A DNA stretch of 64,000 bases, taken from positions 5,956 to 69,955 of the forward strand of contig CAZZBH010000002.1 of assembly GCA_964652605.1 (NCBI GenBank). Direction: 5' to 3'. This DNA comes from an uncultured Planctomycetaceae bacterium (GTDB lineage: Bacteria; Planctomycetota; UBA8742; UBA2392). Under the pieces are notes generated by a model. That model was not told where the DNA came from and did no database searches. It worked only from the letters and a program-made list of their open reading frames with translations. Positions 1 to 64,000 of the stretch are shown in pieces (position 1 is the stretch's first letter; each line of letters starts with the position of its first letter). Both the position numbers and the translations under genes were made by a program.

Positions 1-1188
1 CCAGACGTTGGGCGAGCCGTTGGTGTACGTCAGTGTCGTCGCCGGAGTGGCGTTGTAAGTGGGCTTGGTCGCCCAGGTTACCAGCATCTCGTCCCATGCC
101 TGCGTGATCTCGTTGATCTCCCAGATGTGTCCGGTGACGGTGTTGGCACGGTGCCATGCCTCAAAGCGGGCCGTGGTCACCACCGCTGTCGTCGTAATCG
201 AAGTCAGGTCAAACGCCACCAGCGCTTCCTGCGTGACGTTGCCGGACCAGTTGACCGTGATGTCAGAGTACGTTCCACGATTCTCGTTCGGCGCGCCGTC
301 GCGCACGTGCGTGTCTTTTCCGAGCACTGAGTCCGGCTGCACCGAGAATGTCGGGTCAATGCGCACCGGCCAGCTGCGGTTTTCGGCCAGGGCCCATGAC
401 GTTTCAATTGTCATGCTGAGGAAGAGCTTGTCCTCGTCCACGCGCACGCCAAGCTCGCCCGCCACGGCTTCACCCGCGGCGTCGGTTGCGATCACGGCAC
501 CGATTTCATACACGCATTCGCCAGCCTTGTTCAGAAAGCGAACGCGCGTCGGCGCGTCGGTGACCCGGGCGGTGAGGCCCTCCGGAATCGTGACGCAGAA
601 CTCGCCGCCGATTCGTGCCGTTTCTTCGTAATCGTTCAGCGCGATTCGCTCAAGCACCAGGTTGTGCTTCAGGCGGTCGCTATCGACGATGTACTCGTCA
701 ACCACGCCACTGAACAGCGCGGGGTAGTGCACGGTTGAGTCACCGTGCAGCACCGCATGTGCAGCCTGCGGCTGTGCGTCGCGCAACGTCTGCCCCAGCG
801 CGCCGAGGCCAATAAAGCGCACGGGCGTCATCGTGACCGCCGGCTGACCGATGCCCTGCAGCACCACGCCTTGCTCAGCGGAATGGGCGAAGCGCGTCTG
901 CAAACCGTTGGTCAGGTTAATGAAGGCGTGCTCGTCGCCCTTGTGAAGTCTAGTGTCGATCGGGTGCCATTGTCCGCGCGCGTCGAGGTAGTTCTGCGGG
1001 CGAATGGTAATGACCGCCTTAAGGCTGCCGTCGGGATTTCGGTAGTGCGTCGAGACGCGTGTTCGAAACGCAACCGGCAAGCCGGCACCTTCGGTCGTTG
1101 ACTGCTGCGCAGCCAGTTCCGCCCCGAGTGCCGCAACCAGCAGCACCGCGCAGGAAGCGGTCAGGAATGTGGTGCTAAATCGATTCAT
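1..1188 (-). CDS. Secreted hypothetical protein with N-terminal signal peptide. The start ATG is at 1188-1186 and the ORF stays open to the window edge, so the 3' end is truncated by the window. Not in the supplied ORF track.
   Basis: Manual reverse-complement translation from 1188 gives MNRFSTTFLTASCAVLLVAALGAELAAQQ... with no stop for ~396 codons down to position 1. It has a hydrophobic signal-peptide-like N-terminus. Sense-strand track ORFs 59-631 and 745-1101 are short and overlapping. A C-terminal region (..VAFDLTSITT..ARFEAWH..WDEMLVTWATKP) resembles beta-sandwich carbohydrate-binding/DNRLRE-type secreted domains. Confidence 0.5.
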   Translation of the reverse strand, partial: MNRFSTTFLTASCAVLLVAALGAELAAQQSTTEGAGLPVAFRTRVSTHYRNPDGSLKAVITIRPQNYLDARGQWHPIDTRLHKGDEHAFINLTNGLQTRFAHSAEQGVVLQGIGQPAVTMTPVRFIGLGALGQTLRDAQPQAAHAVLHGDSTVHYPALFSGVVDEYIVDSDRLKHNLVLERIALNDYEETARIGGEFCVTIPEGLTARVTDAPTRVRFLNKAGECVYEIGAVIATDAAGEAVAGELGVRVDEDKLFLSMTIETSWALAENRSWPVRIDPTFSVQPDSVLGKDTHVRDGAPNENRGTYSDITVNWSGNVTQEALVAFDLTSITTTAVVTTARFEAWHRANTVTGHIWEINEITQAWDEMLVTWATKPTYNATPATTLTYTNGSPNVW

Positions 1189-1656
1189 GGCTTCACCCCA
1201 AGTTAGAATGAACTTAACCCGGTCACCCCGCGACCCACTGCGCGATGTGATAGGCAAGATGCCGGACTACCGGGTTTCTTAATGGGGGCAATGCTAGAGT
1301 TCAGGACGGCGCGACTGCAACGACAAAATGGCCTCGACTACGACGCGACGGAGTAAACTCACACACGCAGTTGCGGGCATGAAGTGTCGAACATGGGACA
1401 GTGGCGCCAGGAGTAGTTTCTGGACGATGAGTCTTTGCAACAATCCAGGCGGTTGTCGCGGCAGGCGCCAAGCTCCTCTCGGCAGCGGATGCGCAGGAAT
1501 GAAACACACGGCTCACGGAACCAAAGGGCTGCGCGCGCCTCAATTGGGGGGCGCGGTAGTGGCTTGCCTCTTCGATATCAGGAGGTTGCGGCCATTGCCA
1601 TCCCAGCAGTGCCATCCCATAGAACGAGAACGACCCGCTGGCGCGGGCCGTTTTCG

Positions 1657-1732
1657 TGGTGGACCTGAGGGGACTCGAACCCCTGACCTATGCATTGCGA
1701 ACGCATCGCTCTACCAACTGAGCTACAGGCCC
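1657..1732 (-). tRNA. tRNA-Ala (anticodon CGC), CCA encoded
   Basis: The reverse complement GGGCCTGTAGCTCAGTTGGTAGAGCGATGCGTTCGCAATGCATAGGTCAGGGGTTCGAGTCCCCTCAGGTCCACCA folds as a cloverleaf. It has the G3:U70 Ala identity pair, anticodon loop TTCGCAA and a T-loop TTCGAGT. Confidence 0.85.
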
Positions 1733-1826
1733 ATCGCGTGCGGAAAGGTACTTTTGCCGGCGACTCGCGCAACGGGGGATTTCCCGCCGCCTGATTCTGG
1801 ATAGGCTCAATCCCGGGGTCCAGGTC

Positions 1827-2864
1827 ATGTCCGAATCAGCCGATCCGCCGAACACGCGGTCTCGCATCCTGGCCGTTTCGGCACCCTATGCAATTACGAT
1901 TCTGGCACTGATGGCCCTGGCTGCGTTGTTGCCTGCAGGGCGACACACCGACGCTTCCCAGGACGACATCGCGCGGCAAGCCGGTTTGCGTGTCCTGGGT
2001 GCTGCTCGCGGATACGCTACTACGGCGCTCTGGCTTCGCGCGGGCGACGCCTATCGCCGTGGCGATTACCTTGAAACGCTTGCCGCCTACCAGCTGATCG
2101 CCGAGTTACAGCCGCGAAACCCGGCAGTGTACAGCTACACCGCCTGGAACCAGGCCTACAACATCAGCGCGCCGTACCCGGAGCGGGAAAAGCGCGTCGA
2201 GTGGGTGATTCGCGGACTGGCAACGCTGCATCTGGGGCAGGACCGGATGCCGCGCGAGGCATCGCTGCGCATGGATGAGTGGCACCTGTTGCTCAATCGC
2301 ACAGCGATTTATCCCCTGGAGTTGTTGTGGGCTGCACAGAAACGCCATGCAACGGCAGATAAACGCTGGTCGCTGGTGGTAAGCGATCTGCGGCGCCAAC
2401 TGGAGGAGTTGCCACCCGCGGATCGTGAACAGCTCGACGCATTCCTCGATGAGCACGGCCTTCACGCCGCGGCGCTGGCGATGCTGGGCAACGCGCAGGA
2501 AGAGTGGGAGCGCGAGCTGGCCCTGGCATACTCAGCGCTGGATCCGCGTATTCAGCAACTGCTTGCGCTCACGCATTGGTGCCGGATGCACGCAATGATG
2601 CTGGCGCTGCAACCAGCCCTGAGAATGACGCCGCGCCCGGCCTCGGTTGAGATCGCGCTGGTCAACACGGTACGGCTGGCGTGGCTTGGCTGCGACGACG
2701 CCCTGCTGGAGATCTACGGCAAGGAATACCGAGAAGTAGTTGCAAGGGCCGTGCGCGCGGGTATAGAGAACGCCCGTCGCGTCGGGGGAGATGAGCAGGT
2801 CGCCTATTTCCTGTCCCACGTGGCGGAAAATCTGTCCGACGTACCGGGGCTGGCCCCGGACTGA
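1827..2864 (+). CDS. Hypothetical membrane-anchored protein
   Basis: A 345-aa ORF with coding-like composition and a hydrophobic N-terminal segment (AITILALMALAALLPAG). I recognise no family. Confidence 0.4.
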   Translation: MSESADPPNTRSRILAVSAPYAITILALMALAALLPAGRHTDASQDDIARQAGLRVLGAARGYATTALWLRAGDAYRRGDYLETLAAYQLIAELQPRNPAVYSYTAWNQAYNISAPYPEREKRVEWVIRGLATLHLGQDRMPREASLRMDEWHLLLNRTAIYPLELLWAAQKRHATADKRWSLVVSDLRRQLEELPPADREQLDAFLDEHGLHAAALAMLGNAQEEWERELALAYSALDPRIQQLLALTHWCRMHAMMLALQPALRMTPRPASVEIALVNTVRLAWLGCDDALLEIYGKEYREVVARAVRAGIENARRVGGDEQVAYFLSHVAENLSDVPGLAPD

Positions 2865-2890
2865 CCGAGTGGAACGAGCAGGAGACATCG

Positions 2891-5518
2891 ATGATCGTAT
2901 CTTTGCGTGGCCGCAGGCATTCCGTTTCGCCGCATAAGCTGATGCTGGCCGCAGCCCTTGTGGTTGCCGGCCTGGCGGTTTCAATCGCAGCCATCACGCA
3001 TGCGGACGGGCCGCGGGCCTTCTTTGACCTTGCGCCGCAGTTTGACCGCGCTGCCGTTGCACTTGGCATTCAGGACAGCCAGGTCGAGCAGGTTGCCGCC
3101 ACGCATGAGTGGGTCACCGGCACCGTTGAGGTGAACAACAACTCGCACTTCTGGGCGTCGTGGGACAACATACTGTACGGCATCTTCACCGTGCTGATCG
3201 GGCTGATTGGCGCCGCGCTGGCGCTGCTGACCGCTAAGAAATTCTTCGGTAAAGTCCGCGAAGCCGCGCCCGGCAACGAGAGGATGCAGGAAATCGCTGA
3301 GGCTGTGCGCGAAGGCGCCATGGCCTACCTGAACCGCCAGAGGCGCGTGGTTCTGATCGCGCTGGCGGCCACGGCTGTGGTGATCACGGTGATCAACCTT
3401 GCCGGCGCCCATTGGTGGCTTTCTTTCTTCATCTTCTTCGGTGTGCTGACCGGCGGCGCGTGCAGCTTTGCCACCGGCTGGTTCGGCATGCGCACTGCCA
3501 CCATGGCAAGCAATCGCACTGCCTGGGCCTGCAAGGAAGGTGGCTTGAACGCCGGCTTGCAGGTGGCGTTCAAGGCGGGCGCCGTCATGGGCCTGAGCGT
3601 TGTCGGTATCGGCCTGGCTTTCGTGTCGATCTGGTTTCTGTTGATGGCGGGAGTTGTGGACCCGATTGCCAAAGACATCAACATGAATGACGTCGCCAAC
3701 GCGATGATCACCTTCGGCCTGGGTGCTTCACTGGTCGCATTGTTTGCGCGTGTCGGCGGCGGCATCTTTACCAAGGCGGCCGACGTCGGCGGCGACCTGG
3801 TCGGCAAGGTGGAAGCGGGCATCCCCGAAGACGACCCGCGCAACCCAGCCACCATCGCGGATAACGTCGGCGACAACGTCGGCGACGTGGCGGGCATGGG
3901 CGCTGACCTGTACGAGTCTTACGTCGGATCGATCCTGGCGGCCATTGCGCTTTCCTGGAGTGCGTCCATGGCCCTGGGCCGCAGCCCGTTTGCCTTCGTG
4001 TTTGCCGCCGTTGCGATTGCCGGCTTCGGCATCGTGCTGTCGGTAGTCGGCACGGGACAGGTCAAGACCAAGGACGGCGCGTCTCTGCACGAGCTGCTGG
4101 GTGCCCTGCACCGCGGCGTGAACTTTGCGTCGGTCGGGGTGGCCGCGGTTGCGCTGGTCATCTGCATGCTGGCTTTCGGCCCCGGCGGATTCGGCATGGG
4201 TATCATGATGTGGCTGGCCGTGTGCGTGGGTCTGGCAGCCGGCTTGATTATCGCCTGGGGGTCAGAGCGCTACACCGCCTACGACTACGCACCAACCCAA
4301 AGCGTCGCCAGGCAGTCGGTGACCGGCCCGGCGACGGTAATCATCGGCGGGCTGGCAGTCGGCATGCTTTCGACGTGGATCCCCATCATCACGGTGGCGG
4401 TCGCAACGCTGCTTGCGTTCGGTTTCGGCGGCGGGTTTGCGGAGCCTGCAGCCGGCTTGTACGCGGTAGCGCTGGCGGCAGTCGGCATGCTGAGCACGCT
4501 GGGCATCACGCTGGCCACCGACGCGTACGGCCCCATCGCCGACAACGCGGGCGGCAACGCCGAGATGTCCAAGCTGCCGCCGGAAGTACGCGAGCGCACG
4601 GACGCGCTGGACAGCCTGGGCAACACCACGGCGGCCATCGGCAAGGGCTTTGCGATCGGCAGTGCCGCGCTCACGGCGCTGGCGCTGATTGCGAGCTATC
4701 AGGACTCGATCGGGTCTCTGATCATGGCCAAGGGGGACATCTTCTTCCGCTTCTCCAACCTGGGGATCACTTCGCCGGCGGTCATCATCGGCCTGTTCAT
4801 CGGCGCGCTGCTGGTGTTTGTGTTCAGTGCGCTGACGATGCGGGCAGTCGGAGACGCCGCCAAGGACATGGTGGAAGAAGTGCGCCGCCAGTTCCGCGAG
4901 ATTCCGGGTATCATGGAAGGCACAGGCAAGCCCGACTACGCCCGCTGCGTGGACATCTCCACGACTGCCGCGCTGAAGAAAATGATGGTGCCATCGCTGA
5001 TTGCAGTTGCCGGGCCCATCTTGACGGGCGTGTTGTTTGGCGCGGGCGCGGTGTTCGGCCTGCTGGCTGGCGGCCTGGCCGCCGGATTTGCGATGGCTGT
5101 CATGATGGCCAACGCGGGCGGCGCGTGGGATAACGCCAAGAAGTGGGTGGAAAAAGGGGGATTGGCTGAGGCATTCATTGCCGACGGCACCTACAACCCG
5201 GACGTCGAGGACAAAGACCTGGCACCGGTAAAGGCTGACCAGGGCGGACCGGACGGGGAAGGCGAAGGCGCTGAGGCCGCACCCGCACCGAAAAGGAAGT
5301 ACGCCAAGTACGTGAAGGGCTCCAACGAGCACAAGGCAACTGTGGTCGGCGACACGGTGGGTGACCCGTTCAAGGACACCAGCGGCCCGTCGCTGAACAT
5401 CCTGATCAAGCTGATGAGCATGGTGGCCATCGGCACGGTCGCGCTGACGATGTTTGTCAACGATGGCAACGGCTTGCTGCCGTGGATCTTCGAGGCGATC
5501 TTCACGACCAGCAAGTAA
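2891..5518 (+). CDS. hppA: K+-insensitive H+-translocating (V-type) inorganic pyrophosphatase
   Basis: Hallmark H+-PPase motifs are present: GGIFTKAADVGGDLVGKVEAGIPEDDPRNPATIADNVGDNVGDVAGMGADLYESY and KATVVGDTVGDPFKDTSGPSLNILIKL. The protein has many transmembrane segments. An extra ~40-aa Gly/acidic insertion (..PDVEDKDLAPVKADQGGPDGEGEGAEAAPAPKRK..) sits before the last conserved block, and the true start may be downstream of 2891. Confidence 0.9.
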   Translation: MIVSLRGRRHSVSPHKLMLAAALVVAGLAVSIAAITHADGPRAFFDLAPQFDRAAVALGIQDSQVEQVAATHEWVTGTVEVNNNSHFWASWDNILYGIFTVLIGLIGAALALLTAKKFFGKVREAAPGNERMQEIAEAVREGAMAYLNRQRRVVLIALAATAVVITVINLAGAHWWLSFFIFFGVLTGGACSFATGWFGMRTATMASNRTAWACKEGGLNAGLQVAFKAGAVMGLSVVGIGLAFVSIWFLLMAGVVDPIAKDINMNDVANAMITFGLGASLVALFARVGGGIFTKAADVGGDLVGKVEAGIPEDDPRNPATIADNVGDNVGDVAGMGADLYESYVGSILAAIALSWSASMALGRSPFAFVFAAVAIAGFGIVLSVVGTGQVKTKDGASLHELLGALHRGVNFASVGVAAVALVICMLAFGPGGFGMGIMMWLAVCVGLAAGLIIAWGSERYTAYDYAPTQSVARQSVTGPATVIIGGLAVGMLSTWIPIITVAVATLLAFGFGGGFAEPAAGLYAVALAAVGMLSTLGITLATDAYGPIADNAGGNAEMSKLPPEVRERTDALDSLGNTTAAIGKGFAIGSAALTALALIASYQDSIGSLIMAKGDIFFRFSNLGITSPAVIIGLFIGALLVFVFSALTMRAVGDAAKDMVEEVRRQFREIPGIMEGTGKPDYARCVDISTTAALKKMMVPSLIAVAGPILTGVLFGAGAVFGLLAGGLAAGFAMAVMMANAGGAWDNAKKWVEKGGLAEAFIADGTYNPDVEDKDLAPVKADQGGPDGEGEGAEAAPAPKRKYAKYVKGSNEHKATVVGDTVGDPFKDTSGPSLNILIKLMSMVAIGTVALTMFVNDGNGLLPWIFEAIFTTSK

Positions 5519-5535
5519 CGACCTGGAATCACACA

Positions 5536-5562
5536 GGGGCGCGGGAGACTTTCCCGCGCCCC
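5536..5562 (+). terminator. Perfect 11-bp GC-rich hairpin downstream of hppA, a putative intrinsic terminator lacking a U-tract
   Basis: GGGGCGCGGGA-GACTT-TCCCGCGCCCC begins 18 nt after the hppA stop. Confidence 0.4.
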
Positions 5563-5625
5563 ATGCCATTTGCGCCACGCCCCGGTGCGGGAACGTCGTC
5601 GCCGGGTTTGGTATAACGGGCGGTT

Positions 5626-6693
5626 ATGCGCAAGCTGGCCCTCGTGCTGCTGCTGTGTTCGCCGCTTGGCGCCGTGACCTTCGGCGGCGGGCCGGGCGAC
5701 GGCATCCTGCATGTCCGTGAGATCGCGGCACAGATCAGCATTCACCCCGAGGGCGAGTACATGCGCGCCGACTACGCCTGTGCTCTGTTGTTGTTCAACC
5801 CGGGCGAGGGCGGCGAGTTTCGGCTGCTGGACACGGCCCCGGATGTCGAGTTGAGCGTTGACGGCCGGCGCCTCCTCGGCGAGCGGCGCCAGGGCGGGCG
5901 CACCGAATGGCGTGTCCAAATCCCGTCGCAGGGCACGTTGCGCGTGGTCAGTGCCAGCCGCCTGTCACCCCGGCGCCTGCCGCAGACTCATGTGCTGGGT
6001 GTGTGGCGGGTGGAAGTGCCCCTCGCCCGCGTGCGAGGCTTCGCGGCTACGCCCGTTTCGGCTGCGGTCTCATTGCACTGGCGCGACATACCCGCTGAGT
6101 GCTTTGGTGCGCTGCCCGGCGAGTCATCGCGCAGGATGACGCTGGATTTTACCGAGCAGAAGAACGAGCCCCTTGAGTGGAAGGCAATCTCGTCGGCCCA
6201 GCGAAAGGAAGAGTTGCGAGTCGTGATCGACGCGACTGAAGAAGATCGGCGCACGCATGACAACCGACTCTACACCGAGGCGCTCGTGACACTCGCAGAG
6301 GTGCTTTGGCTTCGCGGCGAACATGAACAGGTCGCCAAAGTCTGCGCGGAATTGACAAGGCTTGAAGAAGCAGGCGGGGCAGCCATCACGCACTGCGGCC
6401 CCTGGGCACGCTGGCGACGGCACGTTCCCTGGCCATTGCAAAGGCTTGAGGCCCTGGATGCCGCCGGTAAAGCGACCGAAGCGGCTGCGGGCATCGTCGC
6501 GCAGGTTACGCCGGTGTGGGAGGCATACACCCGTGCAAAGGCGCAGCCGCGACCGTTTGATGACCTTGGCCCGGCGCGTTTCGGAAATTACTGGGATTAC
6601 GACTGGCATCGGACAGCACGCTTGTATGCGCGCGCCCTGGAACTTTCGGGCAAGCCTGAGCAGGCGGCCGCCATCATCAAGGAGCACGAATGA
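5626..6693 (+). CDS. Secreted hypothetical protein (signal peptide)
   Basis: The N-terminus MRKLALVLLLCSPLGAVTFGG looks like a signal peptide. Its stop overlaps the next start (ATGA at 6690), which suggests translational coupling. Confidence 0.5.
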   Translation: MRKLALVLLLCSPLGAVTFGGGPGDGILHVREIAAQISIHPEGEYMRADYACALLLFNPGEGGEFRLLDTAPDVELSVDGRRLLGERRQGGRTEWRVQIPSQGTLRVVSASRLSPRRLPQTHVLGVWRVEVPLARVRGFAATPVSAAVSLHWRDIPAECFGALPGESSRRMTLDFTEQKNEPLEWKAISSAQRKEELRVVIDATEEDRRTHDNRLYTEALVTLAEVLWLRGEHEQVAKVCAELTRLEEAGGAAITHCGPWARWRRHVPWPLQRLEALDAAGKATEAAAGIVAQVTPVWEAYTRAKAQPRPFDDLGPARFGNYWDYDWHRTARLYARALELSGKPEQAAAIIKEHE

Positions 6694-8363
6694 CGCTGCG
6701 CTGCATGTTGTTGCTGTGCCTGATTGCCGCGCCGCTGTGGGCCAATGCAGACGCCGACTACCAGGCGCTGCTCGATGATTTCAAGGGCAAGCGCTGGTCG
6801 GAGGCGCTTGCGCGAGCCGAGGCCTTCATTGAAAAGCATCCGGAACACAGGTACCTGGACGCGGCGCACTACATGGGTGCCAACGCCGGGCTCAATGCCA
6901 GACAGCACGACCGGGCCGAGGCGCTGTACAGGGCCATGCTGGAAAAACACGCCGACAGCCGGCACATCGAAAAGGCGCGCAACGAGCTCGTCAGCGTACT
7001 GGAGGACAGCCGCAAGCTGCAGGAGTGCATCGTTCAATGCGAAGCGAACCTCAAGGCCGCAGCCACATCGCGCTACGCAGAGCGCTGGCAGTACCTGATT
7101 GGCGCGTGCAATTTCCGGTTGTGGGAATTCAAGAAGGCAGAGCTGCAGCTGAGTGAGTTCATCAAGCAGCATCCGACTTCAAGCTACGTACGTTCGGCAC
7201 GCAACTATCTGCAACAGATCAACCCGCCGCTGAAGCTGGACGACAGCGGCATCGTCAAGGGCTACGGCGGCAAGTTTACCGAAGATGTTCGCTTCCGGCG
7301 TGCCCTGGAAAACCTGCCAAAGTACGTGGCTGAAGCGTGGGATGTACTCAAACGCACGTTGGGGGTTGACCTCAAGGGTGCCCAGGTGGTGTTCGAGTTT
7401 CGCGACAAGGGCTATTCGTCATCTGCCGCGCGAGCCATCACGGAGACCATCGCCGTTGATTACAAGCCGTTCACGCGCATGGTCTTCTACACAGAGTACA
7501 TCGTGACCAGCGAGGCCGACTTTCGCAGCCGCGTAATTCACGAGCTCAAGCATGCCGCCTTTCGCGACATCATGGGCCAGCAGTATCTGAACCTGCCCAA
7601 GTGGGTGCGCGAGGGACTGGCTGTCTATGGCGCCGAGCAACTCAATGATCGTGCCTCTGCCATTCTCAGCAACCGAATCTTCGGCGGACGCGACGCCCGC
7701 GCCGTGATCGACGGCTTGGATGACGCAGACCACAGCACCGAGGACTATCTCGAGGATGCCTGCGCCTTCCTGTGGCTGGAGTCGCGCGGCAAGGGCAACG
7801 TCCATACCTTTTGCCGCCGCCTGCTTCAAGGCCAAGCCCACGGCCCGCTGTTCGCCGAATTGGCGAAGATGGAACTTCCGGACGCTCTGGACGCCGCGTC
7901 TGCCTTTGCGGGCAAGTACATTGACGAACGCATGGGCAAAGCCGAAGCAGCCTACGCCGCCATCCGCAACGACGAAAACGCCGCCCGCCGGGCGCGGGCA
8001 GAGGTGGCGTGGTTCAGTGAAGGCGGCATTGCCCGGTACGAAGCCTGGCTGAAGAAAAATCCCGACCATGTGCTCACTGCGGACTGCCTGTACCGGCTTG
8101 GCAAGGCGCTGATCGCAACCGGCCGGCACGAAGCGGGTCGGGCGCGCATGGCACGGGTCGTCGCCGAGCATCAGTTGACCAGCACGATCTGCGACGACGC
8201 GATGTACTGGATTGCCCGCAGCTATGAACTTCAAGGCAGGCATGACCAGTCGGCTGCGACCTGGGGCGTGATTCTGCGCGACTATTCCTGGTCGAGGCCG
8301 GCGATCCAGCACAAGGACAAGTACAAGCCGGCTGGCCCCGTACGCGAGGCGGCTGGTGATTGA
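6690..8363 (+). CDS. Secreted TPR-repeat protein with an HExxH zinc-metallopeptidase-like motif
   Basis: It has a signal peptide (MTLRCMLLLCLIAAPLWANA) and TPR-like helical repeats at both ends. The motif VIHELKHAAF is HExxH. Confidence 0.5.
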   Translation: MTLRCMLLLCLIAAPLWANADADYQALLDDFKGKRWSEALARAEAFIEKHPEHRYLDAAHYMGANAGLNARQHDRAEALYRAMLEKHADSRHIEKARNELVSVLEDSRKLQECIVQCEANLKAAATSRYAERWQYLIGACNFRLWEFKKAELQLSEFIKQHPTSSYVRSARNYLQQINPPLKLDDSGIVKGYGGKFTEDVRFRRALENLPKYVAEAWDVLKRTLGVDLKGAQVVFEFRDKGYSSSAARAITETIAVDYKPFTRMVFYTEYIVTSEADFRSRVIHELKHAAFRDIMGQQYLNLPKWVREGLAVYGAEQLNDRASAILSNRIFGGRDARAVIDGLDDADHSTEDYLEDACAFLWLESRGKGNVHTFCRRLLQGQAHGPLFAELAKMELPDALDAASAFAGKYIDERMGKAEAAYAAIRNDENAARRARAEVAWFSEGGIARYEAWLKKNPDHVLTADCLYRLGKALIATGRHEAGRARMARVVAEHQLTSTICDDAMYWIARSYELQGRHDQSAATWGVILRDYSWSRPAIQHKDKYKPAGPVREAAGD

Positions 8364-9087
8364 GCTGACGCTGCCGGATCTCGCCATCGTTGGGGTGCTG
8401 GCGATCTCGATGCCGCTGGTATCGGCAGTCTATACCATTCCAAGGGTCCGCGCCCTGGCGCCGGAGATGCAGCACCAGATGCGGCCGAGCATCTACGTGC
8501 AGGCCATGGTCATGCAATGGCTGTTTGCCGGGGCGGCATTGTACGTCGTGGTGCTGCGGGGGCAGCCCTGGAGCGACATCGGGCTTGGTGCAATCGGCGT
8601 TCAGCAGCTTGTGTACGGTGCGCTTGTCCTGCTGGCGCTTGGCGCAGCGGTACTGTTCATGCGCCGAAGAGTCATGCAGCAGCCCCAGGGCGCAGCCGAG
8701 GTGCGCGCCGCGCTGGCACGGGTGGAGTTTATCCTGCCCCGGGGGAAGAGGCAGCGCCGCCTGTGGTGGCTGGTCTCGGCCCACGCTGGATGGGGCGAGG
8801 AACTGTTCTATCGCGGCTACCTGTTCGCGCTGCTTTGCTCACTGATGCCGGAAGCCGCAGCAGCCGTGGTCAGTACGGTAATGTTCGGACTGGCGCACGT
8901 GTACCAGGGCGTGCGCGGGATTGTGATGACGACAGTTCTGGGTGGCGTCTTCATGGGCATGTACCTGCTCAGCGGCAGCCTTGTGGTTCCCATGCTGGCG
9001 CATGCGCTGTACGACGTATATGCGGGCGAGCTTGGCTATTGGGCTTTCTCGCGCGATGATGATGCCGAGCGACCAGACAATTCTTGA
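8356..9087 (+). CDS. CPBP-family (CAAX/Abi-type) intramembrane metalloprotease
   Basis: Motifs EELFYRGYLF, FGLAHVYQG and HALYD match EExxxR / FxxxH / HxxxD. It is multi-pass hydrophobic. Confidence 0.7.
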   Translation: MIELTLPDLAIVGVLAISMPLVSAVYTIPRVRALAPEMQHQMRPSIYVQAMVMQWLFAGAALYVVVLRGQPWSDIGLGAIGVQQLVYGALVLLALGAAVLFMRRRVMQQPQGAAEVRAALARVEFILPRGKRQRRLWWLVSAHAGWGEELFYRGYLFALLCSLMPEAAAAVVSTVMFGLAHVYQGVRGIVMTTVLGGVFMGMYLLSGSLVVPMLAHALYDVYAGELGYWAFSRDDDAERPDNS

Positions 9088-10942
9088 ACGCCAGGTTTAC
9101 GCCGCGCCCCCTGCGCCGGGCTGCTACCTGTTCAAGGATGCCCGCGGCAAGGTGCTGTACGTCGGCAAAGCCGTTGACCTCAGCAAGCGCGTGCGCAGCT
9201 ATCTTCGCCCCGATGGCGACGGGCGTCAGCAGATTCCGTTTCTCATGCAGCGCGCAGAGACGGTCGAGTTCATTGTCGTCACCAACGAGAAAGAGGCGCT
9301 GGTCCTTGAGGACAACCTGATCAAGCGGTTTCGGCCGCGCTACAACATCATGCTGGCGACCGACGACAAAACGTTCGTCAGCGTGCGCATGGATCTGCGG
9401 CAGGATTTTCCGCGCGCCACCATCGTCCACAAGTACAAGCGTGACGGCGCGACCTACTTCGGCCCGTACAACAGCGCAGCGAAGCTCTACAAGACGCTGG
9501 AGGTGTTCAAGCGCTACTATCCCCTGCGGCTTTGCAGCGACCACGTGATGGCCAACCGCACGCGTCCGTGCGTGTACCATGAAATCGGCGTGTGTAAGGC
9601 GCCCTGTGTGCCTGACAAGATCAGCAAGGACGATTATGCCGCAATCGTGCGTGACTTCATCCGCGCGCTGGAGGGCAAGGACGACACCGTAGTTCGCGAC
9701 ATGCAGCAACGCATGCAGGAGGCTTCCGCCGGCCTGCAATTCGAAAAGGCAGCAGACCTGCGCGACCGCATGATCGCCGTGCAGGAGACAACACTGCGCC
9801 AACGCGCGCAGATCGGCAGCGAAAAGACCGCGCACCGCGACATCCACGGCATCTTCCGCGAAGCCGATCGCCTGAGCGTTGCCACGCTGCTCTATCGCGA
9901 CGGCAGGCTTGAAGACACAGCCACCCGCGAGTTTCACACGCTGCTGCCGGATGAAGACGCCATGCGCGGGTTTCTGATGCAGTACTACGAGCGCGCAAGT
10001 TTCGTGCCCGAGGAGATCCTGGTGCCCTTCGAGCTGGAGGGGATGGAGGCGCTCGGCTCATGGATCAGCGACCGCGCCGAGCGCAGGGTTGTGGTGCTGC
10101 ACCCCAAACGCGGCGACCGGGCCAGGCTTCTGGAGATGGCAAACGTCAACGCCCGCCACGCGCTGAAGGTGCGCGCCGAAACGGAGCAGCGCAGCAAACA
10201 GCTACTGCGAGAACTGCAGGAAGCGGCGGGCCTTGAGCGCACACCGGTACAGATGGAGTGCTTCGACATCAGCCACGGCGGCGGTCGCGACACGGTGGCC
10301 AGCGGCGTTTGCTTTGTCGATGGCGTGCCGGCCAAGGCGCGCTATCGGCACTACAAGATCAAGTCGCATGACCGCAACGACGATTTTGCCAGCATGGAAG
10401 AGGTGTTGCGGCGGCGCCTTAAGCGCGGTCTGGAGGAAGGCAACCTGCCGGACCTCATTATGATCGACGGCGGCCCGGGACAGCTTGGCCGCGTGCAGAA
10501 AGTCTTCGACGAGATGAACGTCGTCGGCATCGACCTGATCGCGCTGGCCAAGTCGCGCGCAAAGAAGCGCCCGGGGTGGGAGAGTGGCTGGAAAGAGGAT
10601 GCGCAACTGACTGACGAGCGCATTTTTCTGCCGGGCCACGCTGAGCCGATCACACTGGACCAGCGCTCGCCTGCCCTGTTTCTGCTGGTGCGCATCCGCG
10701 ACGAAGCACACCGGTTTGCGATCACATTTCACCGCAAACAGAAGCGCAAGAGCAACCTGCACAGCTCGCTCGATGACGTGCCGGGCGTGGGCCCGAAAAA
10801 GAAGCGCGCATTGATCAAGCGCTTCGGCTCGCCGAAAGGCGTCAAGCTGGCGACGCTGGACGAGCTGCAGTCTGTTGACGGCATTTCCGACAACCTGGCC
10901 CGTGCCATCCACGCGCATTTCAACCCGGCTGAGCCGTCATAG
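9056..10942 (+). CDS. uvrC: Excinuclease ABC subunit C (UvrC)
   Basis: A GIY-YIG N-terminus (YLFKDARGKVLYVGKAVDLSKRVRSYL), a UvrBC motif region and a C-terminal HhH (VPGVGPKKKRALIKRFGS) are present. The track ORF starts at 8942 inside the upstream gene; MMMPSDQTILERQ at 9056 is the more plausible start. Confidence 0.9.
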   Translation: MMMPSDQTILERQVYAAPPAPGCYLFKDARGKVLYVGKAVDLSKRVRSYLRPDGDGRQQIPFLMQRAETVEFIVVTNEKEALVLEDNLIKRFRPRYNIMLATDDKTFVSVRMDLRQDFPRATIVHKYKRDGATYFGPYNSAAKLYKTLEVFKRYYPLRLCSDHVMANRTRPCVYHEIGVCKAPCVPDKISKDDYAAIVRDFIRALEGKDDTVVRDMQQRMQEASAGLQFEKAADLRDRMIAVQETTLRQRAQIGSEKTAHRDIHGIFREADRLSVATLLYRDGRLEDTATREFHTLLPDEDAMRGFLMQYYERASFVPEEILVPFELEGMEALGSWISDRAERRVVVLHPKRGDRARLLEMANVNARHALKVRAETEQRSKQLLRELQEAAGLERTPVQMECFDISHGGGRDTVASGVCFVDGVPAKARYRHYKIKSHDRNDDFASMEEVLRRRLKRGLEEGNLPDLIMIDGGPGQLGRVQKVFDEMNVVGIDLIALAKSRAKKRPGWESGWKEDAQLTDERIFLPGHAEPITLDQRSPALFLLVRIRDEAHRFAITFHRKQKRKSNLHSSLDDVPGVGPKKKRALIKRFGSPKGVKLATLDELQSVDGISDNLARAIHAHFNPAEPS

Positions 10943-10957
10943 TGTCGTGCCCGCGCC

Positions 10958-13900
10958 TCACTTGAATGCCGGCATCGGTTGCAGCTCCGGCACCGATTCT
11001 TCTTCGGGTTGGTCGGGTTGGCCGGCACGGCCGTTGCCGTGCTCGTCGGTCTCGGCCTGCTGCGCCTGGCCCGCGACTTCATCCTGCTGGCCGTCGGCAA
11101 GCTGGTCCGGGTCGCCGAATATGCGGCGGAACAGCAGTCGCCCACGCTCACCCCAGCGAGCCGTGACCAGGTAGGCGCAGGGCACCAGCACCAGTGTCAT
11201 CACCGTCGAGATCAGCAACCCGAAGATCATGCCGGTCGCCAGCATCGCCCACCATGCAGAACTTTCGCCGCCCACGACAAACTTGAACTGAAAGAAGTCG
11301 AAACTGAATCCCAGCGCCATCGGTGCCAGGCCCAGCGCCGTGGTGATCGCAGTCAGCATCACGGGTCGCAGGCGCGTCCGGCCGCCTTCGATGATCGCTT
11401 CCAGCAGCGACCTTCCGTGAATGTCGCGCAACTGGTTGATGTAGTCGATCATCACGATGGCGTTGTTCACCACTACGCCCGCCAGCGCAATGATCGCAAC
11501 GCCGGTCATAATGATGCTGAAGGGCTGGCTTAGCACGAGCAAACCGATCATCACCCCGATGGTCGAAAGGATCACGCTGCTCAGGATGATCAATGACTGC
11601 AGGGCGCTGTTGAACTGCAGCACGAGGATAAACGCGATCACCAGAAGCGCGATCACGAACGCCTTGCTCAGAAAGTCCGCGGCCTCCTGCTGGTCTTCGT
11701 TCTCGCCCGTGAAGCGTGCCTTGAAGCCGGCAGGAAACAGTTCAGCCTCTGCGTTGATGCGCTCTTCGATATCCTTGAGCATCTCCTGTGGCTGCGCGCC
11801 CTTGACCACCTCCGCGGAAACGGTCATCACGCGCTGGCCGTCCTTGCGGCGCACTGTGCCTGGGCCTCCGACGTATTCCCACGAGCATACGGTGGAAAGC
11901 GGTATCGCGTTGCCGAAGGCGTCACTGATACGGATCTCGTCCAGGACCGCCGGGTCATTGCGCCGCTCGGCGGGCAGTCGCACGATGATGTCCCGTTCCT
12001 CTGTGCCTTCGTCGTAGCCGCCGATGCGCTGCCCGTTGATCAGCATCTTCACGAAGTTGCCGATCCACTGGGTATTGAGGCCGAGCAAAGCGGCCTTGGA
12101 GCGATCCACACGAATGCGCAATTCCGGCTTGCCGGTGCGCAGGTTGTCCTTGACGTCAATGGCGCCCGGTGTGTCTTCCACGATCCTCCGCACACGCTGC
12201 ACAGCCGCTGCCATGTCACGCTGGTTGTTGACGCTGATTTCGACGTTGATCGGCGGGCCGGTGGGCGGGCCCATGGCCTGCTCTTTCACTTCGAAATCGG
12301 CGCCGGGGAGGTCAGACAGCAGGGGACGAACGCGCTCGATCCATTCGCTTGGCTTGCCGACGCGGTCTTCCTGATCCTTGAAACTGACAGTGATGCGCGC
12401 CAGGTGCGTGGCGTCTGCGCCGCCGTCCATCGGGTTGCCGGCGCCGGTGCCGCCTACGGTGGTCTCAATGCCCTTGATGTCGGGGTTGTTGATCTCTTCC
12501 AGGCGACGCTCGACCACGCCGGTCAGCGTGTCCATCTTTTGCAGGCTGATGCCCTCGGCGGCTGTAATGTTGATCTGCGCAACCTTGGGCTCGACTTCAG
12601 GGAACAGGATGACTCCGTGTCCCATCGCGCCATAGACCGCAATCGTCAGCACGAGGAAGCCGAACGCGCCAGCCATGGCGGCCTTGGGCCACTTCAATGC
12701 CGTGCGCAGCGTGCGTTCATAGAAAGTCAGTATGCCGCCGCCAAAGCCTTCGACCTTGCGCTTGACCGGGTGCTGAGTCGGCTTGCGAAAGCGCATGAAA
12801 GTCGCCGCGATGGTCGGGTTGATCACCAGCGCAACGAACAGGCTGCAAAGCAGTGTCGTAACCACGGTCAAGGGAAGGTAGTACATGAACTCGCCCATGA
12901 TGCCGGGCCAGAACAGCAATGGCCCGAAGGCGCCAAGGGTCGTCGCGGTCGCCGCGATCACGGGCCAGGCGACCTCTTTGGTGGCGTCCATCGCGGCCTT
13001 CATCGGCGACTTGTTCATCCCGATATGGCGGTAGATGTTCTCGATGATCACGATGGCGTTATCCACCAGCATGCCCTGCGCCAGAATCAGCGCGAACAGC
13101 ACCACCATGTTCAGCGTCACGCCCATCGATTGCAGGATGAAAAAGCTCATCAGCATCGAAAACGGGATGGCGGTGGCGACAAAGATGGCGTTGCGAATGC
13201 CCAGCGCAAAGAAGATGACCAGCAGCACCAGCACCAAACCGCTGAGAATGTTGTTTTCCAGGTCGCTGACCATCGTGCGGATCTGTTCTGACTCGTCGGT
13301 CAGGATCACGTAGTCAACATCGGCGGGAAAGTCGCCCTTGGCCTGCCGCAGGCCGTACTTGATCATCTCCGTAATCTCGATGATGTTGGCGCCGGCGCGC
13401 TTGCTGATTGTCAGCTGGACCGCCGGAGTGCCGTCGCGCCGCGCGTAGCTGATACGGTCTTTGTACCCCCGGTAGGCGCGCGCTACGTCACGAAGGTACA
13501 CGGGCCGGTTTTCGACCTTGTGCACGACCAGGCTTTCCACGTCGGCGGCGGTCTTGAACTCGCCGGGGATGCGCACCGACGGCTTGAAGTTGCCGGTATC
13601 GACGCCGCCGGCTGAGATGTCTGTGTTTTCGCCGCGAAGCGTTTCGATCAACTGGTTGACCGGCAGCTTGTAGGCCTCGAGTTTTTCGGGATCAACTTCA
13701 ATCTCGATCTGCGGTTCAACGCCGCCGACGATCACGGCGTCAAGCACGCCCGGCAGCGCCTCGACCTGCTCCTCAAGTTCTTCCGCCACGCGCTGCAGCA
13801 CCGAGACGTCGGCGCCGAACAGCGTCACGATCATGATCGGGAACTCCGAGAAGCTGAGCTCCTCGATCGTTTCTTCTTCAACATCTGTGGGGAAGTCGAT

Positions 13901-14248
13901 CTTGGCGCGGTCAAACTTCTCGCGAACTTTCTGCAAAGCCTCTTCGACCGGCACCGTGGGGTCGAACTCGCAGGTCGTGACGCTGATGCCCTCTGAGGAC
14001 ATGCTGGTCAGTTCCTTCAACCTCTGGAGGTTCTTCAGCTCGCGCTCAAGTGGCACAGTCACCGAGTTCTCGACGTCTTCGGGGCTCGCTTCCGGCCACG
14101 GCACGGCGATCGTCACCAGCGGTACTTTGATGTCGGGCGTGCTCTCGCGCGGCAGCGTAACGTAGGCCACGACACCGAGAATGAAGATGCCGAACATCAT
14201 CACAAAAATCGGGATGCGGTGGCGTACGGAGAAGTTCGTGATTCTCAT
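10958..14248 (-). CDS. RND efflux transporter permease (HAE1/AcrB family)
   Basis: A 1096-aa ORF with the 12-TM RND architecture and conserved AcrB-like blocks. It carries an acidic C-terminal extension. Confidence 0.9.
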   Translation of the reverse strand: MRITNFSVRHRIPIFVMMFGIFILGVVAYVTLPRESTPDIKVPLVTIAVPWPEASPEDVENSVTVPLERELKNLQRLKELTSMSSEGISVTTCEFDPTVPVEEALQKVREKFDRAKIDFPTDVEEETIEELSFSEFPIMIVTLFGADVSVLQRVAEELEEQVEALPGVLDAVIVGGVEPQIEIEVDPEKLEAYKLPVNQLIETLRGENTDISAGGVDTGNFKPSVRIPGEFKTAADVESLVVHKVENRPVYLRDVARAYRGYKDRISYARRDGTPAVQLTISKRAGANIIEITEMIKYGLRQAKGDFPADVDYVILTDESEQIRTMVSDLENNILSGLVLVLLVIFFALGIRNAIFVATAIPFSMLMSFFILQSMGVTLNMVVLFALILAQGMLVDNAIVIIENIYRHIGMNKSPMKAAMDATKEVAWPVIAATATTLGAFGPLLFWPGIMGEFMYYLPLTVVTTLLCSLFVALVINPTIAATFMRFRKPTQHPVKRKVEGFGGGILTFYERTLRTALKWPKAAMAGAFGFLVLTIAVYGAMGHGVILFPEVEPKVAQINITAAEGISLQKMDTLTGVVERRLEEINNPDIKGIETTVGGTGAGNPMDGGADATHLARITVSFKDQEDRVGKPSEWIERVRPLLSDLPGADFEVKEQAMGPPTGPPINVEISVNNQRDMAAAVQRVRRIVEDTPGAIDVKDNLRTGKPELRIRVDRSKAALLGLNTQWIGNFVKMLINGQRIGGYDEGTEERDIIVRLPAERRNDPAVLDEIRISDAFGNAIPLSTVCSWEYVGGPGTVRRKDGQRVMTVSAEVVKGAQPQEMLKDIEERINAEAELFPAGFKARFTGENEDQQEAADFLSKAFVIALLVIAFILVLQFNSALQSLIILSSVILSTIGVMIGLLVLSQPFSIIMTGVAIIALAGVVVNNAIVMIDYINQLRDIHGRSLLEAIIEGGRTRLRPVMLTAITTALGLAPMALGFSFDFFQFKFVVGGESSAWWAMLATGMIFGLLISTVMTLVLVPCAYLVTARWGERGRLLFRRIFGDPDQLADGQQDEVAGQAQQAETDEHGNGRAGQPDQPEEESVPELQPMPAFK

Positions 14249-14262
14249 TTCATCGTCCTGGA

Positions 14263-15432
14263 TCAGGCTGCGGGATCGTCACTGACTACATTCACGGGGT
14301 CGTTGTCGCTCAGCCACTGCGCGCCTGTGGTGATCACCTGATCGCCGGCCTTCAAAGAGTCGCCAAGGATCTCGGCTGATTGCATCGTAAGCTGGCCGAT
14401 CCGGATGTTCTTCAGTTCGCGCGCAAGCTCACCCTTGCGGACAAACAACGACTTCTCCTCGCCGTTGAGCTTGATCGCCGACAGCGGCACCACGAACGCA
14501 TCCTCGCGGCTGTAGGTCGTGACCTCAACTGTCCCGAAGATGCCCGCGGGCAGCGCAAGGTCCGTGTTGTCGAGTTCTATTTCCACGGTGAAGCTGTGTG
14601 TTTGCGGGTGCGCCAGCGTGTCTTTGCGCGCAACGCGCCCCGGCATCACGAGGATCTCGCCGGAGGCGTTTTTGAGCGAGGGCAACGTCACGTCGATGGC
14701 ATCGCCGACCGCTAGCGCCGTGTAGTGCGACTCGGGCAGCTCAAGGTCTGCCCGCAGGCTCTGCATCACCGCCACGCGCGCAATCAGCTCGCCGGGATTG
14801 ACGTACTCGCCCTGCTTGCGCACACGCTCTGTGACGACGCCGCTGACCGGGCTGCACACGCGGGCGTCCTCGATCTGCGAAAGCACACGAAGCGCACCCG
14901 CCCGGGCTGTTTCGCGTTGTGTGCGCGCCTGGTCAAGCTGGCTTCCCGTGGTCTCGCGATATTCTTCAAGGCGCTTCAGGTCGCGCACGGCCTGGTCAAA
15001 GCGTGCCTGCATCTCGAGAAAGCTCTGCACCAACGCGCTGTCTTCGATGCGCGCGAAGTAGGGGACATCCTGCAAGTGCCGCAGGTTTCGCAGGTTGATC
15101 TGTTCGTCTGTCGGCGGCGTATCCTGCTTCCACGACTGAACGAACTCGTCTGCCGTGACCCACTGGGCAGCCGGCACGCTGGAGGCTTCAACCCGGTCAC
15201 CCTTGTCAAAGGTCAAGTCGCCGATGCGGCCTGCCACGGCAGCGCGCAGCTCGAACTCCTCGACCGGACGTGTTACCACCGGCAACTTGATCTTCACCTC
15301 AAGGTGCTGCGGCTTCACTTCCTTGACATCGACGTTGCGGGCAGGACGCCCGCCGGCATCCTGCTCAGCCATCTCCGGGCCGCAGGCAGCCAAAAGAAGC
15401 GGCAATGCGGCCAATGCAAAACCAAGTCTCAT
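14263..15432 (-). CDS. RND efflux periplasmic adaptor (membrane fusion protein) with lipoprotein signal
   Basis: It starts MRLGFALAALPLLLAACG (lipobox) and has HlyD/MFP-like coiled-coil and beta-barrel regions. It sits immediately upstream of the RND pump. Confidence 0.85.
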   Translation of the reverse strand: MRLGFALAALPLLLAACGPEMAEQDAGGRPARNVDVKEVKPQHLEVKIKLPVVTRPVEEFELRAAVAGRIGDLTFDKGDRVEASSVPAAQWVTADEFVQSWKQDTPPTDEQINLRNLRHLQDVPYFARIEDSALVQSFLEMQARFDQAVRDLKRLEEYRETTGSQLDQARTQRETARAGALRVLSQIEDARVCSPVSGVVTERVRKQGEYVNPGELIARVAVMQSLRADLELPESHYTALAVGDAIDVTLPSLKNASGEILVMPGRVARKDTLAHPQTHSFTVEIELDNTDLALPAGIFGTVEVTTYSREDAFVVPLSAIKLNGEEKSLFVRKGELARELKNIRIGQLTMQSAEILGDSLKAGDQVITTGAQWLSDNDPVNVVSDDPAA

Positions 15433-16049
15433 GCTCTCGTCTCCCTGATCTCGGAATGTTCCAGCGCCGATACCCCGTGCAGTACGACAGTAGCTATCTG
15501 CTGCGACAACTCGTCCACGTCGCGCTCAAGCCCCGGCTGGGCGACCATCTGCATCAGCTCGTGCAGCAGCAACGCCCAGAACGAACGTGTCGCGGTTACA
15601 GCGACAGCGGGCGGCAACCCAAGGCGCACAAGTTCGTTGCTCCAGGCTGCGCATGCCTGCTTGTCTGTTTCTTCCACTTCGGCCACCAGCTCTTTCAGGC
15701 TGGTGCGGCCAAACCAGATCGAGAACCCGAAGGCCAGTGTGTCCCGGAATGGCTTGGCCAGCGACAGCATCTCGCGCGCGTAGTACACAAACGCATCGCC
15801 CGGGGTCTCCGCTTGCGCAAAGGCACGTCCGCGCGCCTGTAATGCCGCCTGCTTGAACTCATTGAACAGCGCCAACGCGACACCCTGCTTGCTGCCGAAG
15901 TGATAGTACAGGGCAGGCTTTGTACAGCCGGCGGCTTGCACGATTTCGCGCACGCTGACGGCGTCATAGCCGCGCTCGGCGAAGAGCATGGCCGCGTGCC
16001 GCAGTATTTCGGCGCGTGTCTGGTTTTCAGGGTTTGATTCGCCACCCAT
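15429..16049 (-). CDS. TetR/AcrR-family transcriptional regulator
   Basis: The N-terminal HTH AEILRHAAMLFAERGYDAVSVREIVQAAGCTKPALYYHFGSKQ is typical of TetR. Its stop overlaps the MFP start. Confidence 0.8.
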   Translation of the reverse strand: MGGESNPENQTRAEILRHAAMLFAERGYDAVSVREIVQAAGCTKPALYYHFGSKQGVALALFNEFKQAALQARGRAFAQAETPGDAFVYYAREMLSLAKPFRDTLAFGFSIWFGRTSLKELVAEVEETDKQACAAWSNELVRLGLPPAVAVTATRSFWALLLHELMQMVAQPGLERDVDELSQQIATVVLHGVSALEHSEIRETRA

Positions 16050-16236
16050 GACTGCCCTATACCGTCCGGTAGGTATGCCCGCTACTTTAAACTAACGAGG
16101 GTTGCCCAAGGCTTCCCGAAAATGCCCGTTGTTGCATTCCGGGCCGCCTGGCGGTAGATTGCACCGCCCGCATTGGCGCGGGATTGTGTTTTGTTGACCT
16201 GTAGCCGTTTGTCGGCCAGCCTGGGACCTGTCGAGT

Positions 16237-16434
16237 ATGGTGAAGATCAAGGCGCGAAGCTCTGAATCCGTGGATCAGTTGTTGCGGCGATTCAAGAAGG
16301 CATGCGAAAAAGAGGGCCTGACAAGGGCCATGAAGCGTATCGCCTACTACGAAAAACCCAGCGTCACCCGCAACCGCAAAAAGCGCCAGGCCCTGAAGCG
16401 TAAACTCCAGGCAACCATGCTTTCCCAGATGTAA
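16237..16434 (+). CDS. rpsU: 30S ribosomal protein S21
   Basis: The 65-aa product MVKIKARSSESVDQLLRRFKKACEKEGLTRAMKRIAYYEKPSVTRNRKKRQA matches S21. Confidence 0.85.
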   Translation: MVKIKARSSESVDQLLRRFKKACEKEGLTRAMKRIAYYEKPSVTRNRKKRQALKRKLQATMLSQM

Positions 16435-16436
16435 TC

Positions 16437-17285
16437 GTGGCAGCCGTTGAAATCACCGGCCTGACCAAGACGTTCCGAAACTTCTTCGGCCGTCGAAGCG
16501 TGCGTGCGCTTGACGGCCTTTCTCTTTCCGCACAACCGGGCGAGGTGTTCGGCCTGCTCGGCCCCAACGGCAGCGGAAAAAGCACGACTTTCAAGATAGC
16601 CGTCGGCCTGCTGCGTCCCGATGCCGGCAGCGTTCGCATCGGCGGCTTCGCGCCCGGCAGCATGGCGGCGCGGCGCACAACCGGGTTCCTGCCCGAAGAA
16701 AGCACTCTGCTGCCGTTCCTTACAGCGCGCGAAACATTGCGTCTCCACGGCGCGCTGGCAGGGCTCAATCGTTCCGGTGCGAGTCGCAAAGCCGACGAGT
16801 TGCTTGAGCGCGTGGGCCTGCAAGACGCTGCCAGCCGCAGGGTGAAGGGCTTCAGCAAGGGGATGCAGCGCCGGCTTGGCATTGCAACGGTGCTGATCGG
16901 CGACCCGCAGGTGTTCATTCTGGACGAGCCCACCAGCGGGCTAGATCCGCTGGGCGCCGTTGAGATGAAGAACCTGCTGTCTGAGCTGCGTGATGCGGGC
17001 AAGTCGCTGCTGATTGCAAGCCACCTGCTTGGCGAGCTCGAGAATGTCTGTGACCGTGTGGCGTTCATCAACAACGGCAAGCTGCTGCGCCAGGGTACGC
17101 TCGATGAACTGCTGCGCGAGACCAGCGTGCATGAGTTGCGCGTCAGCCCGCCCGACCGCAGCGCGATCGCAGCGCTTGAGGCACTCGCGAGGGAGCGCGG
17201 CCTGCAAATCGAGCGAAGCGCTGCCCCGTTGCGCTCGCTTGAGGCGTTCTACCTCGACATGCTGCGTAACGGAGACAAGCCGTGA
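16437..17285 (+). CDS. ABC transporter ATP-binding protein
   Basis: Walker A GPNGSGKST, the signature-like FSKGMQRRLGIA and Walker B ILDEPTSGLD are present. Confidence 0.85.
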   Translation: MAAVEITGLTKTFRNFFGRRSVRALDGLSLSAQPGEVFGLLGPNGSGKSTTFKIAVGLLRPDAGSVRIGGFAPGSMAARRTTGFLPEESTLLPFLTARETLRLHGALAGLNRSGASRKADELLERVGLQDAASRRVKGFSKGMQRRLGIATVLIGDPQVFILDEPTSGLDPLGAVEMKNLLSELRDAGKSLLIASHLLGELENVCDRVAFINNGKLLRQGTLDELLRETSVHELRVSPPDRSAIAALEALARERGLQIERSAAPLRSLEAFYLDMLRNGDKP

Positions 17286-18472
17286 AGCGGACACTGGCCA
17301 TCGCCGGGGCCGCACTGCGCGAAGCTGCGCGGGGAAAGGCACTGTGGGGGATGGGCGTGGCTGCAGTGCTGATCGCGCCGGTCATTACTGTGGTGTTCGG
17401 CGCTGACGATGCGACGCGGGCGTGGACGTCACGGCTGGTTTCGGTCGAGTTTTTTCGCCTAGCGATGCCGTTGGGGGCGATCTTTGGCGGCGCGTTCGTG
17501 CTGCGGCCTTCGATGCGTTCGGGCTGGCCCGTGTTGCCGGCGCGCCGCGCGGAGTGGTTTGCCGGCACGTGCATCGCCGCGGCAGTCCTGCTGGTCGCGG
17601 CAACCGGCGCGTTCTATGTCGGGGCGCTGTCGGCAAATCTGGCCTTCGGACAGCCGCTCTCGGAGACGACAGTACCATCGAGCCTGTACGCGGAGCGAAG
17701 CACGAACGGCAACAAAGAAGTGCGCAGCTCAGCGACCGGGTGGGCATGGGCAAGCGGTGAAGAAGACGCATACCTCGTGGCGGAACTGCCGCAGGGGTTG
17801 GGCGGGACGATCAGCGGTACGCTTCAGTACACCCTTGCGCTGAACCAGCTTCAGCCACCCGGTGAACGAACTCCGGTGACGCTTTGGCTGGCGAAGGATG
17901 AACTTCGCAAAGAGCTGGCGGCGGTTGTGGAGTCGCGGCGCAGGATTCGATTTTCAGGGCAACTGGATGGCGCGACCATGCTGATCGTCGAGCCATCACA
18001 CGCGGCATTTCTCGTTGGGGCAACACACCAGGACGTGCGGTTTGAAACCGGCACGAAAAACGCGGCTTCAAGTCTGATAGCGCTCCTGGTGCTGTCGCTG
18101 GGTGCCGCGCTGTTGTGCATGTTTGCCGTAGTCGCAGTGCGAGGTGTGGCAAGCGCGCCCACTGCGGCCCTGGCGGGTATCCTCGTGTTCGCAAGCCTGA
18201 CCCTGCTGCCGGAACTGCAGCCGGCGGACGGCATGGCACGCGACCTGCGCCGGGATATGGGAGGCATGCAGGAAGACCGCGGATTGATCGCTTCGCTGGA
18301 GGATGAACTCGCGCTGCTGCCGCAGTTGATGCCGAGCCGGTACTTTGATGAGTTTCTCTCGGGCCAGGTCGTGCCCCAGGGTGCGTACGCTGACGGGTTT
18401 GTGCGCCTTGGCGTGGGCATGCTCCTGCTGATCCCCGGGGCGTTGCTGTTCTCGCGCCGGCAGATTCGATGA
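17282..18472 (+). CDS. ABC transporter-associated membrane (permease-like) protein
   Basis: It overlaps the ATPase stop, has multiple hydrophobic segments and sits in ABC-2-like context. Confidence 0.5.
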   Translation: MKRTLAIAGAALREAARGKALWGMGVAAVLIAPVITVVFGADDATRAWTSRLVSVEFFRLAMPLGAIFGGAFVLRPSMRSGWPVLPARRAEWFAGTCIAAAVLLVAATGAFYVGALSANLAFGQPLSETTVPSSLYAERSTNGNKEVRSSATGWAWASGEEDAYLVAELPQGLGGTISGTLQYTLALNQLQPPGERTPVTLWLAKDELRKELAAVVESRRRIRFSGQLDGATMLIVEPSHAAFLVGATHQDVRFETGTKNAASSLIALLVLSLGAALLCMFAVVAVRGVASAPTAALAGILVFASLTLLPELQPADGMARDLRRDMGGMQEDRGLIASLEDELALLPQLMPSRYFDEFLSGQVVPQGAYADGFVRLGVGMLLLIPGALLFSRRQIR

Positions 18473-18524
18473 CTTCGCGTGTCCTTGCCGGGCAACGGAC
18501 AGCCGTTAACATCCGCCCTCCCGC

Positions 18525-18612
18525 GGAGGGGTGACAGAGTGGCCGATTGTGCGCGCTTGGAAAGCGCGTGTACCGAAAGGTACCGGGGGTTCGAATCCCC
18601 CTCCCTCCGCCA
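18525..18612 (+). tRNA. tRNA-Ser (anticodon GGA), long variable arm, CCA encoded
   Basis: GGAGGGGTGACAGAGTGGCCGATTGTGCGCGCTTGGAAAGCGCGTGTACCGAAAGGTACCGGGGGTTCGAATCCCCCTCCCTCCGCCA. The anticodon stem is CGCGC/GCGCG with loop TTGGAAA. Confidence 0.85.
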
Positions 18613-18619
18613 CAAGAAA

Positions 18620-18646
18620 GCGCGCCATTGGGCGCGTTTTCTTGTG
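18620..18646 (+). terminator. Hairpin plus T-run after tRNA-Ser
   Basis: GAAAGCGCGCC-ATTG-GGCGCGTTTTC. Confidence 0.4.
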
Positions 18647-18816
18647 GCGCGCGCCGAAGCCCTGGCGAAGGCTGGTGCGGCCGAAGCTGGCACCCCGCAA
18701 AAGCAAGCTCGGGGGCTTTTCCACAACCCCTCCAATCGCCGCCAACACCGCATTCCAAGCGGGTTTACGGCTTTCTTCTGCTTCCTATTGTCGCCCGTCT
18801 TTGTATACTCTGAAAG

Positions 18817-21781
<2,965 letters not shown>

Positions 21782-21796
21782 CGGGCAGGAGCCGCC

Positions 21797-22057
21797 ATGT
21801 GCCGCAATATCAAGACGCTGTTCAACTTCGAGCCGCCGGTAACAGACGCAGAAATCGAGGCGGCTGCCCAGCAGTTCGTGCGAAAGATCAGCGGGTTCAA
21901 CAAGCCAAGCCGCGCCAACGAAGAAGCCTTCGGCAAGGGTGTAGCGGAGGTAACTGCCGCGGCGCACAGGTTGCTGGCAGCCCTGACAACCAGCGCGTCA
22001 CCAAAGAACCGGGAAGAAGAGGCCCGGAAAGCCAGAAAGCGTGCGCGGTTTGTCTGA
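21797..22057 (+). CDS. DUF2277-domain small protein
   Basis: MCRNIKTLFNFEPPVTDAEIEAAAQQFVRKISGF matches the conserved DUF2277 N-terminus. Confidence 0.45.
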   Translation: MCRNIKTLFNFEPPVTDAEIEAAAQQFVRKISGFNKPSRANEEAFGKGVAEVTAAAHRLLAALTTSASPKNREEEARKARKRARFV

Positions 22058-22443
22058 ACAACGTGGGCCAGCAGGTGTAGCCCAAAGGTGATTCAGCGCA
22101 GCCCCGCTTCGCAAGCCTGTGTTGAGTACGCTTTCAAGGCAATTCAATCAACGCAGGGCGTCATCGCCCGGCAAGGTTCAGAGTTCCAACACATCCAGCT
22201 ATATCGCCTGCCTAACTCAGGATGGGCTGCGGGCGCACTCCAAGTACCGAAACAAGCCTCGCCAAAGTCAAAAAATCAATGAACGGAAAGGGGCGTCACC
22301 AGAGAACCCCGGCTGCCGATCAAAGCCACCAAAAGTGACCCATCCACAGAGCAAAGCCGGCAACAAAGAAGCAGCAACTACCGATCAAGGCCAAGCACAA
22401 AATAGACACGGCCTAAGGAAGTCCCCATGAGACCGGGCCAAAT

Positions 22444-22488
22444 TGGAGCGGGCGAAGGGGTTCGAACCCTCGACCACCTGCTTGGGAA
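22444..22488. repeat. attL: 45-bp direct repeat identical to the 3' half (anticodon loop to CCA) of tRNA-Gly(CCC); left boundary of the genomic island
   Basis: TGGAGCGGGCGAAGGGGTTCGAACCCTCGACCACCTGCTTGGGAA occurs at 22444-22488 and again at 59360-59404. The sequence diverges immediately outside both copies. Confidence 0.75.
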
Positions 22489-22631
22489 CGGGGCCCCTCC
22501 GTTTTTTCCGCCTCTCCTGAGAACCGCTTGATTCCGCCCTTTCCAGCCACCTGAGCGGGCTTGGCGTCGATTTGAGCGTCGCTGTCCGGGTGGAGAAAGT
22601 TGGCTCCAGTGGCATCAATAACTGGGTTTTT

Positions 22632-22652
22632 TGGTGGTACTTTTGGTGGTAG
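22632..22652 (+). repeat. Putative integrase arm-type site (tandem GGTGGTA half-sites), left copy
   Basis: TGGTGGTACTTTTGGTGGTAG lies between attL and the int start codon. A near-identical element occurs at 59268-59291. Confidence 0.4.
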
Positions 22653-22676
22653 TGCCCAAAGGGCAGGAGGGCCTAA

Positions 22677-24026
22677 ATGGCAAGGCGGAAGAGGAAGAAC
22701 AAGTATCCGGGACTGACCGTTTTCCGGGAAAAACGGGTGGGGACGCTACTGGTCAAATGGATCGACCCGCAGACCGGAAAGAAGCGTCAGGAGTCGCTGA
22801 GCAAGCAGGGCTATGCGTCCAAGGACGAGGCAGATCGTCGACTGCGCAAGCTCAGCCGCAAGGTGATGGACGAGCGAAGAGTTGTAGAGATCGAAGGTCG
22901 GCGCGAAAACGCCGGCGTCGAGTGGCCAGTGATTATCAAGACCTACCTCGCCCAGTACGCGCAAGTGCACTCGGAGAAGTCCAAGAAGCGGACGGAGCAT
23001 GCGCTCTATCCACTCAAGGAATGGCTGGCCGGCGACGGCAGACGCTACCGTGTCGGTGGTGACCTCAACCGGCTCGGCCTGCTGAGCCTTCACGACTGGC
23101 TGGGACGCCTTCGCCAGCGCGTGGGATGCAAGGGTCCCCGCGGAAAGCACGAACAGACGGACAAGCCGCTGTCCAACGCCAGCCTGAACAACTATCGGGC
23201 GGCGATCGTGGCGTTGCTGCACTGGGCGCGAAAACGCGAGTACTTCCGGATCACAGGCGACGACATCCGTGACACCATGCCGAAGTTCCGGGAGCGCAGG
23301 CCCCTGCCCGTGGAGGTGTCGCCGGCCGAGCTGGAGATCCTGATCAACGCGGTAGTCGAGCACGACACCGACCGCTGCCACGGATCGCGCGCCGACAAGC
23401 ACGCGTACTACTCGGGCGTGGCGAGCCCGGAAGCCGAGCTTCGATACAAGCCTTTGGCTCCGCTGGCCCTCCTGTTGATGCTGACCGGCATGCGCCTTGG
23501 CGAGGCGCTGCACGTGCGGTGGGACACGGTCGACTTCGAGCGCAAGTTCCTCGACGTGCGCGCAGACGAGTCTTCCGGCTGGGATGTGAAGACCCGGCAC
23601 GAACGGCGCGTTCCGTTCGGGGACAGTCCGGCGCTGGAGCGCCTGCTTCTTGGATTGCGCCTGCGCCGCGGCGAGAACCAGTACGTGATCGCCGGTGACG
23701 AGCCGGGCAAGGCCCGGCACTTCAGCCGCTACAGCTGGGACAAGCTGTTCGACCCCGGCCAGCGGGCGATCACTCCGAAGATGTTGCGCTCGACGTTCGC
23801 CACGGCGCTGGCATGCGCCCGCGGCGGGCCAATGCCCTACGAGCTGGCGCATCGACTGGGACACTCGGTGGAGGTTGCAGCAAGGAACTACATTCGCCAG
23901 TCCGATCCGAGAGCCGGCACCACGGTCGAGGAATGGTTGGGTGTCCGTGACAAGCTCGACGAGGCGTTGGACGCGCTAGGATATCCGAAAGTTGAGCTAG
24001 CCAACCGCGGCCTGCGGGTCGTTTAG
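22677..24026 (+). CDS. int: Tyrosine-type site-specific integrase (phage integrase family)
   Basis: A 449-aa product with an N-terminal basic/SAM-like region and a catalytic domain (..LLMLTGMRLGEALHVRWDTVDF.., ..MLRSTFATALA.., HRLGHSVEVAARNYIR). It is adjacent to the tRNA-derived repeat. Confidence 0.85.
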   Translation: MARRKRKNKYPGLTVFREKRVGTLLVKWIDPQTGKKRQESLSKQGYASKDEADRRLRKLSRKVMDERRVVEIEGRRENAGVEWPVIIKTYLAQYAQVHSEKSKKRTEHALYPLKEWLAGDGRRYRVGGDLNRLGLLSLHDWLGRLRQRVGCKGPRGKHEQTDKPLSNASLNNYRAAIVALLHWARKREYFRITGDDIRDTMPKFRERRPLPVEVSPAELEILINAVVEHDTDRCHGSRADKHAYYSGVASPEAELRYKPLAPLALLLMLTGMRLGEALHVRWDTVDFERKFLDVRADESSGWDVKTRHERRVPFGDSPALERLLLGLRLRRGENQYVIAGDEPGKARHFSRYSWDKLFDPGQRAITPKMLRSTFATALACARGGPMPYELAHRLGHSVEVAARNYIRQSDPRAGTTVEEWLGVRDKLDEALDALGYPKVELANRGLRVV

Positions 24027-24040
24027 CTGCGCAGGGGATC

Positions 24041-24066
24041 GGGGGACGGGGTATCTCCCGTCCCCC
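24041..24066 (+). terminator. Perfect 10-bp GC hairpin after int
   Basis: GGGGGACGGG-GTATCT-CCCGTCCCCC begins 15 nt after the int stop. Confidence 0.4.
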
Positions 24067-24251
24067 GGGTAGGCGGGTTGAAACCTCGACTGCCTTGAGC
24101 CGGAGAGGGCGCGCATCCATTCGCGTATGTGTTGGAGGGATTGGATTCCATGGCACTGGATTGTTGAAGGAAGTAAGCCTTAGAAATCGTGATCCGTTTC
24201 CTGTGTGGGGCAGGTACAAAACGTATGCAATTGCACTAATGCGCAGACAGT

Positions 24252-24872
24252 TTGTACCCTGTGTATATGACGAAAACGACCAGAAAAAAGATCATCCGAC
24301 TGGCAAGGGCCGGCGGAGTAATCCGTGCAGCGGAGGTGGAAGCTGCCGGCATCCATCGCAAGCACCTGATCGAGCTGACGCAAGACGGCACGCTGGAGCG
24401 GGTAGGACGCGGCCTGTATCGCCTAGCTGGCAGCCCAGTCACCGAACACCAATCGCTGGTCGAGGCATCCAAAGCGGTCCCGCAGGGCGTCATCTGCCTG
24501 CTGTCGGCGCTTGCGTTTCACCGCATGACCACACAGCTACCGCACGAAGTCTGGATTGCCATCAGCCGTGAAGCGCGAAGGCCGACATTCCATTCGCTCC
24601 AACTTCGCGTGGTGCAGATGAGTGAGCGTGGACTGAACACCGACGTTGAGCACCACAAGCTAGCTGGCGTTGAAGTACGCGTGTTCAGCAAGGCAAAGAC
24701 CGTGGTGGATTGCTTCAAGTGGCGCAAGATCGTGGGCCAAGACGTGGCGATCGAGGCGCTGCGAGATTACCTCAGCCGCAGAAGCAGCAAGCCAACGGAA
24801 CTGATGCGGCTGGCGAGGATCTGCAGAGTTTCCAGCGTCATGAGACCTTACATGGAGGCGCTGGTTGGGTAA
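24252..24872 (+). CDS. AbiEi-family type IV toxin-antitoxin antitoxin / transcriptional regulator
   Basis: The N-terminal winged-HTH region (..RAAEVEAAGIHRKHLIELTQDGTLERVGRGLYRL..) and overall length fit the AbiEi_4/COG5340 pattern. It overlaps the downstream nucleotidyltransferase gene by 8 nt. Confidence 0.6.
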   Translation: MYPVYMTKTTRKKIIRLARAGGVIRAAEVEAAGIHRKHLIELTQDGTLERVGRGLYRLAGSPVTEHQSLVEASKAVPQGVICLLSALAFHRMTTQLPHEVWIAISREARRPTFHSLQLRVVQMSERGLNTDVEHHKLAGVEVRVFSKAKTVVDCFKWRKIVGQDVAIEALRDYLSRRSSKPTELMRLARICRVSSVMRPYMEALVG

Positions 24873-25782
24873 GAGCAAGCCGACCAACATTGCCGCGTCG
24901 GTCCGTGACCGGCTGCTGAATCTGGCTAAAGAGCGAGGCGAGGATTTCAACTTCGTTCTGGCCCGCTACGCCATAGAGCGCTTGATGTACCGCCTCAGCC
25001 GGTCAGGGCACCGCGACAGCTTTGTGCTCAAGGGAGCAACCCTGTTTCACGTGTGGGGTGTTGCCGCACACCGAGCCACCAAGGACGTCGATCTATTGGG
25101 GCGCGGTGACAACACGCCGACCGGATTGATTCAGGTCCTGCAGGATGTGATTGAAACGGACGTCGAGCCTGACGGCATTCAGTTCTTGGCGTCGTCGCTA
25201 AGGGCCCAAGCGATTGCTCCCGAAGCCGAATACAAAGGCGTGCGCCTGACGATGACCGCGAAGCTCGGAACCGCACGGATCGCCGTGCAGGTGGACGTGG
25301 GTTTTGGTGATGCAGCGACGCCGAAGCCCAAATTGACGGAGCTTCCAGTGCTGCTCGACCTTCCCGCGCCAAAGATCAGGACGTATGCCAAAGAGACGGT
25401 CGTGGCCGAGAAGTTCCAAGCAATGGTGCATCTCGGCCTTCTGAACTCGCGCATGAAGGACTACTTCGATCTATGGCTAATGGCGAACACCTTCGAGTTT
25501 GACGGGGAAACGCTGGCCACGGCCATCGCGGCAACATTCAAGCAAAGACGAACTCCGATGCCTGTCGAATTGCCGGACGGCCTTGGAGACGAGTTCGTGG
25601 GAGACGAGAGAAAGCTATCTCAATGGAATGGATTCGTGAGGCGTGTTGCACAGGTACACCAAGGCGTCTCCCTTGCCAACGCAGTTGCGGACCTGCGCCA
25701 GTTCTTGATGCCGGTGGCCGAAGCGATCGGATCTGGAGCGCCTTATCGCAAACGGTGGCGTCCGGGAACGGGTTGGAGCTAG
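24865..25782 (+). CDS. AbiEii/AbiGii-family nucleotidyltransferase toxin
   Basis: GATLFHVWGVAAHRATKDVDLLG matches the nucleotidyltransferase GS...D.D motif. The C-terminal region resembles AbiEii, and it is paired with AbiEi. Confidence 0.65.
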   Translation: MGKSKPTNIAASVRDRLLNLAKERGEDFNFVLARYAIERLMYRLSRSGHRDSFVLKGATLFHVWGVAAHRATKDVDLLGRGDNTPTGLIQVLQDVIETDVEPDGIQFLASSLRAQAIAPEAEYKGVRLTMTAKLGTARIAVQVDVGFGDAATPKPKLTELPVLLDLPAPKIRTYAKETVVAEKFQAMVHLGLLNSRMKDYFDLWLMANTFEFDGETLATAIAATFKQRRTPMPVELPDGLGDEFVGDERKLSQWNGFVRRVAQVHQGVSLANAVADLRQFLMPVAEAIGSGAPYRKRWRPGTGWS

Positions 25783-25864
25783 AGGTTGGCTGCTCGGTTG
25801 AACCCACTAACGTGTTGGTAGATCACTGATGAGTCGAGATCTACACGCGCGACACTATCGGCTG

Positions 25865-27082
25865 TCAGCAGCGGCCGTCACTTTGTGGTCGTACCCGATA
25901 GACGGCTGGTTCCATGAGTAGTTCCTTGCTTCCGAATGACGGATGCGGAATGGATAACAGCTTTGGTCGCTTGGTGAGAGCATCGAACACCAGATAAAGA
26001 TAGTAGTTGCCCGACTCCGCAGCCCGTCGGAACTCGTTTGCCGTCAGCAGGAACCCTCGTTCCATGTCGCCCGCGCTTGTGCTCTTTACTTCTATCTGGC
26101 GCTCGGATCCGTCAACGTCAAATGACTGGATGTCATACCCCGCTCTGTCGTCTTCCAACGCGATGTGCCGAATTTGGCTGGCGAGGTCGGATCGACCCGC
26201 CTTGAGCAGGCGATTACGCTCCCATTCCAGCACAATGTATTCTCCGCGGTCCCCGATTCGTTTCGACTGTCGAGCTAGCTCTTCATAGTTCGGCTTTCCG
26301 CGTCCTTCGCCCCCGCGAACCCCTGCCAGCGGGCCAGAGGGTAACACTGACAGTTCTTGAGTCCCGGAGACGGCCACGGTGAGATGTGGAAGCTCGTTAG
26401 AATGTGGCGCGCGCTCTGCGGCAACGCCGACAGGTCTTAGCGGACCTTGGTAAAGAAACTGCATGAACAGCACTGGTGGCACATCCACCGCTTCGGATAG
26501 GTCGTTGCGATAGCGCATCAGCGCGCGCTGCATCCGCGGACCGTCGCCGAGGTCGCCGGGTAGGTTCAGCTCACTGGTGAAGTGGCACAGATGTGCGTCC
26601 GAATAGATCGGTGCATAGCGCTCTGGATGGTAAATCGCGAGGAGCTTGCCCTTGAACATCGGAGAAAGATCGACCCGTTGGATGGCGACTTCGTCATCCC
26701 GATCTGCAGCCGCCAGCAAGTCGAGAATTGAAGGCTTGATCTCCTCGAACCCTGCAATGGGGTCGCCAATCCATCTCTTCTTGGCCCGATATGTCTTGCC
26801 TACCTCTCCCTTCTTCTTCCCGAAGTAGACTCCAAACTTCATCGCGGTGCTGCCACGCATGTCGCCCAACGTGAGCAACTCAAACTCGATTCGATAGCAG
26901 AATGTCTTCTTTCCCTTGCCGCTGACGTATTCGTCGATGGTGAGTTCTGCAATACGATCTGGTGGGAAGTCCGCCACGAATCGCGCCCGGAGTCGCTCCG
27001 TACGCTCGCAACCCTTCCACTCTTCCTTGGTCAGCCCGCCAAGCCAGCGTTGCAGGTCCTCCGTGAACTCGTTTCGATTCAT
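25865..27082 (-). CDS. Hypothetical protein with C-terminal DUF3883-like PD-(D/E)xK nuclease fold
   Basis: The C-terminus ..YDIQSFDVDGSERQIEVKSTSAGDMERGFLLTANEFRRAAESGNYYLYLVF.. has the D...EVK restriction-endonuclease-like motif and the YYLY tail typical of DUF3883. Confidence 0.45.
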   Translation of the reverse strand: MNRNEFTEDLQRWLGGLTKEEWKGCERTERLRARFVADFPPDRIAELTIDEYVSGKGKKTFCYRIEFELLTLGDMRGSTAMKFGVYFGKKKGEVGKTYRAKKRWIGDPIAGFEEIKPSILDLLAAADRDDEVAIQRVDLSPMFKGKLLAIYHPERYAPIYSDAHLCHFTSELNLPGDLGDGPRMQRALMRYRNDLSEAVDVPPVLFMQFLYQGPLRPVGVAAERAPHSNELPHLTVAVSGTQELSVLPSGPLAGVRGGEGRGKPNYEELARQSKRIGDRGEYIVLEWERNRLLKAGRSDLASQIRHIALEDDRAGYDIQSFDVDGSERQIEVKSTSAGDMERGFLLTANEFRRAAESGNYYLYLVFDALTKRPKLLSIPHPSFGSKELLMEPAVYRVRPQSDGRC

Positions 27083-27154
27083 CTGAAGTTACTCCTGCTC
27101 GGCGCGGAAGACCCGCATCGCCTCAACCGGACCGTTTGTGACGCACTTGACACG

Positions 27155-27988
27155 TTACCCGACCGACTTCTTGTAGCAGTAGACCATCCTTCCGGGCGCA
27201 ACTATCAGCCACACACGACGGTTCCAAGCCTGCAGTACGGGCCCCTCGGCGAGGAAGCCGTGCAAATCAGCAAAGGTTGTCAGAGGCATGCACGGACGAT
27301 CGGCGATGCGCTTCCGCTTGCTACCAGTTCTTACCGGCATCTTGCCGTGGTCTGGCCAGACATCGTAGTTCGATCTTGGGTTAGGCGATCCAGCACGATC
27401 GGTCCGTGTGTAGGCGAGCATGTGGATCACTGACGCGTCTAAGGCGGTAACTCGTGAGAACCCCTTATGCGTCAAGCTCTTGAAGGCATCAGCAGCAATC
27501 GGCGGGGCGTCAGCAGAGTAGCCTATTCTACTTCCTTTGTATGATGGGTCGAAGATATTGTGTCGCCATAGACAAAGGGTGCCACCGCCCTCGGATTGCC
27601 AAAGCACAGATCCAAAGACGTCCGCCGATGCTAGGTAAAATGGCTTTGAGAACAGCCGGCGAAGTGGTCGCGAACACGCGGAAAGGGCGGACTTCTTACC
27701 TGCTGATTCGTGAGCGACAAGTGGCTTCCGCCAGAAGACCTGCGGTAAGGACTCCGCCGACGTGTTGGGCTTCGCCTGCAGGTACTGCTTTGCTAGCTCA
27801 CGGACTTCTTCTGCGGCTGATTCCCATTCGGACTTGGACAGCCAAAGCCGTATGCCAGAGTACTCCGAGAACGCCCTCAGGCGGATCCACGAAAACAAGC
27901 CCTCACCGGGATGGGGCAACTTGCTCTTCGCCAAGATCGGCCGCGGCTCCTTTTTCTTTTTGATCCTCGTCGCCACATGTCTTCCCAA
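27155..27988 (-). CDS. Hypothetical protein (co-oriented partner of the DUF3883 protein)
   Basis: A 277-aa ORF with no family I can assign from sequence alone. Confidence 0.3.
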   Translation of the reverse strand: MGRHVATRIKKKKEPRPILAKSKLPHPGEGLFSWIRLRAFSEYSGIRLWLSKSEWESAAEEVRELAKQYLQAKPNTSAESLPQVFWRKPLVAHESAGKKSALSACSRPLRRLFSKPFYLASADVFGSVLWQSEGGGTLCLWRHNIFDPSYKGSRIGYSADAPPIAADAFKSLTHKGFSRVTALDASVIHMLAYTRTDRAGSPNPRSNYDVWPDHGKMPVRTGSKRKRIADRPCMPLTTFADLHGFLAEGPVLQAWNRRVWLIVAPGRMVYCYKKSVG

Positions 27989-28234
27989 ACCAACCGCAGA
28001 GTTATGCTTGCCTAGGGCCTCGCCAAACGCCTTTTCGGTTTCGATTGCGGTCGATAGGATGCCGCTCGGATTGGCGCAAGGTGCCCAAAGTAAAGACCTC
28101 GGTTCCGTGAGACAAGAGTGTCGCGATGATTGCTAGTCTCCTGCGTGCGCGCATATGGCCAGCGGCTGGTCCGTGAGAGCGCTACGGTCCCACGCCATGC
28201 GTCACCGGTTCGGGGCAGCGGAACGCAAATGTGA

Positions 28235-31200
28235 TTGGATCTCGTGCCGAAGATATTCGACAACATTGAGGCAAAGCTGCTGCCGGCGTTGGTAGAGGGC
28301 GTCAAGGCCGCATATCGTGCTGACTTCTGCGTCGGCTTCTTCAACCTACGCGGATGGAAGAACCTCGCGGAGCATGTCCAGCGATTCGAGGGCGGCGACA
28401 AATGCTGTCGATTGCTTGTAGGCATGCAGCGTCTTCCGGAAGAAGACCTGCGCGACGCGTTGTCTCTCGCTGGTAGCGTAGATCAACTCGACAATGCCAC
28501 TGCCCATCGGCTCAAGATGCGTATGGCTCGCGGCTTTCGAGAGCAGTTGGCCATTGGTGCTCCAAGAGTCGAGGATGAGGCCGGTTTGCGTCAGCTTGCG
28601 GCACAACTTCGTTCCGGCGTGGTCGTAGCTAAACTGTTCCTCCGCTATTCGCTCCACGCGAAGCTCTACCTGTTGCATCGACACGACAACATTACGCCGC
28701 TGTTCGGCTATCTGGGGAGCAGCAATCTCACCCTTGCCGGGCTGGTTCATCAGGGCGAACTCAACGTGGATGTCGTCGATCAGGATGCGGCGAATAAGCT
28801 GGCCAAGTGGTTCGACGATCGGTGGTTCGACCACTACTGCGTTGACATATCGAAGGAACTAGCCGAAATCATCGAGCAAAGCTGGGTCAAGCCGGACCTA
28901 TCCCCATACCTCATCTACCTCAAGATTGCGTTTCATCTCTCCCAAGAAGCCCGCACCGGTCTCGCCGAATTCAAGATTCCAAAGGAGTTCAGCAACAAGC
29001 TATTCGAGTACCAGAAGGCAGCGGTCAAGATCGCTGCCCATCACCTCAATCGGCGCGGCGGGGTGCTCATTGGAGACGTGGTCGGGCTTGGTAAGACGCT
29101 GGTCGCAACAGCGATTGCCCGCATCTTTGAAGACGACTACTCCATGGAGTCGCTCATCCTCTGCCCCAAGAATCTGGTACGCATGTGGGAAGATCACCGC
29201 GAGCAGTATGGGCTCCGGGGCAAGGTCCTATCGATCAGCCGGGCAATGACGGAGCTACCAGATCTAAGGCGCTACAAGCTGGTGATCATCGACGAGAGCC
29301 ACAACCTCCGTAACCGCGAAGGCAAGCGCTATGGTGCCATTCGCGAGTACATTCACGCCAACGAAGCTCGTTGCGTTCTGTTGTCCGCAACGCCCTACAA
29401 CAAGTCGTTCATCGATCTGTCCTCGCAGCTACGCTTGTTCGTTGAGGAGGGCACAGACCTCGGTGTCCGGCCAGAGAAGCTCCTAAAGGACATTGGCGGC
29501 GAAACAGAATTCCTCAAGGCTCACCAATGCCCAGTCCACTCGTTGGAAGCCTTTGAGAAGAGCGGCTACACCGACGATTGGCGTGAGTTGATGCGGCTCT
29601 TCATGGTTCGGCGCACTCGCAGCTTCATTGAACAGCACTACGCGGAAACAGACGCCAACGGTCGGAAGTTCCTCACATTCGAGAACGGCGAAAAACAATA
29701 CTTCCCAAAGCGGGTGCCCAAGACCCGCAAGTTTGACTTGGACGATGCAGACCCGAATGATCAGTATGCCCGCTTGTTTACCGACTCGGTCGTGGATCGC
29801 ATCAACCACTTGCGGCTCCCAAGATACGGACTCGGCAACTACGTAGTGGCGAGGCCATCGACGCCGCCAACAACCGCTCAGGCGCGGGTACTCGCGGGCC
29901 TATCTCGGGCGGGCCAACGGCTGATGGGTTTCTGCCGAACAAACCTGTTCAAGCGGCTGGAAAGCAGTGGCGCAGCGTTTTTGCAGTCAGTGGATCGCCA
30001 CATCTTGCGCAACCTGATCGTCCTGCATGCGCTTGACCACAGCCTCGACATCCCAATTGGTACGCAGGACACGGAGATGCTGGACACCCGCTTCACGGAT
30101 GAGGATGCGGACGAGCAGGACCTTTTTGAGCGCGACGACGACACGGAGGTACCAGAAGCACCTGAGAACCCCGACCCGGCGGCACTGTCACTTGAATCGT
30201 TCCAGTCTTTGGCCGAGAGAGCCTATGCAAGGTACGCAGGGGAAAAGAGACGTCGCTTCAAATGGCTACCAAGTGCGCTCTTTCGCGCTGACCTACGTGA
30301 GCATCTTCTGGCGGATGCCAAATCGTTGCTCGTGCTTTTGAATGACGCTGGTGAGTGGGATCCGGGCCGCGACAACAAGCTGCAAGATCTCATTGACCTG
30401 CTTAGTCGCAAGCATCCGACCGAGAAGGTCTTGGTCTTCTCGCAGTTCGCGGACTCCGTGGACTACCTTGTGGAGCATCTTGGCGCCGCAGGCGTTAGCC
30501 GAATCGAAGGCGCCACCGGCCAGTCGTCTGACCCCACTGCATTAGCTTGGCGCTTCAGCCCCGTTAGCAATGAAAAGGTCGGCAGAATTAGCGCACAGGA
30601 CGAGCTGCGAGTGCTCGTGGCCACCGATGTCCTTAGTGAAGGCCAAAATCTGCAGGATGCTGCGATCGTCGTGAACTACGATCTGCCGTGGGCCATCATT
30701 CGCCTAATCCAGCGTGCGGGCCGCGTGGACCGTATTGGACAGCTAGCAGACAAGATCCTCTGCTACTCCTACCTGCCAGCCGATGGCATCGAGCGCATCA
30801 TTAGGCTCCGCGGGCGCGTACGCCAGCGTCTGCATGAGAACGCCGAGGTCGTCGGGTCCGACGAGGCTTTCTTCGAGGACGCGGATAGCCATACCCGGGT
30901 GCTCGACCTGTACAACGAGAAAGCCGGCATCCTCGACGAAGGTGAGGACGGGGATGTGGACCTCGCGTCCTACGCCTACCAGATTTGGCGCGACGCGACG
31001 AAAGACAACAGGGAGCTGGCCAAGCAGGTCGAGCAGTTGCAAGACGTCGTCAATGCGACCAAGCCCCACAAGTCGTCTCCCGATCGGCCCGAAGGCGTGC
31101 TTGTTTACGCTAAGACGAATCACGGGACTGACGCGCTCGCCTATGTCGACTTGGTCGGAAACGACGTCACCGAATCTCAACTTGAGATTTTGCAGCTTGC

Positions 31201-31624
31201 CGCATGTGAACCGGACACGCCGGCTATGCCGCGGCACTCCACGCACCATGCTCTTGTAGAGCAATCGGTGTCGGAGTTGGTGAAGAAAGAAACGCAGATC
31301 GGCGGTCAACTCGGAAGCTCCCGCGGCGCGCGATTTCGCGTGTATGAGCGCCTCAAGAACATTGCCGAGCATCAACGCGGAACGATGTTCCAGAACCCGG
31401 AGCTTGAAAAGACGATCGAAGAGATCTACCGCTTCCCGCTGCGCGAGCTGGCCAAGGATGCTTTGAACCGCCAGTTCAAGGCGGGCATCGACGACGACGA
31501 TCTGGTGAAGCTTGTGCTGGATCTGAGGTCAGAGGGACGGCTCTGCCAAGTTACCGAAGAGCAGCAGCGCCATGAAGCGCGCATCATCTGTTCCATGGGC
31601 CTTGCGAAGAAACAGGATGAATAG
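28235..31624 (+). CDS. Fusion of phospholipase-D-like (HKD) nuclease domain and SNF2-family helicase
   Basis: The N-terminal PLD motif is LHAKLYLL...GSSNLTLAGL. The SNF2/SF2 motifs are Walker A GDVVGLGKTLVAT, DExH VIIDESHNLRN, and helicase-C LVATDVLSEGQNLQDAAIVVNYDLPWAIIRLIQRAGRVDRIGQ. Confidence 0.8.
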   Translation: MDLVPKIFDNIEAKLLPALVEGVKAAYRADFCVGFFNLRGWKNLAEHVQRFEGGDKCCRLLVGMQRLPEEDLRDALSLAGSVDQLDNATAHRLKMRMARGFREQLAIGAPRVEDEAGLRQLAAQLRSGVVVAKLFLRYSLHAKLYLLHRHDNITPLFGYLGSSNLTLAGLVHQGELNVDVVDQDAANKLAKWFDDRWFDHYCVDISKELAEIIEQSWVKPDLSPYLIYLKIAFHLSQEARTGLAEFKIPKEFSNKLFEYQKAAVKIAAHHLNRRGGVLIGDVVGLGKTLVATAIARIFEDDYSMESLILCPKNLVRMWEDHREQYGLRGKVLSISRAMTELPDLRRYKLVIIDESHNLRNREGKRYGAIREYIHANEARCVLLSATPYNKSFIDLSSQLRLFVEEGTDLGVRPEKLLKDIGGETEFLKAHQCPVHSLEAFEKSGYTDDWRELMRLFMVRRTRSFIEQHYAETDANGRKFLTFENGEKQYFPKRVPKTRKFDLDDADPNDQYARLFTDSVVDRINHLRLPRYGLGNYVVARPSTPPTTAQARVLAGLSRAGQRLMGFCRTNLFKRLESSGAAFLQSVDRHILRNLIVLHALDHSLDIPIGTQDTEMLDTRFTDEDADEQDLFERDDDTEVPEAPENPDPAALSLESFQSLAERAYARYAGEKRRRFKWLPSALFRADLREHLLADAKSLLVLLNDAGEWDPGRDNKLQDLIDLLSRKHPTEKVLVFSQFADSVDYLVEHLGAAGVSRIEGATGQSSDPTALAWRFSPVSNEKVGRISAQDELRVLVATDVLSEGQNLQDAAIVVNYDLPWAIIRLIQRAGRVDRIGQLADKILCYSYLPADGIERIIRLRGRVRQRLHENAEVVGSDEAFFEDADSHTRVLDLYNEKAGILDEGEDGDVDLASYAYQIWRDATKDNRELAKQVEQLQDVVNATKPHKSSPDRPEGVLVYAKTNHGTDALAYVDLVGNDVTESQLEILQLAACEPDTPAMPRHSTHHALVEQSVSELVKKETQIGGQLGSSRGARFRVYERLKNIAEHQRGTMFQNPELEKTIEEIYRFPLRELAKDALNRQFKAGIDDDDLVKLVLDLRSEGRLCQVTEEQQRHEARIICSMGLAKKQDE

Positions 31625-31627
31625 CCG

Positions 31628-34600
31628 ATGCCGAACCTGAACAGCGTGCGCGCAGCGATTCGAGATTTCGATGTCAAGCGCGTACTAACGGGGGAGCTGG
31701 GCTGGGATCAGTGCCACCTGCCGGCACAGTCGGTGGAGATCGGCGAAGTATCATGGAAGCTCCACGCGGTCGCACAGAAGCGCGGCTTTGTCGTCTTCCA
31801 GTGCGAACCGAGTCCAGACGGCCTGATTCCCGAGTACGCCACGCGTAACAAGATCGAGCTCAAAGTTGCGAAGACCGCTTTCGAGCACATGATCGTCTAC
31901 GTGGACGCCGGCAAGACCGCTCAAGTCTGGCAGTGGGCGAAGAAGGAGTCCGGCAAGCCTATACAACGCCGCGAACTTGCCTACCACGCCGGCCACACCG
32001 GCGAGGCTCTAGCCCAGCGCCTTATCAGGCTTCGTTTCACGCTCGAAGAGGAAGGTGAGATCACCCAACCGGAAGTGGTGGCCCGCACCACCGAAGCGAT
32101 GCGTGCCGAGAAGGTTACCAAGCGCTTCTACGAGCGATTCACCAAAGAGCACTCCGCGTTCCTTGATTTCATCGAGGGCATCCGCGAACTCGGCGACCGC
32201 GAGTGGTACGCCTCGCTAATGCTCAACCGCATGATGTTCGTGTACTTCATCCAGAAGAAGGGGTTTCTTGATGGAGACCACGACTATCTGCGCAACCGTC
32301 TCAACAAGATGCGCGACCGAGCCGGCAGTGGCAAGTTCCACAACTTCTACCGCACGTTTCTGCTAACCCTATTCCATAGCGGCCTCGGGCAGCAGGAGGG
32401 CTACCGAACCCCTGAAGTAAAGCAGTTGCTCGGCAAGATTCCGTACCTAAACGGCGGCCTGTTTGACGTGCACCAGCTTGAGCGAGTCAACGCAAAGATT
32501 GACATTCCCGACGAGGCGTTCGAGCGCGTTTTTGACTTTTTCGACGAGTACGATTGGCACCTCGACACCCGCCCCGGTCGCGCTGACAACGAAATCAACC
32601 CCGACGTTTTGGGGTACATCTTCGAGAAGTACATCAACCAGAAGCAGATGGGAGCCTACTACACCAAGGAGGACATCACTGGCTACATCAGCCGCAACAC
32701 CATCATCTCGTCCCTATTCGACAAGGCCAACGCGAATTGCGCAACCGCTTTCAAGTCAGACGGCGGCGTATGGAAGCTGCTGAAGGAGAACCCGGATCGG
32801 TACATCTACCCCGCGGTGAAGCACGGCCTGACGTGGAACTATCGCACGAGCGAGGAACTCGACAAGCCGGTGCCGCTGCCAGCAGACATCGAAGCCGGCG
32901 TTGCGGAGGTGGGTAAGCGCGGCGAGTGGAACAAGACCGCCACTGATGGGGCGGGGTTGCCGACAGAAACATGGCGCGAGGTTATCGCCCGCCGCCAACG
33001 CTACGTGGAGATTTCGAACAAACTGAGGGCCGGTGATGTCAACAACATTGATGACCTGATCAAATTCAATCTTGACATCGAGCGCTTTGCGCTGGACGTG
33101 ATCGAACAATCGGAAGGCACTGACCTCGTCAAGGCCTTTTGGGAGGCACTTCAGGGGCGCGAAGGCAAAGACGGCAAGGTGGTCGAACTGGGCATCTCCG
33201 TGCTCGATCCCACCTGCGGATCCGGTGCATTTCTGTTTGCGGCCCTTGAGGTCTTGAAGCCCCTATACGACGCATGCCTGAACACGATGCGCGGATTCGT
33301 CGAGGACTTGGACCTTGATACCACCCGGGACAACACCAAGAAACTTAGCTGGGCGCGACAGGCGCTAGTGCAGATGGGAAGGCACCCCAGCGAGGACTAC
33401 TTCACATACAAGTCCATCGTCATCAGCAACCTGTTCGGCGTGGATATCATGGAGGAGGCAGTTGAGATCTGCAAACTGCGTCTCTTCCTCAAGTTGGTAG
33501 CTCAACTGGAAACACCAGAGCAGATTGAGCCGCTGCCGGACATCGATTTCAACATCCGTCCGGGCAACACACTGGTGGGCTTTGCCACGATGGACGAGGT
33601 GAAGCGCGTCATCGAAGGACAGAAGGGAAGAACCCCAAAGAAGCTGGACTTTGGCGGCGAGTACCGACAGATCGAAGAACGTGCGGAAGAAGTGGCGAGA
33701 GCGTACGGAATGTTCCGTCACATGCAGACAGAACAGCAGATGGACGGAGTCGCATTCGTTGAAGCCAAGGAAAAACTTCGAAAGCGACTTGACGCCCTAA
33801 AGGTGGACCTCGACGCGTTCCGTTCGTCTGACTACGGCATCCCCAAGGACAAACCAAAGTTGCTCCACGAGTGGCGAACAAGCCACCAGCCGTTGCACTG
33901 GCCGGCGGATTTCTATGCCATTGTTCGGCACGGTGGTTTCGATGTCATCATTGGCAATCCTCCGTACATAGAGCTAAAAGAAATTGCAAACTACGAGATT
34001 CGGGGATACGAGTGTATCCCCAGCGGGAATCTCTACGCCGTAATCATTGAGCGCTGCAGCAGGCTTTGCCACGCCGGATCCCGGCAAGGCTTCATTGTTC
34101 CAGTATCCTCCGTGTCGACTGACCGATACGAAACTTTGAGGCGCATGCTGGGCATGCAAGAGGATTGCTTCAGCTCCTATGACGACCGCCCTTCGAGGCT
34201 ATTTGATGGCTTAGAACACATTCGATTGACGATCCACCTCCTTGGCGGTCGTGGCGCCATACCTAACTCCACACGCTACAACAAGTGGTTCGCGCAGGAG
34301 CGCGCAATGTTGTTTGAGAGGCTGGAGTTCGTCGAAGCGGCTCCAACAATTGTCGATGGCAGTTGGCCAAAGCTAGGTTCGCGTGTGGAACATGCCATTC
34401 TTCAAAAGCTCTTGGGGCAAAAGGCAATCCTGCGTGAATTTTATGCGAGTCAGTCAGAGCATCGTATCTACTACTCAAGGAAGGTGGGCTACTTCTTGCA
34501 AGTCCTAGACTTCGAGCCAACAGTACTGGACGGTAGAGGCTCCCGGCGCGCGCCCTCAGAGTTCAAGACGATTGCCTTCAAAACCGCAGCTCAAGCAAGA

Positions 34601-34987
34601 CTGGCGCTATGCTGCCTGAATTCCAGTTTGTTCTATTGGTTCGTAACCGTGCTGTCCGACTGCCGCCATCTGAACAAGCGCGAGATCGATGCTTTCCCGA
34701 TCAATCTAGCCGAGCTTGAGGCAAGCACTGTAGAGAAGCATCTCGTGGGTCTTGGGCAAAGCCTAATGCGTGATCTTCAGCTCCACTCCGAGGACCGAAC
34801 CATGCGGTTTCGGCACGACACTCTTACGATTCAGTGCATCTACCCCAAGCATAGCAAGCCGTTTATTGACCGCATCGATGCTTTGCTAGCGAAGCACTAT
34901 AGGTTCGCGCCAGAGGAGCTGGACTTTATTGTCAATTACGACGCGAAATACCGCATGGGGCCGCATGACGGTGAAGTGGACCGCTAG
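31628..34987 (+). CDS. MmeI/Eco57I-family (type IIG / PglX-like) N6-adenine DNA methyltransferase with an N-terminal PD-ExK nuclease-like head domain
   Basis: Hallmarks are QKQMGAYYTKEDITGYI, the AdoMet/catalytic motif DVIIGNPPYIE (NPPY), a large size (1119 aa) and a C-terminal TRD-like region. The N-terminal ~110 aa carry PDG...IELK (PD-x13-ExK). It starts 4 nt after the helicase stop. Confidence 0.75.
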   Translation: MPNLNSVRAAIRDFDVKRVLTGELGWDQCHLPAQSVEIGEVSWKLHAVAQKRGFVVFQCEPSPDGLIPEYATRNKIELKVAKTAFEHMIVYVDAGKTAQVWQWAKKESGKPIQRRELAYHAGHTGEALAQRLIRLRFTLEEEGEITQPEVVARTTEAMRAEKVTKRFYERFTKEHSAFLDFIEGIRELGDREWYASLMLNRMMFVYFIQKKGFLDGDHDYLRNRLNKMRDRAGSGKFHNFYRTFLLTLFHSGLGQQEGYRTPEVKQLLGKIPYLNGGLFDVHQLERVNAKIDIPDEAFERVFDFFDEYDWHLDTRPGRADNEINPDVLGYIFEKYINQKQMGAYYTKEDITGYISRNTIISSLFDKANANCATAFKSDGGVWKLLKENPDRYIYPAVKHGLTWNYRTSEELDKPVPLPADIEAGVAEVGKRGEWNKTATDGAGLPTETWREVIARRQRYVEISNKLRAGDVNNIDDLIKFNLDIERFALDVIEQSEGTDLVKAFWEALQGREGKDGKVVELGISVLDPTCGSGAFLFAALEVLKPLYDACLNTMRGFVEDLDLDTTRDNTKKLSWARQALVQMGRHPSEDYFTYKSIVISNLFGVDIMEEAVEICKLRLFLKLVAQLETPEQIEPLPDIDFNIRPGNTLVGFATMDEVKRVIEGQKGRTPKKLDFGGEYRQIEERAEEVARAYGMFRHMQTEQQMDGVAFVEAKEKLRKRLDALKVDLDAFRSSDYGIPKDKPKLLHEWRTSHQPLHWPADFYAIVRHGGFDVIIGNPPYIELKEIANYEIRGYECIPSGNLYAVIIERCSRLCHAGSRQGFIVPVSSVSTDRYETLRRMLGMQEDCFSSYDDRPSRLFDGLEHIRLTIHLLGGRGAIPNSTRYNKWFAQERAMLFERLEFVEAAPTIVDGSWPKLGSRVEHAILQKLLGQKAILREFYASQSEHRIYYSRKVGYFLQVLDFEPTVLDGRGSRRAPSEFKTIAFKTAAQARLALCCLNSSLFYWFVTVLSDCRHLNKREIDAFPINLAELEASTVEKHLVGLGQSLMRDLQLHSEDRTMRFRHDTLTIQCIYPKHSKPFIDRIDALLAKHYRFAPEELDFIVNYDAKYRMGPHDGEVDR

Positions 34988-35203
34988 CGGGCATGCCTAC
35001 TCAAGAGGTAGCTACGTGCGCAGAAGCGACTGCCTACGATGCGGTGTTAGGCATGGACGTGCTGCAACGCTGGCGCTTGGAGTACGAGGGTCCGGACAGG
35101 CACCTTTACCTGAAACTGCTGCAGTGACAGCTGTGCGTGGGGGCTCAACGGGACGTCAAACTACGTGCGAGCCCAACGACAAAGGGTGCGAGAGGCATGA
35201 TCG

Positions 35204-36676
35204 ATGGACAGCGTCGAAACCGCACTCCTAGGTCACGCTTTTGACGAGTTGTTCGTCGAGCACCTCGGGTGGGATCGTGTGAAAGCTGCGGTCTCCCTCG
35301 AATGTCGTGGCACATCCTTCGTTCTGAGCGCCGTGGCGCACAAGCGAGGCTTTACCGTCTTTAGCTGCTTGACACACCGCACGGTCGTTGCAGATCGCCA
35401 CTTTCTACGCGACATTCAGCGGCAACTTCGTAAGACTTACCACGAGCACATCATTGTCTTCCACTGCGATGCGCCGCCCAAGCAGGTGTGGGCGTGGGCC
35501 TTTGCCGCTGACGACAAGCGCGCGGTGGAACACCGCGAACACCCATTCTTTTCGGATCAACCGCCTCCGTTGCTGCTCCAGCGACTCCACGGCTTGGCGT
35601 TCCGGCTTGAAGAAGAGGCGAGCATCACTCTCGTTGACGCGATAAGCCGCGTCCGGCAAGCCCTTGTACCGGAATCCGAGTTCAACCTATTCGCCAAATG
35701 GCCGGGATATGCGCGGAAAACGGAACGACTGGCACTCGCCTATCGCGATGGAGACGCGTCGGCACTGCCGAGAATCGTAGAGATGCACCTGATGTTGGCC
35801 AAGAAGTGGTCGTGGCTGGCAAGGGCATGGTTTGGGCTCGACAAAGATGATGCTGGCCAAATCGCCGTGCTCGGATTGATCGAAGCCGCCCGTCGGTTCG
35901 ATCCCACGCTGGGGTACCAGTTCTCAACCTATGCAGTGGTGTGGATTCGTCAGGCTTGCTCCCGCGAAGGCCTTGAGGCAAGCCAGTTCATCCAGATACC
36001 TAGCTACCTGCACTGGCCAAGTGCCAGAATTGAACGGGCGCAACGCCAGATTGAACGTCGGCATGGCCCCACCGCTGCCGCATGTGCAGTTGATCGGCTG
36101 CTCGCCAAGGAGGGCATTCAGTTCGATTACTGGCATCACGGCCAACTCGCGCGCGAGCTTCGCCTTGCCGTGAATTTGCCCAAACGTCAGTGGAAGGTCT
36201 TTCATTTGGAGGACACGGTCACCCCCGTGGACGCCCTCGAACTCAAGGAGTTACAAGCGGCTATTCACGAAGAACTCGGAAGGCTCCCAGCTCGTGATGC
36301 GGATGTACTCCGCAAGCGGTTCGGCCTCGATGGACCCGTGATGAGGCTACGGGAAATCGCGAAGCCGCTGGGTTTGACCCGCGAACGCATCCGGCAGATT
36401 CAACGGAACGCAATGGAGTTGCTGCGAGGGCGCCTTGCCGCGCGTGGCATCGTTCCTGAGGGCATTGACGTGGGTTACGACTCCTTCGACGAAGATGAGG
36501 AGTCCTTCCCGCCGGCATCCGAAATGCAGTTCTCAGGAGCACCTGATCATGCGTCTCCATCGCTAGACGCGGGCGGTGTCGCAGACGATTCTACACTTGA
36601 CGAGACGGGCACATTTGACTTGAGCAGTCTGCAACGAGAGATGGCCTTTGACGACACCGAAGCTGTCACTGAGTGA
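35204..36676 (+). CDS. Sigma-70-family sigma factor fused to an N-terminal domain homologous to the methyltransferase's nuclease-like head (catalytic residues substituted)
   Basis: Sigma region 2 is DAGQIAVLGLIEAARRFDPTLGYQFSTYAVVWIRQAC. Region 4.2 HTH is LPARDADVLRKRFGLDGPVMRLREIAKPLGLTRERIRQIQRNAMELLR. Residues ~20-105 align to the N-terminus of the 31628 product (LGWD, AVAxKRGFxVFxC, EHxIVxxDA..QVWxWA). Confidence 0.6.
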   Translation: MDSVETALLGHAFDELFVEHLGWDRVKAAVSLECRGTSFVLSAVAHKRGFTVFSCLTHRTVVADRHFLRDIQRQLRKTYHEHIIVFHCDAPPKQVWAWAFAADDKRAVEHREHPFFSDQPPPLLLQRLHGLAFRLEEEASITLVDAISRVRQALVPESEFNLFAKWPGYARKTERLALAYRDGDASALPRIVEMHLMLAKKWSWLARAWFGLDKDDAGQIAVLGLIEAARRFDPTLGYQFSTYAVVWIRQACSREGLEASQFIQIPSYLHWPSARIERAQRQIERRHGPTAAACAVDRLLAKEGIQFDYWHHGQLARELRLAVNLPKRQWKVFHLEDTVTPVDALELKELQAAIHEELGRLPARDADVLRKRFGLDGPVMRLREIAKPLGLTRERIRQIQRNAMELLRGRLAARGIVPEGIDVGYDSFDEDEESFPPASEMQFSGAPDHASPSLDAGGVADDSTLDETGTFDLSSLQREMAFDDTEAVTE

Positions 36677-37244
36677 AGTACGGCGGTCAATGCCGGACTA
36701 TCCGGCTCATCTTCCGGACCGACTTGGTCGCCGGGCTCCCAAAGTGCTGTGGGTGATGGGCGATGCTGGCCTGCTAGGTCAGGACCTGTTGGCGATCCTT
36801 TGCTCGGTGCGCTGCCCCGGAAACGAGATTCTCAAGCTGTTCGACGTTGCCCGCGGGCTGCGCGATGCCGGCGTAGGAGTCATAAGCGGCTTCCATACAC
36901 CCATGGAAAAGGAGTGCCTCGTAACGCTCCTGCGCGGCAAGCAGCCGATCGTAATGTGCCCTGCCCGAAGCGTGCACGGCATGAGGGTACGGCCGGAATG
37001 GCGGGCTGCACTTGACGGCGGCCGGCTAGCCATCGTTTCACCCTTTCCGGCAAGCGTGAGTCGGGCTACGAAAGCGTCGGCAGCAGCGCGCAACCGGCTT
37101 GTGGCGGCAATAGCAAGTGACGTGATGATTGCTCACGCCCAACCCGGGGGTCAAACTGCGAGACTTGCGGAGGAACTCACGAAGTCTGGTCGTCCGCCTT
37201 GGGGTTTGGACTCCGCAAACCTTCACCGGCTAGTCAAACCGTAG
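36648..37244 (+). CDS. DprA/Smf-like Rossmann (SLOG superfamily) protein
   Basis: ..VISGFHTPMEKECL...RLAIVSPFPA...ARNRLVAAIASDVMIAHAQPGGQTARLAEE.. parallels the DprA motif RNRIIAGLS..VVVEA..SGSLITAR. It overlaps the sigma gene's 3' end by 29 nt. Confidence 0.5.
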   Translation: MTTPKLSLSEVRRSMPDYPAHLPDRLGRRAPKVLWVMGDAGLLGQDLLAILCSVRCPGNEILKLFDVARGLRDAGVGVISGFHTPMEKECLVTLLRGKQPIVMCPARSVHGMRVRPEWRAALDGGRLAIVSPFPASVSRATKASAAARNRLVAAIASDVMIAHAQPGGQTARLAEELTKSGRPPWGLDSANLHRLVKP

Positions 37245-37335
37245 CGTGGCATCGCCACCCCTCACTCCTGAAACTACGACGACAGTCGCAATGGCGCCTT
37301 GTGCTTTGTAGGGTCTGGCCACCTAGGGGGACGAC

Positions 37336-39123
37336 ATGAAGTTGGGTGAACTCACACACCGCGACCTTGATGCTGAGGTCCAGCAGATTGCGGAGAAGCA
37401 CCAGCATAGGCTGAAGAGAGACGATGCCTTCGTCGTCTGGTTTCTGCGGGCATACGTTACCGACGATGAAGATCGCTCATTACGTGCACTGACAGGTGGA
37501 TCTGGCGACAAGAGCGTCGACGCCACGCTGATCGACCGTCGAGCCAAGGTCGTGTTTGTCGTGCAGGGAAAGTACCGTCACGAAGTAAACAGGGGCAACG
37601 AACGGCGGTCAGACGTACTTGCCTTTGCCCAATTGGCCCACTGGATCCAGCAGGCGTCCCGGCCGGAATTCGACCAGTTCGCGGAGGGTATGGACGCCCT
37701 GACCGCGGACGCACTACGCGAAGCGCGACAGGCGGTTCAGAAGGACAAACATCGCCTGATCCTCTACTACGCTACGCTGTCAAAAGTGTCGCCATCGGTG
37801 GCACGAGATGCTGTGGCTGAAGTAAGGCGAAGCACGCCCCGAGACTTCCCCAAGGCAGAGATTGAAGTCTTTGATGGCAACCGCGTGATGCACCTATTCC
37901 GCGACTGCATGGATGGCGTGGCGCCACCGATTCGGGAACTGGAACTGGAGATGGAGCACGGCCCCAAGGTACAGGTCGGCGCGCTCATGCATCGGCACGA
38001 CTCCGCAAAGCAGATCAACAGTTGGGCCTTCCCCATGCGCGGAGACAAGGTGGCCGAATTGTACGATGTTGCACGCGACCGGCTGTTTGCCCGGAACATC
38101 CGCGGCTATCTTGGTGAGAGGACACAAATCAACAAGGACATGTTGGATACGTTGAAGTCCCAGCCGGAGAACTTTTTCTACTTCAACAACGGCGTCACGA
38201 TTGTCTGCGACGGCGCCGAAGAACTTGGCTCGGGCTTATCGAGACGGCTTCGTGTGGCCAACCCGCAAGTGATCAACGGACAGCAAACTACGCGAACCCT
38301 GTGGCAGCACGCCAAGTTTGCAGTCGATGCAAGCGTCTTGGTCAAGGTAATGGCTGTGCCACGCGATCCAGAAGGAGACGGGGACTCGTTTGACGACCTC
38401 GTTTCCAACATCGTTGCCGGCACAAACTGGCAGAACGCAATCAAGCAGGCAGACCTGCGCGCCAATGACCGCAAGCAAGTGGCCCTTGAACGCGAGCTAC
38501 GGAAGCTCGGCTACCTCTACGTTCGAAAGCGCCAGTCCAAAGGCGAAGCCAAACGTGCCGTACGTGCAAAGCACTTGCGAGCAGTAACCAAGGAGGAGCT
38601 GGCCCAAGCCGTGGCTGGGTGCGAATTGGATCCTGTCGTTAGTCGATCCGGCAAAGACAACCTCTTTGCGGAGGACCTCTACGACAGTGTGTTCCCAAAC
38701 ACAGACCCGCACTTCTACCTGAACAGATACCACGTGATGCGACAGGTTGCCTATGTGGCGCGTGGTAATCCGCAACGATCGTACTTCAAATGGTTGATCC
38801 TCGGATTCGTGTGGGGCGAGTTTCGCCACTATTTGGGCAAAGCGTCCTCACGAGAAGCGTTTCGGCAGGCGTGGCAGCGCGGCGACAGCACAGTGCTGAC
38901 TCCACTGAACAGAGCCATTGACACGGCGTTTCGCGATGCATGGCGCTTCTTCCGCGTCTACCGCGGCAAGGGCGACGAGCAGCTAGACGCCTCGCAGTTC
39001 TTCCGCAACCACAAGGGACGCGACAAGCAGTTCGGCAAGTTCTGGCAGCGCCGGGGCAATAGAGAGCGGCAGCGCCTTGAATCCGCTCTACGGAACGCCG
39101 CCAACGCAGTCGACAAGATTTAG
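37336..39123 (+). CDS. AIPR-like (abortive infection phage resistance) protein with N-terminal nuclease-like motif
   Basis: The N-terminus TGGSGDKSVDATLIDRRAKVVFVVQGKY resembles the G.GD.GIDA...Q.KY signature of AIPR-family proteins. At 595 aa it is consistent with that family. Confidence 0.4.
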   Translation: MKLGELTHRDLDAEVQQIAEKHQHRLKRDDAFVVWFLRAYVTDDEDRSLRALTGGSGDKSVDATLIDRRAKVVFVVQGKYRHEVNRGNERRSDVLAFAQLAHWIQQASRPEFDQFAEGMDALTADALREARQAVQKDKHRLILYYATLSKVSPSVARDAVAEVRRSTPRDFPKAEIEVFDGNRVMHLFRDCMDGVAPPIRELELEMEHGPKVQVGALMHRHDSAKQINSWAFPMRGDKVAELYDVARDRLFARNIRGYLGERTQINKDMLDTLKSQPENFFYFNNGVTIVCDGAEELGSGLSRRLRVANPQVINGQQTTRTLWQHAKFAVDASVLVKVMAVPRDPEGDGDSFDDLVSNIVAGTNWQNAIKQADLRANDRKQVALERELRKLGYLYVRKRQSKGEAKRAVRAKHLRAVTKEELAQAVAGCELDPVVSRSGKDNLFAEDLYDSVFPNTDPHFYLNRYHVMRQVAYVARGNPQRSYFKWLILGFVWGEFRHYLGKASSREAFRQAWQRGDSTVLTPLNRAIDTAFRDAWRFFRVYRGKGDEQLDASQFFRNHKGRDKQFGKFWQRRGNRERQRLESALRNAANAVDKI

Positions 39124-39262
39124 CTTCATCTCGTGCAACGCCGGCAACACCACTGCCAACTTCGTTGCGTTGCGGTCGACATACGAGCCGGCGGACAATG
39201 GCTGACCCGACAAGTGGCCGGTCCGTGAACTTGAATCAGCCATCGGTTTGCGGGTCGTCGGG

Positions 39263-40468
39263 TTACGCGAGGGTTGCCCAGCGCTGTTCGAGGATCACGC
39301 CGCGACGTTGTTCCAAAATCTTCAACGCTGCACGATTTGCATTGATAGATTCGGTAAAGTCCCGGTCGTCTGCTCGAACCGCAACGCTACGGAGTTCCTT
39401 GAGCAGTTGCTCTGCTTGGTTCAAACCTGCCTCATGGTGAGCGACGGTTGCGGCGAACGATTCCTTGCGTGTGTGCATCACCTGATCTCGCAAGCATGCA
39501 AGGTAGTGGCGAAACGAGTCCGGCTCGCCATAAGCGACTGTGCTAGGTTGCGCTTCGCCGAACAGCAAGGAACTGTACTGCTGGAGGTGAGTTGGCACTG
39601 CCATCTTGTGCAGAACACCAAGTTGCTTGGCTACATCTAGGGCTCGCACTTTGTACTCGGATAGGGCTTGCGGGCAGTAGTACCAAAGTGCGCGCTGCAG
39701 TTTCTGCTCCTCTTCCGGCTCGTAAAACTTCTCAGGTGAGAAGACACGAACGTTCTTCCAAGTGCCCGAAGCGACGGCATTGGCTCCTGCGGCTGCTGCG
39801 ATCAACATCTGTTGATTACAGTAGCCTACAACGACCTCGACACCTTTGAGCCGAAGGCCAGCAATGAAATCCAGTGCATTCCCAAGCCAGATCGGATCTT
39901 CAACGAAGTAGCCGCCGTTGGGATGCTGGAGCACGATGTAGACACCTTGCACATTCCAAGTGGGCACTCGTTCGAGTACTTCGTGTATCTGGTTGACATC
40001 AGCCACAGCCGGGCCGCCAAGCGCGATGGTCGCCATCCTTCGGCGCGCTGGCATCTGGGTTGCACACGCCGCTGCAATCTGCTCCTGTCGTTCTAGCCAC
40101 TCGTCGTTGACAGTCTCTGATAGCAGGCCGGGCAAGATTACGGCGGCAGTGCCGATCTCTAGGTTGACGGCGGCGATGCTGGCGACCGACCGGGTCAGAT
40201 CATTTCCGCCAAAAAACGTTCCGCTGTCATAGCTGGCCGGAAACGAATCGTGGCTCTTGAGTCGCTCATGGTTCGCGTGCGGAACATACCACTGCGGATC
40301 AAAGAGCAAACGGACGCCCTCCACCTGCGCGATTTTGCCTGCTTGGGACGCTAACCACTCGGGCTTGATGTCTCTGGGACTAAGAATGACGGTGCCACCA
40401 CCCCATTCGCTGCATAGCGAGATCGAGTGGTCCATCATCCCATGTCCGAACTGGAGGGCAAATTCCAT
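39263..40468 (-). CDS. Hypothetical protein (last gene of the kinase operon)
   Basis: A 401-aa ORF whose start is 10 nt from the kinase stop. No family recognised. Confidence 0.35.
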   Translation of the reverse strand: MEFALQFGHGMMDHSISLCSEWGGGTVILSPRDIKPEWLASQAGKIAQVEGVRLLFDPQWYVPHANHERLKSHDSFPASYDSGTFFGGNDLTRSVASIAAVNLEIGTAAVILPGLLSETVNDEWLERQEQIAAACATQMPARRRMATIALGGPAVADVNQIHEVLERVPTWNVQGVYIVLQHPNGGYFVEDPIWLGNALDFIAGLRLKGVEVVVGYCNQQMLIAAAAGANAVASGTWKNVRVFSPEKFYEPEEEQKLQRALWYYCPQALSEYKVRALDVAKQLGVLHKMAVPTHLQQYSSLLFGEAQPSTVAYGEPDSFRHYLACLRDQVMHTRKESFAATVAHHEAGLNQAEQLLKELRSVAVRADDRDFTESINANRAALKILEQRRGVILEQRWATLA

Positions 40469-40478
40469 TTTCTGTTCC

Positions 40479-41366
40479 TTAGAGCGTTCTTGCCCAATCC
40501 AGTGCTGACTGGGCGGACTCAGGTCGATGGTCTCGTCGAGGTTGGGCTAGCGTCCGGACAAATGCGTCAAACCTGCCGCCAACATCGTCCTTCAGCTGCA
40601 GACGCGGCAAGGGGCTGTTCTCCACGCGTTGGCAGACCTCGAAGGCATCCTTCGCCCCGACTCGGAAGTGGTTGGCCCCGGTAACTGCCTCGTAGAGGGT
40701 CGCACCAAGGGCAAACAAGTCGGCACGCGCGTCTAACTCCCGCTTCTTGTTCTGAAACTGTTCAGGAGGAGCGTAGCCCAGTGTCCCAACTCCGCCGACC
40801 TGACCGGAAGCTGTCAACGACTCAAGGTCAAGATGCCGTGCGATTCCGAAGTCAAGAAGCCAGAAGTTGCCCGTAGGATCGCAAACAATGTTGTCCGGCT
40901 TCACATCCCTATGGATTACACGCGCACTCTCAGCCGCGGCGAGTGCCTCTAGGACATGGGTGGCCAAGCGCTTGGCATCTGCTACGGATAGTGGCGAAGC
41001 ATTGATCACCGCGCGAAGCTGGTCGCCGGGGACGAATTCCTCAAGAAGCCAAACCAGAGAACCTACGACTGAGTCACGTATGTCGGCGTGATAGATGTGG
41101 GGAACGCGTGGGCATTTCACTGCCACAACCGCCTGAATTTCTCGTTGGATTCGTTCTAGATCGGCGTGAGGCTTGATGAGCTTCAGGACGGCTGGCCTGC
41201 CGTCATTGGTCTCGCATGCGAATACCCATTTTTGCCCGCCTTCTCCCAGCGGCCGCAGCGCGGCGAGTTCGGGAAACAACGCTTGAACCATCGGAATGGA
41301 CAGCTGCATTTGTGGGTCCGTCGGCACGCAGTGCTGGGAGCCTACGCGGCCAACCGCGAGGCCCAC
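40479..41366 (-). CDS. Hanks-type serine/threonine protein kinase
   Basis: Present are the Gly-loop LGEGGQKWVFAC, the VAIK-like AVLKLIK, the catalytic loop HRDVKPDNIV, DFGIA and GTLGYAPPE. Confidence 0.8.
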   Translation of the reverse strand: MGLAVGRVGSQHCVPTDPQMQLSIPMVQALFPELAALRPLGEGGQKWVFACETNDGRPAVLKLIKPHADLERIQREIQAVVAVKCPRVPHIYHADIRDSVVGSLVWLLEEFVPGDQLRAVINASPLSVADAKRLATHVLEALAAAESARVIHRDVKPDNIVCDPTGNFWLLDFGIARHLDLESLTASGQVGGVGTLGYAPPEQFQNKKRELDARADLFALGATLYEAVTGANHFRVGAKDAFEVCQRVENSPLPRLQLKDDVGGRFDAFVRTLAQPRRDHRPESAQSALDWARTL

Positions 41367-42064
41367 TCACTCAGAAGCCATGACCCGTATGATATCGGTT
41401 TGCCGCAAGATGCAAATGAGGACTTTAGAATCGGACGACGTTCATTGGCGACCCAGATCCCGACGTTCCATCGACGAGCCGACTCAATAAACGTTTCATT
41501 TCGGGGCCGATTGGGAAGCAGAACATACGACTCGTGAGCAAACCAGCGGTGCGCCGATGCCTGTTCCAGCACCCGTTTCGAAGCGCTCATTTTAGCTTCA
41601 AATGCCACGATCCGCGACACTGGGAACAAACCTGCAAGTGCAGCGAGTCGCCACCGCGAGTTGCTGAGTCGCGTATAGCCGGCAAGCTGAAGTTTCAAAA
41701 GGCTCGCTTCAGCCGTTGCCCCACAGTAGGCACGAACCGTCGACAGGCAGGACGGTCCTAAACTGAATAGTAGCTGCGCTACTCGAAAGTCCGCCTTACC
41801 AAGGCACACGCCGGCGTCGGTCGGTGTTGCCCGCTCAGCCTTGCGAGACACAATCACGGCGTCCGGGTACGTGCCGTCGAGCAACGGCTCCACAAATGCA
41901 ATTCGTTGGGCCGGTGAGTGCATAGACCGATCGAGTTGGTTGAGAAAAGAAATGAGCATCGACGCTTCGGCGCCCGAACGCTCTGAGCGCAACACGAGAT
42001 CCGGCACGACCTCGCCACGGCCGCCGCCATTCTGCACCACAATGAAGCCTCTTGACTTTTTCAT
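41342..42064 (-). CDS. Hypothetical protein with possible PD-(D/E)xK-like motif (first gene of the kinase operon)
   Basis: ..YPDAVIV... and ..RIVAFEAKMS.. resemble D...ExK. It overlaps the kinase start by 25 nt. Confidence 0.3.
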   Translation of the reverse strand: MKKSRGFIVVQNGGGRGEVVPDLVLRSERSGAEASMLISFLNQLDRSMHSPAQRIAFVEPLLDGTYPDAVIVSRKAERATPTDAGVCLGKADFRVAQLLFSLGPSCLSTVRAYCGATAEASLLKLQLAGYTRLSNSRWRLAALAGLFPVSRIVAFEAKMSASKRVLEQASAHRWFAHESYVLLPNRPRNETFIESARRWNVGIWVANERRPILKSSFASCGKPISYGSWLLSEWASRLAA

Positions 42065-42621
42065 TCACCGTTTTCCGTAGGTGTCCCCGAACGATGATCG
42101 GTACATTACTTGGCCTGAACTTTAGTTGAAGTCTCCGTGTTAGCGGTGCATCCACCTCGCTACTGCAATGACGGACCCCCAGCGTGCGCCGGAAGGACAC
42201 GGCGGAGCCTTGTGCCAGTAGAGCAGCTCAATCTTGCTGTTCGTCCCTGCGCCGGTCGGGCAACCAGTCCATTCGGCAACGAGAAGTTTCCTCGCAAGGC
42301 GTCATCACTCGCTGTTTACACGCGACTGTTTTTCCGGGTTTTGGTTACTCACCGTCGTCACAACCGGGCGCTTTCCTAGCGATAGGGGTGCGCTTGGCTG
42401 CCGACTGTTTCGGTGGGGCGCGCCTCGGCTAGAGACAGGAGGTGTATCATGGCTAGGGGCCTTGGAGGTCACGGGCGTGGGGTGTCGGGCGTAAAGCCGG
42501 CGCAGGTTCGGGTGAACCTGAACAACCATGCCAATCAGGGCAACAGCAACAACGCTGCCTATCACTCGTCTCGGGGAACTTCTCTCCCGACGGGTGGTAC
42601 CGGTGCTAAAGGCTCTGGCAA

Positions 42622-44688
42622 GTGACCAAGTTGGATGGCGGGAGGCAGGTGCCTCCCGCCATCCCCGACCAAGGAACGAACATGATCCCTGAGATCGAAC
42701 GCGACGCCATGCACCCCGATCGCGCGTTAGCTCCCTACAGCGGCGCGCTTCTTGGCGCACTGGTCAAGGCCTTTGATCTTGATGATGAGGCAGTGGTGGG
42801 AGCGGAGAGCGTGGTCGGGGGTCGTTACTCGGTGCCCTACGTGCTGCGCAAGGAAACAACACAGGACTACTTCCGCGGGCGACGCCCGATCAAGCAGAAT
42901 TCCGAAGAGGAGATCGTCGAGGCCGTCTGCTGGGGGCTGGTACGGGCCGGAATTGTCCCACCGGTTCAGTTACCTCCAAATGCTGCGACAGGGCTGCCGG
43001 GTGGCGGCATCTATGAGCTAGTCTACCTTGGCATCAGACACCTGCTCTGGGCGTGGGATGGTGTACGCGGCAGTGTGTCCAGTCTGTCGGCCTCGGTGAC
43101 GAACCCGAAAACCGCCGCGCTTCCATTCATGCGGTTGTTTGCAATAGATCTTGCCCTGCGTCTTCAAGCATTGCTTCTGCTGACGGCTGTCGACTTCAGC
43201 GCATCGGATTCAGTTGCATGGGCCACACCTGACGGACGAGGTTGGCTTCTGCAACGTTGGTTTGAGCGCGCCGGAACGAATGCGCCAACGAAAACGGGGC
43301 TTGCAGCTCGGCTGACCGGCTTCGTCGAACACCGAGATGGGGCGTCACATCAGGCAGTTGGCTACTGGTTGGACGGTTCGCGCACCCCGAGCGCCCAGCA
43401 TATGATCGAACTCGCCCGTGAGTTCAGTTCGCTCGATACGGGGGAGTCGGAAGAGGCGCTGCTTGCCCAGATGCGCCGATTCTACGGGCTCTGGCGACTG
43501 GGGGAGATGCTATCGAAGGTTGTGGGCTGGGATGTAGTTCAGGACGCAGCGGCCCGAATCTCCCGGTACATCGATTCCGGCCAAGCATTGGTACGACTAT
43601 CTGGGGACGTGCGCTCAAGTTCGGTTCAGCAGCTCCTCGTGTGCGACGTGGCAATGGGTCTCTGGAAGCAAGGAGGTGAACATGGCGCCGCGTCGCTGAC
43701 CGGGTACATGGAGAAGGGATTGATCTGGCGTGGGCCTTGGACCAAATCGGAGACCGACCCCGTTTGGAAAACGGACCTGCTGGTATGCGGATCTACGGCA
43801 AAGCTCGTGAGCGGCCACTCTGGCGATGCACTCGCGTATGGTGTTGAGCGCCAACTCTTGCCTTTTACAACACGAATCCAACACTGCTATCAGCGCGGCG
43901 CTGCATGGGAGGCAGTCACGAGGGCAGTGCCTGAGCTTGCGGATGCCAAGTTGCCTCCGCCCTTCGATCACGAATCCACCTACCGACTGATGAACTCTTA
44001 CCACCGCCTTTGGCCACCCGAGCTGCGGGCTCCTTGGGAAGCGCTCTCGCGCTCTCATCCCACGCTGCTCGCCAACCAGTACGAGCAGATGGCGGCGGAC
44101 GAGCAGGTATGGGGATTCTACGAGGACGCAATCGAGTATTGGAAGCTCGCAATCCAGAACGCGCCCGATGACGCCTACAAGCTGTTTCGACTGGGAGCCC
44201 TGTACGGCGAGGTAGGCGAGGTCGAGGCAGCCAAGGGTTGCCTACGACGTGCAAGTGACCTCGACCCGCTTTGGCTTCAACCCACGCTCGAAATCGGCCG
44301 GATTCTCATGCACGTCGGGCAGTATCAGGACGCGCTGGCACACCTCCAAAAGGTGCCACCAGAGGCCATGAACACCCACGTCTTTGGGCAGTACCTTCTT
44401 GGTCACGCCTTCGCTGCACAAGGTCAGCTAAAGGAGGCCGCTGCCGCGTTCGAACGCCTCACGGAGCTTCAGTCGGACAACGCCGGCGCGTTTGCGGAGG
44501 CTTCCCTGAGCCTCTTTCAGGCTTTGAAAGCCAACCCGAACACGGCGGATCGCAAAGTAACCATCAGTCGCGGGAAGGAGTGGGCGAAGAAGGCAGCGTT
44601 GATGGGCGACGACAGAGCGAAGGCGGCGTGGACTGAGAGTGCTGGCGGCACCAAGTCTCCGAAAAAGCGCCGAAAGCCCAAAAAATAG
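42622..44688 (+). CDS. TPR-repeat protein with unknown N-terminal domain and a basic C-terminal tail
   Basis: The C-terminal third has clear TPR-like repeats (AYKLFRLGALYGEVGEVEAAKGCLRRASDLDP..; QYLLGHAFAAQGQLKEAAAAFERLTEL). The tail is KSPKKRRKPKK. Confidence 0.45.
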   Translation: MTKLDGGRQVPPAIPDQGTNMIPEIERDAMHPDRALAPYSGALLGALVKAFDLDDEAVVGAESVVGGRYSVPYVLRKETTQDYFRGRRPIKQNSEEEIVEAVCWGLVRAGIVPPVQLPPNAATGLPGGGIYELVYLGIRHLLWAWDGVRGSVSSLSASVTNPKTAALPFMRLFAIDLALRLQALLLLTAVDFSASDSVAWATPDGRGWLLQRWFERAGTNAPTKTGLAARLTGFVEHRDGASHQAVGYWLDGSRTPSAQHMIELAREFSSLDTGESEEALLAQMRRFYGLWRLGEMLSKVVGWDVVQDAAARISRYIDSGQALVRLSGDVRSSSVQQLLVCDVAMGLWKQGGEHGAASLTGYMEKGLIWRGPWTKSETDPVWKTDLLVCGSTAKLVSGHSGDALAYGVERQLLPFTTRIQHCYQRGAAWEAVTRAVPELADAKLPPPFDHESTYRLMNSYHRLWPPELRAPWEALSRSHPTLLANQYEQMAADEQVWGFYEDAIEYWKLAIQNAPDDAYKLFRLGALYGEVGEVEAAKGCLRRASDLDPLWLQPTLEIGRILMHVGQYQDALAHLQKVPPEAMNTHVFGQYLLGHAFAAQGQLKEAAAAFERLTELQSDNAGAFAEASLSLFQALKANPNTADRKVTISRGKEWAKKAALMGDDRAKAAWTESAGGTKSPKKRRKPKK

Positions 44689-44826
44689 CCGGTTTTGGGG
44701 CATAAGAACATGGATGGATCCCGTAGCCGCAATACGGCCCCGGGGTTCGAGCAATTCCGCGGCGTCGGCTATGGGAGTCGGCGCCTTTCATGTTCTCGGC
44801 CCTGCTTGGGCCTGATCGGAGGATGC

Positions 44827-45855
44827 ATGTCTGACACATCCGTGCTGGAAGACCGCCCGGTGGCGGCTGCTCGACACATTCTGGGGCAACTGAACGCAAG
44901 GCCGGACTCGCGGTTAGGAGAACTACGCAATCGACTGACCCGTTTGGCGGACGACCAGCGCGACATCGTCGTCAACACGCGCGAAGTGGCGATGGCGCCA
45001 GTTGATGGGGCGCTGATGGTCGGAGGCAATGAACGCTATGAGCTTCGCGAGCACGCCTTTGGCCAGATAGCCGCCAAGCTTCAGATTCCGGCGCACTACC
45101 TGCGTCGCTGTGACCCTGAATTGCGCTCGCGCAACGTCAATCGGTGGCTTCGCGATGCGGACCGCGATGTCATGCTTCGGCTGGAAGGCAGCGAAGTCCG
45201 CGCCGTCCTTTCCGGGTCGTACCGTGTCATCAACCATGTCGACATTCTCGGGTGGCTTGAGTCGCGATTGGGCGAGGAGACGCCAGTCCGATACGAACTG
45301 ACGGACGGCTACCTCGACCTGCAGGTGATCGGCAGATCTGAAGATGGGCTTTCCAATGCCCGCAAGGATGTGCTGCATCGCGGGCTGCACCTGCGGAACA
45401 GTGAGGTCGGGCTCGCACGTGTCAACATCAGCGCTTTGGTGTACCGCACGATCTGCCTCAATGGGCTGGTCATGGGCGCAGGCCGCTGGGCTTATCAGCG
45501 CCGGCACGTTGGCAAGGCGGAGATTGCCGATCAGGTGCGGGAGGCCTTCGACCGCGCACTCGACCTTTCCGGTCAGGCGGCAACAGCCTTCGCAGGCACT
45601 CGCGGCATTCAAGTCGCCGAGCCCGAGAAAGCACTTGACCGGATAGTCGGCCGGTACGAATTGGGTGAAGACGAAGGTGTGGCCATCCGCAGCGCCTACC
45701 AGCAGGAACCGGGCCAGACGCTGTACAACGTCATCAACGCGCTTACCCGGGCCGGCAATGACAACGCGCTCGCATTGGAAAGCCGACACAAACTCCAAAC
45801 CCTTGGCGGTCGGCTCACCGACCTCTCCGCCGCAGGCCGGTGGATCGATAACTAA
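44827..45855 (+). CDS. DUF932-like (phage/plasmid-related, TIGR03299-type) protein
   Basis: ..LSGSYRVINHVDILGWL.. and ..YNVINALTRAGNDN.. fit the DUF932 pattern. I placed the start at MSDTSV (GGAGG 5 nt upstream) rather than the track's 44695. Confidence 0.45.
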   Translation: MSDTSVLEDRPVAAARHILGQLNARPDSRLGELRNRLTRLADDQRDIVVNTREVAMAPVDGALMVGGNERYELREHAFGQIAAKLQIPAHYLRRCDPELRSRNVNRWLRDADRDVMLRLEGSEVRAVLSGSYRVINHVDILGWLESRLGEETPVRYELTDGYLDLQVIGRSEDGLSNARKDVLHRGLHLRNSEVGLARVNISALVYRTICLNGLVMGAGRWAYQRRHVGKAEIADQVREAFDRALDLSGQAATAFAGTRGIQVAEPEKALDRIVGRYELGEDEGVAIRSAYQQEPGQTLYNVINALTRAGNDNALALESRHKLQTLGGRLTDLSAAGRWIDN

Positions 45856-45863
45856 CATCGTCC

Positions 45864-45890
45864 GGGGGGGGGGGGGGGGGGGGGGGGGGG
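45864..45890 (+). repeat. Homopolymeric G27 tract
   Basis: 27 consecutive G begin 9 nt after the DUF932 gene stop. Confidence 0.9.
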
Positions 45891-46094
45891 CCGTAAAGCG
45901 CCTCGTCACTGTGGTGCAGGTTGCCTTCGAGAGGTTATCGATGCTTTTGGCTGGAACGCTCGCGCTTGGTGCGAGGGGGCACGATGATTCCTCCGGGGTG
46001 TCTTGTCGCACTCCCGTGTATACTTGGCGATCACACACGGCGCACTGATCCTGCGACCGCTAATTCACATCTTTCCTTTTGAACAGGAGTCGAC

Positions 46095-46448
46095 ATGAGC
46101 AAGGCAGAGTCCGACCCCGTCGAGTTGAAGAACCACGCTGCCGCCGCACGACGTAACCCTTCAGCGTACAGCGGTACGGTAAAGGTGGAGGGGCTACCTA
46201 AGGAGGTGTCGGTCAAAAGAGCTGCTGAGGATGTAGAGTGCGGGCCGATTTTGGATCGTCATGGACGATGGGCCATTACGGAGTATGGCATCGAATGCCT
46301 TGGGCTTAGGTACCCCATAGCCTCGAACCGCGTTCATGAGAACGATTGGCTGCGTCACCTTAGTCAGAAGACTTGGTTCAGTGTCGACGATGAGCGTGAT
46401 TTCGTTGCGATATGGAATAGGGCGAAGGAACGGTGGCCGGCGGAGTGA
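46095..46448 (+). CDS. Hypothetical protein
   Basis: A 117-aa ORF with GGAG-like RBS context (aacaggagtcgacATG). Confidence 0.35.
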   Translation: MSKAESDPVELKNHAAAARRNPSAYSGTVKVEGLPKEVSVKRAAEDVECGPILDRHGRWAITEYGIECLGLRYPIASNRVHENDWLRHLSQKTWFSVDDERDFVAIWNRAKERWPAE

Positions 46449-46845
46449 ACACAAGAGCGAACTGTTACATCGCAACTTCGAAAGCATCCGGCCACTTCTT
46501 CCGCAGGCCGTACGCGCGCGGCCAAGGTGAACAGGGCGGCGGTCACCCCTGCTCTGCAGCCTTGAGATACCACTGGAACGCGGCGACCTCAGGCATCGGG
46601 CGCACCAGCCACTGTGCAGGCAGTCGCCGTAATCCAATTGCGCCTAGAGAGAACCGCCATTGACGACGGCTTCGATGCCTACATATGTTTGCGCCAGCAC
46701 CTCCTGCGAGACGCCCTTCCATGCAACGTACAGCCAAGCTGCCGCTAGCGCTCGTTCAGGCGCATCGAGTGGGCGATTCTATTCGGGCGAAGTCTTCGCT
46801 TGACCGTCACCGAGGTTTGGGCTGCGGTGCGAGAGTCTGCGCCGC

Positions 46846-47178
46846 TCAATTCATCACGCTTCGGAAGTCCGTGGCTATATTCGGCCGATGGATGCATGCC
46901 TTGATCTGCTGCTCAGCAACTTGTGTTGCTTCAACGGCATCTCGACCGGGGCAGTCGAACTGCGTTGGACAGCCAAGTAGCCCGTGCCCCTCTTCGAAGG
47001 TGAGTTCGATCTTCCAGTGCCGTTCAGGGGTTTGGACCTTGCGTACCCTAAAAGTTCCCGCAGCGCCGTAAGGCAGACCATGCGTGTCCCGGCCCGTGAT
47101 CCTCGTAGGGAAGTTCCAATAGTCATCGTCCACCATTTTGACCTCCGATGTGAATCCGAGCGCTGACCATTCGTGCAA
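46846..47178 (-). CDS. Hypothetical protein
   Basis: A 110-aa ORF, isolated, with no family recognised. Confidence 0.25.
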   Translation of the reverse strand: MHEWSALGFTSEVKMVDDDYWNFPTRITGRDTHGLPYGAAGTFRVRKVQTPERHWKIELTFEEGHGLLGCPTQFDCPGRDAVEATQVAEQQIKACIHRPNIATDFRSVMN

Positions 47179-47276
47179 CCTGTGCCGTCCGTGCTCCTGC
47201 CGTGAATGAGACCATCATGCCCTGATGCCGGGGGGCGTTGCAAGGACATCCGCCTTTACCGATCCAAGGAGAAACC

Positions 47277-49031
47277 ATGCGTACGCAGCTTTGTGTTCGC
47301 GCCGATGCAGCAAGCATTCTGCGGGAAATCTTGAACTACTTCAGTGACAACCTTGCCTGCATTCAGGAGTTGCTTCAGAACGCACGCCGTGCTGAGGCTT
47401 CCGAGGTGCGGGTTGAGATCGACACCTGCGCTGGCACGGTCACAGTGGCCGACAACGGCCACGGCGTGATCGACCCTGAGGACCTGCTCAATATCGGCAA
47501 GTCCGAATGGAATGAAGGCGTCAGTGCCGAGCAGCCCGCCGGCATGGGCCTGTTCAGCGTGTTCAAGCTGGGCGGCTTGGCCGAGGTGCGCTCCGGCCGC
47601 TGGCGTCTCACTCTGGACTACGCCGCCATGTGTGCCGGCAAGCCCGCCGTCTACGAAGGCCTGCTGCCTGCATTGAAGGGCACGCAGGTCACCGTCAGCC
47701 GTCTGCACCATGATTTTGGCTGCGACGACATGCCCCACGTCGAGGGCTACGCCGAGCGCTGGGAGCGTCAGGCGGCATTCATGCCCTTTCGGACCACGAT
47801 CGTCGTGGACGACGCCAGCAGAGTAGTCGAGCCCTTCAACCCGCTGCCCGTACCTGCAGGGACACTTCGCGTCGACACCGCTTGGGGCTTCATCGACATC
47901 CACACCCAGACACCAGATCGCGGTTGCTACAGCGAGGTCGTGCTGATCCAGCAGGGCATTCCCCTGCCGCTGAAGCGCATCGAGCACTTCGGACGCTCAT
48001 CAGACAGCCCGTGGGTGCGGATTCACGCGCGGCCGGGGACGGTCAACTTCACGCTGCCAGACCGCGACGCAGTGCTCGACGACGCCAAGTTCCGCTCCAT
48101 CGTCAAGGAAGTGAAGAAGGCCTGCGTGGATGCCGTGGTCCGTCGCATCACGGAGTTTGGCGACGACAGCGCGCGCCGGCGACTGGCTGGCTTGGTGTAC
48201 TGCTGGGACATGCTGCGCGTGGTCGAGCTGCCGGAGGACCTGCAGCGCATTCGCGTCCGCTTGGACCGCGACTACCTGAACACGTTGACACGCAAGGAGG
48301 CAGCCGCGGCCATAGCCAAAGGCAGCATCGCGTGCTCGTTCGAGCCCGGTTTTCATTCGGCGTTCGAGCTGGTGCCCGTGGACCTGATGCTGCTGCCCCA
48401 ATCCGAGGTGCCGCTGTTCAAGGCCATGTTTCCTAACGTGCCGGTGGTCAGCGACATCGAGTTCGCCATCAGCGCCGATGATCGCAGTGACCTGTTGTGG
48501 CATTGCGGGGAAATCACGCTCAAGTTCGACAGCGGCGAGAAGCGCGTCGTCCAGCCGGTGCCGGAGCAGGCAGTGCTGGCCAACGGAGACCTCGACGGCG
48601 AATTCGCACCCGATAACCGCGAACGCGCCGCCTTCCGCAGCGGCAACGATTTTGCACTCGTCCACAGCTGTGATGATGCGGTCATGTACCCCAACCTCGA
48701 CCCGTGGTACTCGTGGCATGAGGAGGCCATGGACAGCGAGCAGGCTGAGGAGCTGTGGCGAACCAGCGATTACGCAGTGGACATCGCCGCTACATGGCCC
48801 GGTGTGCCGGCGAATGACGTGACGCCTGACGAGCTGGTCACGCTGCTGCGTGATCGGCTGGCCGACGGCAAGGAGTGCAGCTTCCGCTTCAGGGACGCGA
48901 AGTTCGAACTTGAGTGGAGCAACCGGTTGAGCATCCGCTCGATGGTCGTCGAGGTCATGGAGCACTGCAAGGTGACACGGAAGGTGCGCCTCGTTGAGAA
49001 CAGTGGCTACCTGCAAGAGGTGACGCCATGA
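47277..49031 (+). CDS. GHKL/HATPase_c-type ATPase (MORC/Hsp90-like ATP-binding fold)
   Basis: LQNARRAEASEVRVEID....VTVADNGHGV matches the Bergerat-fold N-box and G1-box. AAGGAG lies 5 nt upstream of ATG 47277. Confidence 0.6.
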   Translation: MRTQLCVRADAASILREILNYFSDNLACIQELLQNARRAEASEVRVEIDTCAGTVTVADNGHGVIDPEDLLNIGKSEWNEGVSAEQPAGMGLFSVFKLGGLAEVRSGRWRLTLDYAAMCAGKPAVYEGLLPALKGTQVTVSRLHHDFGCDDMPHVEGYAERWERQAAFMPFRTTIVVDDASRVVEPFNPLPVPAGTLRVDTAWGFIDIHTQTPDRGCYSEVVLIQQGIPLPLKRIEHFGRSSDSPWVRIHARPGTVNFTLPDRDAVLDDAKFRSIVKEVKKACVDAVVRRITEFGDDSARRRLAGLVYCWDMLRVVELPEDLQRIRVRLDRDYLNTLTRKEAAAAIAKGSIACSFEPGFHSAFELVPVDLMLLPQSEVPLFKAMFPNVPVVSDIEFAISADDRSDLLWHCGEITLKFDSGEKRVVQPVPEQAVLANGDLDGEFAPDNRERAAFRSGNDFALVHSCDDAVMYPNLDPWYSWHEEAMDSEQAEELWRTSDYAVDIAATWPGVPANDVTPDELVTLLRDRLADGKECSFRFRDAKFELEWSNRLSIRSMVVEVMEHCKVTRKVRLVENSGYLQEVTP

Positions 49032-49234
49032 CAACACCGCTCAAGCAGGGCAAGAGGCTTACCCGCGCAGTCCCGAGCCGAACCCACGACGCGCGCCGGT
49101 CGAAGCGAATGGTAGTCGAGATCGACCACACCGGCTTGTTGCCGGAGATTCGGCTTCGTCCGGTGGGCAAACGCACGGGCGTCAGCGTCACCGTTGACGG
49201 GTGCTATGAGTTGCTGGTGAAAGCCAGCCTTTGA
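49028..49234 (+). CDS. Small ORF translationally coupled to the ATPase (ATGA overlap)
   Basis: A 68-aa product whose start overlaps the ATPase stop. Confidence 0.3.
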   Translation: MTTPLKQGKRLTRAVPSRTHDARRSKRMVVEIDHTGLLPEIRLRPVGKRTGVSVTVDGCYELLVKASL

Positions 49235-49346
49235 TCATCCGGGCGTACCGGCGATTGAATTGCGAGATGCCTTCAAGCCAACAGATTGCCCAAGCTTCGG
49301 CGCCCCGCTTGGGCCCTAAACAACGTTCTGTTCACAAGGAGAACAC

Positions 49347-49448
49347 ATGGAATTCTTCGCCAAGGCGTTCTGGTTCACGATGGCTGCGGCAGTAGCCACG
49401 GCCCTGTTTGTGGTTGCGCTCACGCTGCTGCTTGACTACCTCCGTTGA
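49347..49448 (+). CDS. 33-aa hydrophobic peptide (below the ORF-track size cut-off)
   Basis: AAGGAGAACAC precedes the ATG and the product is MEFFAKAFWFTMAAAVATALFVVALTLLLDYLR, a single predicted TM helix. Confidence 0.3.
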   Translation: MEFFAKAFWFTMAAAVATALFVVALTLLLDYLR

Positions 49449-49574
49449 GCTTGACGGTCGGGAGCAATTGAAGCAGTCGTGCAATGGGTCAGGCCGCGCT
49501 CCTGCCGCACAGTGGATTGCCAGATCAAAAGACCGATGAAGTGATTTGAAGCCGTCTCGCGCAGGAGCGCTTAC

Positions 49575-50243
49575 CTAGTCGCTCGTGCTGAACCCACAGC
49601 GTTCCAGCAGTGCTCGACTCGGTGTTGAAAGCACGAGTAGGGCGAGAAGACATCCCAGTAGGAAGCCAATCAACCCGCCCGCTCCGGCACCAAGGAACAC
49701 GCCGGCCATTGCAGACCAACCCACTGCATACCCAAGTCCGAGCCAGCCACCGGCGAGAATCGCACATGCCGCCGCGACGACGAAACAACCCTGCTCGGTG
49801 ATGCGCTTCCAATAGAAAAGCCCCAGCGCGATTAGCCAGACGAGAGCCAACACGCTCGGTAGGCTCCACGCAGCGACCTCAGCTATGAACTCGGCTCTTA
49901 GGAGACCACCCGCTATCCCGCCGAGCGTCAAGCCCATCGCCGAAGACACGCCAATCAATTTCCGACGAAGTGGTTTCGCTTCAAGACGGCGCAAGTGCTT
50001 CAGAGATCGGAACAGCTCCGCTCCTGCAGCTCCCGCCCTTCCGAAGTACATCTCGGCATCTGCCATATGACCGGCTAGGGCAGCGGCCTTACCCAACTCG
50101 ATGCATGCCACCGCGTTGCCTTCGTCGGCCAGCGCCTTCAAGTTTGTCCGTAAGCCCTGCTTCTCAGCCATTGATGAGCGCTGCGGCAAAGAGGGCGGTT
50201 CTCTCGCGGAGGAAGTATCCGCGCTAGACGATGAGCTTGACAT
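49575..50243 (-). CDS. Multi-pass membrane protein with soluble N-terminal helical (Sel1/TPR-like) segment
   Basis: A C-terminal Gly/Ala-rich TM region follows the N-terminus ..ACIELGKAAALAGHMADAEMYFGRAGAAG... The real start may be the internal Met (MAEKQ, ~50171). Confidence 0.4.
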   Translation of the reverse strand: MSSSSSSADTSSAREPPSLPQRSSMAEKQGLRTNLKALADEGNAVACIELGKAAALAGHMADAEMYFGRAGAAGAELFRSLKHLRRLEAKPLRRKLIGVSSAMGLTLGGIAGGLLRAEFIAEVAAWSLPSVLALVWLIALGLFYWKRITEQGCFVVAAACAILAGGWLGLGYAVGWSAMAGVFLGAGAGGLIGFLLGCLLALLVLSTPSRALLERCGFSTSD

Positions 50244-50270
50244 GGAAGGGGAACCCCCTGCACGATTGCC

Positions 50271-51596
50271 TCACATCCCCTGACCGCCTGCCGCCTGAGA
50301 ATCAAACCAGAGGTACACCTCCTCCAAGTCACTGAGAGAACGCTTCGCCGTGTTTCGGTCTGCCCTGTTGTGATGACTTGCAGTGTTACGTGCTTTGCGG
50401 ATGCGATGGATCAGGTCGGCCACGTGTGGATTGATCACTTTGTGTGCTTGCAGATCGTTTGTCATTTCCAGCGCGGTGCGGTCTTGAAGCCGCCCGTTGC
50501 GTTCGTTGGTAAGCGGGACTCCCGCGTTCTTTGCGCAAAGTCTGAGGAGTTGTTCAATGGCCGTAAAGCACTTTGCGACGCATGCGCTGGCATCTGTCTC
50601 CTCAAGCGCGACAGCCTGCCTGCATGCCTCATTGATGTTCTTGGGTACTCGGAGCGAAGCAAAGGACGGCATTGCATCGCGAGCATCAATGGGGGTAGCG
50701 GGCGACTCTGCTGGAGAGCCCTTCTGAAAAAGGAACTTGATCCGTTCCACTTCGTTGGGCGTCAGCGCGTAGCCCGCCCCCTCTATCTTGATGCCGATCT
50801 CGACACATTTCTCACGGAGTGCCTTCAGTGAAACACCCAGCTCCATATACACGCGATGGGCGGGTACACACGTGCCGCGGTGAGCACGACGAATTGCTTC
50901 AACGTGGCTTGGGGGCAACTTGTCGACAGCGCACTTGATCGCGATGCCAAGTTCCGCGGCCAGTGCCTTCAGCTCATTCAGGCCGATGCCGAGTTCTCTG
51001 TAGACCTTGTGCGCCTCCATCAATTCTTCCGGTGAACCTACGGTCGAACCCGCCAACTGCTGACTCGGCTCCGTACCGTTGGAAAAGGTGCCCAGTTGCC
51101 GTGCAAACCCTTTGACGCGCGGCGCTGCTCGGGTAGTCAGCCATTGCATCACCGCACTCAGTTGGTGAGAACACCAACCGGCGCTTGAATGCGCAGAGCT
51201 GGAGTCGCGTACATCGGTCGACAGCAATGCCTCGTGGGCTTCGAAGATTCCCGTTACTGCAGCGTAGACATGCGGTGGAACATGCCCACGGATTTCAAGT
51301 TCCTGCAGAATGTCGGAGTTCTTTCGCGGCACGGATGATACGCCGCCTTCGTGGAGGTCCACATTCTCAGCGGCAACAGACGTGATCGTTGCCAGATGCC
51401 GGAGGATGGCTCCAATCGCCGCATTGCACTTCAAGATGCATTGCTCTTGGTCGGAAAGACAGGCACGCTTGGCCTGTTCATACGCGTCAATGATGTCTTG
51501 CGGAATGCCCCCCTGATGACGAGCTGAATCGTTGCTTCCACTCATGCGTAGTGACCTTCCTTGAAGCACGTACCGCGAAGCCAACGCGCTTTTCAT
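50271..51596 (-). CDS. Protein with two DUF4145-like domains flanking a tandem pair of Rho-N/HhH-like motifs
   Basis: The internal repeat is KVYRELGIGLNELKALAAELGIAIK / RVYMELGVSLKALREKCVEIGIKIE. The terminal domains (..AIGAILRHLA.. and ..HKVINPHVADLIHRIRKARNTASH..) resemble DUF4145. Confidence 0.4.
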   Translation of the reverse strand: MKSALASRYVLQGRSLRMSGSNDSARHQGGIPQDIIDAYEQAKRACLSDQEQCILKCNAAIGAILRHLATITSVAAENVDLHEGGVSSVPRKNSDILQELEIRGHVPPHVYAAVTGIFEAHEALLSTDVRDSSSAHSSAGWCSHQLSAVMQWLTTRAAPRVKGFARQLGTFSNGTEPSQQLAGSTVGSPEELMEAHKVYRELGIGLNELKALAAELGIAIKCAVDKLPPSHVEAIRRAHRGTCVPAHRVYMELGVSLKALREKCVEIGIKIEGAGYALTPNEVERIKFLFQKGSPAESPATPIDARDAMPSFASLRVPKNINEACRQAVALEETDASACVAKCFTAIEQLLRLCAKNAGVPLTNERNGRLQDRTALEMTNDLQAHKVINPHVADLIHRIRKARNTASHHNRADRNTAKRSLSDLEEVYLWFDSQAAGGQGM

Positions 51597-51904
51597 TGCG
51601 AGTCACCACACCGTCTACACAAATGAAGGAGGAGCGACCCGGCGCTGCCTCCGTTCAGGCTCCGCTAGAAGCCCTTGCACAAGCAGACATCCGAATCGCC
51701 CCAGCCGGGGCGCTTCGGTGTCTGCGGTGTGCTTGGAACCTAGCGGATTCGAACGGACCGCAGATCACGATGCGCAGTTGTACTGACACTCAACCGGCGA
51801 CCATCGCCGGCTATTGACCTCCAGTTGCTCTGACCCCCGAAGTCTACCTGACCGTGCGACAGCGGCCAATGCGCTGCTGTTCGCCTTTCCCGAAAGGAGT
51901 CCTG

Positions 51905-52798
51905 ATGTTTCTGAGCACTGCCAACTTGAAGCACCACGTGGCAGCCGCAAGCCGTGGCCGCTACGCGCTGAACAGCATTGCGTTGACGCCCAACGGGACG
52001 ATGTCCACTGACGGGCACTCCCTGCTGTTCACGCCGTACCCGGACGCAGATCCCAAGGACGCTCCGAAGATCGATGGTGTTGACCCGAAAACACCCGCTC
52101 CGCAGGTCGAGCCCTTCCTGCTGGATCTCGGCGACGCCGGCAAGGCCGCAGCAATGCTGGGCAAGCCGAGGCGCCACGCGCCCGCGGTCACTCAGTTCAT
52201 TCAGGCCGAGATCAGCGACGACGCCATTGTCTTGGGCGTCACCGATCTGGCCAACGCCCAAACGATGAAGGCCCGGCGCATGGACGGCGTGTACCCCGAG
52301 GTCGGCGCCGTGATCCCGGACTACGACAAGGCGATGGCCGTCAGCGTCAACCTCGACCAACTGGTGAGGTCACTGAAGGCTCTTCGAGGAGCAACCAGCG
52401 ACGAGGTCGTCACGATCCGCATCATCGATGACCAGCAGGCGGTCGGATTCTCCTGCAAGGATGGCACCGCAATGCTGTGCATGCCCGTGCAGGTCGACAA
52501 GCCGGAGGAGCACATCCCAGACCAACTCGCCAAGCTGCGCACGAATGCGGAAGGACCGCCGGCCACGCCGGTCGCGCCTCCCGCTGCGCCTGAAGACGAC
52601 AATGAGGATGAGGGCGAATCCAGCATCCCCACAGAGACCGAGATGCAGGAGGCGCAGGAAGTGTTCGACGCGCAGCCGGTCATGCCTGAGCCCACTGTCG
52701 CTGCGACCGCGACCCGGCCCCAGCTAGCCAAACCGCGCCGGCGCCGCCACAAGTCGGTGCCAGTCGAGTCGGAACTGGCCGAGATCATCAACGGGTGA
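51905..52798 (+). CDS. DNA polymerase III beta-subunit (sliding clamp)-like domain protein with acidic/Pro-rich C-terminal tail
   Basis: ..MSTDGHSLLF.. parallels DnaN ..VATDGHRLAV.., ..MDGVYPEVGAVIPDYDK.. parallels ..VDGRFPDYRRVLPKNPDK.., and ..AMLCMPVQV.. parallels ..YVVMPMRL. I placed the start at MFLST with AAGGAG 6 nt upstream. Confidence 0.45.
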   Translation: MFLSTANLKHHVAAASRGRYALNSIALTPNGTMSTDGHSLLFTPYPDADPKDAPKIDGVDPKTPAPQVEPFLLDLGDAGKAAAMLGKPRRHAPAVTQFIQAEISDDAIVLGVTDLANAQTMKARRMDGVYPEVGAVIPDYDKAMAVSVNLDQLVRSLKALRGATSDEVVTIRIIDDQQAVGFSCKDGTAMLCMPVQVDKPEEHIPDQLAKLRTNAEGPPATPVAPPAAPEDDNEDEGESSIPTETEMQEAQEVFDAQPVMPEPTVAATATRPQLAKPRRRRHKSVPVESELAEIING

Positions 52799-52901
52799 TC
52801 GGGCTGGGCCCGCGACGTAATCTTGGCCGGGCGGGTGGGGAGTTCGAGCAAGAAGCCTATTCATAACCGCGGGTACATCTGGCCGTGACTATGGAGAGGC
52901 G

Positions 52902-53156
52902 ATGAAGAAGCAGCGGATTGTGATCAACTCGAACGTGGCGCAGGTGTTCCTCAACTTGCGCCATTCAGCCTGTCCGTCCTGTGGAAGATACAAAACGAAG
53001 ACCGAGTTTCTGTATCTTGAAGCCGACCAAGCGTTCCAAGGGGTTCACTGCCCGTGGTGCGACAACGCTTGGATTGACGCCCTGCCGAGGGCTGCGTTCT
53101 GGGAGTTTTTGTTCTCCACGAGCGAGCCGCAGGTAGAGACGGAGCCGTCCGTCTGA
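52902..53156 (+). CDS. Small zinc-ribbon protein
   Basis: CPSCG...x22...CPWCD forms a CxxC...CxxC zinc-ribbon arrangement. Confidence 0.35.
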   Translation: MKKQRIVINSNVAQVFLNLRHSACPSCGRYKTKTEFLYLEADQAFQGVHCPWCDNAWIDALPRAAFWEFLFSTSEPQVETEPSV

Positions 53157-53409
53157 TTGCGACGTGCGTTTCGTGGTCAGTTGCGCCGCAGCGCAGCCGT
53201 CAGCGCGTTGGTCCACTGCTATAGCCTTGGCAGCCACCTTCGCGAAGGTTGTGCGACCAACCGATTGCCACTTCTTAGACTCCCGGCCCTTGCCGGTTGA
53301 GCCCGCGAGGTCCGCCCGCCGCGGCAATGGCGGCGGGCACTGTCGACGTTCCGCTCACTGATCCTAGGGGCCGGGCTTTGTACCGGCGCCGCAACTTCCA
53401 AGGAGAACC

Positions 53410-53877
53410 ATGGTCAAACTGATCGCCAGCTACGGCTTGAAGGTCCCCGGTGCGCAGGAGTACAGCTCGCAGTCGTTCCATGCGACGGCCGAAGTCGAGC
53501 TAGCCGACGCGCTGGTCAACAAGCCGGATTCCATGAAGGCTGCGCTGCACTCCCTTTGGGGCGACCTCAAGGTGGCTGTCGCCGAGCAGATCCAACGTGG
53601 CCAACCGGCACCCGACCGCAGCAGCAATGGAAACGGACGCACCAACGGCAATGGCCACCACCGGAATCAAGGCGCCTCTGGGCGAAGCTCGCGCGAGGGC
53701 AACGGTGCATCGGCCAGCAAAAAGCAGATTGGGTTCCTGCTGAGCCTCACGCGGCGCAAGCGCAATCTCAGCGCCGAGCAGACACGGGAATGGCTGCTCA
53801 ACGAGCGAGGCCTGCGCCTGAATGCGCTGAGCAAGTCAGAAGCAGGGACGCTCATCGATGAACTCAACGACAACTAA
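53410..53877 (+). CDS. Hypothetical protein with Gly/Asn-rich linker
   Basis: A 155-aa ORF with AAGGAGAACC RBS context. Confidence 0.35.
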   Translation: MVKLIASYGLKVPGAQEYSSQSFHATAEVELADALVNKPDSMKAALHSLWGDLKVAVAEQIQRGQPAPDRSSNGNGRTNGNGHHRNQGASGRSSREGNGASASKKQIGFLLSLTRRKRNLSAEQTREWLLNERGLRLNALSKSEAGTLIDELNDN

Positions 53878-53965
53878 GCGTCGGCGAGTGGGGGAACTGG
53901 CTTTGGCAACCTGAGTTACTGAGGGCCGGTGTAGTTCTGCCGGCCCTCGATGAAGGGAGGTAGGG

Positions 53966-54760
53966 ATGACAACAAAAACAGGTACGCGCACCAGCTACAG
54001 CAAGCTGTCAACATGGTTGCGCTGTCCGAAGAAGTACAAGCACCGATACGTTGATGATGCACCCGAAGAGATTACCCCAGTATCGCTGGTGCTCGGCACA
54101 GCCATTCACGAAGCGTGCGAAGTGTTCCTTGGCGCGCTGAAGGATGGCCAACCACCGATTGCGGAAGAGGTTTACGGAGCATTCCATCGTGCCTTCACGG
54201 ACAGCGTGAAGTTGGCGGAAGACATGAACGTTCCGATGGAATGGGGCAAAAGCAGCTACGAGTCGATGGTTGAGAAGGGCGAGGCACTGATCGCAACGTT
54301 CTTGGCTGAGGTGGATCGAGATATCCGCGTCGTTGCAACCGAGGTTCCGTTTCAGTTCGAGATCGCACCCGGCAGGATGGTTGAGGGTGTCATCGACCTG
54401 ATTCTGGATGACGGCAACGGGCGCTACCGCGTTGTGGACCTGAAGACTGCTGCATCAACCTACGGACAGGACCGCATCGATCACGACATCCAGCCAACTG
54501 TCTACATAGCAGCCGTCGAGCATCTCTACTCGGCACCGGGACGGGTAGACTTCGAATTCTGGTTGCTTTTGAAGCTGAAGAAACCGCAGTTCAAGATCAT
54601 GCCGGTCGTTCGAGACGCAGCAGACCGGGCGGAACTAATCGAGACCATCGACGAGATCGAGCATGCATGTCTTCGCGGCGTGTTCCCCCGCATCCGGGGA
54701 TTCATGTGCGTTGGCTGCGAGTACAGGAGCCGCTGCAGCGTCTCAACGAAGGGAGCGTGA
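53966..54760 (+). CDS. PD-(D/E)xK nuclease, Cas4/RecB-exonuclease-like with C-terminal Cys cluster
   Basis: The N-terminal motif is SYSKLSTWLRCPKKYKHRY, the core is GVIDLILDDGNGRYRVVDLKT (D...DLK) with QPTVYIAA (QxxxY), and the C-terminal cysteines are CVGCEYRSRC. Confidence 0.65.
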   Translation: MTTKTGTRTSYSKLSTWLRCPKKYKHRYVDDAPEEITPVSLVLGTAIHEACEVFLGALKDGQPPIAEEVYGAFHRAFTDSVKLAEDMNVPMEWGKSSYESMVEKGEALIATFLAEVDRDIRVVATEVPFQFEIAPGRMVEGVIDLILDDGNGRYRVVDLKTAASTYGQDRIDHDIQPTVYIAAVEHLYSAPGRVDFEFWLLLKLKKPQFKIMPVVRDAADRAELIETIDEIEHACLRGVFPRIRGFMCVGCEYRSRCSVSTKGA

Positions 54761-55119
54761 TGGCGCGAAAGAATCGCAGGCGCAGCCGGCCACCACCGGC
54801 TTGGTATGTACAAGGTGACGCAGAGACTGTCCGGCAGGTGAGCTTCCATCGGATGATCGAAGTTCTGAGCGCGCACCAACTCGAAGCTTTGGAGGCGATG
54901 GTCGACCTGCGGGAGCTTGAACTGGAGTTTCAAGCCAAGATCGCGACCGTTGGACTGGCCAGCCATCAGCTAGATGTGTTTCAAGCTGCCCTTGCTCGAC
55001 TGCCGCAACTGACACCTGAGATGCAGGTCCAGTTGGCACGGGCGCTGCAGCACGTGACCTCGCCGGGGCTACCCATTCCTGCCCAAGCCCCAACCAGTCA
55101 CCCGCCGCAAGGCGGCTGA
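54760..55119 (+). CDS. Hypothetical protein translationally coupled (ATGA) to the Cas4-like nuclease
   Basis: Reading from MARKNRRR gives 120 aa. Confidence 0.3.
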   Translation: MARKNRRRSRPPPAWYVQGDAETVRQVSFHRMIEVLSAHQLEALEAMVDLRELELEFQAKIATVGLASHQLDVFQAALARLPQLTPEMQVQLARALQHVTSPGLPIPAQAPTSHPPQGG

Positions 55120-55191
55120 CCCCGCCAAACGAAGTCCGATCAGGGGCTTCGTTTTTACGGGCAACGTTGCCGGCAACTCGGATGTAGTCCA

Positions 55192-55953
55192 TCAGTTTCT
55201 CTCCGGCTCAGTGAACACGAACTCGGTGTGCGGGATCCGCATCTTCGGCATCTTGCCATCGGGGAACAACACTTCCCGGCACCAAGCGCGAGTCTCCAGT
55301 GTGAGGTAATGCAGGACTCTGTTGATCTCCGGGTAGCAGTCCTCGTACTCGTCGACCATGACCTTCTTGCCGTCTTTCTCGACTTCCTTCTGGCGGATAG
55401 GCGAGTGGTAGGGCTCTCCCGTGAACACAGGGCGACGACCGTCCTTGCCCTCGTTCCATCGATCGACAACAAAGGCATCAGCGAGGATCGGGATCGGCGT
55501 CTTGAAGTGCGGGTACTGCATGCAGTATTTCAACAGGCAGGCTACTTCGAGGGCGATGTCTTCACGGACTTCGAGCACGATCTCGTCATGTACCTGCATC
55601 AGCGGGAAGATCCCGTCACGGTACTCAGGCCGGGTCATAACTCGCTCCCAGAACAGGGAGAACGCGGCTTTCAGGACGTCAGCAGCCGAGCCTTGCACGA
55701 TGGTGTTGAAGATCGTTCCGGGAGAAATGCGGTTCTTGATCCTGAGCCCGCCTTCGAAGATCCAGCGATCCCATGAGCGTTTGCGCCCGGAGAACGGGAT
55801 GACGTAGTCCCTGACCTCTTCGCGATCCCACAGCTCCTTGAGGAACTCGATGAAGGACTCGATCTCGTGGTTGACCTCGAAGAAGCCGTTACGCAGAGAC
55901 TCTGCAACATCGAACCCCAGCTCGAAAGCGATAGCGAAGGTCTTCGCCGTCAT
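55192..55953 (-). pseudogene. Family A (Pol I/T7-like) DNA polymerase C-terminal fragment (motif B to motif C), probably a remnant of a polymerase gene disrupted by the upstream homing endonuclease
   Basis: The N-terminus MTAKTFAIAFELGF parallels T7 motif B RDNAKTFIYGFLYG. ..NTIVQGSAADVLKAAF... then MQVHDEIVLEV matches the Pol A Q(G)SAAD..K and (V)HDE motif C. No upstream ORF encodes motif A or the exonuclease domain. Confidence 0.55.
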
Positions 55954-57248
55954 GCCATAGCCCCGGCGATGCCTTCAAAACGGTGCACCCAATCGTCAGC
56001 AAGCAAGATCGGACCGATGGACTCGGGAGCGCTAGGTCCGCGTGGCAGGGGGACCAACATGCTCTTCTCCGCGGTGGACCTGCTCCGGATCTTGATGGTG
56101 CAGCACTTGTGACTGACAAGAAAGCTGAGGCACGGAGTTCGCTTGGCGGATACCAAGTGCTGCACGTAGGGCAAGCGAGTGTCACCGAAACGGACGCGCT
56201 TCTTCAATCGCAGGCATTCGCGCATCTTCTCCCGTGCCGCACCCTTGGATTGCTTGTAGAGAAACTCCAGCTCGCGCTGCGGAATGTCGTAGCCATGCGC
56301 AGCCATCATTCTGCTGACGTGGGGACGCGCAAAGTTCTGCTTCCGGTGAGATGAGAACCCAATGGTCTCCATAAACCGGTTTACGAATCGATGGCTTCGC
56401 AGGAGAACGCCATGGAAGGACCCGTAAGTCGGCTTCACCTCGGTTGTGCGGTACGCCGGAATACCCATCTCCCATAACAGTGTATGGACCTGATCTGCGA
56501 GGATCGGCGACTTGACCATGGTGCCAATCGGCGACGTGACCTGTCCCTTCGTGGACCAAATGCTGCCGTCACCGGCATAGAAGGCGCTCAGGAAAGCTGC
56601 GATGATTGATTTTGGTGCCGCAAGTACACACAAGGGGATCCCGCGATCACCCGAAAGTGCACCCATCAACTGCGAAGCCGCCCAGTAGTAGAGGTCGCGT
56701 CGGTGTACAGCAACAACTTGCAGACCCTTCGAGGTCCACGTCTTCACGTTCGAGCTACCGAATGTGTGTTCGGCGGTCTTGATCAGGTCGTCGGCAATGT
56801 CCTTGTCCGATAGGCTAACGGTAACTCGGGCCGAGTAGCTGCTGCGGTTCTTGTGCAAGTTTCCCTCGGCCACGAGGTAGCCGAGATACCGGGCAACGAG
56901 GTCATCTAGCTGATTCCGGGCGAAGGCAGGCTTCGAGCTCGTTCGAGCTGGCAATACAAGAGGAGACAGGGCGGTACTCGTACCAAACCGGTCCCAGCCC
57001 AATCCGGCCACCAACGAGTCGCCGGGCAAGACCTTTGAGGCTCGTGTGGGCCGCAGACCCAGAGGTCCCGAAACCAGCAATGGCATCTGGGGGTCGACGA
57101 CAAGGCGGAATCCGAACTCAGTAGTGATCGTCACGGCAGGCCGCTCTTCTGCTATCGGCTTCCCCTTTGCACCAAGCATGTTCTCCGCGGCGCCCCAGCA
57201 TCCGTTCGAAAAGACCATCGCGCTCGGTGAAACCCATGCTGCAGTCAT
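55950..57248 (-). CDS. LAGLIDADG-family homing endonuclease (two-motif, monomeric type)
   Basis: Motif 1 is YLGYLVAEGNL and motif 2 is FLSAFYAGDGSI. Its stop overlaps the Pol A fragment start (ATGA). Confidence 0.65.
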   Translation of the reverse strand: MTAAWVSPSAMVFSNGCWGAAENMLGAKGKPIAEERPAVTITTEFGFRLVVDPQMPLLVSGPLGLRPTRASKVLPGDSLVAGLGWDRFGTSTALSPLVLPARTSSKPAFARNQLDDLVARYLGYLVAEGNLHKNRSSYSARVTVSLSDKDIADDLIKTAEHTFGSSNVKTWTSKGLQVVAVHRRDLYYWAASQLMGALSGDRGIPLCVLAAPKSIIAAFLSAFYAGDGSIWSTKGQVTSPIGTMVKSPILADQVHTLLWEMGIPAYRTTEVKPTYGSFHGVLLRSHRFVNRFMETIGFSSHRKQNFARPHVSRMMAAHGYDIPQRELEFLYKQSKGAAREKMRECLRLKKRVRFGDTRLPYVQHLVSAKRTPCLSFLVSHKCCTIKIRSRSTAEKSMLVPLPRGPSAPESIGPILLADDWVHRFEGIAGAMA

Positions 57249-57696
57249 CGATGTCCTCCGTGGTGGTTCAATCGGATTGAACCACTATTAACGAAATCAC
57301 CATTGCTCGCTCGCATATGCCGGGCCTAGTGCGGATGAACGCCGTGATGGGCGCTGACTAGATGGCTTGCAGGGACCAGCCTCCATCCCGGAGGACGCAA
57401 CCCGATCCACGATCCGAAAGATGGCGGCAGACCGAGGAAGGCCAGCACCTCCGGCTAAGGAATCGCACCATCGACATGTGCCGACCAGCGAACTCATGTA
57501 TGGAAGTATGAACCGATTCGGCTTTTGAACGACTTGGTCATGAGGCCGTGAAGGGTAGAGCCGCGGCGCACGTCGCTGGACTGGACAACCGAGTTCAGAT
57601 CGTCTGCAGATCAAACGGGGAGCGCGTGGGTGATGGGGATTTGGGGTCATGGGAATCCGGCAACCATGGGCCTCGCGAAATGGGGTTCACAGGCAA

Positions 57697-58878
57697 TCAT
57701 CCGATGCGTGGGCGGCTGTCGGTGCGCTTGTGCGGCAGGTTTCGCAAGACTTGATCATCCCACCGGAACTTCAGGATGGCATTTCGCACGTCACCGGTAG
57801 CCGCGACTGCCGTCAGTCCACCTGAGCGGCTTTCCAGCGCCTGCCGGAATGAGTCGCTGAGCAGACGTCCTGCAATCATTGGATGCGGATCCTCCAATGG
57901 TTGCAGGACGTCGAGCTTGGGTAGCCTTGCTTTCGTGCGCTTTGGCAGGCCCCAAGTTCTGAACAACCGAACCCTTCCCTTCAGGTCAATCAGGGCCCGT
58001 GCCCAGTTCTCGTAGCTTGGGCAATCGTCTGACACGGTGATCTCTGCCTTGATGGCATAGAACACGGCCCGAAAGATGGTCTCGCTTATCAACTTGGGCG
58101 AGCATCCACGCAGGAGTTTCGGCGACACTTTTTTGCGTGGAGAAAGATCGCCCATCGCGCCCTCGCACACCGCCCGCCATTGTTTGCCAAGCTTCTGGCG
58201 ACTGATGGGCGCGCCGGCGTACACCACGTGAGCGTGGGCGTGGTATCCGTCGGTAGAACAGACAATGTCTATCCCCAATGCGACAAACTGAACCTCCGGC
58301 TGCCGTAACAACCACTTCCTGAACTTGGCTATCGACTGGTTGAGGCGCTGAACGGCAGCAGGGGCATCTTCAGCACGGCGCTTCGGCTGTGTAAGCCCAA
58401 ACGTGAAGATCGAATGACCACGCCGGACCGCGTCAAGGAAATAAGGAGTCAGCTCTCGCGTTTTCTGTCGCTGCACGCGTCGACTGCACACCGGACACCG
58501 GGACTTCTCGCAGCGAACGCTGACCTTCAACGGATACCGGCCGTCTGGCCGGTATGTCTGCCGCATGTCGACGTTGCAGTAGCCGATCTTGTGGGCAAGC
58601 GACGGATCGAGAGGAAACAGCGCGCCGGCCAGTCGTTCCTTCTCGATCCAGTACGGGTAGTTAGCGTGCTGGTAGATCCCTGACAGGACCTCCTCACAGG
58701 CATCCCGCCCGAGCGTAGGCAGGATGGTCATTTTAGTACCCCCTAGTACAAGTCTTTCCATTTCCGAAATCAGGCCATACCGCTCCGGCCGGGCATCGGA
58801 CACCAGCTTCTGAAGGTCCACGCGCTTCCTGTGCATGTAATGCCTCGCGGTCGGCTCCAACGCCGGCGATGGTCGCAT
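57697..58878 (-). CDS. Rolling-circle replication initiator-like protein (HUH endonuclease superfamily) with CxxC zinc motif
   Basis: The HUH motif is ..DGYHAHAHVVYAG.. and a YxxK motif 3 candidate lies at ..VFYAIKAEI... The Zn motif is CEKSRCPVCSRR. It sits next to the excisionase at the island end. Confidence 0.5.
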   Translation of the reverse strand: MRPSPALEPTARHYMHRKRVDLQKLVSDARPERYGLISEMERLVLGGTKMTILPTLGRDACEEVLSGIYQHANYPYWIEKERLAGALFPLDPSLAHKIGYCNVDMRQTYRPDGRYPLKVSVRCEKSRCPVCSRRVQRQKTRELTPYFLDAVRRGHSIFTFGLTQPKRRAEDAPAAVQRLNQSIAKFRKWLLRQPEVQFVALGIDIVCSTDGYHAHAHVVYAGAPISRQKLGKQWRAVCEGAMGDLSPRKKVSPKLLRGCSPKLISETIFRAVFYAIKAEITVSDDCPSYENWARALIDLKGRVRLFRTWGLPKRTKARLPKLDVLQPLEDPHPMIAGRLLSDSFRQALESRSGGLTAVAATGDVRNAILKFRWDDQVLRNLPHKRTDSRPRIG

Positions 58879-58885
58879 GGGAGTT

Positions 58886-59119
58886 TCAATTCGCTCTGTA
58901 AGCGGTTAGCCACCGTGCAAGATCGGCACGCCTGATAAGAAAAGGGCCGCGGACCCCGCCGCGACGATAGGCCAGAAGATCTCCCTTTCGGACCGCCTCG
59001 TACGCGACGCTTCTTGAAATGCCGAGAGATCGGCAGATGTCCGGAATCTGCAGGAGGGGCTGGACGCCCATTTCCTTGAGGTCGGCCTCGACCTGTTCTA
59101 CGGTGCTCTGTGTCCGCAT
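58886..59119 (-). CDS. Excisionase/AlpA-like helix-turn-helix DNA-binding protein
   Basis: The 77-aa product ..ICRSLGISRSVAYEAVRKGDLLAYRRGGVRGPFLIRRADLARWL.. is a MerR/Xis-type HTH. It is adjacent to the att site. Confidence 0.6.
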   Translation of the reverse strand: MRTQSTVEQVEADLKEMGVQPLLQIPDICRSLGISRSVAYEAVRKGDLLAYRRGGVRGPFLIRRADLARWLTAYRAN

Positions 59120-59267
59120 AGCGGGCTCCCTGTTTTGGGCTACCGGTAATGGGTCACACCGAGAGTTTGTTTTTCAAGCGAACCTGATCGGTTTTTCTTA
59201 TGCTGGCCACCTGTTAGTGGCGTTGAGTGCCGGATTGTTCGACGACCGTGCACTTGACGTTGCAAGT

Positions 59268-59291
59268 TGGGTGGTACTTTTGGGTGGTACC
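59268..59291 (+). repeat. Putative integrase arm-type site, right copy
   Basis: TGGGTGGTACTTTTGGGTGGTACC matches the 22632-22652 element in the same orientation. It lies ~70 bp inside attR. Confidence 0.4.
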
Positions 59292-59359
59292 TGCCGTTTT
59301 GGGAGAAATGACAACCGCTCAAGGTGGCTTGGAAGCCTTACCCTGAGCGGTTTCTAGGC

Positions 59360-59404
59360 TGGAGCGGGCGAAGGGGTTCGAACCCTCGACCACCTGCTTG
59401 GGAA
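59360..59404. repeat. attR: 45-bp direct repeat forming the 3' half of the intact tRNA-Gly
   Basis: It is identical to 22444-22488. Confidence 0.75.
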
Positions 59405-59434
59405 GCAGGAGCTCTACCACTGAGCTACGCCCGC
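59360..59434 (-). tRNA. tRNA-Gly (anticodon CCC), CCA encoded; integration target of the island
   Basis: The reverse complement is GCGGGCGTAGCTCAGTGGTAGAGCTCCTGCTTCCCAAGCAGGTGGTCGAGGGTTCGAACCCCTTCGCCCGCTCCA. The anticodon loop is TTCCCAA, the discriminator is U73, and the T-loop is TTCGAAC. Confidence 0.85.
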
Positions 59435-59563
59435 TCTTTGCTTGGTTTGCCTATCTTGCTGGTTGCCCTGGTTTCGTCAAGGTTTGGATGTCCTGGCTGG
59501 GTCTCCTCTGTTGCTGCGGCTGCATCTTTCTTCGTGGCTTCCTTGGCGGCTTCCTGCTTGTGC

Positions 59564-62500
59564 TTATGCCGACTTGAGCGTGGCGTAGCGCTTCAGCAGC
59601 CTTGCCGTTAGCGGCTTCTTCAACTTCCATACGATGCTCATTGGCCTTGAGCCTTCGTGCTTCACGTACTCCGCTGGGCCTGCGCATACGTAGGCTTGTT
59701 TCTGGTTTTCGCGCACGAACAGGATGAATCTTGCGTTGCCTTCCAGACCTCGGTACCGACGGCCGCTCGGCGAATCCTCGCTCGTTGTGCTCTGGGATTG
59801 CCAGTGAAAAAACGAATCGCTGATCGCGTAATCGTGGTAGCGCGTCGTCGGCGAAAACTTCTTCTCGGACTTGTTCAGCGTCACGAACATCAGCTCAGTC
59901 CGAATGCCCTCAAGCCAGATTCTTCCCTCTCTCAAAGGCGGCTGGGCCTCGGTCGTCCAGCGTCCGAAGGCCGTCAGCACATCTTCTTCGCGGGCGTAGC
60001 TGCGATGCAGGGCGATGGGAATCCCAGGTGCCACGGCCACGCCTGAGCTGCTGCGCTCCAGTAGTAGTTCACAAAGCTGTCGGAACTCATCTGATGCCGC
60101 TTGGTTGGCGGCGATGGCTTTGATCCCGGACGCTTCTGTCGTGTTCATGAAGGGTCGAGAACCGACTCGGAAAGAAAGCATCATCAGCCTGCAGCGGTCC
60201 GCTTTGGTCAGCTTCGACATATCGAGCGGACTTGAAAGCGCGTCCAGATACAGCCGCAGTCGGGATGTTTCGTCAATATAGAGCATTCGCCCAAAGCGTT
60301 TGCACAATTGCTCTTCTCCGGGCGCAGTTTCCGCTGGCAGCAATCCTGCGAGGCGCTTGAGCGCGGTCCAGCTGTCGGCGCGCCGGTAAACATCTTCGAG
60401 CTCGTAGCCGGATTCCTTCAGATACGTTGCCAGCGATACGTCTTCGCCGTGTTCGCGAGCGATGTCTCTGAGCTCGTGCGCCAGGCGGATACGCGATGCC
60501 TGCACAGCGTGGCGGATGTTCTCCAGCACAATCTGGCTTGACATGCGGTCAAGTTGCACATGGCATCCAGCCGGCAGCGACGGGAAGCCCTCCTCAACGG
60601 CCTGAATGAGGCGGCCGCGGGAGGTTCCTGTCATGGCCAGCAACTTCATGTCAAACCGAAACCTGCGGTGCGCGTGCCCTACGAAATCCAGGACAAGTGT
60701 CGTTGTCTTGCCCCTGCTTGGTCGCAGACCGCGCCCCAACTGTTGAAGGAACACGGTTGGGCTTTCCGTCGGCCGGAGCATCAGAAGGCAGTCGGCCTCC
60801 GGGATGTCCACGCCTTCGTTGTAAAGATCGCAGGTGAAGATTGCGTTGATCTCGCGCGTACGCAATCGGGCAATCGCTGACTCGCGGACCGTTGCGTCGC
60901 TGTTGCCGTGAACAGCAATTGCCGGAATCCCCGCTTCATTGAATCGCCTTGCCATGTACTCGGCGTGTGCCACACTGACGCAGAAGCCGAGTGCGCGTGC
61001 TTCTTTGATCTGTCCGTAGTGCTCCTGAAACTGGCGGATGACGAGGGCGGCGCGGAGGTCGTGTCCCGTGTAAATGCGGTCAAGTTCGCCGAGGTCGTAG
61101 CCGCCGCGCCGCCAGCGAACCTTGCTGAGATCGATGCCATCATGAATGCCATAGTAATCGAACGGAGTCAGAAGCTGGCGCTCCAGCGCGTCCCAGAGGC
61201 GGATCTCCGCCGCCGTTCGACCCTCAAACCAGTGCAACACATCAAGGCCGTCCGTCCGCTCTGGCGTTGCGGTCAACCCGAGCAAGATCCGCGGGTTCAG
61301 CCGGTTCAGTAGCTCGGTGTAGCTGGCGGCGGCTGCGTGGTGGAACTCATCGATTACAACGTAGTCCCAGTATTCGCCGCCGTGCTGCGCCAGCAGATTT
61401 CGTGAACGCAGGCTCTGGATCGTGGCAAACAGATGGTTGTGGCTTTGCGGCTCGTACCCGCCACCGAGCATGTCCCCGAAACTATGGTCGTGCAGGACAT
61501 GGCGAAATGACGTCAGCGCCTGCTTCAGCAACTCCTCGCGGTGGGCAACAAACAGCAGTCCTGGCTTCAGCCCATCGCTGCGAATCTGCCGGGCATAGTC
61601 GAACGCGGCAAGCATTGTCTTTCCCGTTCCGGTAGCGGCGACCACAAGATTGTGGAAACGCCCGCGTTCGGCGCGTTCGACCTCCAGCACATCAAGAATT
61701 TCCTGCTGGAAGGGGTAGGGCTGAAACGTGAAGTAAGCTGGAAGTTGCGTGGTAAGCTCACGACTTCCGCGGCCTTCAGCGAGCGAGGCTATGAGGCGCC
61801 CCCGGGCGTCTTCGTCATCAGGGTTGTAGGGCTCAAACTCGCCGTCTTCCCACAACGAATCAAACGCTCCCCGGTACTTCTCAATGATGTGTGGAGCATC
61901 GGGCTGGCAGGCTTTGAGTGTCCATTCCAAGCCAGTATCCAGCGCAGACGCCGAGACGTTCGCGGACCCGACATACACTGTGCTGAAACCAGACAGCCTG
62001 TGAAACATCCAGGCCTTGGCATGCAGACGCGTTCGCCTGTGATCGAATGAGACGCGAACCTCAACACCGGGCAGGCGCGCCAGCCAATTCAACGCTTCAG
62101 CGTCGCTTGCGCCCATGTACGTTGTGCTGAGAACGCGCACCCTGCGACCGGCGCGGGCCATCTGCTCGAATGACTGCCTGAGTCGCAAGAGCCCCCGCCA
62201 CTTGATGAAGCTTACCAGCACGTCTGCGGCATCGGCAGTTGCGAGCTCGGCCTGAAGTTCGAGCCCGAGTCGTGGTTCTCCCTGTGCGCCCGTCAGGAGT
62301 TCGCTTATTGCGAGCGGCGTACTTGGGCGCCTTGGTTCTGCGCCCCGCGGATAGATGGCCAGAAGCTGTTCCGCGGGTGCGTGAATGTCAAGCTCGGTTG
62401 GGGCTGCGCCCGGAAAACGCTGCCGCACCAGCGACAGAATCTCATTGCAAAGCGCAAGCTGGTGCTCTGTTCGGTGATCTGCTGGCACGCCGTGCAGGGC

Positions 62501-62668
62501 GCGGGAAAGTTCACCAGCGACATAGCGTGCCAGTACGTCGGCGGAATCAGCGGCATCCAACTTGCGGCGATCAGCACTTCGGCCGGACTCCGATATGCCG
62601 GTAAGCCGGTCCTCGATCAGTCTGTTAATCAGTTGCTCGTAGAGGCCATCTGGCAAACCGTTCGTCAT
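59564..62668 (-). CDS. PLD-like nuclease / DEAD-DEAH helicase / DUF3427 three-domain protein (chromosomal, outside the island)
   Basis: PLD motifs are LHAKAWMF...GSANVSASAL. The helicase has Walker A AATGTGKT, DEFHH and helicase-C motifs, and the C-terminal region is DUF3427-like. The track ORF start at 62968 gives ~100 aa of low-complexity Arg/Pro sequence; MTNGLPDGLYEQL at 62668 is the likely start. Confidence 0.7.
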   Translation of the reverse strand: MTNGLPDGLYEQLINRLIEDRLTGISESGRSADRRKLDAADSADVLARYVAGELSRALHGVPADHRTEHQLALCNEILSLVRQRFPGAAPTELDIHAPAEQLLAIYPRGAEPRRPSTPLAISELLTGAQGEPRLGLELQAELATADAADVLVSFIKWRGLLRLRQSFEQMARAGRRVRVLSTTYMGASDAEALNWLARLPGVEVRVSFDHRRTRLHAKAWMFHRLSGFSTVYVGSANVSASALDTGLEWTLKACQPDAPHIIEKYRGAFDSLWEDGEFEPYNPDDEDARGRLIASLAEGRGSRELTTQLPAYFTFQPYPFQQEILDVLEVERAERGRFHNLVVAATGTGKTMLAAFDYARQIRSDGLKPGLLFVAHREELLKQALTSFRHVLHDHSFGDMLGGGYEPQSHNHLFATIQSLRSRNLLAQHGGEYWDYVVIDEFHHAAAASYTELLNRLNPRILLGLTATPERTDGLDVLHWFEGRTAAEIRLWDALERQLLTPFDYYGIHDGIDLSKVRWRRGGYDLGELDRIYTGHDLRAALVIRQFQEHYGQIKEARALGFCVSVAHAEYMARRFNEAGIPAIAVHGNSDATVRESAIARLRTREINAIFTCDLYNEGVDIPEADCLLMLRPTESPTVFLQQLGRGLRPSRGKTTTLVLDFVGHAHRRFRFDMKLLAMTGTSRGRLIQAVEEGFPSLPAGCHVQLDRMSSQIVLENIRHAVQASRIRLAHELRDIAREHGEDVSLATYLKESGYELEDVYRRADSWTALKRLAGLLPAETAPGEEQLCKRFGRMLYIDETSRLRLYLDALSSPLDMSKLTKADRCRLMMLSFRVGSRPFMNTTEASGIKAIAANQAASDEFRQLCELLLERSSSGVAVAPGIPIALHRSYAREEDVLTAFGRWTTEAQPPLREGRIWLEGIRTELMFVTLNKSEKKFSPTTRYHDYAISDSFFHWQSQSTTSEDSPSGRRYRGLEGNARFILFVRENQKQAYVCAGPAEYVKHEGSRPMSIVWKLKKPLTARLLKRYATLKSA

Positions 62669-62757
62669 CGTGTTGCCAGGGTAGCGTTGCTGGCGACAAA
62701 TCCCATCGGGCACTTTCAGTGGCTGGCACTGATGCAAAATGCTGCTTTGATGCCGGT

Positions 62758-63729
62758 ATGAGCGAGATTGATGTTCTGGCAATTGGCAATGCGCTGGTGG
62801 ATGTGCTTGCGCATTCGGACGACTCCTTTCTTGAGGCCCGCGGCATTGCCAAGGGCTCGATGACCTTGATCGACGCGGCGCAGGCTGAGGCGCTTTATGC
62901 TTCGATGGGGCCCGCCGTTGAGATCTCGGGCGGCAGCGCGGCAAACACCATTGCCGGCCTGGCATCACTGGGCGGGCGCGGCGCGTTTGTCGGCAAGGTT
63001 TCGGCTGATCAGATTGGCGCGATCTTTCGGCACGACATCACGGCGCTTGGCGTGGAGTTCACCAGTGCTCCGTTTCAGGACGGCAAGCCCAGCGGCCGTT
63101 GTCTGATCTTCGTGACACCCGACGCGCAGCGCACGATGCAGACGTTTCTGGGCAGCGCGGGAGAGGTCGGGCCCGACGATATCGACGCCGAACAGATCGC
63201 GCGCGCGCGATACACCTACTTCGAAGGCTACCTGTGGGACGCCGCGCCGGCCAAGCAGGCGTACGTCAAAGCCGCCGGCATCGCACACGCCGCAGGCCGC
63301 AAGACCGCGCTGACACTGAGCGACACCTTCTGCGTCGATCGTCATCGCGCCGAGTTTGTTGACCTGGTGCATGGGCACGTTGACTTGCTGTTCGCGAACG
63401 AGGCCGAGATTCACGCGTTGTACCAAGCCAACACGCTGGAGGAGGCGGTCGCGGCTGTGCGCGGCAAGTGCGACATTGCGGCGATCACGCGCAGCGAAAA
63501 GGGCGCGCTGATCGTGACAGCGGACGAAACGTTCGAGATCGCGGCGCACCCGGTTGCCAAGGTCGTGGATACAACGGGCGCCGGTGACCTGTTTGCTGCC
63601 GGCTTTCTTTACGGGTTAACGCAGGGCAAGCCGCTGCCTGAGTGCGGACGCATCGCGGCGATCTGCGCGGCTGAAATTATCAGTCACTTCGGTGCGCGGC
63701 CTGAGGTGAGACTATCCTCGTTGATCTAG
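62758..63729 (+). CDS. PfkB-family carbohydrate/adenosine kinase (ribokinase-like)
   Basis: The N-terminus is DVLAIGNALVDV and the C-terminal motif is DTTGAGDLFAAGFLYGL. I placed the start at MSEIDV (62758). Confidence 0.75.
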   Translation: MSEIDVLAIGNALVDVLAHSDDSFLEARGIAKGSMTLIDAAQAEALYASMGPAVEISGGSAANTIAGLASLGGRGAFVGKVSADQIGAIFRHDITALGVEFTSAPFQDGKPSGRCLIFVTPDAQRTMQTFLGSAGEVGPDDIDAEQIARARYTYFEGYLWDAAPAKQAYVKAAGIAHAAGRKTALTLSDTFCVDRHRAEFVDLVHGHVDLLFANEAEIHALYQANTLEEAVAAVRGKCDIAAITRSEKGALIVTADETFEIAAHPVAKVVDTTGAGDLFAAGFLYGLTQGKPLPECGRIAAICAAEIISHFGARPEVRLSSLI

Positions 63730-64000
63730 TTTCGCCTATGGCAACTGCCTTGCGCGTAGGCGCGGAGGTTACGCGGTAGTGCCTCAGTTTGCCTCAGGAA
63801 TGGAGTCAAGACTGCGCAACGCGGAGACGCGGAGCACAGCCGCAGAGTACAGCCAGCACGCTCATGCGAGTCCGTCGAAGGCCTGGCGCCTGAGAGATGC
63901 GCAACACTCAAGGTGCGGACGCTGCGGCGGTTGTTCAGCCCGAGTCCGCAAGGCGCCGCTGGTTATTCGTTCTTACCGGCGTGCCAAAAAGGTTTCCTCT

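What the first reader, a model, noticed from the sequence alone, without database searches (positions are those of the whole stretch)
22444..59404. ~37-kb genomic island integrated into the 3' end of tRNA-Gly(CCC), bounded by a 45-bp direct repeat
The 45-nt sequence TGGAGCGGGCGAAGGGGTTCGAACCCTCGACCACCTGCTTGGGAA (anticodon loop through CCA of tRNA-Gly, minus strand) occurs at 22444-22488 and 59360-59404. Only the right copy continues into a complete tRNA (59360-59434). A tyrosine integrase lies 190 bp inside the left repeat, and an excisionase-like HTH plus an HUH Rep lie inside the right repeat. Everything between is accessory-type content: TA, nucleases, helicase/MTase, kinase and a replication module. 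This is the classical signature of an integrative element using a tRNA 3' end as attB.
Basis: seen in the sequence. Interest (0 to 1): 0.7.

Follow-up and report, generated by a model that had tools for sequence, protein, structure and literature searches.

The report
Defence island inserted in tRNA-Gly
A 36.9-kb mobile element in a Planctomycetota chromosome cut itself into the end of a glycine tRNA gene and rebuilt that gene; it carries its own integrase, excisionase and replication protein plus a load of anti-phage genes, which is a textbook kind of genomic island from a family not described before.

Summary
An exact 45-bp direct repeat sits at 22444-22488 and 59360-59404. It runs from the anticodon loop to the CCA end of tRNA-Gly(CCC), and only the right copy continues into a full tRNA.

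- **Recombination genes:** a tyrosine integrase with intact catalytic residues lies 189 bp inside the left repeat. An HTH_17 excisionase and a probable HUH Rep lie inside the right repeat.
- **Arm sites:** four copies of TKGGTGGTAS occur in the window, two in each att arm and nowhere else.
- **Relatives:** integrases 51-69% identical sit about 230 bp from the identical 45-bp fragment in three other Planctomycetota assemblies. More distant ones use the same segment of tRNA-Arg or tRNA-Val.
- **Empty versus occupied site:** two related genomes are 93.6% identical up to the last base of the core. One then continues as the tRNA and the other as an element.

No virion or conjugation genes were found. 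Cargo is mostly defence genes. The "replication module" is partly a relic: an intein-derived LAGLIDADG gene plus the C-terminal third of a family A polymerase.

No conspecific genome exists, so this copy's own empty site is untested. Verdict: new member of a known kind.

The parts
22444..22488 (-). attL core: displaced 3' fragment of tRNA-Gly(CCC), from the anticodon loop to CCA
   Evidence: Exact 45-bp repeat. It diverges from the tRNA immediately after GGGAA.
22629..22652 (+). Two direct repeats, TTTTGGTGGTAC and TTTTGGTGGTAG: candidate arm-type integrase sites (P' arm), 25 bp upstream of int
   Evidence: TKGGTGGTAS has 4 matches in 64 kb, all in the two att arms, against 0.15 expected. The same layout is seen upstream of homologous integrases.
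22677..24026 (+). Tyrosine integrase (449 aa)
   Evidence: PF00589 at 48.1 bits against a cut-off of 27.1. R273, R371, H396 and Y405 are invariant and K305 nearly invariant in an 11-member family alignment.
24252..25782 (+). AbiEi antitoxin (24252-24872) and AbiEii toxin (24865-25782), a type IV TA / abortive-infection pair
   Evidence: Pfam AbiEi_4 and AbiEii (E 6e-46). PADLOC AbiEi E 2e-80.
25865..27082 (-). NOV_C / PD-T4-1-like defence protein
   Evidence: PADLOC PD-T4-1 E 6e-72. Pfam NOV_C.
28235..34987 (+). HKD(PLD)-SNF2 helicase (28235-31624) followed by a type IIG restriction-modification enzyme (31628-34987)
   Evidence: Pfam PLDc_2, SNF2-rel_dom and Helicase_C; Eco57I. PADLOC HKD+Snf2 E 4e-40; REase_MTase_IIG at 1110.8 bits over the full length.
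35204..39123 (+). Sigma-70-like protein with an N-terminal type-IIG-like domain (35204-36676), DprA/PsyrA-like protein (36648-37244), AIPR/AbiU-like protein (37336-39123)
40479..41366 (-). Ser/Thr protein kinase, PD-T4-6-like, flanked by two ORFs with no family match (39263-40468 and 41342-42064)
   Evidence: Pfam Pkinase E 3e-31. PADLOC PD-T4-6 E 4e-46.
42622..45855 (+). TPR protein (42622-44688) and DUF932/phrog_1362 protein (44695-45855). The DUF932 protein is a conserved backbone gene.
   Evidence: The DUF932 protein is 84% identical to the one in the related element L014.
47238..49234 (+). GHKL-type ATPase (597 aa) and a 68-aa protein
   Evidence: Weak HATPase_c, sacsin and MutL N-terminal hits. 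The 68-aa protein is 79% identical in L014.
50271..51596 (-). Protein with a C-terminal DUF4145
   Evidence: Pfam DUF4145 E 9e-5.
51854..54760 (+). Conserved backbone block: a 314-aa protein, a Zn-ribbon protein, a 155-aa protein and a PD-(D/E)XK exonuclease (53966-54760)
   Evidence: These are 66%, 64% and 53% identical to genes of L014/L015. PDDEXK_1 E 2e-30. PHROG exonuclease hit.
55192..55953 (-). C-terminal third of a family A DNA polymerase (starts just after motif B and keeps motif C, QVHDE), as a separate ORF
   Evidence: Pfam DNA_pol_A profile positions 224-381 of 381. It matches only residues ~565-795 of full-length relatives, and no N-terminal part is present anywhere in the window.
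55950..57248 (-). Intein-derived LAGLIDADG protein (Hint-like N-terminus starting at Cys17; C-terminal VHR in place of VHN)
   Evidence: LAGLIDADG_3. PI-PkoII and VMA inteins in PDB. Related full-length polymerases carry LAGLIDADG inteins in motif B at the same junction.
57697..58878 (-). Probable HUH rolling-circle Rep (393 aa)
   Evidence: Motifs are conserved in three homologues: a Cys cluster, xxTLTQ, HxHAHxV and Y-x-x-K. Rep_1 hits are weak and below the cut-off.
58886..59119 (-). Excisionase-like HTH_17 protein (77 aa)
   Evidence: PF12728 at 38.8 bits against a cut-off of 27. PHROG 'excisionase and transcriptional regulator'.
59267..59290 (+). Two direct repeats of TTGGGTGGTAC: candidate arm-type integrase sites (P arm)
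59313..59352 (.). 13-bp-stem hairpin supplied by the element directly 3' of the regenerated tRNA, likely a replacement terminator
   Evidence: 92% complementary arms. All ten other genomes with this tRNA have a hairpin at the same position.
59360..59434 (-). Intact tRNA-Gly(CCC). Its 3' 45 nt (59360-59404) are the attR core.

Best explanation
This is a 36.9-kb integrative element that entered the chromosome by tyrosine-recombinase site-specific recombination between its attP and the 3' 45 nt of tRNA-Gly(CCC). The crossover lies in or near the anticodon loop, the common 'anticodon-centred' class of tDNA sites. The element carries its own copy of the tRNA 3' part and a hairpin, so the tRNA is regenerated at the right end and the original 3' part is left as a fragment at the left end.

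In the circular form, int and the xis-rep operon would diverge from attP, each with a pair of TKGGTGGTAS repeats in its arm. These are inferred to be arm-type integrase sites. Excision is inferred to need Int plus the HTH_17 protein. The excised circle is inferred to be replicated, or possibly mobilised, by the HUH Rep through rolling-circle nicking.

The element has a backbone shared with relatives in other Planctomycetota: int, xis, Rep, DUF932, a 314-aa protein, a 155-aa protein, a PD-(D/E)XK nuclease, and the LAGLIDADG/PolA-C pair. It also has a variable cargo of defence genes: AbiE, PD-T4-1-like, HKD-SNF2 helicase with a type IIG RM enzyme, AIPR/AbiU-like, and a PD-T4-6-like kinase. It encodes no recognisable virion or conjugation machinery.

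Shown here: the att structure, the gene content, the relatives with the same att, and site occupancy polymorphism in related genomes. Inferred: the crossover position, the roles of Xis, Rep and the arm repeats, and whether this copy is still active.
For: - The 45-bp direct repeat is exact and only one copy is part of a full tRNA.
- The integrase scores above the Pfam cut-off, and its catalytic R, K, R, H and Y are conserved in the family.
- HTH_17 scores above the cut-off and has an excisionase PHROG hit.
- The Rep motifs are conserved in three homologues.
- TKGGTGGTAS occurs 4 times, all in the two att arms, against 0.15 expected.
- Integrases 69% and 51% identical lie ~230 bp from the identical 45-bp fragment, with a terminator hairpin on the outer side, in L021, L014/L015 and L017/L018. 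L014 also shares five backbone genes at 53-84% identity.
- Integrases 49% and 42% identical use the equivalent 45-nt segment of a tRNA-Arg(ACG)-like gene (L016, L022/L023). An integrase 31% identical sits next to a tRNA-Val-like fragment and is followed by HTH_17 and a Rep homologue (L013).
- L002 and L019 are 93.6% identical over 872 bp with no gaps, ending exactly at the last base of the core. After that, L002 is the tRNA and L019 is an integrase-bearing element.
- GC is 0.591 in the island against 0.623 in the left flank. GC3 is 0.674 for cargo, 0.738 for backbone and 0.784 for core genes.
- The left flank is core chromosome (dciA-like, gyrB, DUF2277) and is syntenic with relatives up to gyrB.
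Against: - No genome of the same species is on record; the closest GyrB is 83% identical. The empty site for this copy could therefore not be observed.
- The relatives have no tRNA-Gly after gyrB, so the local context is not conserved.
- The compositional contrast is modest.
- Rep is below the Pfam Rep_1 cut-off, no fold could be obtained (pLDDT 34), and no pC194-type nick site was found near it.
- The polymerase is truncated and the intein has lost its splicing residues, so part of the element is decayed.
- About ten ORFs have no family match, so a divergent transfer function cannot be excluded.
Confidence: 0.88

Rival explanations
1. It is a now-immobile defence island: the remnant of one or more elements that integrated at the tRNA and have since decayed. 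The repeat and int gene survive but excision, replication and transfer no longer work.
For: The polymerase is truncated and the intein is degenerate and frameshifted relative to it. No transfer genes were found. GC3 is mosaic, which suggests cargo accretion. The homologous LAGLIDADG gene is frameshifted in L022/L023.
Against: Both 45-bp cores are still identical. int, xis and rep are intact ORFs with conserved catalytic motifs. Both pairs of arm repeats are intact. By the Islander criterion (PMC4383910), an island with an integrase and both att sites intact is 'putatively active'.
Confidence: 0.3
2. It is a prophage or phage satellite that moves in virus particles.
For: It has a phage-type integrase and excisionase. 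The PD-(D/E)XK exonuclease, the polymerase piece and DUF932 have PHROG matches.
Against: None of ~30 ORFs scanned hits a capsid, portal, terminase, tail or lysis family in Pfam or PHROGs. Four scans of IMG/VR with int, Rep, DUF932 and the 314-aa protein found no relative.
Confidence: 0.05
3. It is an integrative conjugative or mobilisable element, and the HUH Rep acts as a relaxase at an oriT.
For: Rep_1-type rolling-circle initiators can also serve in mobilisation (IME review PMC5704250). DUF932 proteins are common on conjugative elements (own knowledge). The int/xis/rep trio resembles that of AICEs (PMC2440964).
Against: No T4SS, coupling protein or FtsK/TraB-like translocase hit was found in any scanned ORF. 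No oriT or nick site was identified.
Confidence: 0.2
4. The repeat is an assembly artefact of a metagenome-assembled contig that joined unrelated DNA at a shared tRNA sequence.
For: The source is a single metagenome-derived contig of 107,984 bp.
Against: A 45-bp repeat is shorter than the overlaps usually needed to mis-join contigs. The same fragment-then-int junction was assembled independently in separate samples (L014 and L015; L017 and L018; L022 and L023 for the Arg site). The int-side and xis-side arms carry the same repeat motif, as expected of one attP.
Confidence: 0.03

Closest known systems
tDNA-integrated genomic islands with an anticodon-centred attP (Islander class A; Hudson et al. 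2015, PMC4383910; Williams 2002, cited there)
   Same: It has an intact tRNA plus a displaced 3' fragment in direct orientation, a tyrosine integrase inside, and an identity block from the anticodon loop to the 3' end. 2,083 of 3,919 Islander islands are of this class.
   Different: The host phylum is Planctomycetota. The integrase clade is small: only 10 clusters at E<=1e-10 among 5.8 billion proteins. In all members seen, the int gene lies next to the displaced fragment rather than next to the intact tRNA.
[quoted passage not shown]
   Same: It inserts into the 3' end of a tRNA and has a tyrosine integrase, an excisionase and a pC194-superfamily-like rolling-circle Rep for replication of the excised form.
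   Different: There is no FtsK/TraB-like transfer protein, Kor/Pra regulators or Nudix gene. attP lies upstream of int rather than directly downstream. At 36.9 kb it is three times larger than the characterised AICEs listed in that review's abstract, and it is dominated by defence cargo. The host is not an actinomycete.
Pipolins (PMC11551731)
   Same: Both are integrative elements flanked by tRNA-derived direct repeats. Both have a bimodular layout: a recombinase/excisionase/replication backbone, a DNA polymerase gene, and an exchangeable reservoir of defence systems.
   Different: The pipolin hallmark is a primer-independent family B polymerase. Here the polymerase is family A and only its C-terminal third survives, next to an intein-derived LAGLIDADG gene.
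Intein-containing family A polymerases and free-standing intein-derived endonucleases (yeast HO endonuclease is the classic case; own knowledge)
   Same: The LAGLIDADG protein keeps a Hint-like N-terminal region beginning with Cys and a LAGLIDADG core similar to PI-PkoII. Related full-length polymerases carry LAGLIDADG inteins inside motif B.
   Different: Here the N-extein is gone, the terminal Asn is replaced (VHR), and a frameshift separates the intein from the C-extein. It therefore cannot splice.

Membership tests
tDNA-integrated genomic island (Islander definition, PMC4383910) | An intact tRNA gene plus a cognate displaced fragment on the same replicon, in direct orientation | tested here: met
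   The fragment is the 3' 45 nt, on the same strand, 36,916 bp away.
tDNA-integrated genomic island (Islander definition, PMC4383910) | A tyrosine-recombinase integrase gene between the tRNA and the fragment | tested here: met
   PF00589 at 48.1 bits against 27.1. The gene is at 22677-24026.
tDNA-integrated genomic island (Islander definition, PMC4383910) | The site is occupied in some genomes and empty in related ones | tested here: inconclusive
   This was shown for the same 45-bp core in another lineage (L002 empty, L019 occupied). It was not shown for this genome, because no conspecific genome exists.
Tyrosine recombinase | Catalytic R...K...(H)xxR...H...Y | tested here: met
   R273, R371, H396 and Y405 are invariant and K305 is at least 90% conserved in 11 sequences. 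The first His of HxxR is Lys in most members.
Recombination directionality factor of the HTH_17 / excisionase type | A small winged-helix/MerR-like DNA-binding protein encoded next to attP | tested here: met
   PF12728 at 38.8 bits against 27. PHROG excisionase hit. The protein is 77 aa and starts 240 bp from the core. Its function in excision was not tested.
HUH rolling-circle Rep, Rep_1 (pC194/pUB110) family | Pfam PF01446 above the gathering score | tested here: not met
   It scores 18.9 bits against a cut-off of 33.2. Two of three homologues give weak hits, the best at E 2e-4.
HUH endonuclease superfamily | Ordered motifs I (xxTLT), II (HUH) and III (catalytic Tyr) | tested here: met
   The window has FTFGLTQ, YHAHAHVVY and FYAIKAE. 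The equivalents are conserved in P0122 and in the L022 427-aa protein.
HUH endonuclease superfamily | The HUH fold (five-stranded sheet carrying the metal site) | tested here: inconclusive
   The AlphaFold model is unusable, with mean pLDDT 34. A profile search against PDB found nothing.
AICE | An FtsK/TraB-like DNA translocase for conjugation | tested here: not met
   No such Pfam hit occurs in any island ORF scanned.
ICE | A type IV secretion system, a coupling protein and a relaxase | tested here: not met
   There are no hits. About ten ORFs remain unannotated.
Prophage | Capsid, portal, terminase and tail genes | tested here: not met
   There are no hits in Pfam or PHROGs. No relatives were found in IMG/VR.
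Pipolin | A primer-independent PolB gene | tested here: not met
   The only polymerase homology is to family A.
Functional intein | An N-terminal Cys/Ser, a C-terminal His-Asn followed in frame by a Cys/Ser/Thr extein residue, and flanking exteins | tested here: not met
   Cys17 is present, but the C-terminus reads VHR. The polymerase piece is in another frame and no N-extein exists.

The most novel reading that the evidence does not exclude
The window's element could be a decayed member of an undescribed Planctomycetota family of tRNA-integrating elements whose ancestral backbone combined an HUH Rep with its own full-length exonuclease-plus-family-A polymerase. That would make it a PolA counterpart of the PolB-encoding pipolins and casposons. 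Alternatively, the recurrent, ORF-intact pair of an intein-derived LAGLIDADG endonuclease and a polymerase C-terminal piece may be retained for a function. It is seen in the window, L019 and L022/L023, and the polymerase piece also occurs as stand-alone fragments P0135 and P0136 that start at the same residue. One possible function is cutting the motif-B coding sequence of incoming phage or rival-element polA genes.
Probability: 0.12. Interest if true: 0.65.

Novelty: new member of a known kind. Interest (0 to 1): 0.35.

Why it matters
Mobile elements of Planctomycetota are barely described. Three full-text searches found no paper describing tRNA-integrating islands in this phylum.

This locus and its relatives define a small integrase clade with clean, single-base-resolution att sites in tRNA-Gly(CCC), a tRNA-Arg(ACG)-like gene and a tRNA-Val-like gene. 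That clade could serve as a site-specific integration tool for a phylum that is hard to manipulate genetically.

The element also shows the familiar bimodular layout of a conserved backbone plus an exchangeable defence cargo, here in a new lineage. It preserves a snapshot of how an intein-bearing polymerase gene breaks down into separate genes.

None of this changes current concepts, so it is a well-supported but ordinary finding.

Tried and rejected
- **Source record:** exact-product look-ups of the window's own Int, GyrB and Rep found no record with gene calls.
- **Genome scan with the full tRNA:** it gave ten other species, none syntenic with the window's flanks. None has a related integrase within the 5-8 kb available.
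- **gyrB neighbourhoods of the nearest relatives (83% identity):** synteny ends at gyrB, so they give no empty site.
- **Flanks outside attL in L014, L017 and the window:** they have no counterpart next to intact tRNAs in the ten genomes.
- **Rep homologues:** none in plasmids, IMG/VR or the JGI metagenomes with a two-sequence profile. Only one relative turned up among 5.8 billion proteins.
- **Rep structure:** the AlphaFold model failed at pLDDT 34, so no fold search was run. The PDB profile search was empty.
- **Group I intron hypothesis for the split polymerase:** rejected, with no Rfam hit at E<=1 in 54600-59450.
- **A polymerase N-terminal half elsewhere in the island:** rejected by tblastn with three full-length relatives at E<=1.
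- **pC194-type nick site (CTTGATA) near Rep:** not found. The only island copies are inside int and the RM gene.
- **Context of the closest full-length polymerase (L024):** it shares nothing else with the window.

Full report
**Observation**

No further copy appears at up to three mismatches, and none is expected by chance. Shorter sub-segments also find only these two sites, so there is no third, degenerate att copy that would indicate a tandem array inside the window.

ARAGORN and Rfam both call a complete tRNA-Gly(CCC) on the minus strand at 59360-59434. In the tRNA sense the repeat runs from the first base of the anticodon loop (TTCCCAA) to the encoded CCA. Past the repeat the left copy reads CGGGG where the tRNA reads GCAGG. 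It is therefore a displaced 3' fragment. The element spans 36,916 bp.

**Host and flanks**

Ten species-representative genomes carry the identical 75-nt tRNA, and all are Planctomycetota MAGs. The left flank is core chromosome: an RND efflux operon, ribosomal protein S21, an ABC transporter, a dciA-like gene, gyrB and a DUF2277 gene.

The window's own GyrB is on record from a single 108-kb NCBI contig, and the next best GyrB is only 83% identical. In two such relatives, synteny with the window holds gene for gene up to gyrB and then stops. Neither has DUF2277 or a tRNA-Gly there. A true empty site for this copy therefore cannot be shown with the data available. This is the main gap.

**Anatomy of the ends**

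- **Left end:** the integrase ORF starts 189 bp inside the left repeat. It scores above the Pfam cut-off. In an alignment of eleven relatives, R273, R371, H396 and Y405 are invariant and K305 is nearly so.
- **Right end:** on the other strand lie a 77-aa HTH_17 protein (above the Pfam cut-off, with a PHROG excisionase hit) and a 393-aa protein.
- **The 393-aa Rep candidate:** it gives only a weak Rep_1 hit (18.9 bits against a cut-off of 33.2). Its one database homologue (42% identity) and a more distant 427-aa protein from L022 share four features: a cysteine cluster, a motif-I-like xxTLTQ, an HUH motif (YHAHAHVVY / HHVHAHIVW) and a Tyr motif (FYAIKAE / CYQLRK). I accept it as a probable HUH rolling-circle initiator. 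It does not meet the Pfam threshold. The fold could not be checked because the AlphaFold model had a mean pLDDT of 34.
- **Arm repeats and circular form:** in the circular form, int and xis-rep would diverge from attP. Each arm carries two direct copies of TKGGTGGTAS. These four are the only matches in the 64 kb, against 0.15 expected. This is the layout expected of arm-type integrase sites.
- **Replacement terminator:** directly 3' of the regenerated tRNA the element supplies a 13-bp-stem hairpin. All ten other genomes have a terminator-like hairpin at that position, so the element appears to replace the terminator it displaces.

**Relatives**

The integrase has only ten relatives at E<=1e-10 among 5.8 billion proteins. 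Their contexts are decisive.

- **Same tRNA-Gly core:** L021 (69% identity), L014/L015 (51%) and L017/L018 (51%) each have the identical 45-bp tRNA-Gly fragment, diverging right after GGGAA, about 230 bp upstream of int. Where the contig extends far enough (L014, L017) there is a hairpin on the outer side, and each has paired repeats just before int.
- **Shared backbone:** L014 also shares the DUF932 protein (84%), a 68-aa protein (79%), a 314-aa protein (66%), a 155-aa protein (64%) and the PD-(D/E)XK nuclease (53%) with the window. On the same 4.1-Mb contig the intact tRNA-Gly lies about 90.5 kb away in the same orientation. This implies a larger island or a tandem array there.
- **Other tRNAs:** L016 (49%) and L022/L023 (42%) have the same layout with the equivalent 45 nt of a tRNA-Arg(ACG)-like gene. 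L013 (31%) follows a tRNA-Val-like fragment, and its int is followed directly by HTH_17 and the Rep homologue.

The clade therefore targets the anticodon-loop-to-CCA segment of several tRNAs. In every case int sits beside the displaced fragment.

**Empty versus occupied site**

A metagenome scan looked for the 45-bp core followed by any base other than the G that continues the tRNA. It found two loci.

L019 aligns with L002, one of the genomes holding the intact tRNA, at 93.6% identity over 872 bp without gaps. The alignment ends exactly at the last base of the core. After that point L002 continues as the tRNA, while L019 continues into an element. That element has:
- an integrase only 27% identical to the window's in the catalytic domain;
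- two HTH_17 genes;
- homologues of the window's LAGLIDADG protein (33-34% identical) and its polymerase piece (40-44% identical).

This is a genuine occupancy polymorphism at this att core in another lineage.

**Cargo and element type**

Pfam, PADLOC, PHROGs and NCBIfam scans identify:
- AbiEi/AbiEii;
- a PD-T4-1-like NOV_C protein;
- an HKD-SNF2 helicase next to a full-length type IIG RM enzyme;
- a sigma-70-like protein, a DprA/PsyrA-like protein and an AIPR/AbiU-like protein;
- a PD-T4-6-like Ser/Thr kinase;
- a GHKL ATPase and a DUF4145 protein.

No capsid, terminase, portal, tail, T4SS, coupling-protein or FtsK-like hit was found, and four IMG/VR scans were negative.

Composition supports a backbone-plus-cargo structure. 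GC is 0.591 inside the island against 0.623 in the left flank. GC3 is 0.784 for core genes, 0.738 for backbone genes and 0.674 for cargo.

**The 'replication module'**

The 253-aa ORF at 55192-55953 matches only the last ~160 positions of the family A polymerase model. It begins right after motif B and keeps motif C (QVHDE).

An exhaustive HMMER search shows its closest relatives are full-length exonuclease-plus-polymerase proteins of about 800 aa, or 1,100-1,230 aa when they carry inteins. It also found two stand-alone fragments that start at the same residue. No homology to the first ~563 residues exists anywhere in the window or in L019.

The upstream 432-aa ORF resembles inteins such as PI-PkoII. 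Several full-length relatives carry LAGLIDADG inteins inside motif B. One of them, P0163, has the junction NFGL|C...SHN|CYGM. This matches the point where the window reads ...VHR, then about 15 nt with a frameshift, then GYGM-TAK.

The pair is therefore the 3' part of an intein-bearing polA. It has lost its N-extein and its splicing residues and cannot act as a polymerase on its own. The pair recurs with intact polymerase-piece ORFs in L019 and L022/L023, where the two genes are convergent and, in L022/L023, the LAGLIDADG gene is frameshifted. Whether it is retained for a function is open. No group I intron was detected.

**Comparison with known systems**

The architecture is that of a tDNA island with an anticodon-centred attP, the largest class in Islander (PMC4383910). 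The int/xis/RCR-Rep trio at a tRNA 3' end works like an AICE (PMC2440964). However, the defining transfer protein is absent, attP lies on the other side of int, and the host is not an actinomycete, so it is not an AICE.

The layout of backbone, polymerase and defence reservoir parallels the pipolins (PMC11551731), but the hallmark PolB is absent. Rolling-circle initiators of the Rep_1 type can double as mobilisation proteins (PMC5704250). Mobilisation by a helper element therefore remains a possible route of spread.

**Verdict**

It is a new member of a known kind, in a phylum whose mobile elements are poorly charted, with moderate-to-low interest. The most novel reading not excluded is an ancestral PolA-encoding integrative element family, or a functional endonuclease and polymerase-fragment pair. 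I put that at about 12%.

Noticed in passing
window 59564-62968 (-), just outside the element on the tRNA's 5' side: A 1,134-aa PLD-helicase-DUF3427 protein matches the SauUSI-like type IV methyl-directed restriction enzyme model over its full length (PADLOC E 4e-234). Its GC3 (0.67) is island-like rather than core-like. Homologues (63% and 51% identical) also neighbour tRNA-Gly(CCC) in L002 and L019, but there they lie on the 3' side of the tRNA. The tRNA therefore sits in a defence-rich, variable neighbourhood.
   Followed up: partly
window 55192-57248 (-); also L019:184-2423 and L022:13428-15362: An intein-derived LAGLIDADG ORF and the C-terminal third of a family A polymerase recur as a gene pair in at least three diverged elements. 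The polymerase piece always starts at the same residue after motif B. Each fragment is closer to a full-length polymerase (54% and 63% identity) than to the other fragments (44%).
   Followed up: yes
L014 (JADJRK010000001.1 ~195.7 kb) and L006 (same contig, ~286.3 kb): The displaced tRNA-Gly fragment with its int gene and the intact tRNA-Gly lie ~90.5 kb apart in the same orientation. This suggests a much larger island or a tandem array. The tRNA-proximal end in L006 carries an XRE-type HTH gene and GGTAC repeats instead of the xis-rep module.
   Followed up: partly
window 21797-22443: Relatives with 83%-identical GyrB have no DUF2277 gene or tRNA-Gly after gyrB. The 386-bp A-rich spacer between DUF2277 and attL lacks the terminator hairpin seen 3' of this tRNA in all ten other genomes. 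The original downstream context of the tRNA in this genome is therefore unclear.
   Followed up: partly
window 35204-36676 (+): A sigma-70-like protein (regions 2 and 4) has an N-terminal ~200 residues that match the N-terminal domain of the neighbouring type IIG restriction enzyme model (PADLOC PDLC03628, E 8e-20). It also partly matches MzaA. It is followed by a DprA/PsyrA-like gene and an AIPR/AbiU-like gene. This may be an uncharacterised defence operon.
   Followed up: no
window 18525-18612 (+): ARAGORN calls a tRNA-Ser(GGA) here, but the Rfam scan at gathering threshold lists only the tRNA-Ala and tRNA-Gly.
   Followed up: no
L022:13428-14526 and L023:4367-5465: The LAGLIDADG homologue is split by a frameshift at the same place in two independent assemblies. 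This suggests real decay of that gene in the UBA2392 lineage, while the convergent polymerase piece stays intact.
   Followed up: no

Follow-up and report, generated by a model that had tools for sequence, protein, structure and literature searches.

Introduction

MzaA is the sigma-70-family component of the validated anti-phage system mzaABCDE (NF041931; PMC9523054; bioRxiv 10.1101/2022.06.16.496414), and in Myxococcus xanthus, the ECF sigma/anti-sigma pair DdvS/DdvA regulates a CBASS-CRISPR defence island (PMC11506125). HKD-SNF2 helicases paired with methyltransferases (MTases) occur in the Type-2 "BREX-related" systems (PMC12839542), while SNF2-nuclease fusions are also known from Hma (PMC11232893).

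Here we describe a defence locus in a stretch of 64,000 nt of DNA from an uncultured Planctomycetaceae bacterium (the window, to which all nucleotide positions refer), in which a sigma-70 factor carries at its N-terminus a domain, termed the head, that is also found at the N-terminus of the adjacent MTase. The literature searched contains no account of an MTase head fused to a sigma factor, nor of a head-sigma fusion in the BREX-related, Hma or DISARM systems.

The locus and its genes

Five genes follow one another on the + strand between 28235 and 39123, encoding a helicase, an MTase, the sigma protein, a DprA-like protein and an AIPR/AbiU-like protein. Their features are as follows.

28235-31624, +: HKD(PLD)-SNF2 helicase-nuclease, 1129 aa (Pfam, PADLOC)
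28655-28732, +: HKD motif HAKLYLL...GSSNLT of the helicase
29084-29098, +: helicase motif GLGKT
29291-29305, +: helicase motif DESHN
31628-34987, +: protein of 1119 aa consisting of head, helical part, gamma-class N6-adenine MTase and TRD (Pfam Eco57I, PADLOC)
31628-32107, +: head of the MTase, residues 1-160
33206-33232, +: SAM motif DPTCGSGAF of the MTase
33956-33967, +: NPPY of the MTase
35204-36676, +: sigma protein, 490 aa, its ATG directly after an in-frame stop (open reading frame)
35204-35677, +: sigma-protein head (residues 1-158), a paralogue of the head of the MTase (BLASTP, PADLOC, alignment, AF2)
35702-36448, +: sigma-70 regions 1.2 to 4.2, residues ~167-415
35921-35953, +: region 2.3/2.4 of the sigma protein, FSTYAVVWIRQ
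36377-36403, +: region 4.2 of the sigma protein, TRERIRQIQ
36449-36676, +: C-terminal end of the sigma protein, an acidic, non-conserved tail predicted to be disordered, with the stop codon
36648-37244, +: small DprA-like protein (DNA_processg_A/SLOG-type), 198 aa (Pfam PF02481)
37336-39123, +: AIPR/AbiU-like abortive-infection protein, 595 aa (Pfam AIPR, 134 bits; PADLOC AbiU, 6.5e-41)

The helicase scores above the Pfam cut-offs for PLDc_2 (33 bits), RE_NgoFVII (27.7), SNF2-rel_dom (45.6) and Helicase_C (63.8) and matches "HKD+Snf2" C3a139 of PADLOC (4.3e-40); it is probably both the nuclease and the motor of the cassette. The second protein is an Eco57I-type gamma N6A MTase, with 79.2 bits for Pfam Eco57I (cut-off 25.3) and both the SAM motif and NPPY in place, and it matches PADLOC REase_MTase_IIG (PDLC03628) from end to end (1110.8 bits). 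The DprA-like protein scores 43 bits for PF02481 (cut-off 29.6); its open reading frame shares 29 nt with the 3' end of the sigma gene, and its true start is uncertain. The AIPR gene is a neighbour outside the conserved cassette, as tblastn with the window proteins revealed none at the other sigma loci. The cassette lies in a defence island and is preceded on its 5' side by genes for an integrase, an AbiEi/AbiEii pair and a NOV_C protein.

Comparison with described systems

The MTase shares with the type IIG/IIL enzymes (MmeI, DrdV, BpuSI, Eco57I) the order N-terminal domain, helical part, gamma N6A MTase, TRD; unlike these, it has no conserved PD-(D/E)xK and is accompanied by a separate HKD-SNF2 motor-nuclease. 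It could not be classed as MmeI-type: MmeI_Mtase scored 24.9 bits, below its cut-off of 27, and the other MmeI-named families gave no match at E<=0.1.

The pairing, within a defence island, of an SNF2-nuclease fusion with a neighbouring N6A MTase is also reminiscent of the Type-2 BREX-related systems, Hma and class 1 DISARM (DrmD/DrmMI), and the Type-2 BREX-related helicases carry their HKD at the N-terminus, as does the helicase here. Besides the helicase and the MTase, the Pfam search of the cassette ORFs (28235-39123) returned sigma-70, DNA_processg_A and AIPR only, and neither DUF499 and DUF3780, nor an HmaC-type ATPase, nor DrmA/B/C. With HKD-SNF2 present and DUF499 and DUF3780 unmatched among these ORFs, the cassette was not assigned to the Type-2 BREX-related systems; class 1 DISARM was rejected with Drm-specific models run on four proteins, where DrmD (NF038317) reached 125 bits against a cut-off of 610.

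Amongst sigma factors, MzaA is the best NCBIfam match of the sigma part (2.3e-30); it too has its sigma-70-type domain at the C-terminal end of a longer protein of a defence operon, and in the window an AIPR protein (MzaE-like, AbiU-like) adjoins the sigma locus. The sigma protein is nevertheless not a member of NF041931, for which it scored 106.1 bits against a cut-off of 800, matching only profile positions 499-703, i.e., by its sigma part. DdvS, too, is a sigma factor devoted to a defence locus, but it is an ECF (group 4) factor controlled by a separate transmembrane anti-sigma, whereas the factor described here appears group-1/2-like, and its presumed regulatory module is fused in cis and also found in the MTase.

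A sigma-70 factor with a head in place of region 1.1

The product of 35204-36676 appears, judged by its sequence, to be a complete group-1/2-like sigma-70 factor comprising regions 1.2 to 4.2. It had been taken for a sigma-70 factor in a sequence-only reading of the window and, indeed, both region 2 and region 4 exceed the sigma-70 HMM thresholds (Sigma70_r2, 35.8 bits, cut-off 24; Sigma70_r4, 43.2 bits, cut-off 24.1; TIGR02937, 69.9 bits, cut-off 42.9). FSTYAxxWIRQ (region 2.3/2.4) and TRERIRQI (region 4.2) are kept across the family of sigma fusions, whose conserved segments also include region 2.2 (core binding); we take these motifs to be the counterparts of regions 2.2, 2.3/2.4 and 4.2 of E. 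coli RpoD. The residues predicted for core binding and for −10 and −35 recognition are near those of primary sigma factors. The C-terminal tail is poorly modelled (pLDDT <50 for residues 434-490 in AF2) and has an alignment occupancy of 0.41.

Region 1.1 is missing, and a head of ~160 aa with an alpha/beta structure takes its place. Fused regulatory extensions are known in other sigma factors, such as the ECF41/42-type factors with C-terminal extensions and pro-sigma-K; there, as may be the case here, sigma activity is presumably modulated by the domain fused in cis. Those are ECF or sporulation sigmas, with extensions unrelated to restriction-modification (R-M) proteins, whereas the extension described here sits at the N-terminus in place of region 1.1 and has a domain of the partner enzyme as its paralogue.

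The heads of the sigma factor and the MTase are homologous

In a BLASTP comparison of residues 1-150 of the sigma protein with residues 1-170 of the MTase, the two are 33% identical over 152 aa with three gaps (E=9e-22), and the homologous span extends over sigma residues 1-158 and MTase residues 1-160. Sigma residues 8-199 also match positions 12-198 of PDLC03628 (E=7.6e-20), and 24 sequences drawn from both families align almost without gaps over 160 columns, in which L, G, W, K, E, H, Q, W and W are invariant. On these three grounds, the heads are homologous, and their similarity is due neither to chance nor to low complexity; the sequence-only reading was thus right to see in the N-terminal domain of the sigma factor a paralogue of the adjacent MTase's head, and the two peptide strings that it quoted are found as written, one in each protein. 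The AF2 models (pLDDT 90.9 for the MTase head and 87.4 for the full-length sigma protein) concur, as the order of secondary-structure elements is alike in both heads: alpha-alpha-beta-beta-beta-alpha-beta-beta-beta-alpha-alpha.

A protein search yielded ~100 clusters of full-length homologues with 27-53% identity, mostly of 415-620 aa, all of which combine the head with Sigma70_r2/r4. That the fusion is an artefact, be it of chance similarity, a frameshift or misassembly, is hardly conceivable in view of the E value of the BLASTP alignment, these independent homologues of the same architecture from many assemblies and the confident AF2 model of a single chain.

The head itself matches no PDB sequence and no Pfam family; the MmeI families are included in that search. 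With Foldseek, nothing was found in the PDB (best E 0.016, TM <0.3). The N-terminal regions of DrdV and BpuSI show a weak structural similarity to the head; the nuclease domain of the type IIG/IIL enzymes could plausibly be its distant ancestor.

A profile built from 24 heads and searched against protein cluster representatives matched 1436 of them at E<=1e-3, 967 at 1e-10 and 311 at 1e-30. Amongst the best 150 of the 1436, the head is N-terminal except in P0340, P0278 and the second copy of the tandem-head protein P0241; the 141 additional sequences amongst these 150 comprise 68 MTases, 32 sigma fusions and 41 with the head only, mostly short fragments. A combination of the head with pentapeptide repeats was considered as a third family and dismissed, being a singleton.

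Is the head a PD-ExK nuclease?

The sequence-only reading had proposed that the head is of the PD-ExK type, as in MmeI-type IIG enzymes, that it is active in the MTase and that the sigma copy, dead by a change of E to Q, serves in DNA binding or as a decoy. The strings concerned are all there: SPDG (residues 62-65) and IELK (76-79) in the MTase and IQRQ (71-74) in the sigma protein. The E-to-Q difference is also genuine, with E77 of the MTase corresponding to Q72 of the sigma protein, E occurring in 87% of the MTase heads and Q in 84% of the sigma heads. Across 121 MTase orthologues, however, E77 is kept in 106, D64 in 67, P63 in just 16 and K79 in 10. In the PD-ExK fold, (D/E)xK is carried on a beta-strand; IELK sits in the helix formed by residues 70-80 in the AF2 model of the MTase head, and strands 41-51 and 54-59 offer K51 as the sole conserved lysine and no conserved acidic residue. 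Because of the poor conservation and the position in a helix, we reject a PD-(D/E)xK motif in the MTase head; the contrast of an active nuclease in the MTase and a dead one in the sigma factor is not supported. An evident nuclease is already present in the system, i.e., the HKD/PLD domain of the helicase. From the alignments and models, a PD-ExK nuclease is not demonstrable for the head in either protein, and we regard the proposal as quite improbable.

The sigma head is specialised and of ancient origin

In MTase numbering, G25, W26, K51, E86, H87, Q99, W101, Q102, W103, R115 and E142 are (near-)invariant in both families, and the sigma head holds the conserved K47, HEH (80-82), QVWAW (94-98) and HREH (110-113). 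In the sigma family, mean conservation is 0.61 for the head, 0.71 for sigma-2, 0.40 for sigma-3 and 0.51 for sigma-4, and 42 positions of the head are at least 90% conserved, comparable to region 2. Between the MTase heads and the sigma heads, E77 is changed family-wide to Q72, R73 to L68 and F14 to H11. R106 and E107 are conserved in the MTase heads only, while H11, R59, H80, K93, H110, H113, P114, F115, S117 and P120 form a conserved set particular to the sigma heads.

Whatever site the residues invariant in both families may form, the sigma copy, as far as alignment tells, keeps it. As these residues are kept and 42 positions are so highly conserved, the sigma head appears from its conservation pattern to be specialised, not decayed; it is under strong purifying selection, and to call it "catalytically degenerate", as had been done, is misleading. 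The loss of the charged E77, R106 and E107 of the MTase heads fits with some loss of function in the sigma copy.

The sigma and MTase heads are 32.4% identical within the same locus and 32.3% between loci, while sigma heads are 51% identical among themselves. The equal identity within and between loci suggests one ancient duplication and fusion, and recent tandem duplication or gene conversion was rejected on this ground. The domain duplication previously suggested holds in that the paralogy is real, but it does not amount to a recent copying of the neighbouring gene.

Distribution and genomic context of the fusion

The fusion is not confined to the window: the ~100 clusters of sigma-head fusions come almost entirely from Planctomycetota. 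Of the GTDB loci with a family member (L005-L033), 28 out of 29 are titled as Planctomycetota lineages, with the fusion occurring in Pirellulales, Gemmatales, Isosphaeraceae, Phycisphaerales and others. We identified the neighbour genes at the GTDB sigma loci by tblastn of the window proteins and by gene calls. An HKD-SNF2 helicase (54-77% identity) is encoded, together with an MTase bearing the head, at every sigma locus with enough flank; the DprA-like gene accompanies the sigma gene at most of them, and in many loci, the ORFs of these two genes overlap or directly adjoin. At least three gene orders occur (helicase-MTase-sigma-DprA; helicase-sigma-MTase; divergent) and, because the association persists through them, we consider it a functional linkage and not an accident of operon structure. 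In several loci, a small HTH_17 gene lies 5' of the helicase.

Among 80 metagenome loci with a member of the MTase family, the helicase is present in 66 of the 73 informative cases (ending just upstream of the MTase in 59 and located elsewhere in seven), the DprA-like gene in 30 of 80 and the sigma gene in two of 80; only two of the 30 loci with a DprA-like gene also carry the sigma gene. One sigma-free locus (L085) consists of helicase, PIN and MTase. The core of helicase and head-bearing MTase is wider than the sigma family, and the sigma fusion is the fourth component of the Planctomycetota version of a widespread restriction-like cassette. On viral contigs of IMG/VR, the sigma part found matches and the head never did; a phage origin of the fusion was ruled out, since these contigs match the sigma part only.

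The rarity of the sigma gene amongst the cassettes (two of 80) is what one would expect of an add-on sensor. The sigma moiety could then be a bait for phage proteins directed against the host sigma factor or RNA polymerase, whether to hijack or to inhibit them; the binding of such a protein would be relayed via the head to the helicase-nuclease and lead to methylation-independent restriction. Regions 2 and 4, which retain primary-sigma-like determinants, are typical targets of phage anti-sigma factors. The strong conservation of the residues for −10 melting and −35 recognition, however, fits a working sigma factor better, and the link of the head to an effector complex is, like the model as a whole, inferential; we consider such a guard or decoy very unlikely.

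Promoter searches

Alternatively, the sigma fusion could act in the manner of the controller (C) protein of R-M systems or as a dedicated alternative sigma factor, setting the timing or level of expression of the cassette or of the DprA-like gene; its head would be a self-contained sensor of a ligand or of the state of the DNA, without docking to the helicase. DdvS/DdvA (PMC11506125) and MzaA in mzaABCDE (PMC9523054) are precedents for sigma factors in defence loci, the arrangement of overlapping or abutting sigma and DprA-like ORFs speaks for such a role, and the cluster of H11, H80, H82, H110, H113, R59 and K93 in the sigma head could hint at a newly acquired site for a ligand or metal.

A shared promoter motif 5' of the cassette genes was, however, not found. 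A promoter consensus scan of the cassette remained at chance level, inspection by eye of the regions 5' of the sigma gene and the helicase gene in 16-22 loci revealed no conserved motif and k-mer enrichment in 22 upstream regions yielded nothing above shuffles; in all, the upstream regions of the sigma gene, the DprA-like gene and the helicase gene yielded no conserved promoter motif. Moreover, the HTH_17 gene present in several loci could already be the controller, and the model gives no reason for the use of the head of the MTase itself as a sensor. We therefore consider this controller role unlikely.

A candidate link between restriction and transcription

The reading that we prefer, and to which we would give an even chance, is that the head is a coupling or sensor module shared by the two proteins and that the sigma fusion is the transcriptional arm of a restriction-like system. 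The N-terminal position of the head, the constraint on it, the conserved cassette context, the presence of the nuclease elsewhere (HKD) and the lack of head matches on viral contigs of IMG/VR all count in favour of such a module. Against it stand the loss of the charged E77, R106 and E107 from the sigma heads and the negative promoter searches, which point to no regulon. The head would then not be the nuclease of the system but would couple the MTase to the rest of it, most probably as a surface that engages the HKD-SNF2 motor-nuclease, or else as a site for a common DNA or ligand signal; Mod-Res coupling in Type III and ISP enzymes may serve as an analogy for a coupling of head and helicase. 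As the sigma protein bears the same head module, it would be wired to the MTase's partner. Whether the restriction complex is free, at work on unmodified DNA or blocked by a phage could be relayed to RNA polymerase by sequestering, releasing or recruiting the sigma factor.

More tentatively, and with considerable doubt, the head may be specifically a docking module for the HKD-SNF2 protein, by which the motor would be coupled either to the MTase-TRD, for modification and restriction at specific sites, or, via the head-sigma protein, to RNA polymerase. If true, a restriction-like defence would be physically wired to transcription, be it by a partner-switching sigma factor triggered by infection or by nuclease recruitment directed by RNA polymerase.

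Sigma factors in defence operons are known (MzaA, DdvS), but their coupling to effectors is mostly unknown. Here, a candidate coupling device can be read from the sequence, in the form of a region 1.1 swapped for an MTase head and conserved across a phylum, which offers a testable hypothesis for communication between a restriction-like complex and RNA polymerase. The work also defines an uncharacterised domain family (1436 representatives, E<=1e-3) that heads widespread HKD-SNF2-associated methyltransferases.

Components of the cassette

A DprA-like protein accompanies the helicase–MTase pair in 30 of the 80 metagenome loci of the MTase family (L089-L168), and only two of these 30 carry a sigma gene as well; in its own right, therefore, the DprA-like protein often forms a third member of the helicase–MTase system. 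In L001, the closest related locus, an additional MTaX1 + HNH_2 gene (8887-9903) lies between the MTase and sigma genes, and L085, a locus without a sigma gene, has a PIN gene between those for the helicase and the MTase. The cassette seems to receive insertions of accessory nucleases.

A small HTH_17/excisionase-like gene is often located immediately 5′ of the helicase gene, as in L007, L009, L011 and L025 (~200 nt upstream), and also occurs in L085 (3783-4013). Its product could be the controller protein of the cassette; no counterpart was recognised 5′ of the helicase gene in the window.

Genomic surroundings in the window

The cassette is flanked in the window by the following features.

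Upstream (5′) of the cassette:
22677-24026, phage-type integrase
24252-24872 and 24865-25782, AbiEi/AbiEii toxin–antitoxin pair
25865-27082, minus strand, NOV_C-domain protein

Downstream (3′) of the cassette:
37336-39123, AIPR/AbiU-like abortive-infection gene, immediately 3′
39263-40468 and 41342-42064, minus strand, two ORFs without a family
40479-41366, minus strand, Ser/Thr protein kinase
42622-44688, TPR protein
44695-45855, DUF932 (weak match)

The GC content of the region with the integrase, the Abi pair, the NOV_C gene and the cassette is 0.56-0.60, slightly below that of its flanks (~0.62), and the stretch from the integrase through the cassette looks like an integrated defence island. 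The AIPR/AbiU-like protein is weakly similar to MzaE of the anti-phage system mzaABCDE (63.7 bits against a cut-off of 1050). Since its gene is missing at every other head-sigma locus, it is probably an independent neighbour of the cassette. The MTase of locus L086 is likewise flanked by a DUF932 gene.

Variation and distribution of the head domain

Sigma-type heads have a specific conserved cluster of histidine and acidic residues, which in the window is encoded as follows.

35234-35236, H11
35441-35449, HEH (residues 80-82)
35531-35542, HREH (residues 110-113)

The cluster is mostly unconserved in the heads of the MTases, E81 and H82 alone being common to both types; as judged from sequence, it could represent a gained metal or ligand site.

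Database matches of the MTase head are mostly fragments of 200-370 amino acids (P0122-P0240), and in L004 (3834-7147) the MTase is broken into three ORFs. Neither is likely to represent genuine stand-alone head proteins; frameshifts in the long-read assemblies of metagenomes are the probable cause of both.

Two further proteins combine head sequences with other modules.

L087, 757-2808, P0372: head plus ~450 amino acids of pentapeptide repeats, directly 3′ of the end of an HKD-SNF2 helicase gene
L088, 831-3983, P0340 (1050 amino acids): several degenerate head-like repeats with cNMP-binding and 4Fe-4S domains

P0372 is a singleton, no second such fusion being found among 119 pentapeptide-repeat homologues; related repeat modules are otherwise joined to N-terminal nucleases (PLD, HNH, Mrr) or to TIR, caspase or kinase domains. 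P0241 (300 amino acids) consists of two heads in tandem, and the P0340 gene lies amongst cytochrome genes. In view of the tandem heads of P0241 and the repeats and gene neighbourhood of P0340, remoter relatives of the head fold may therefore exist beyond defence systems.
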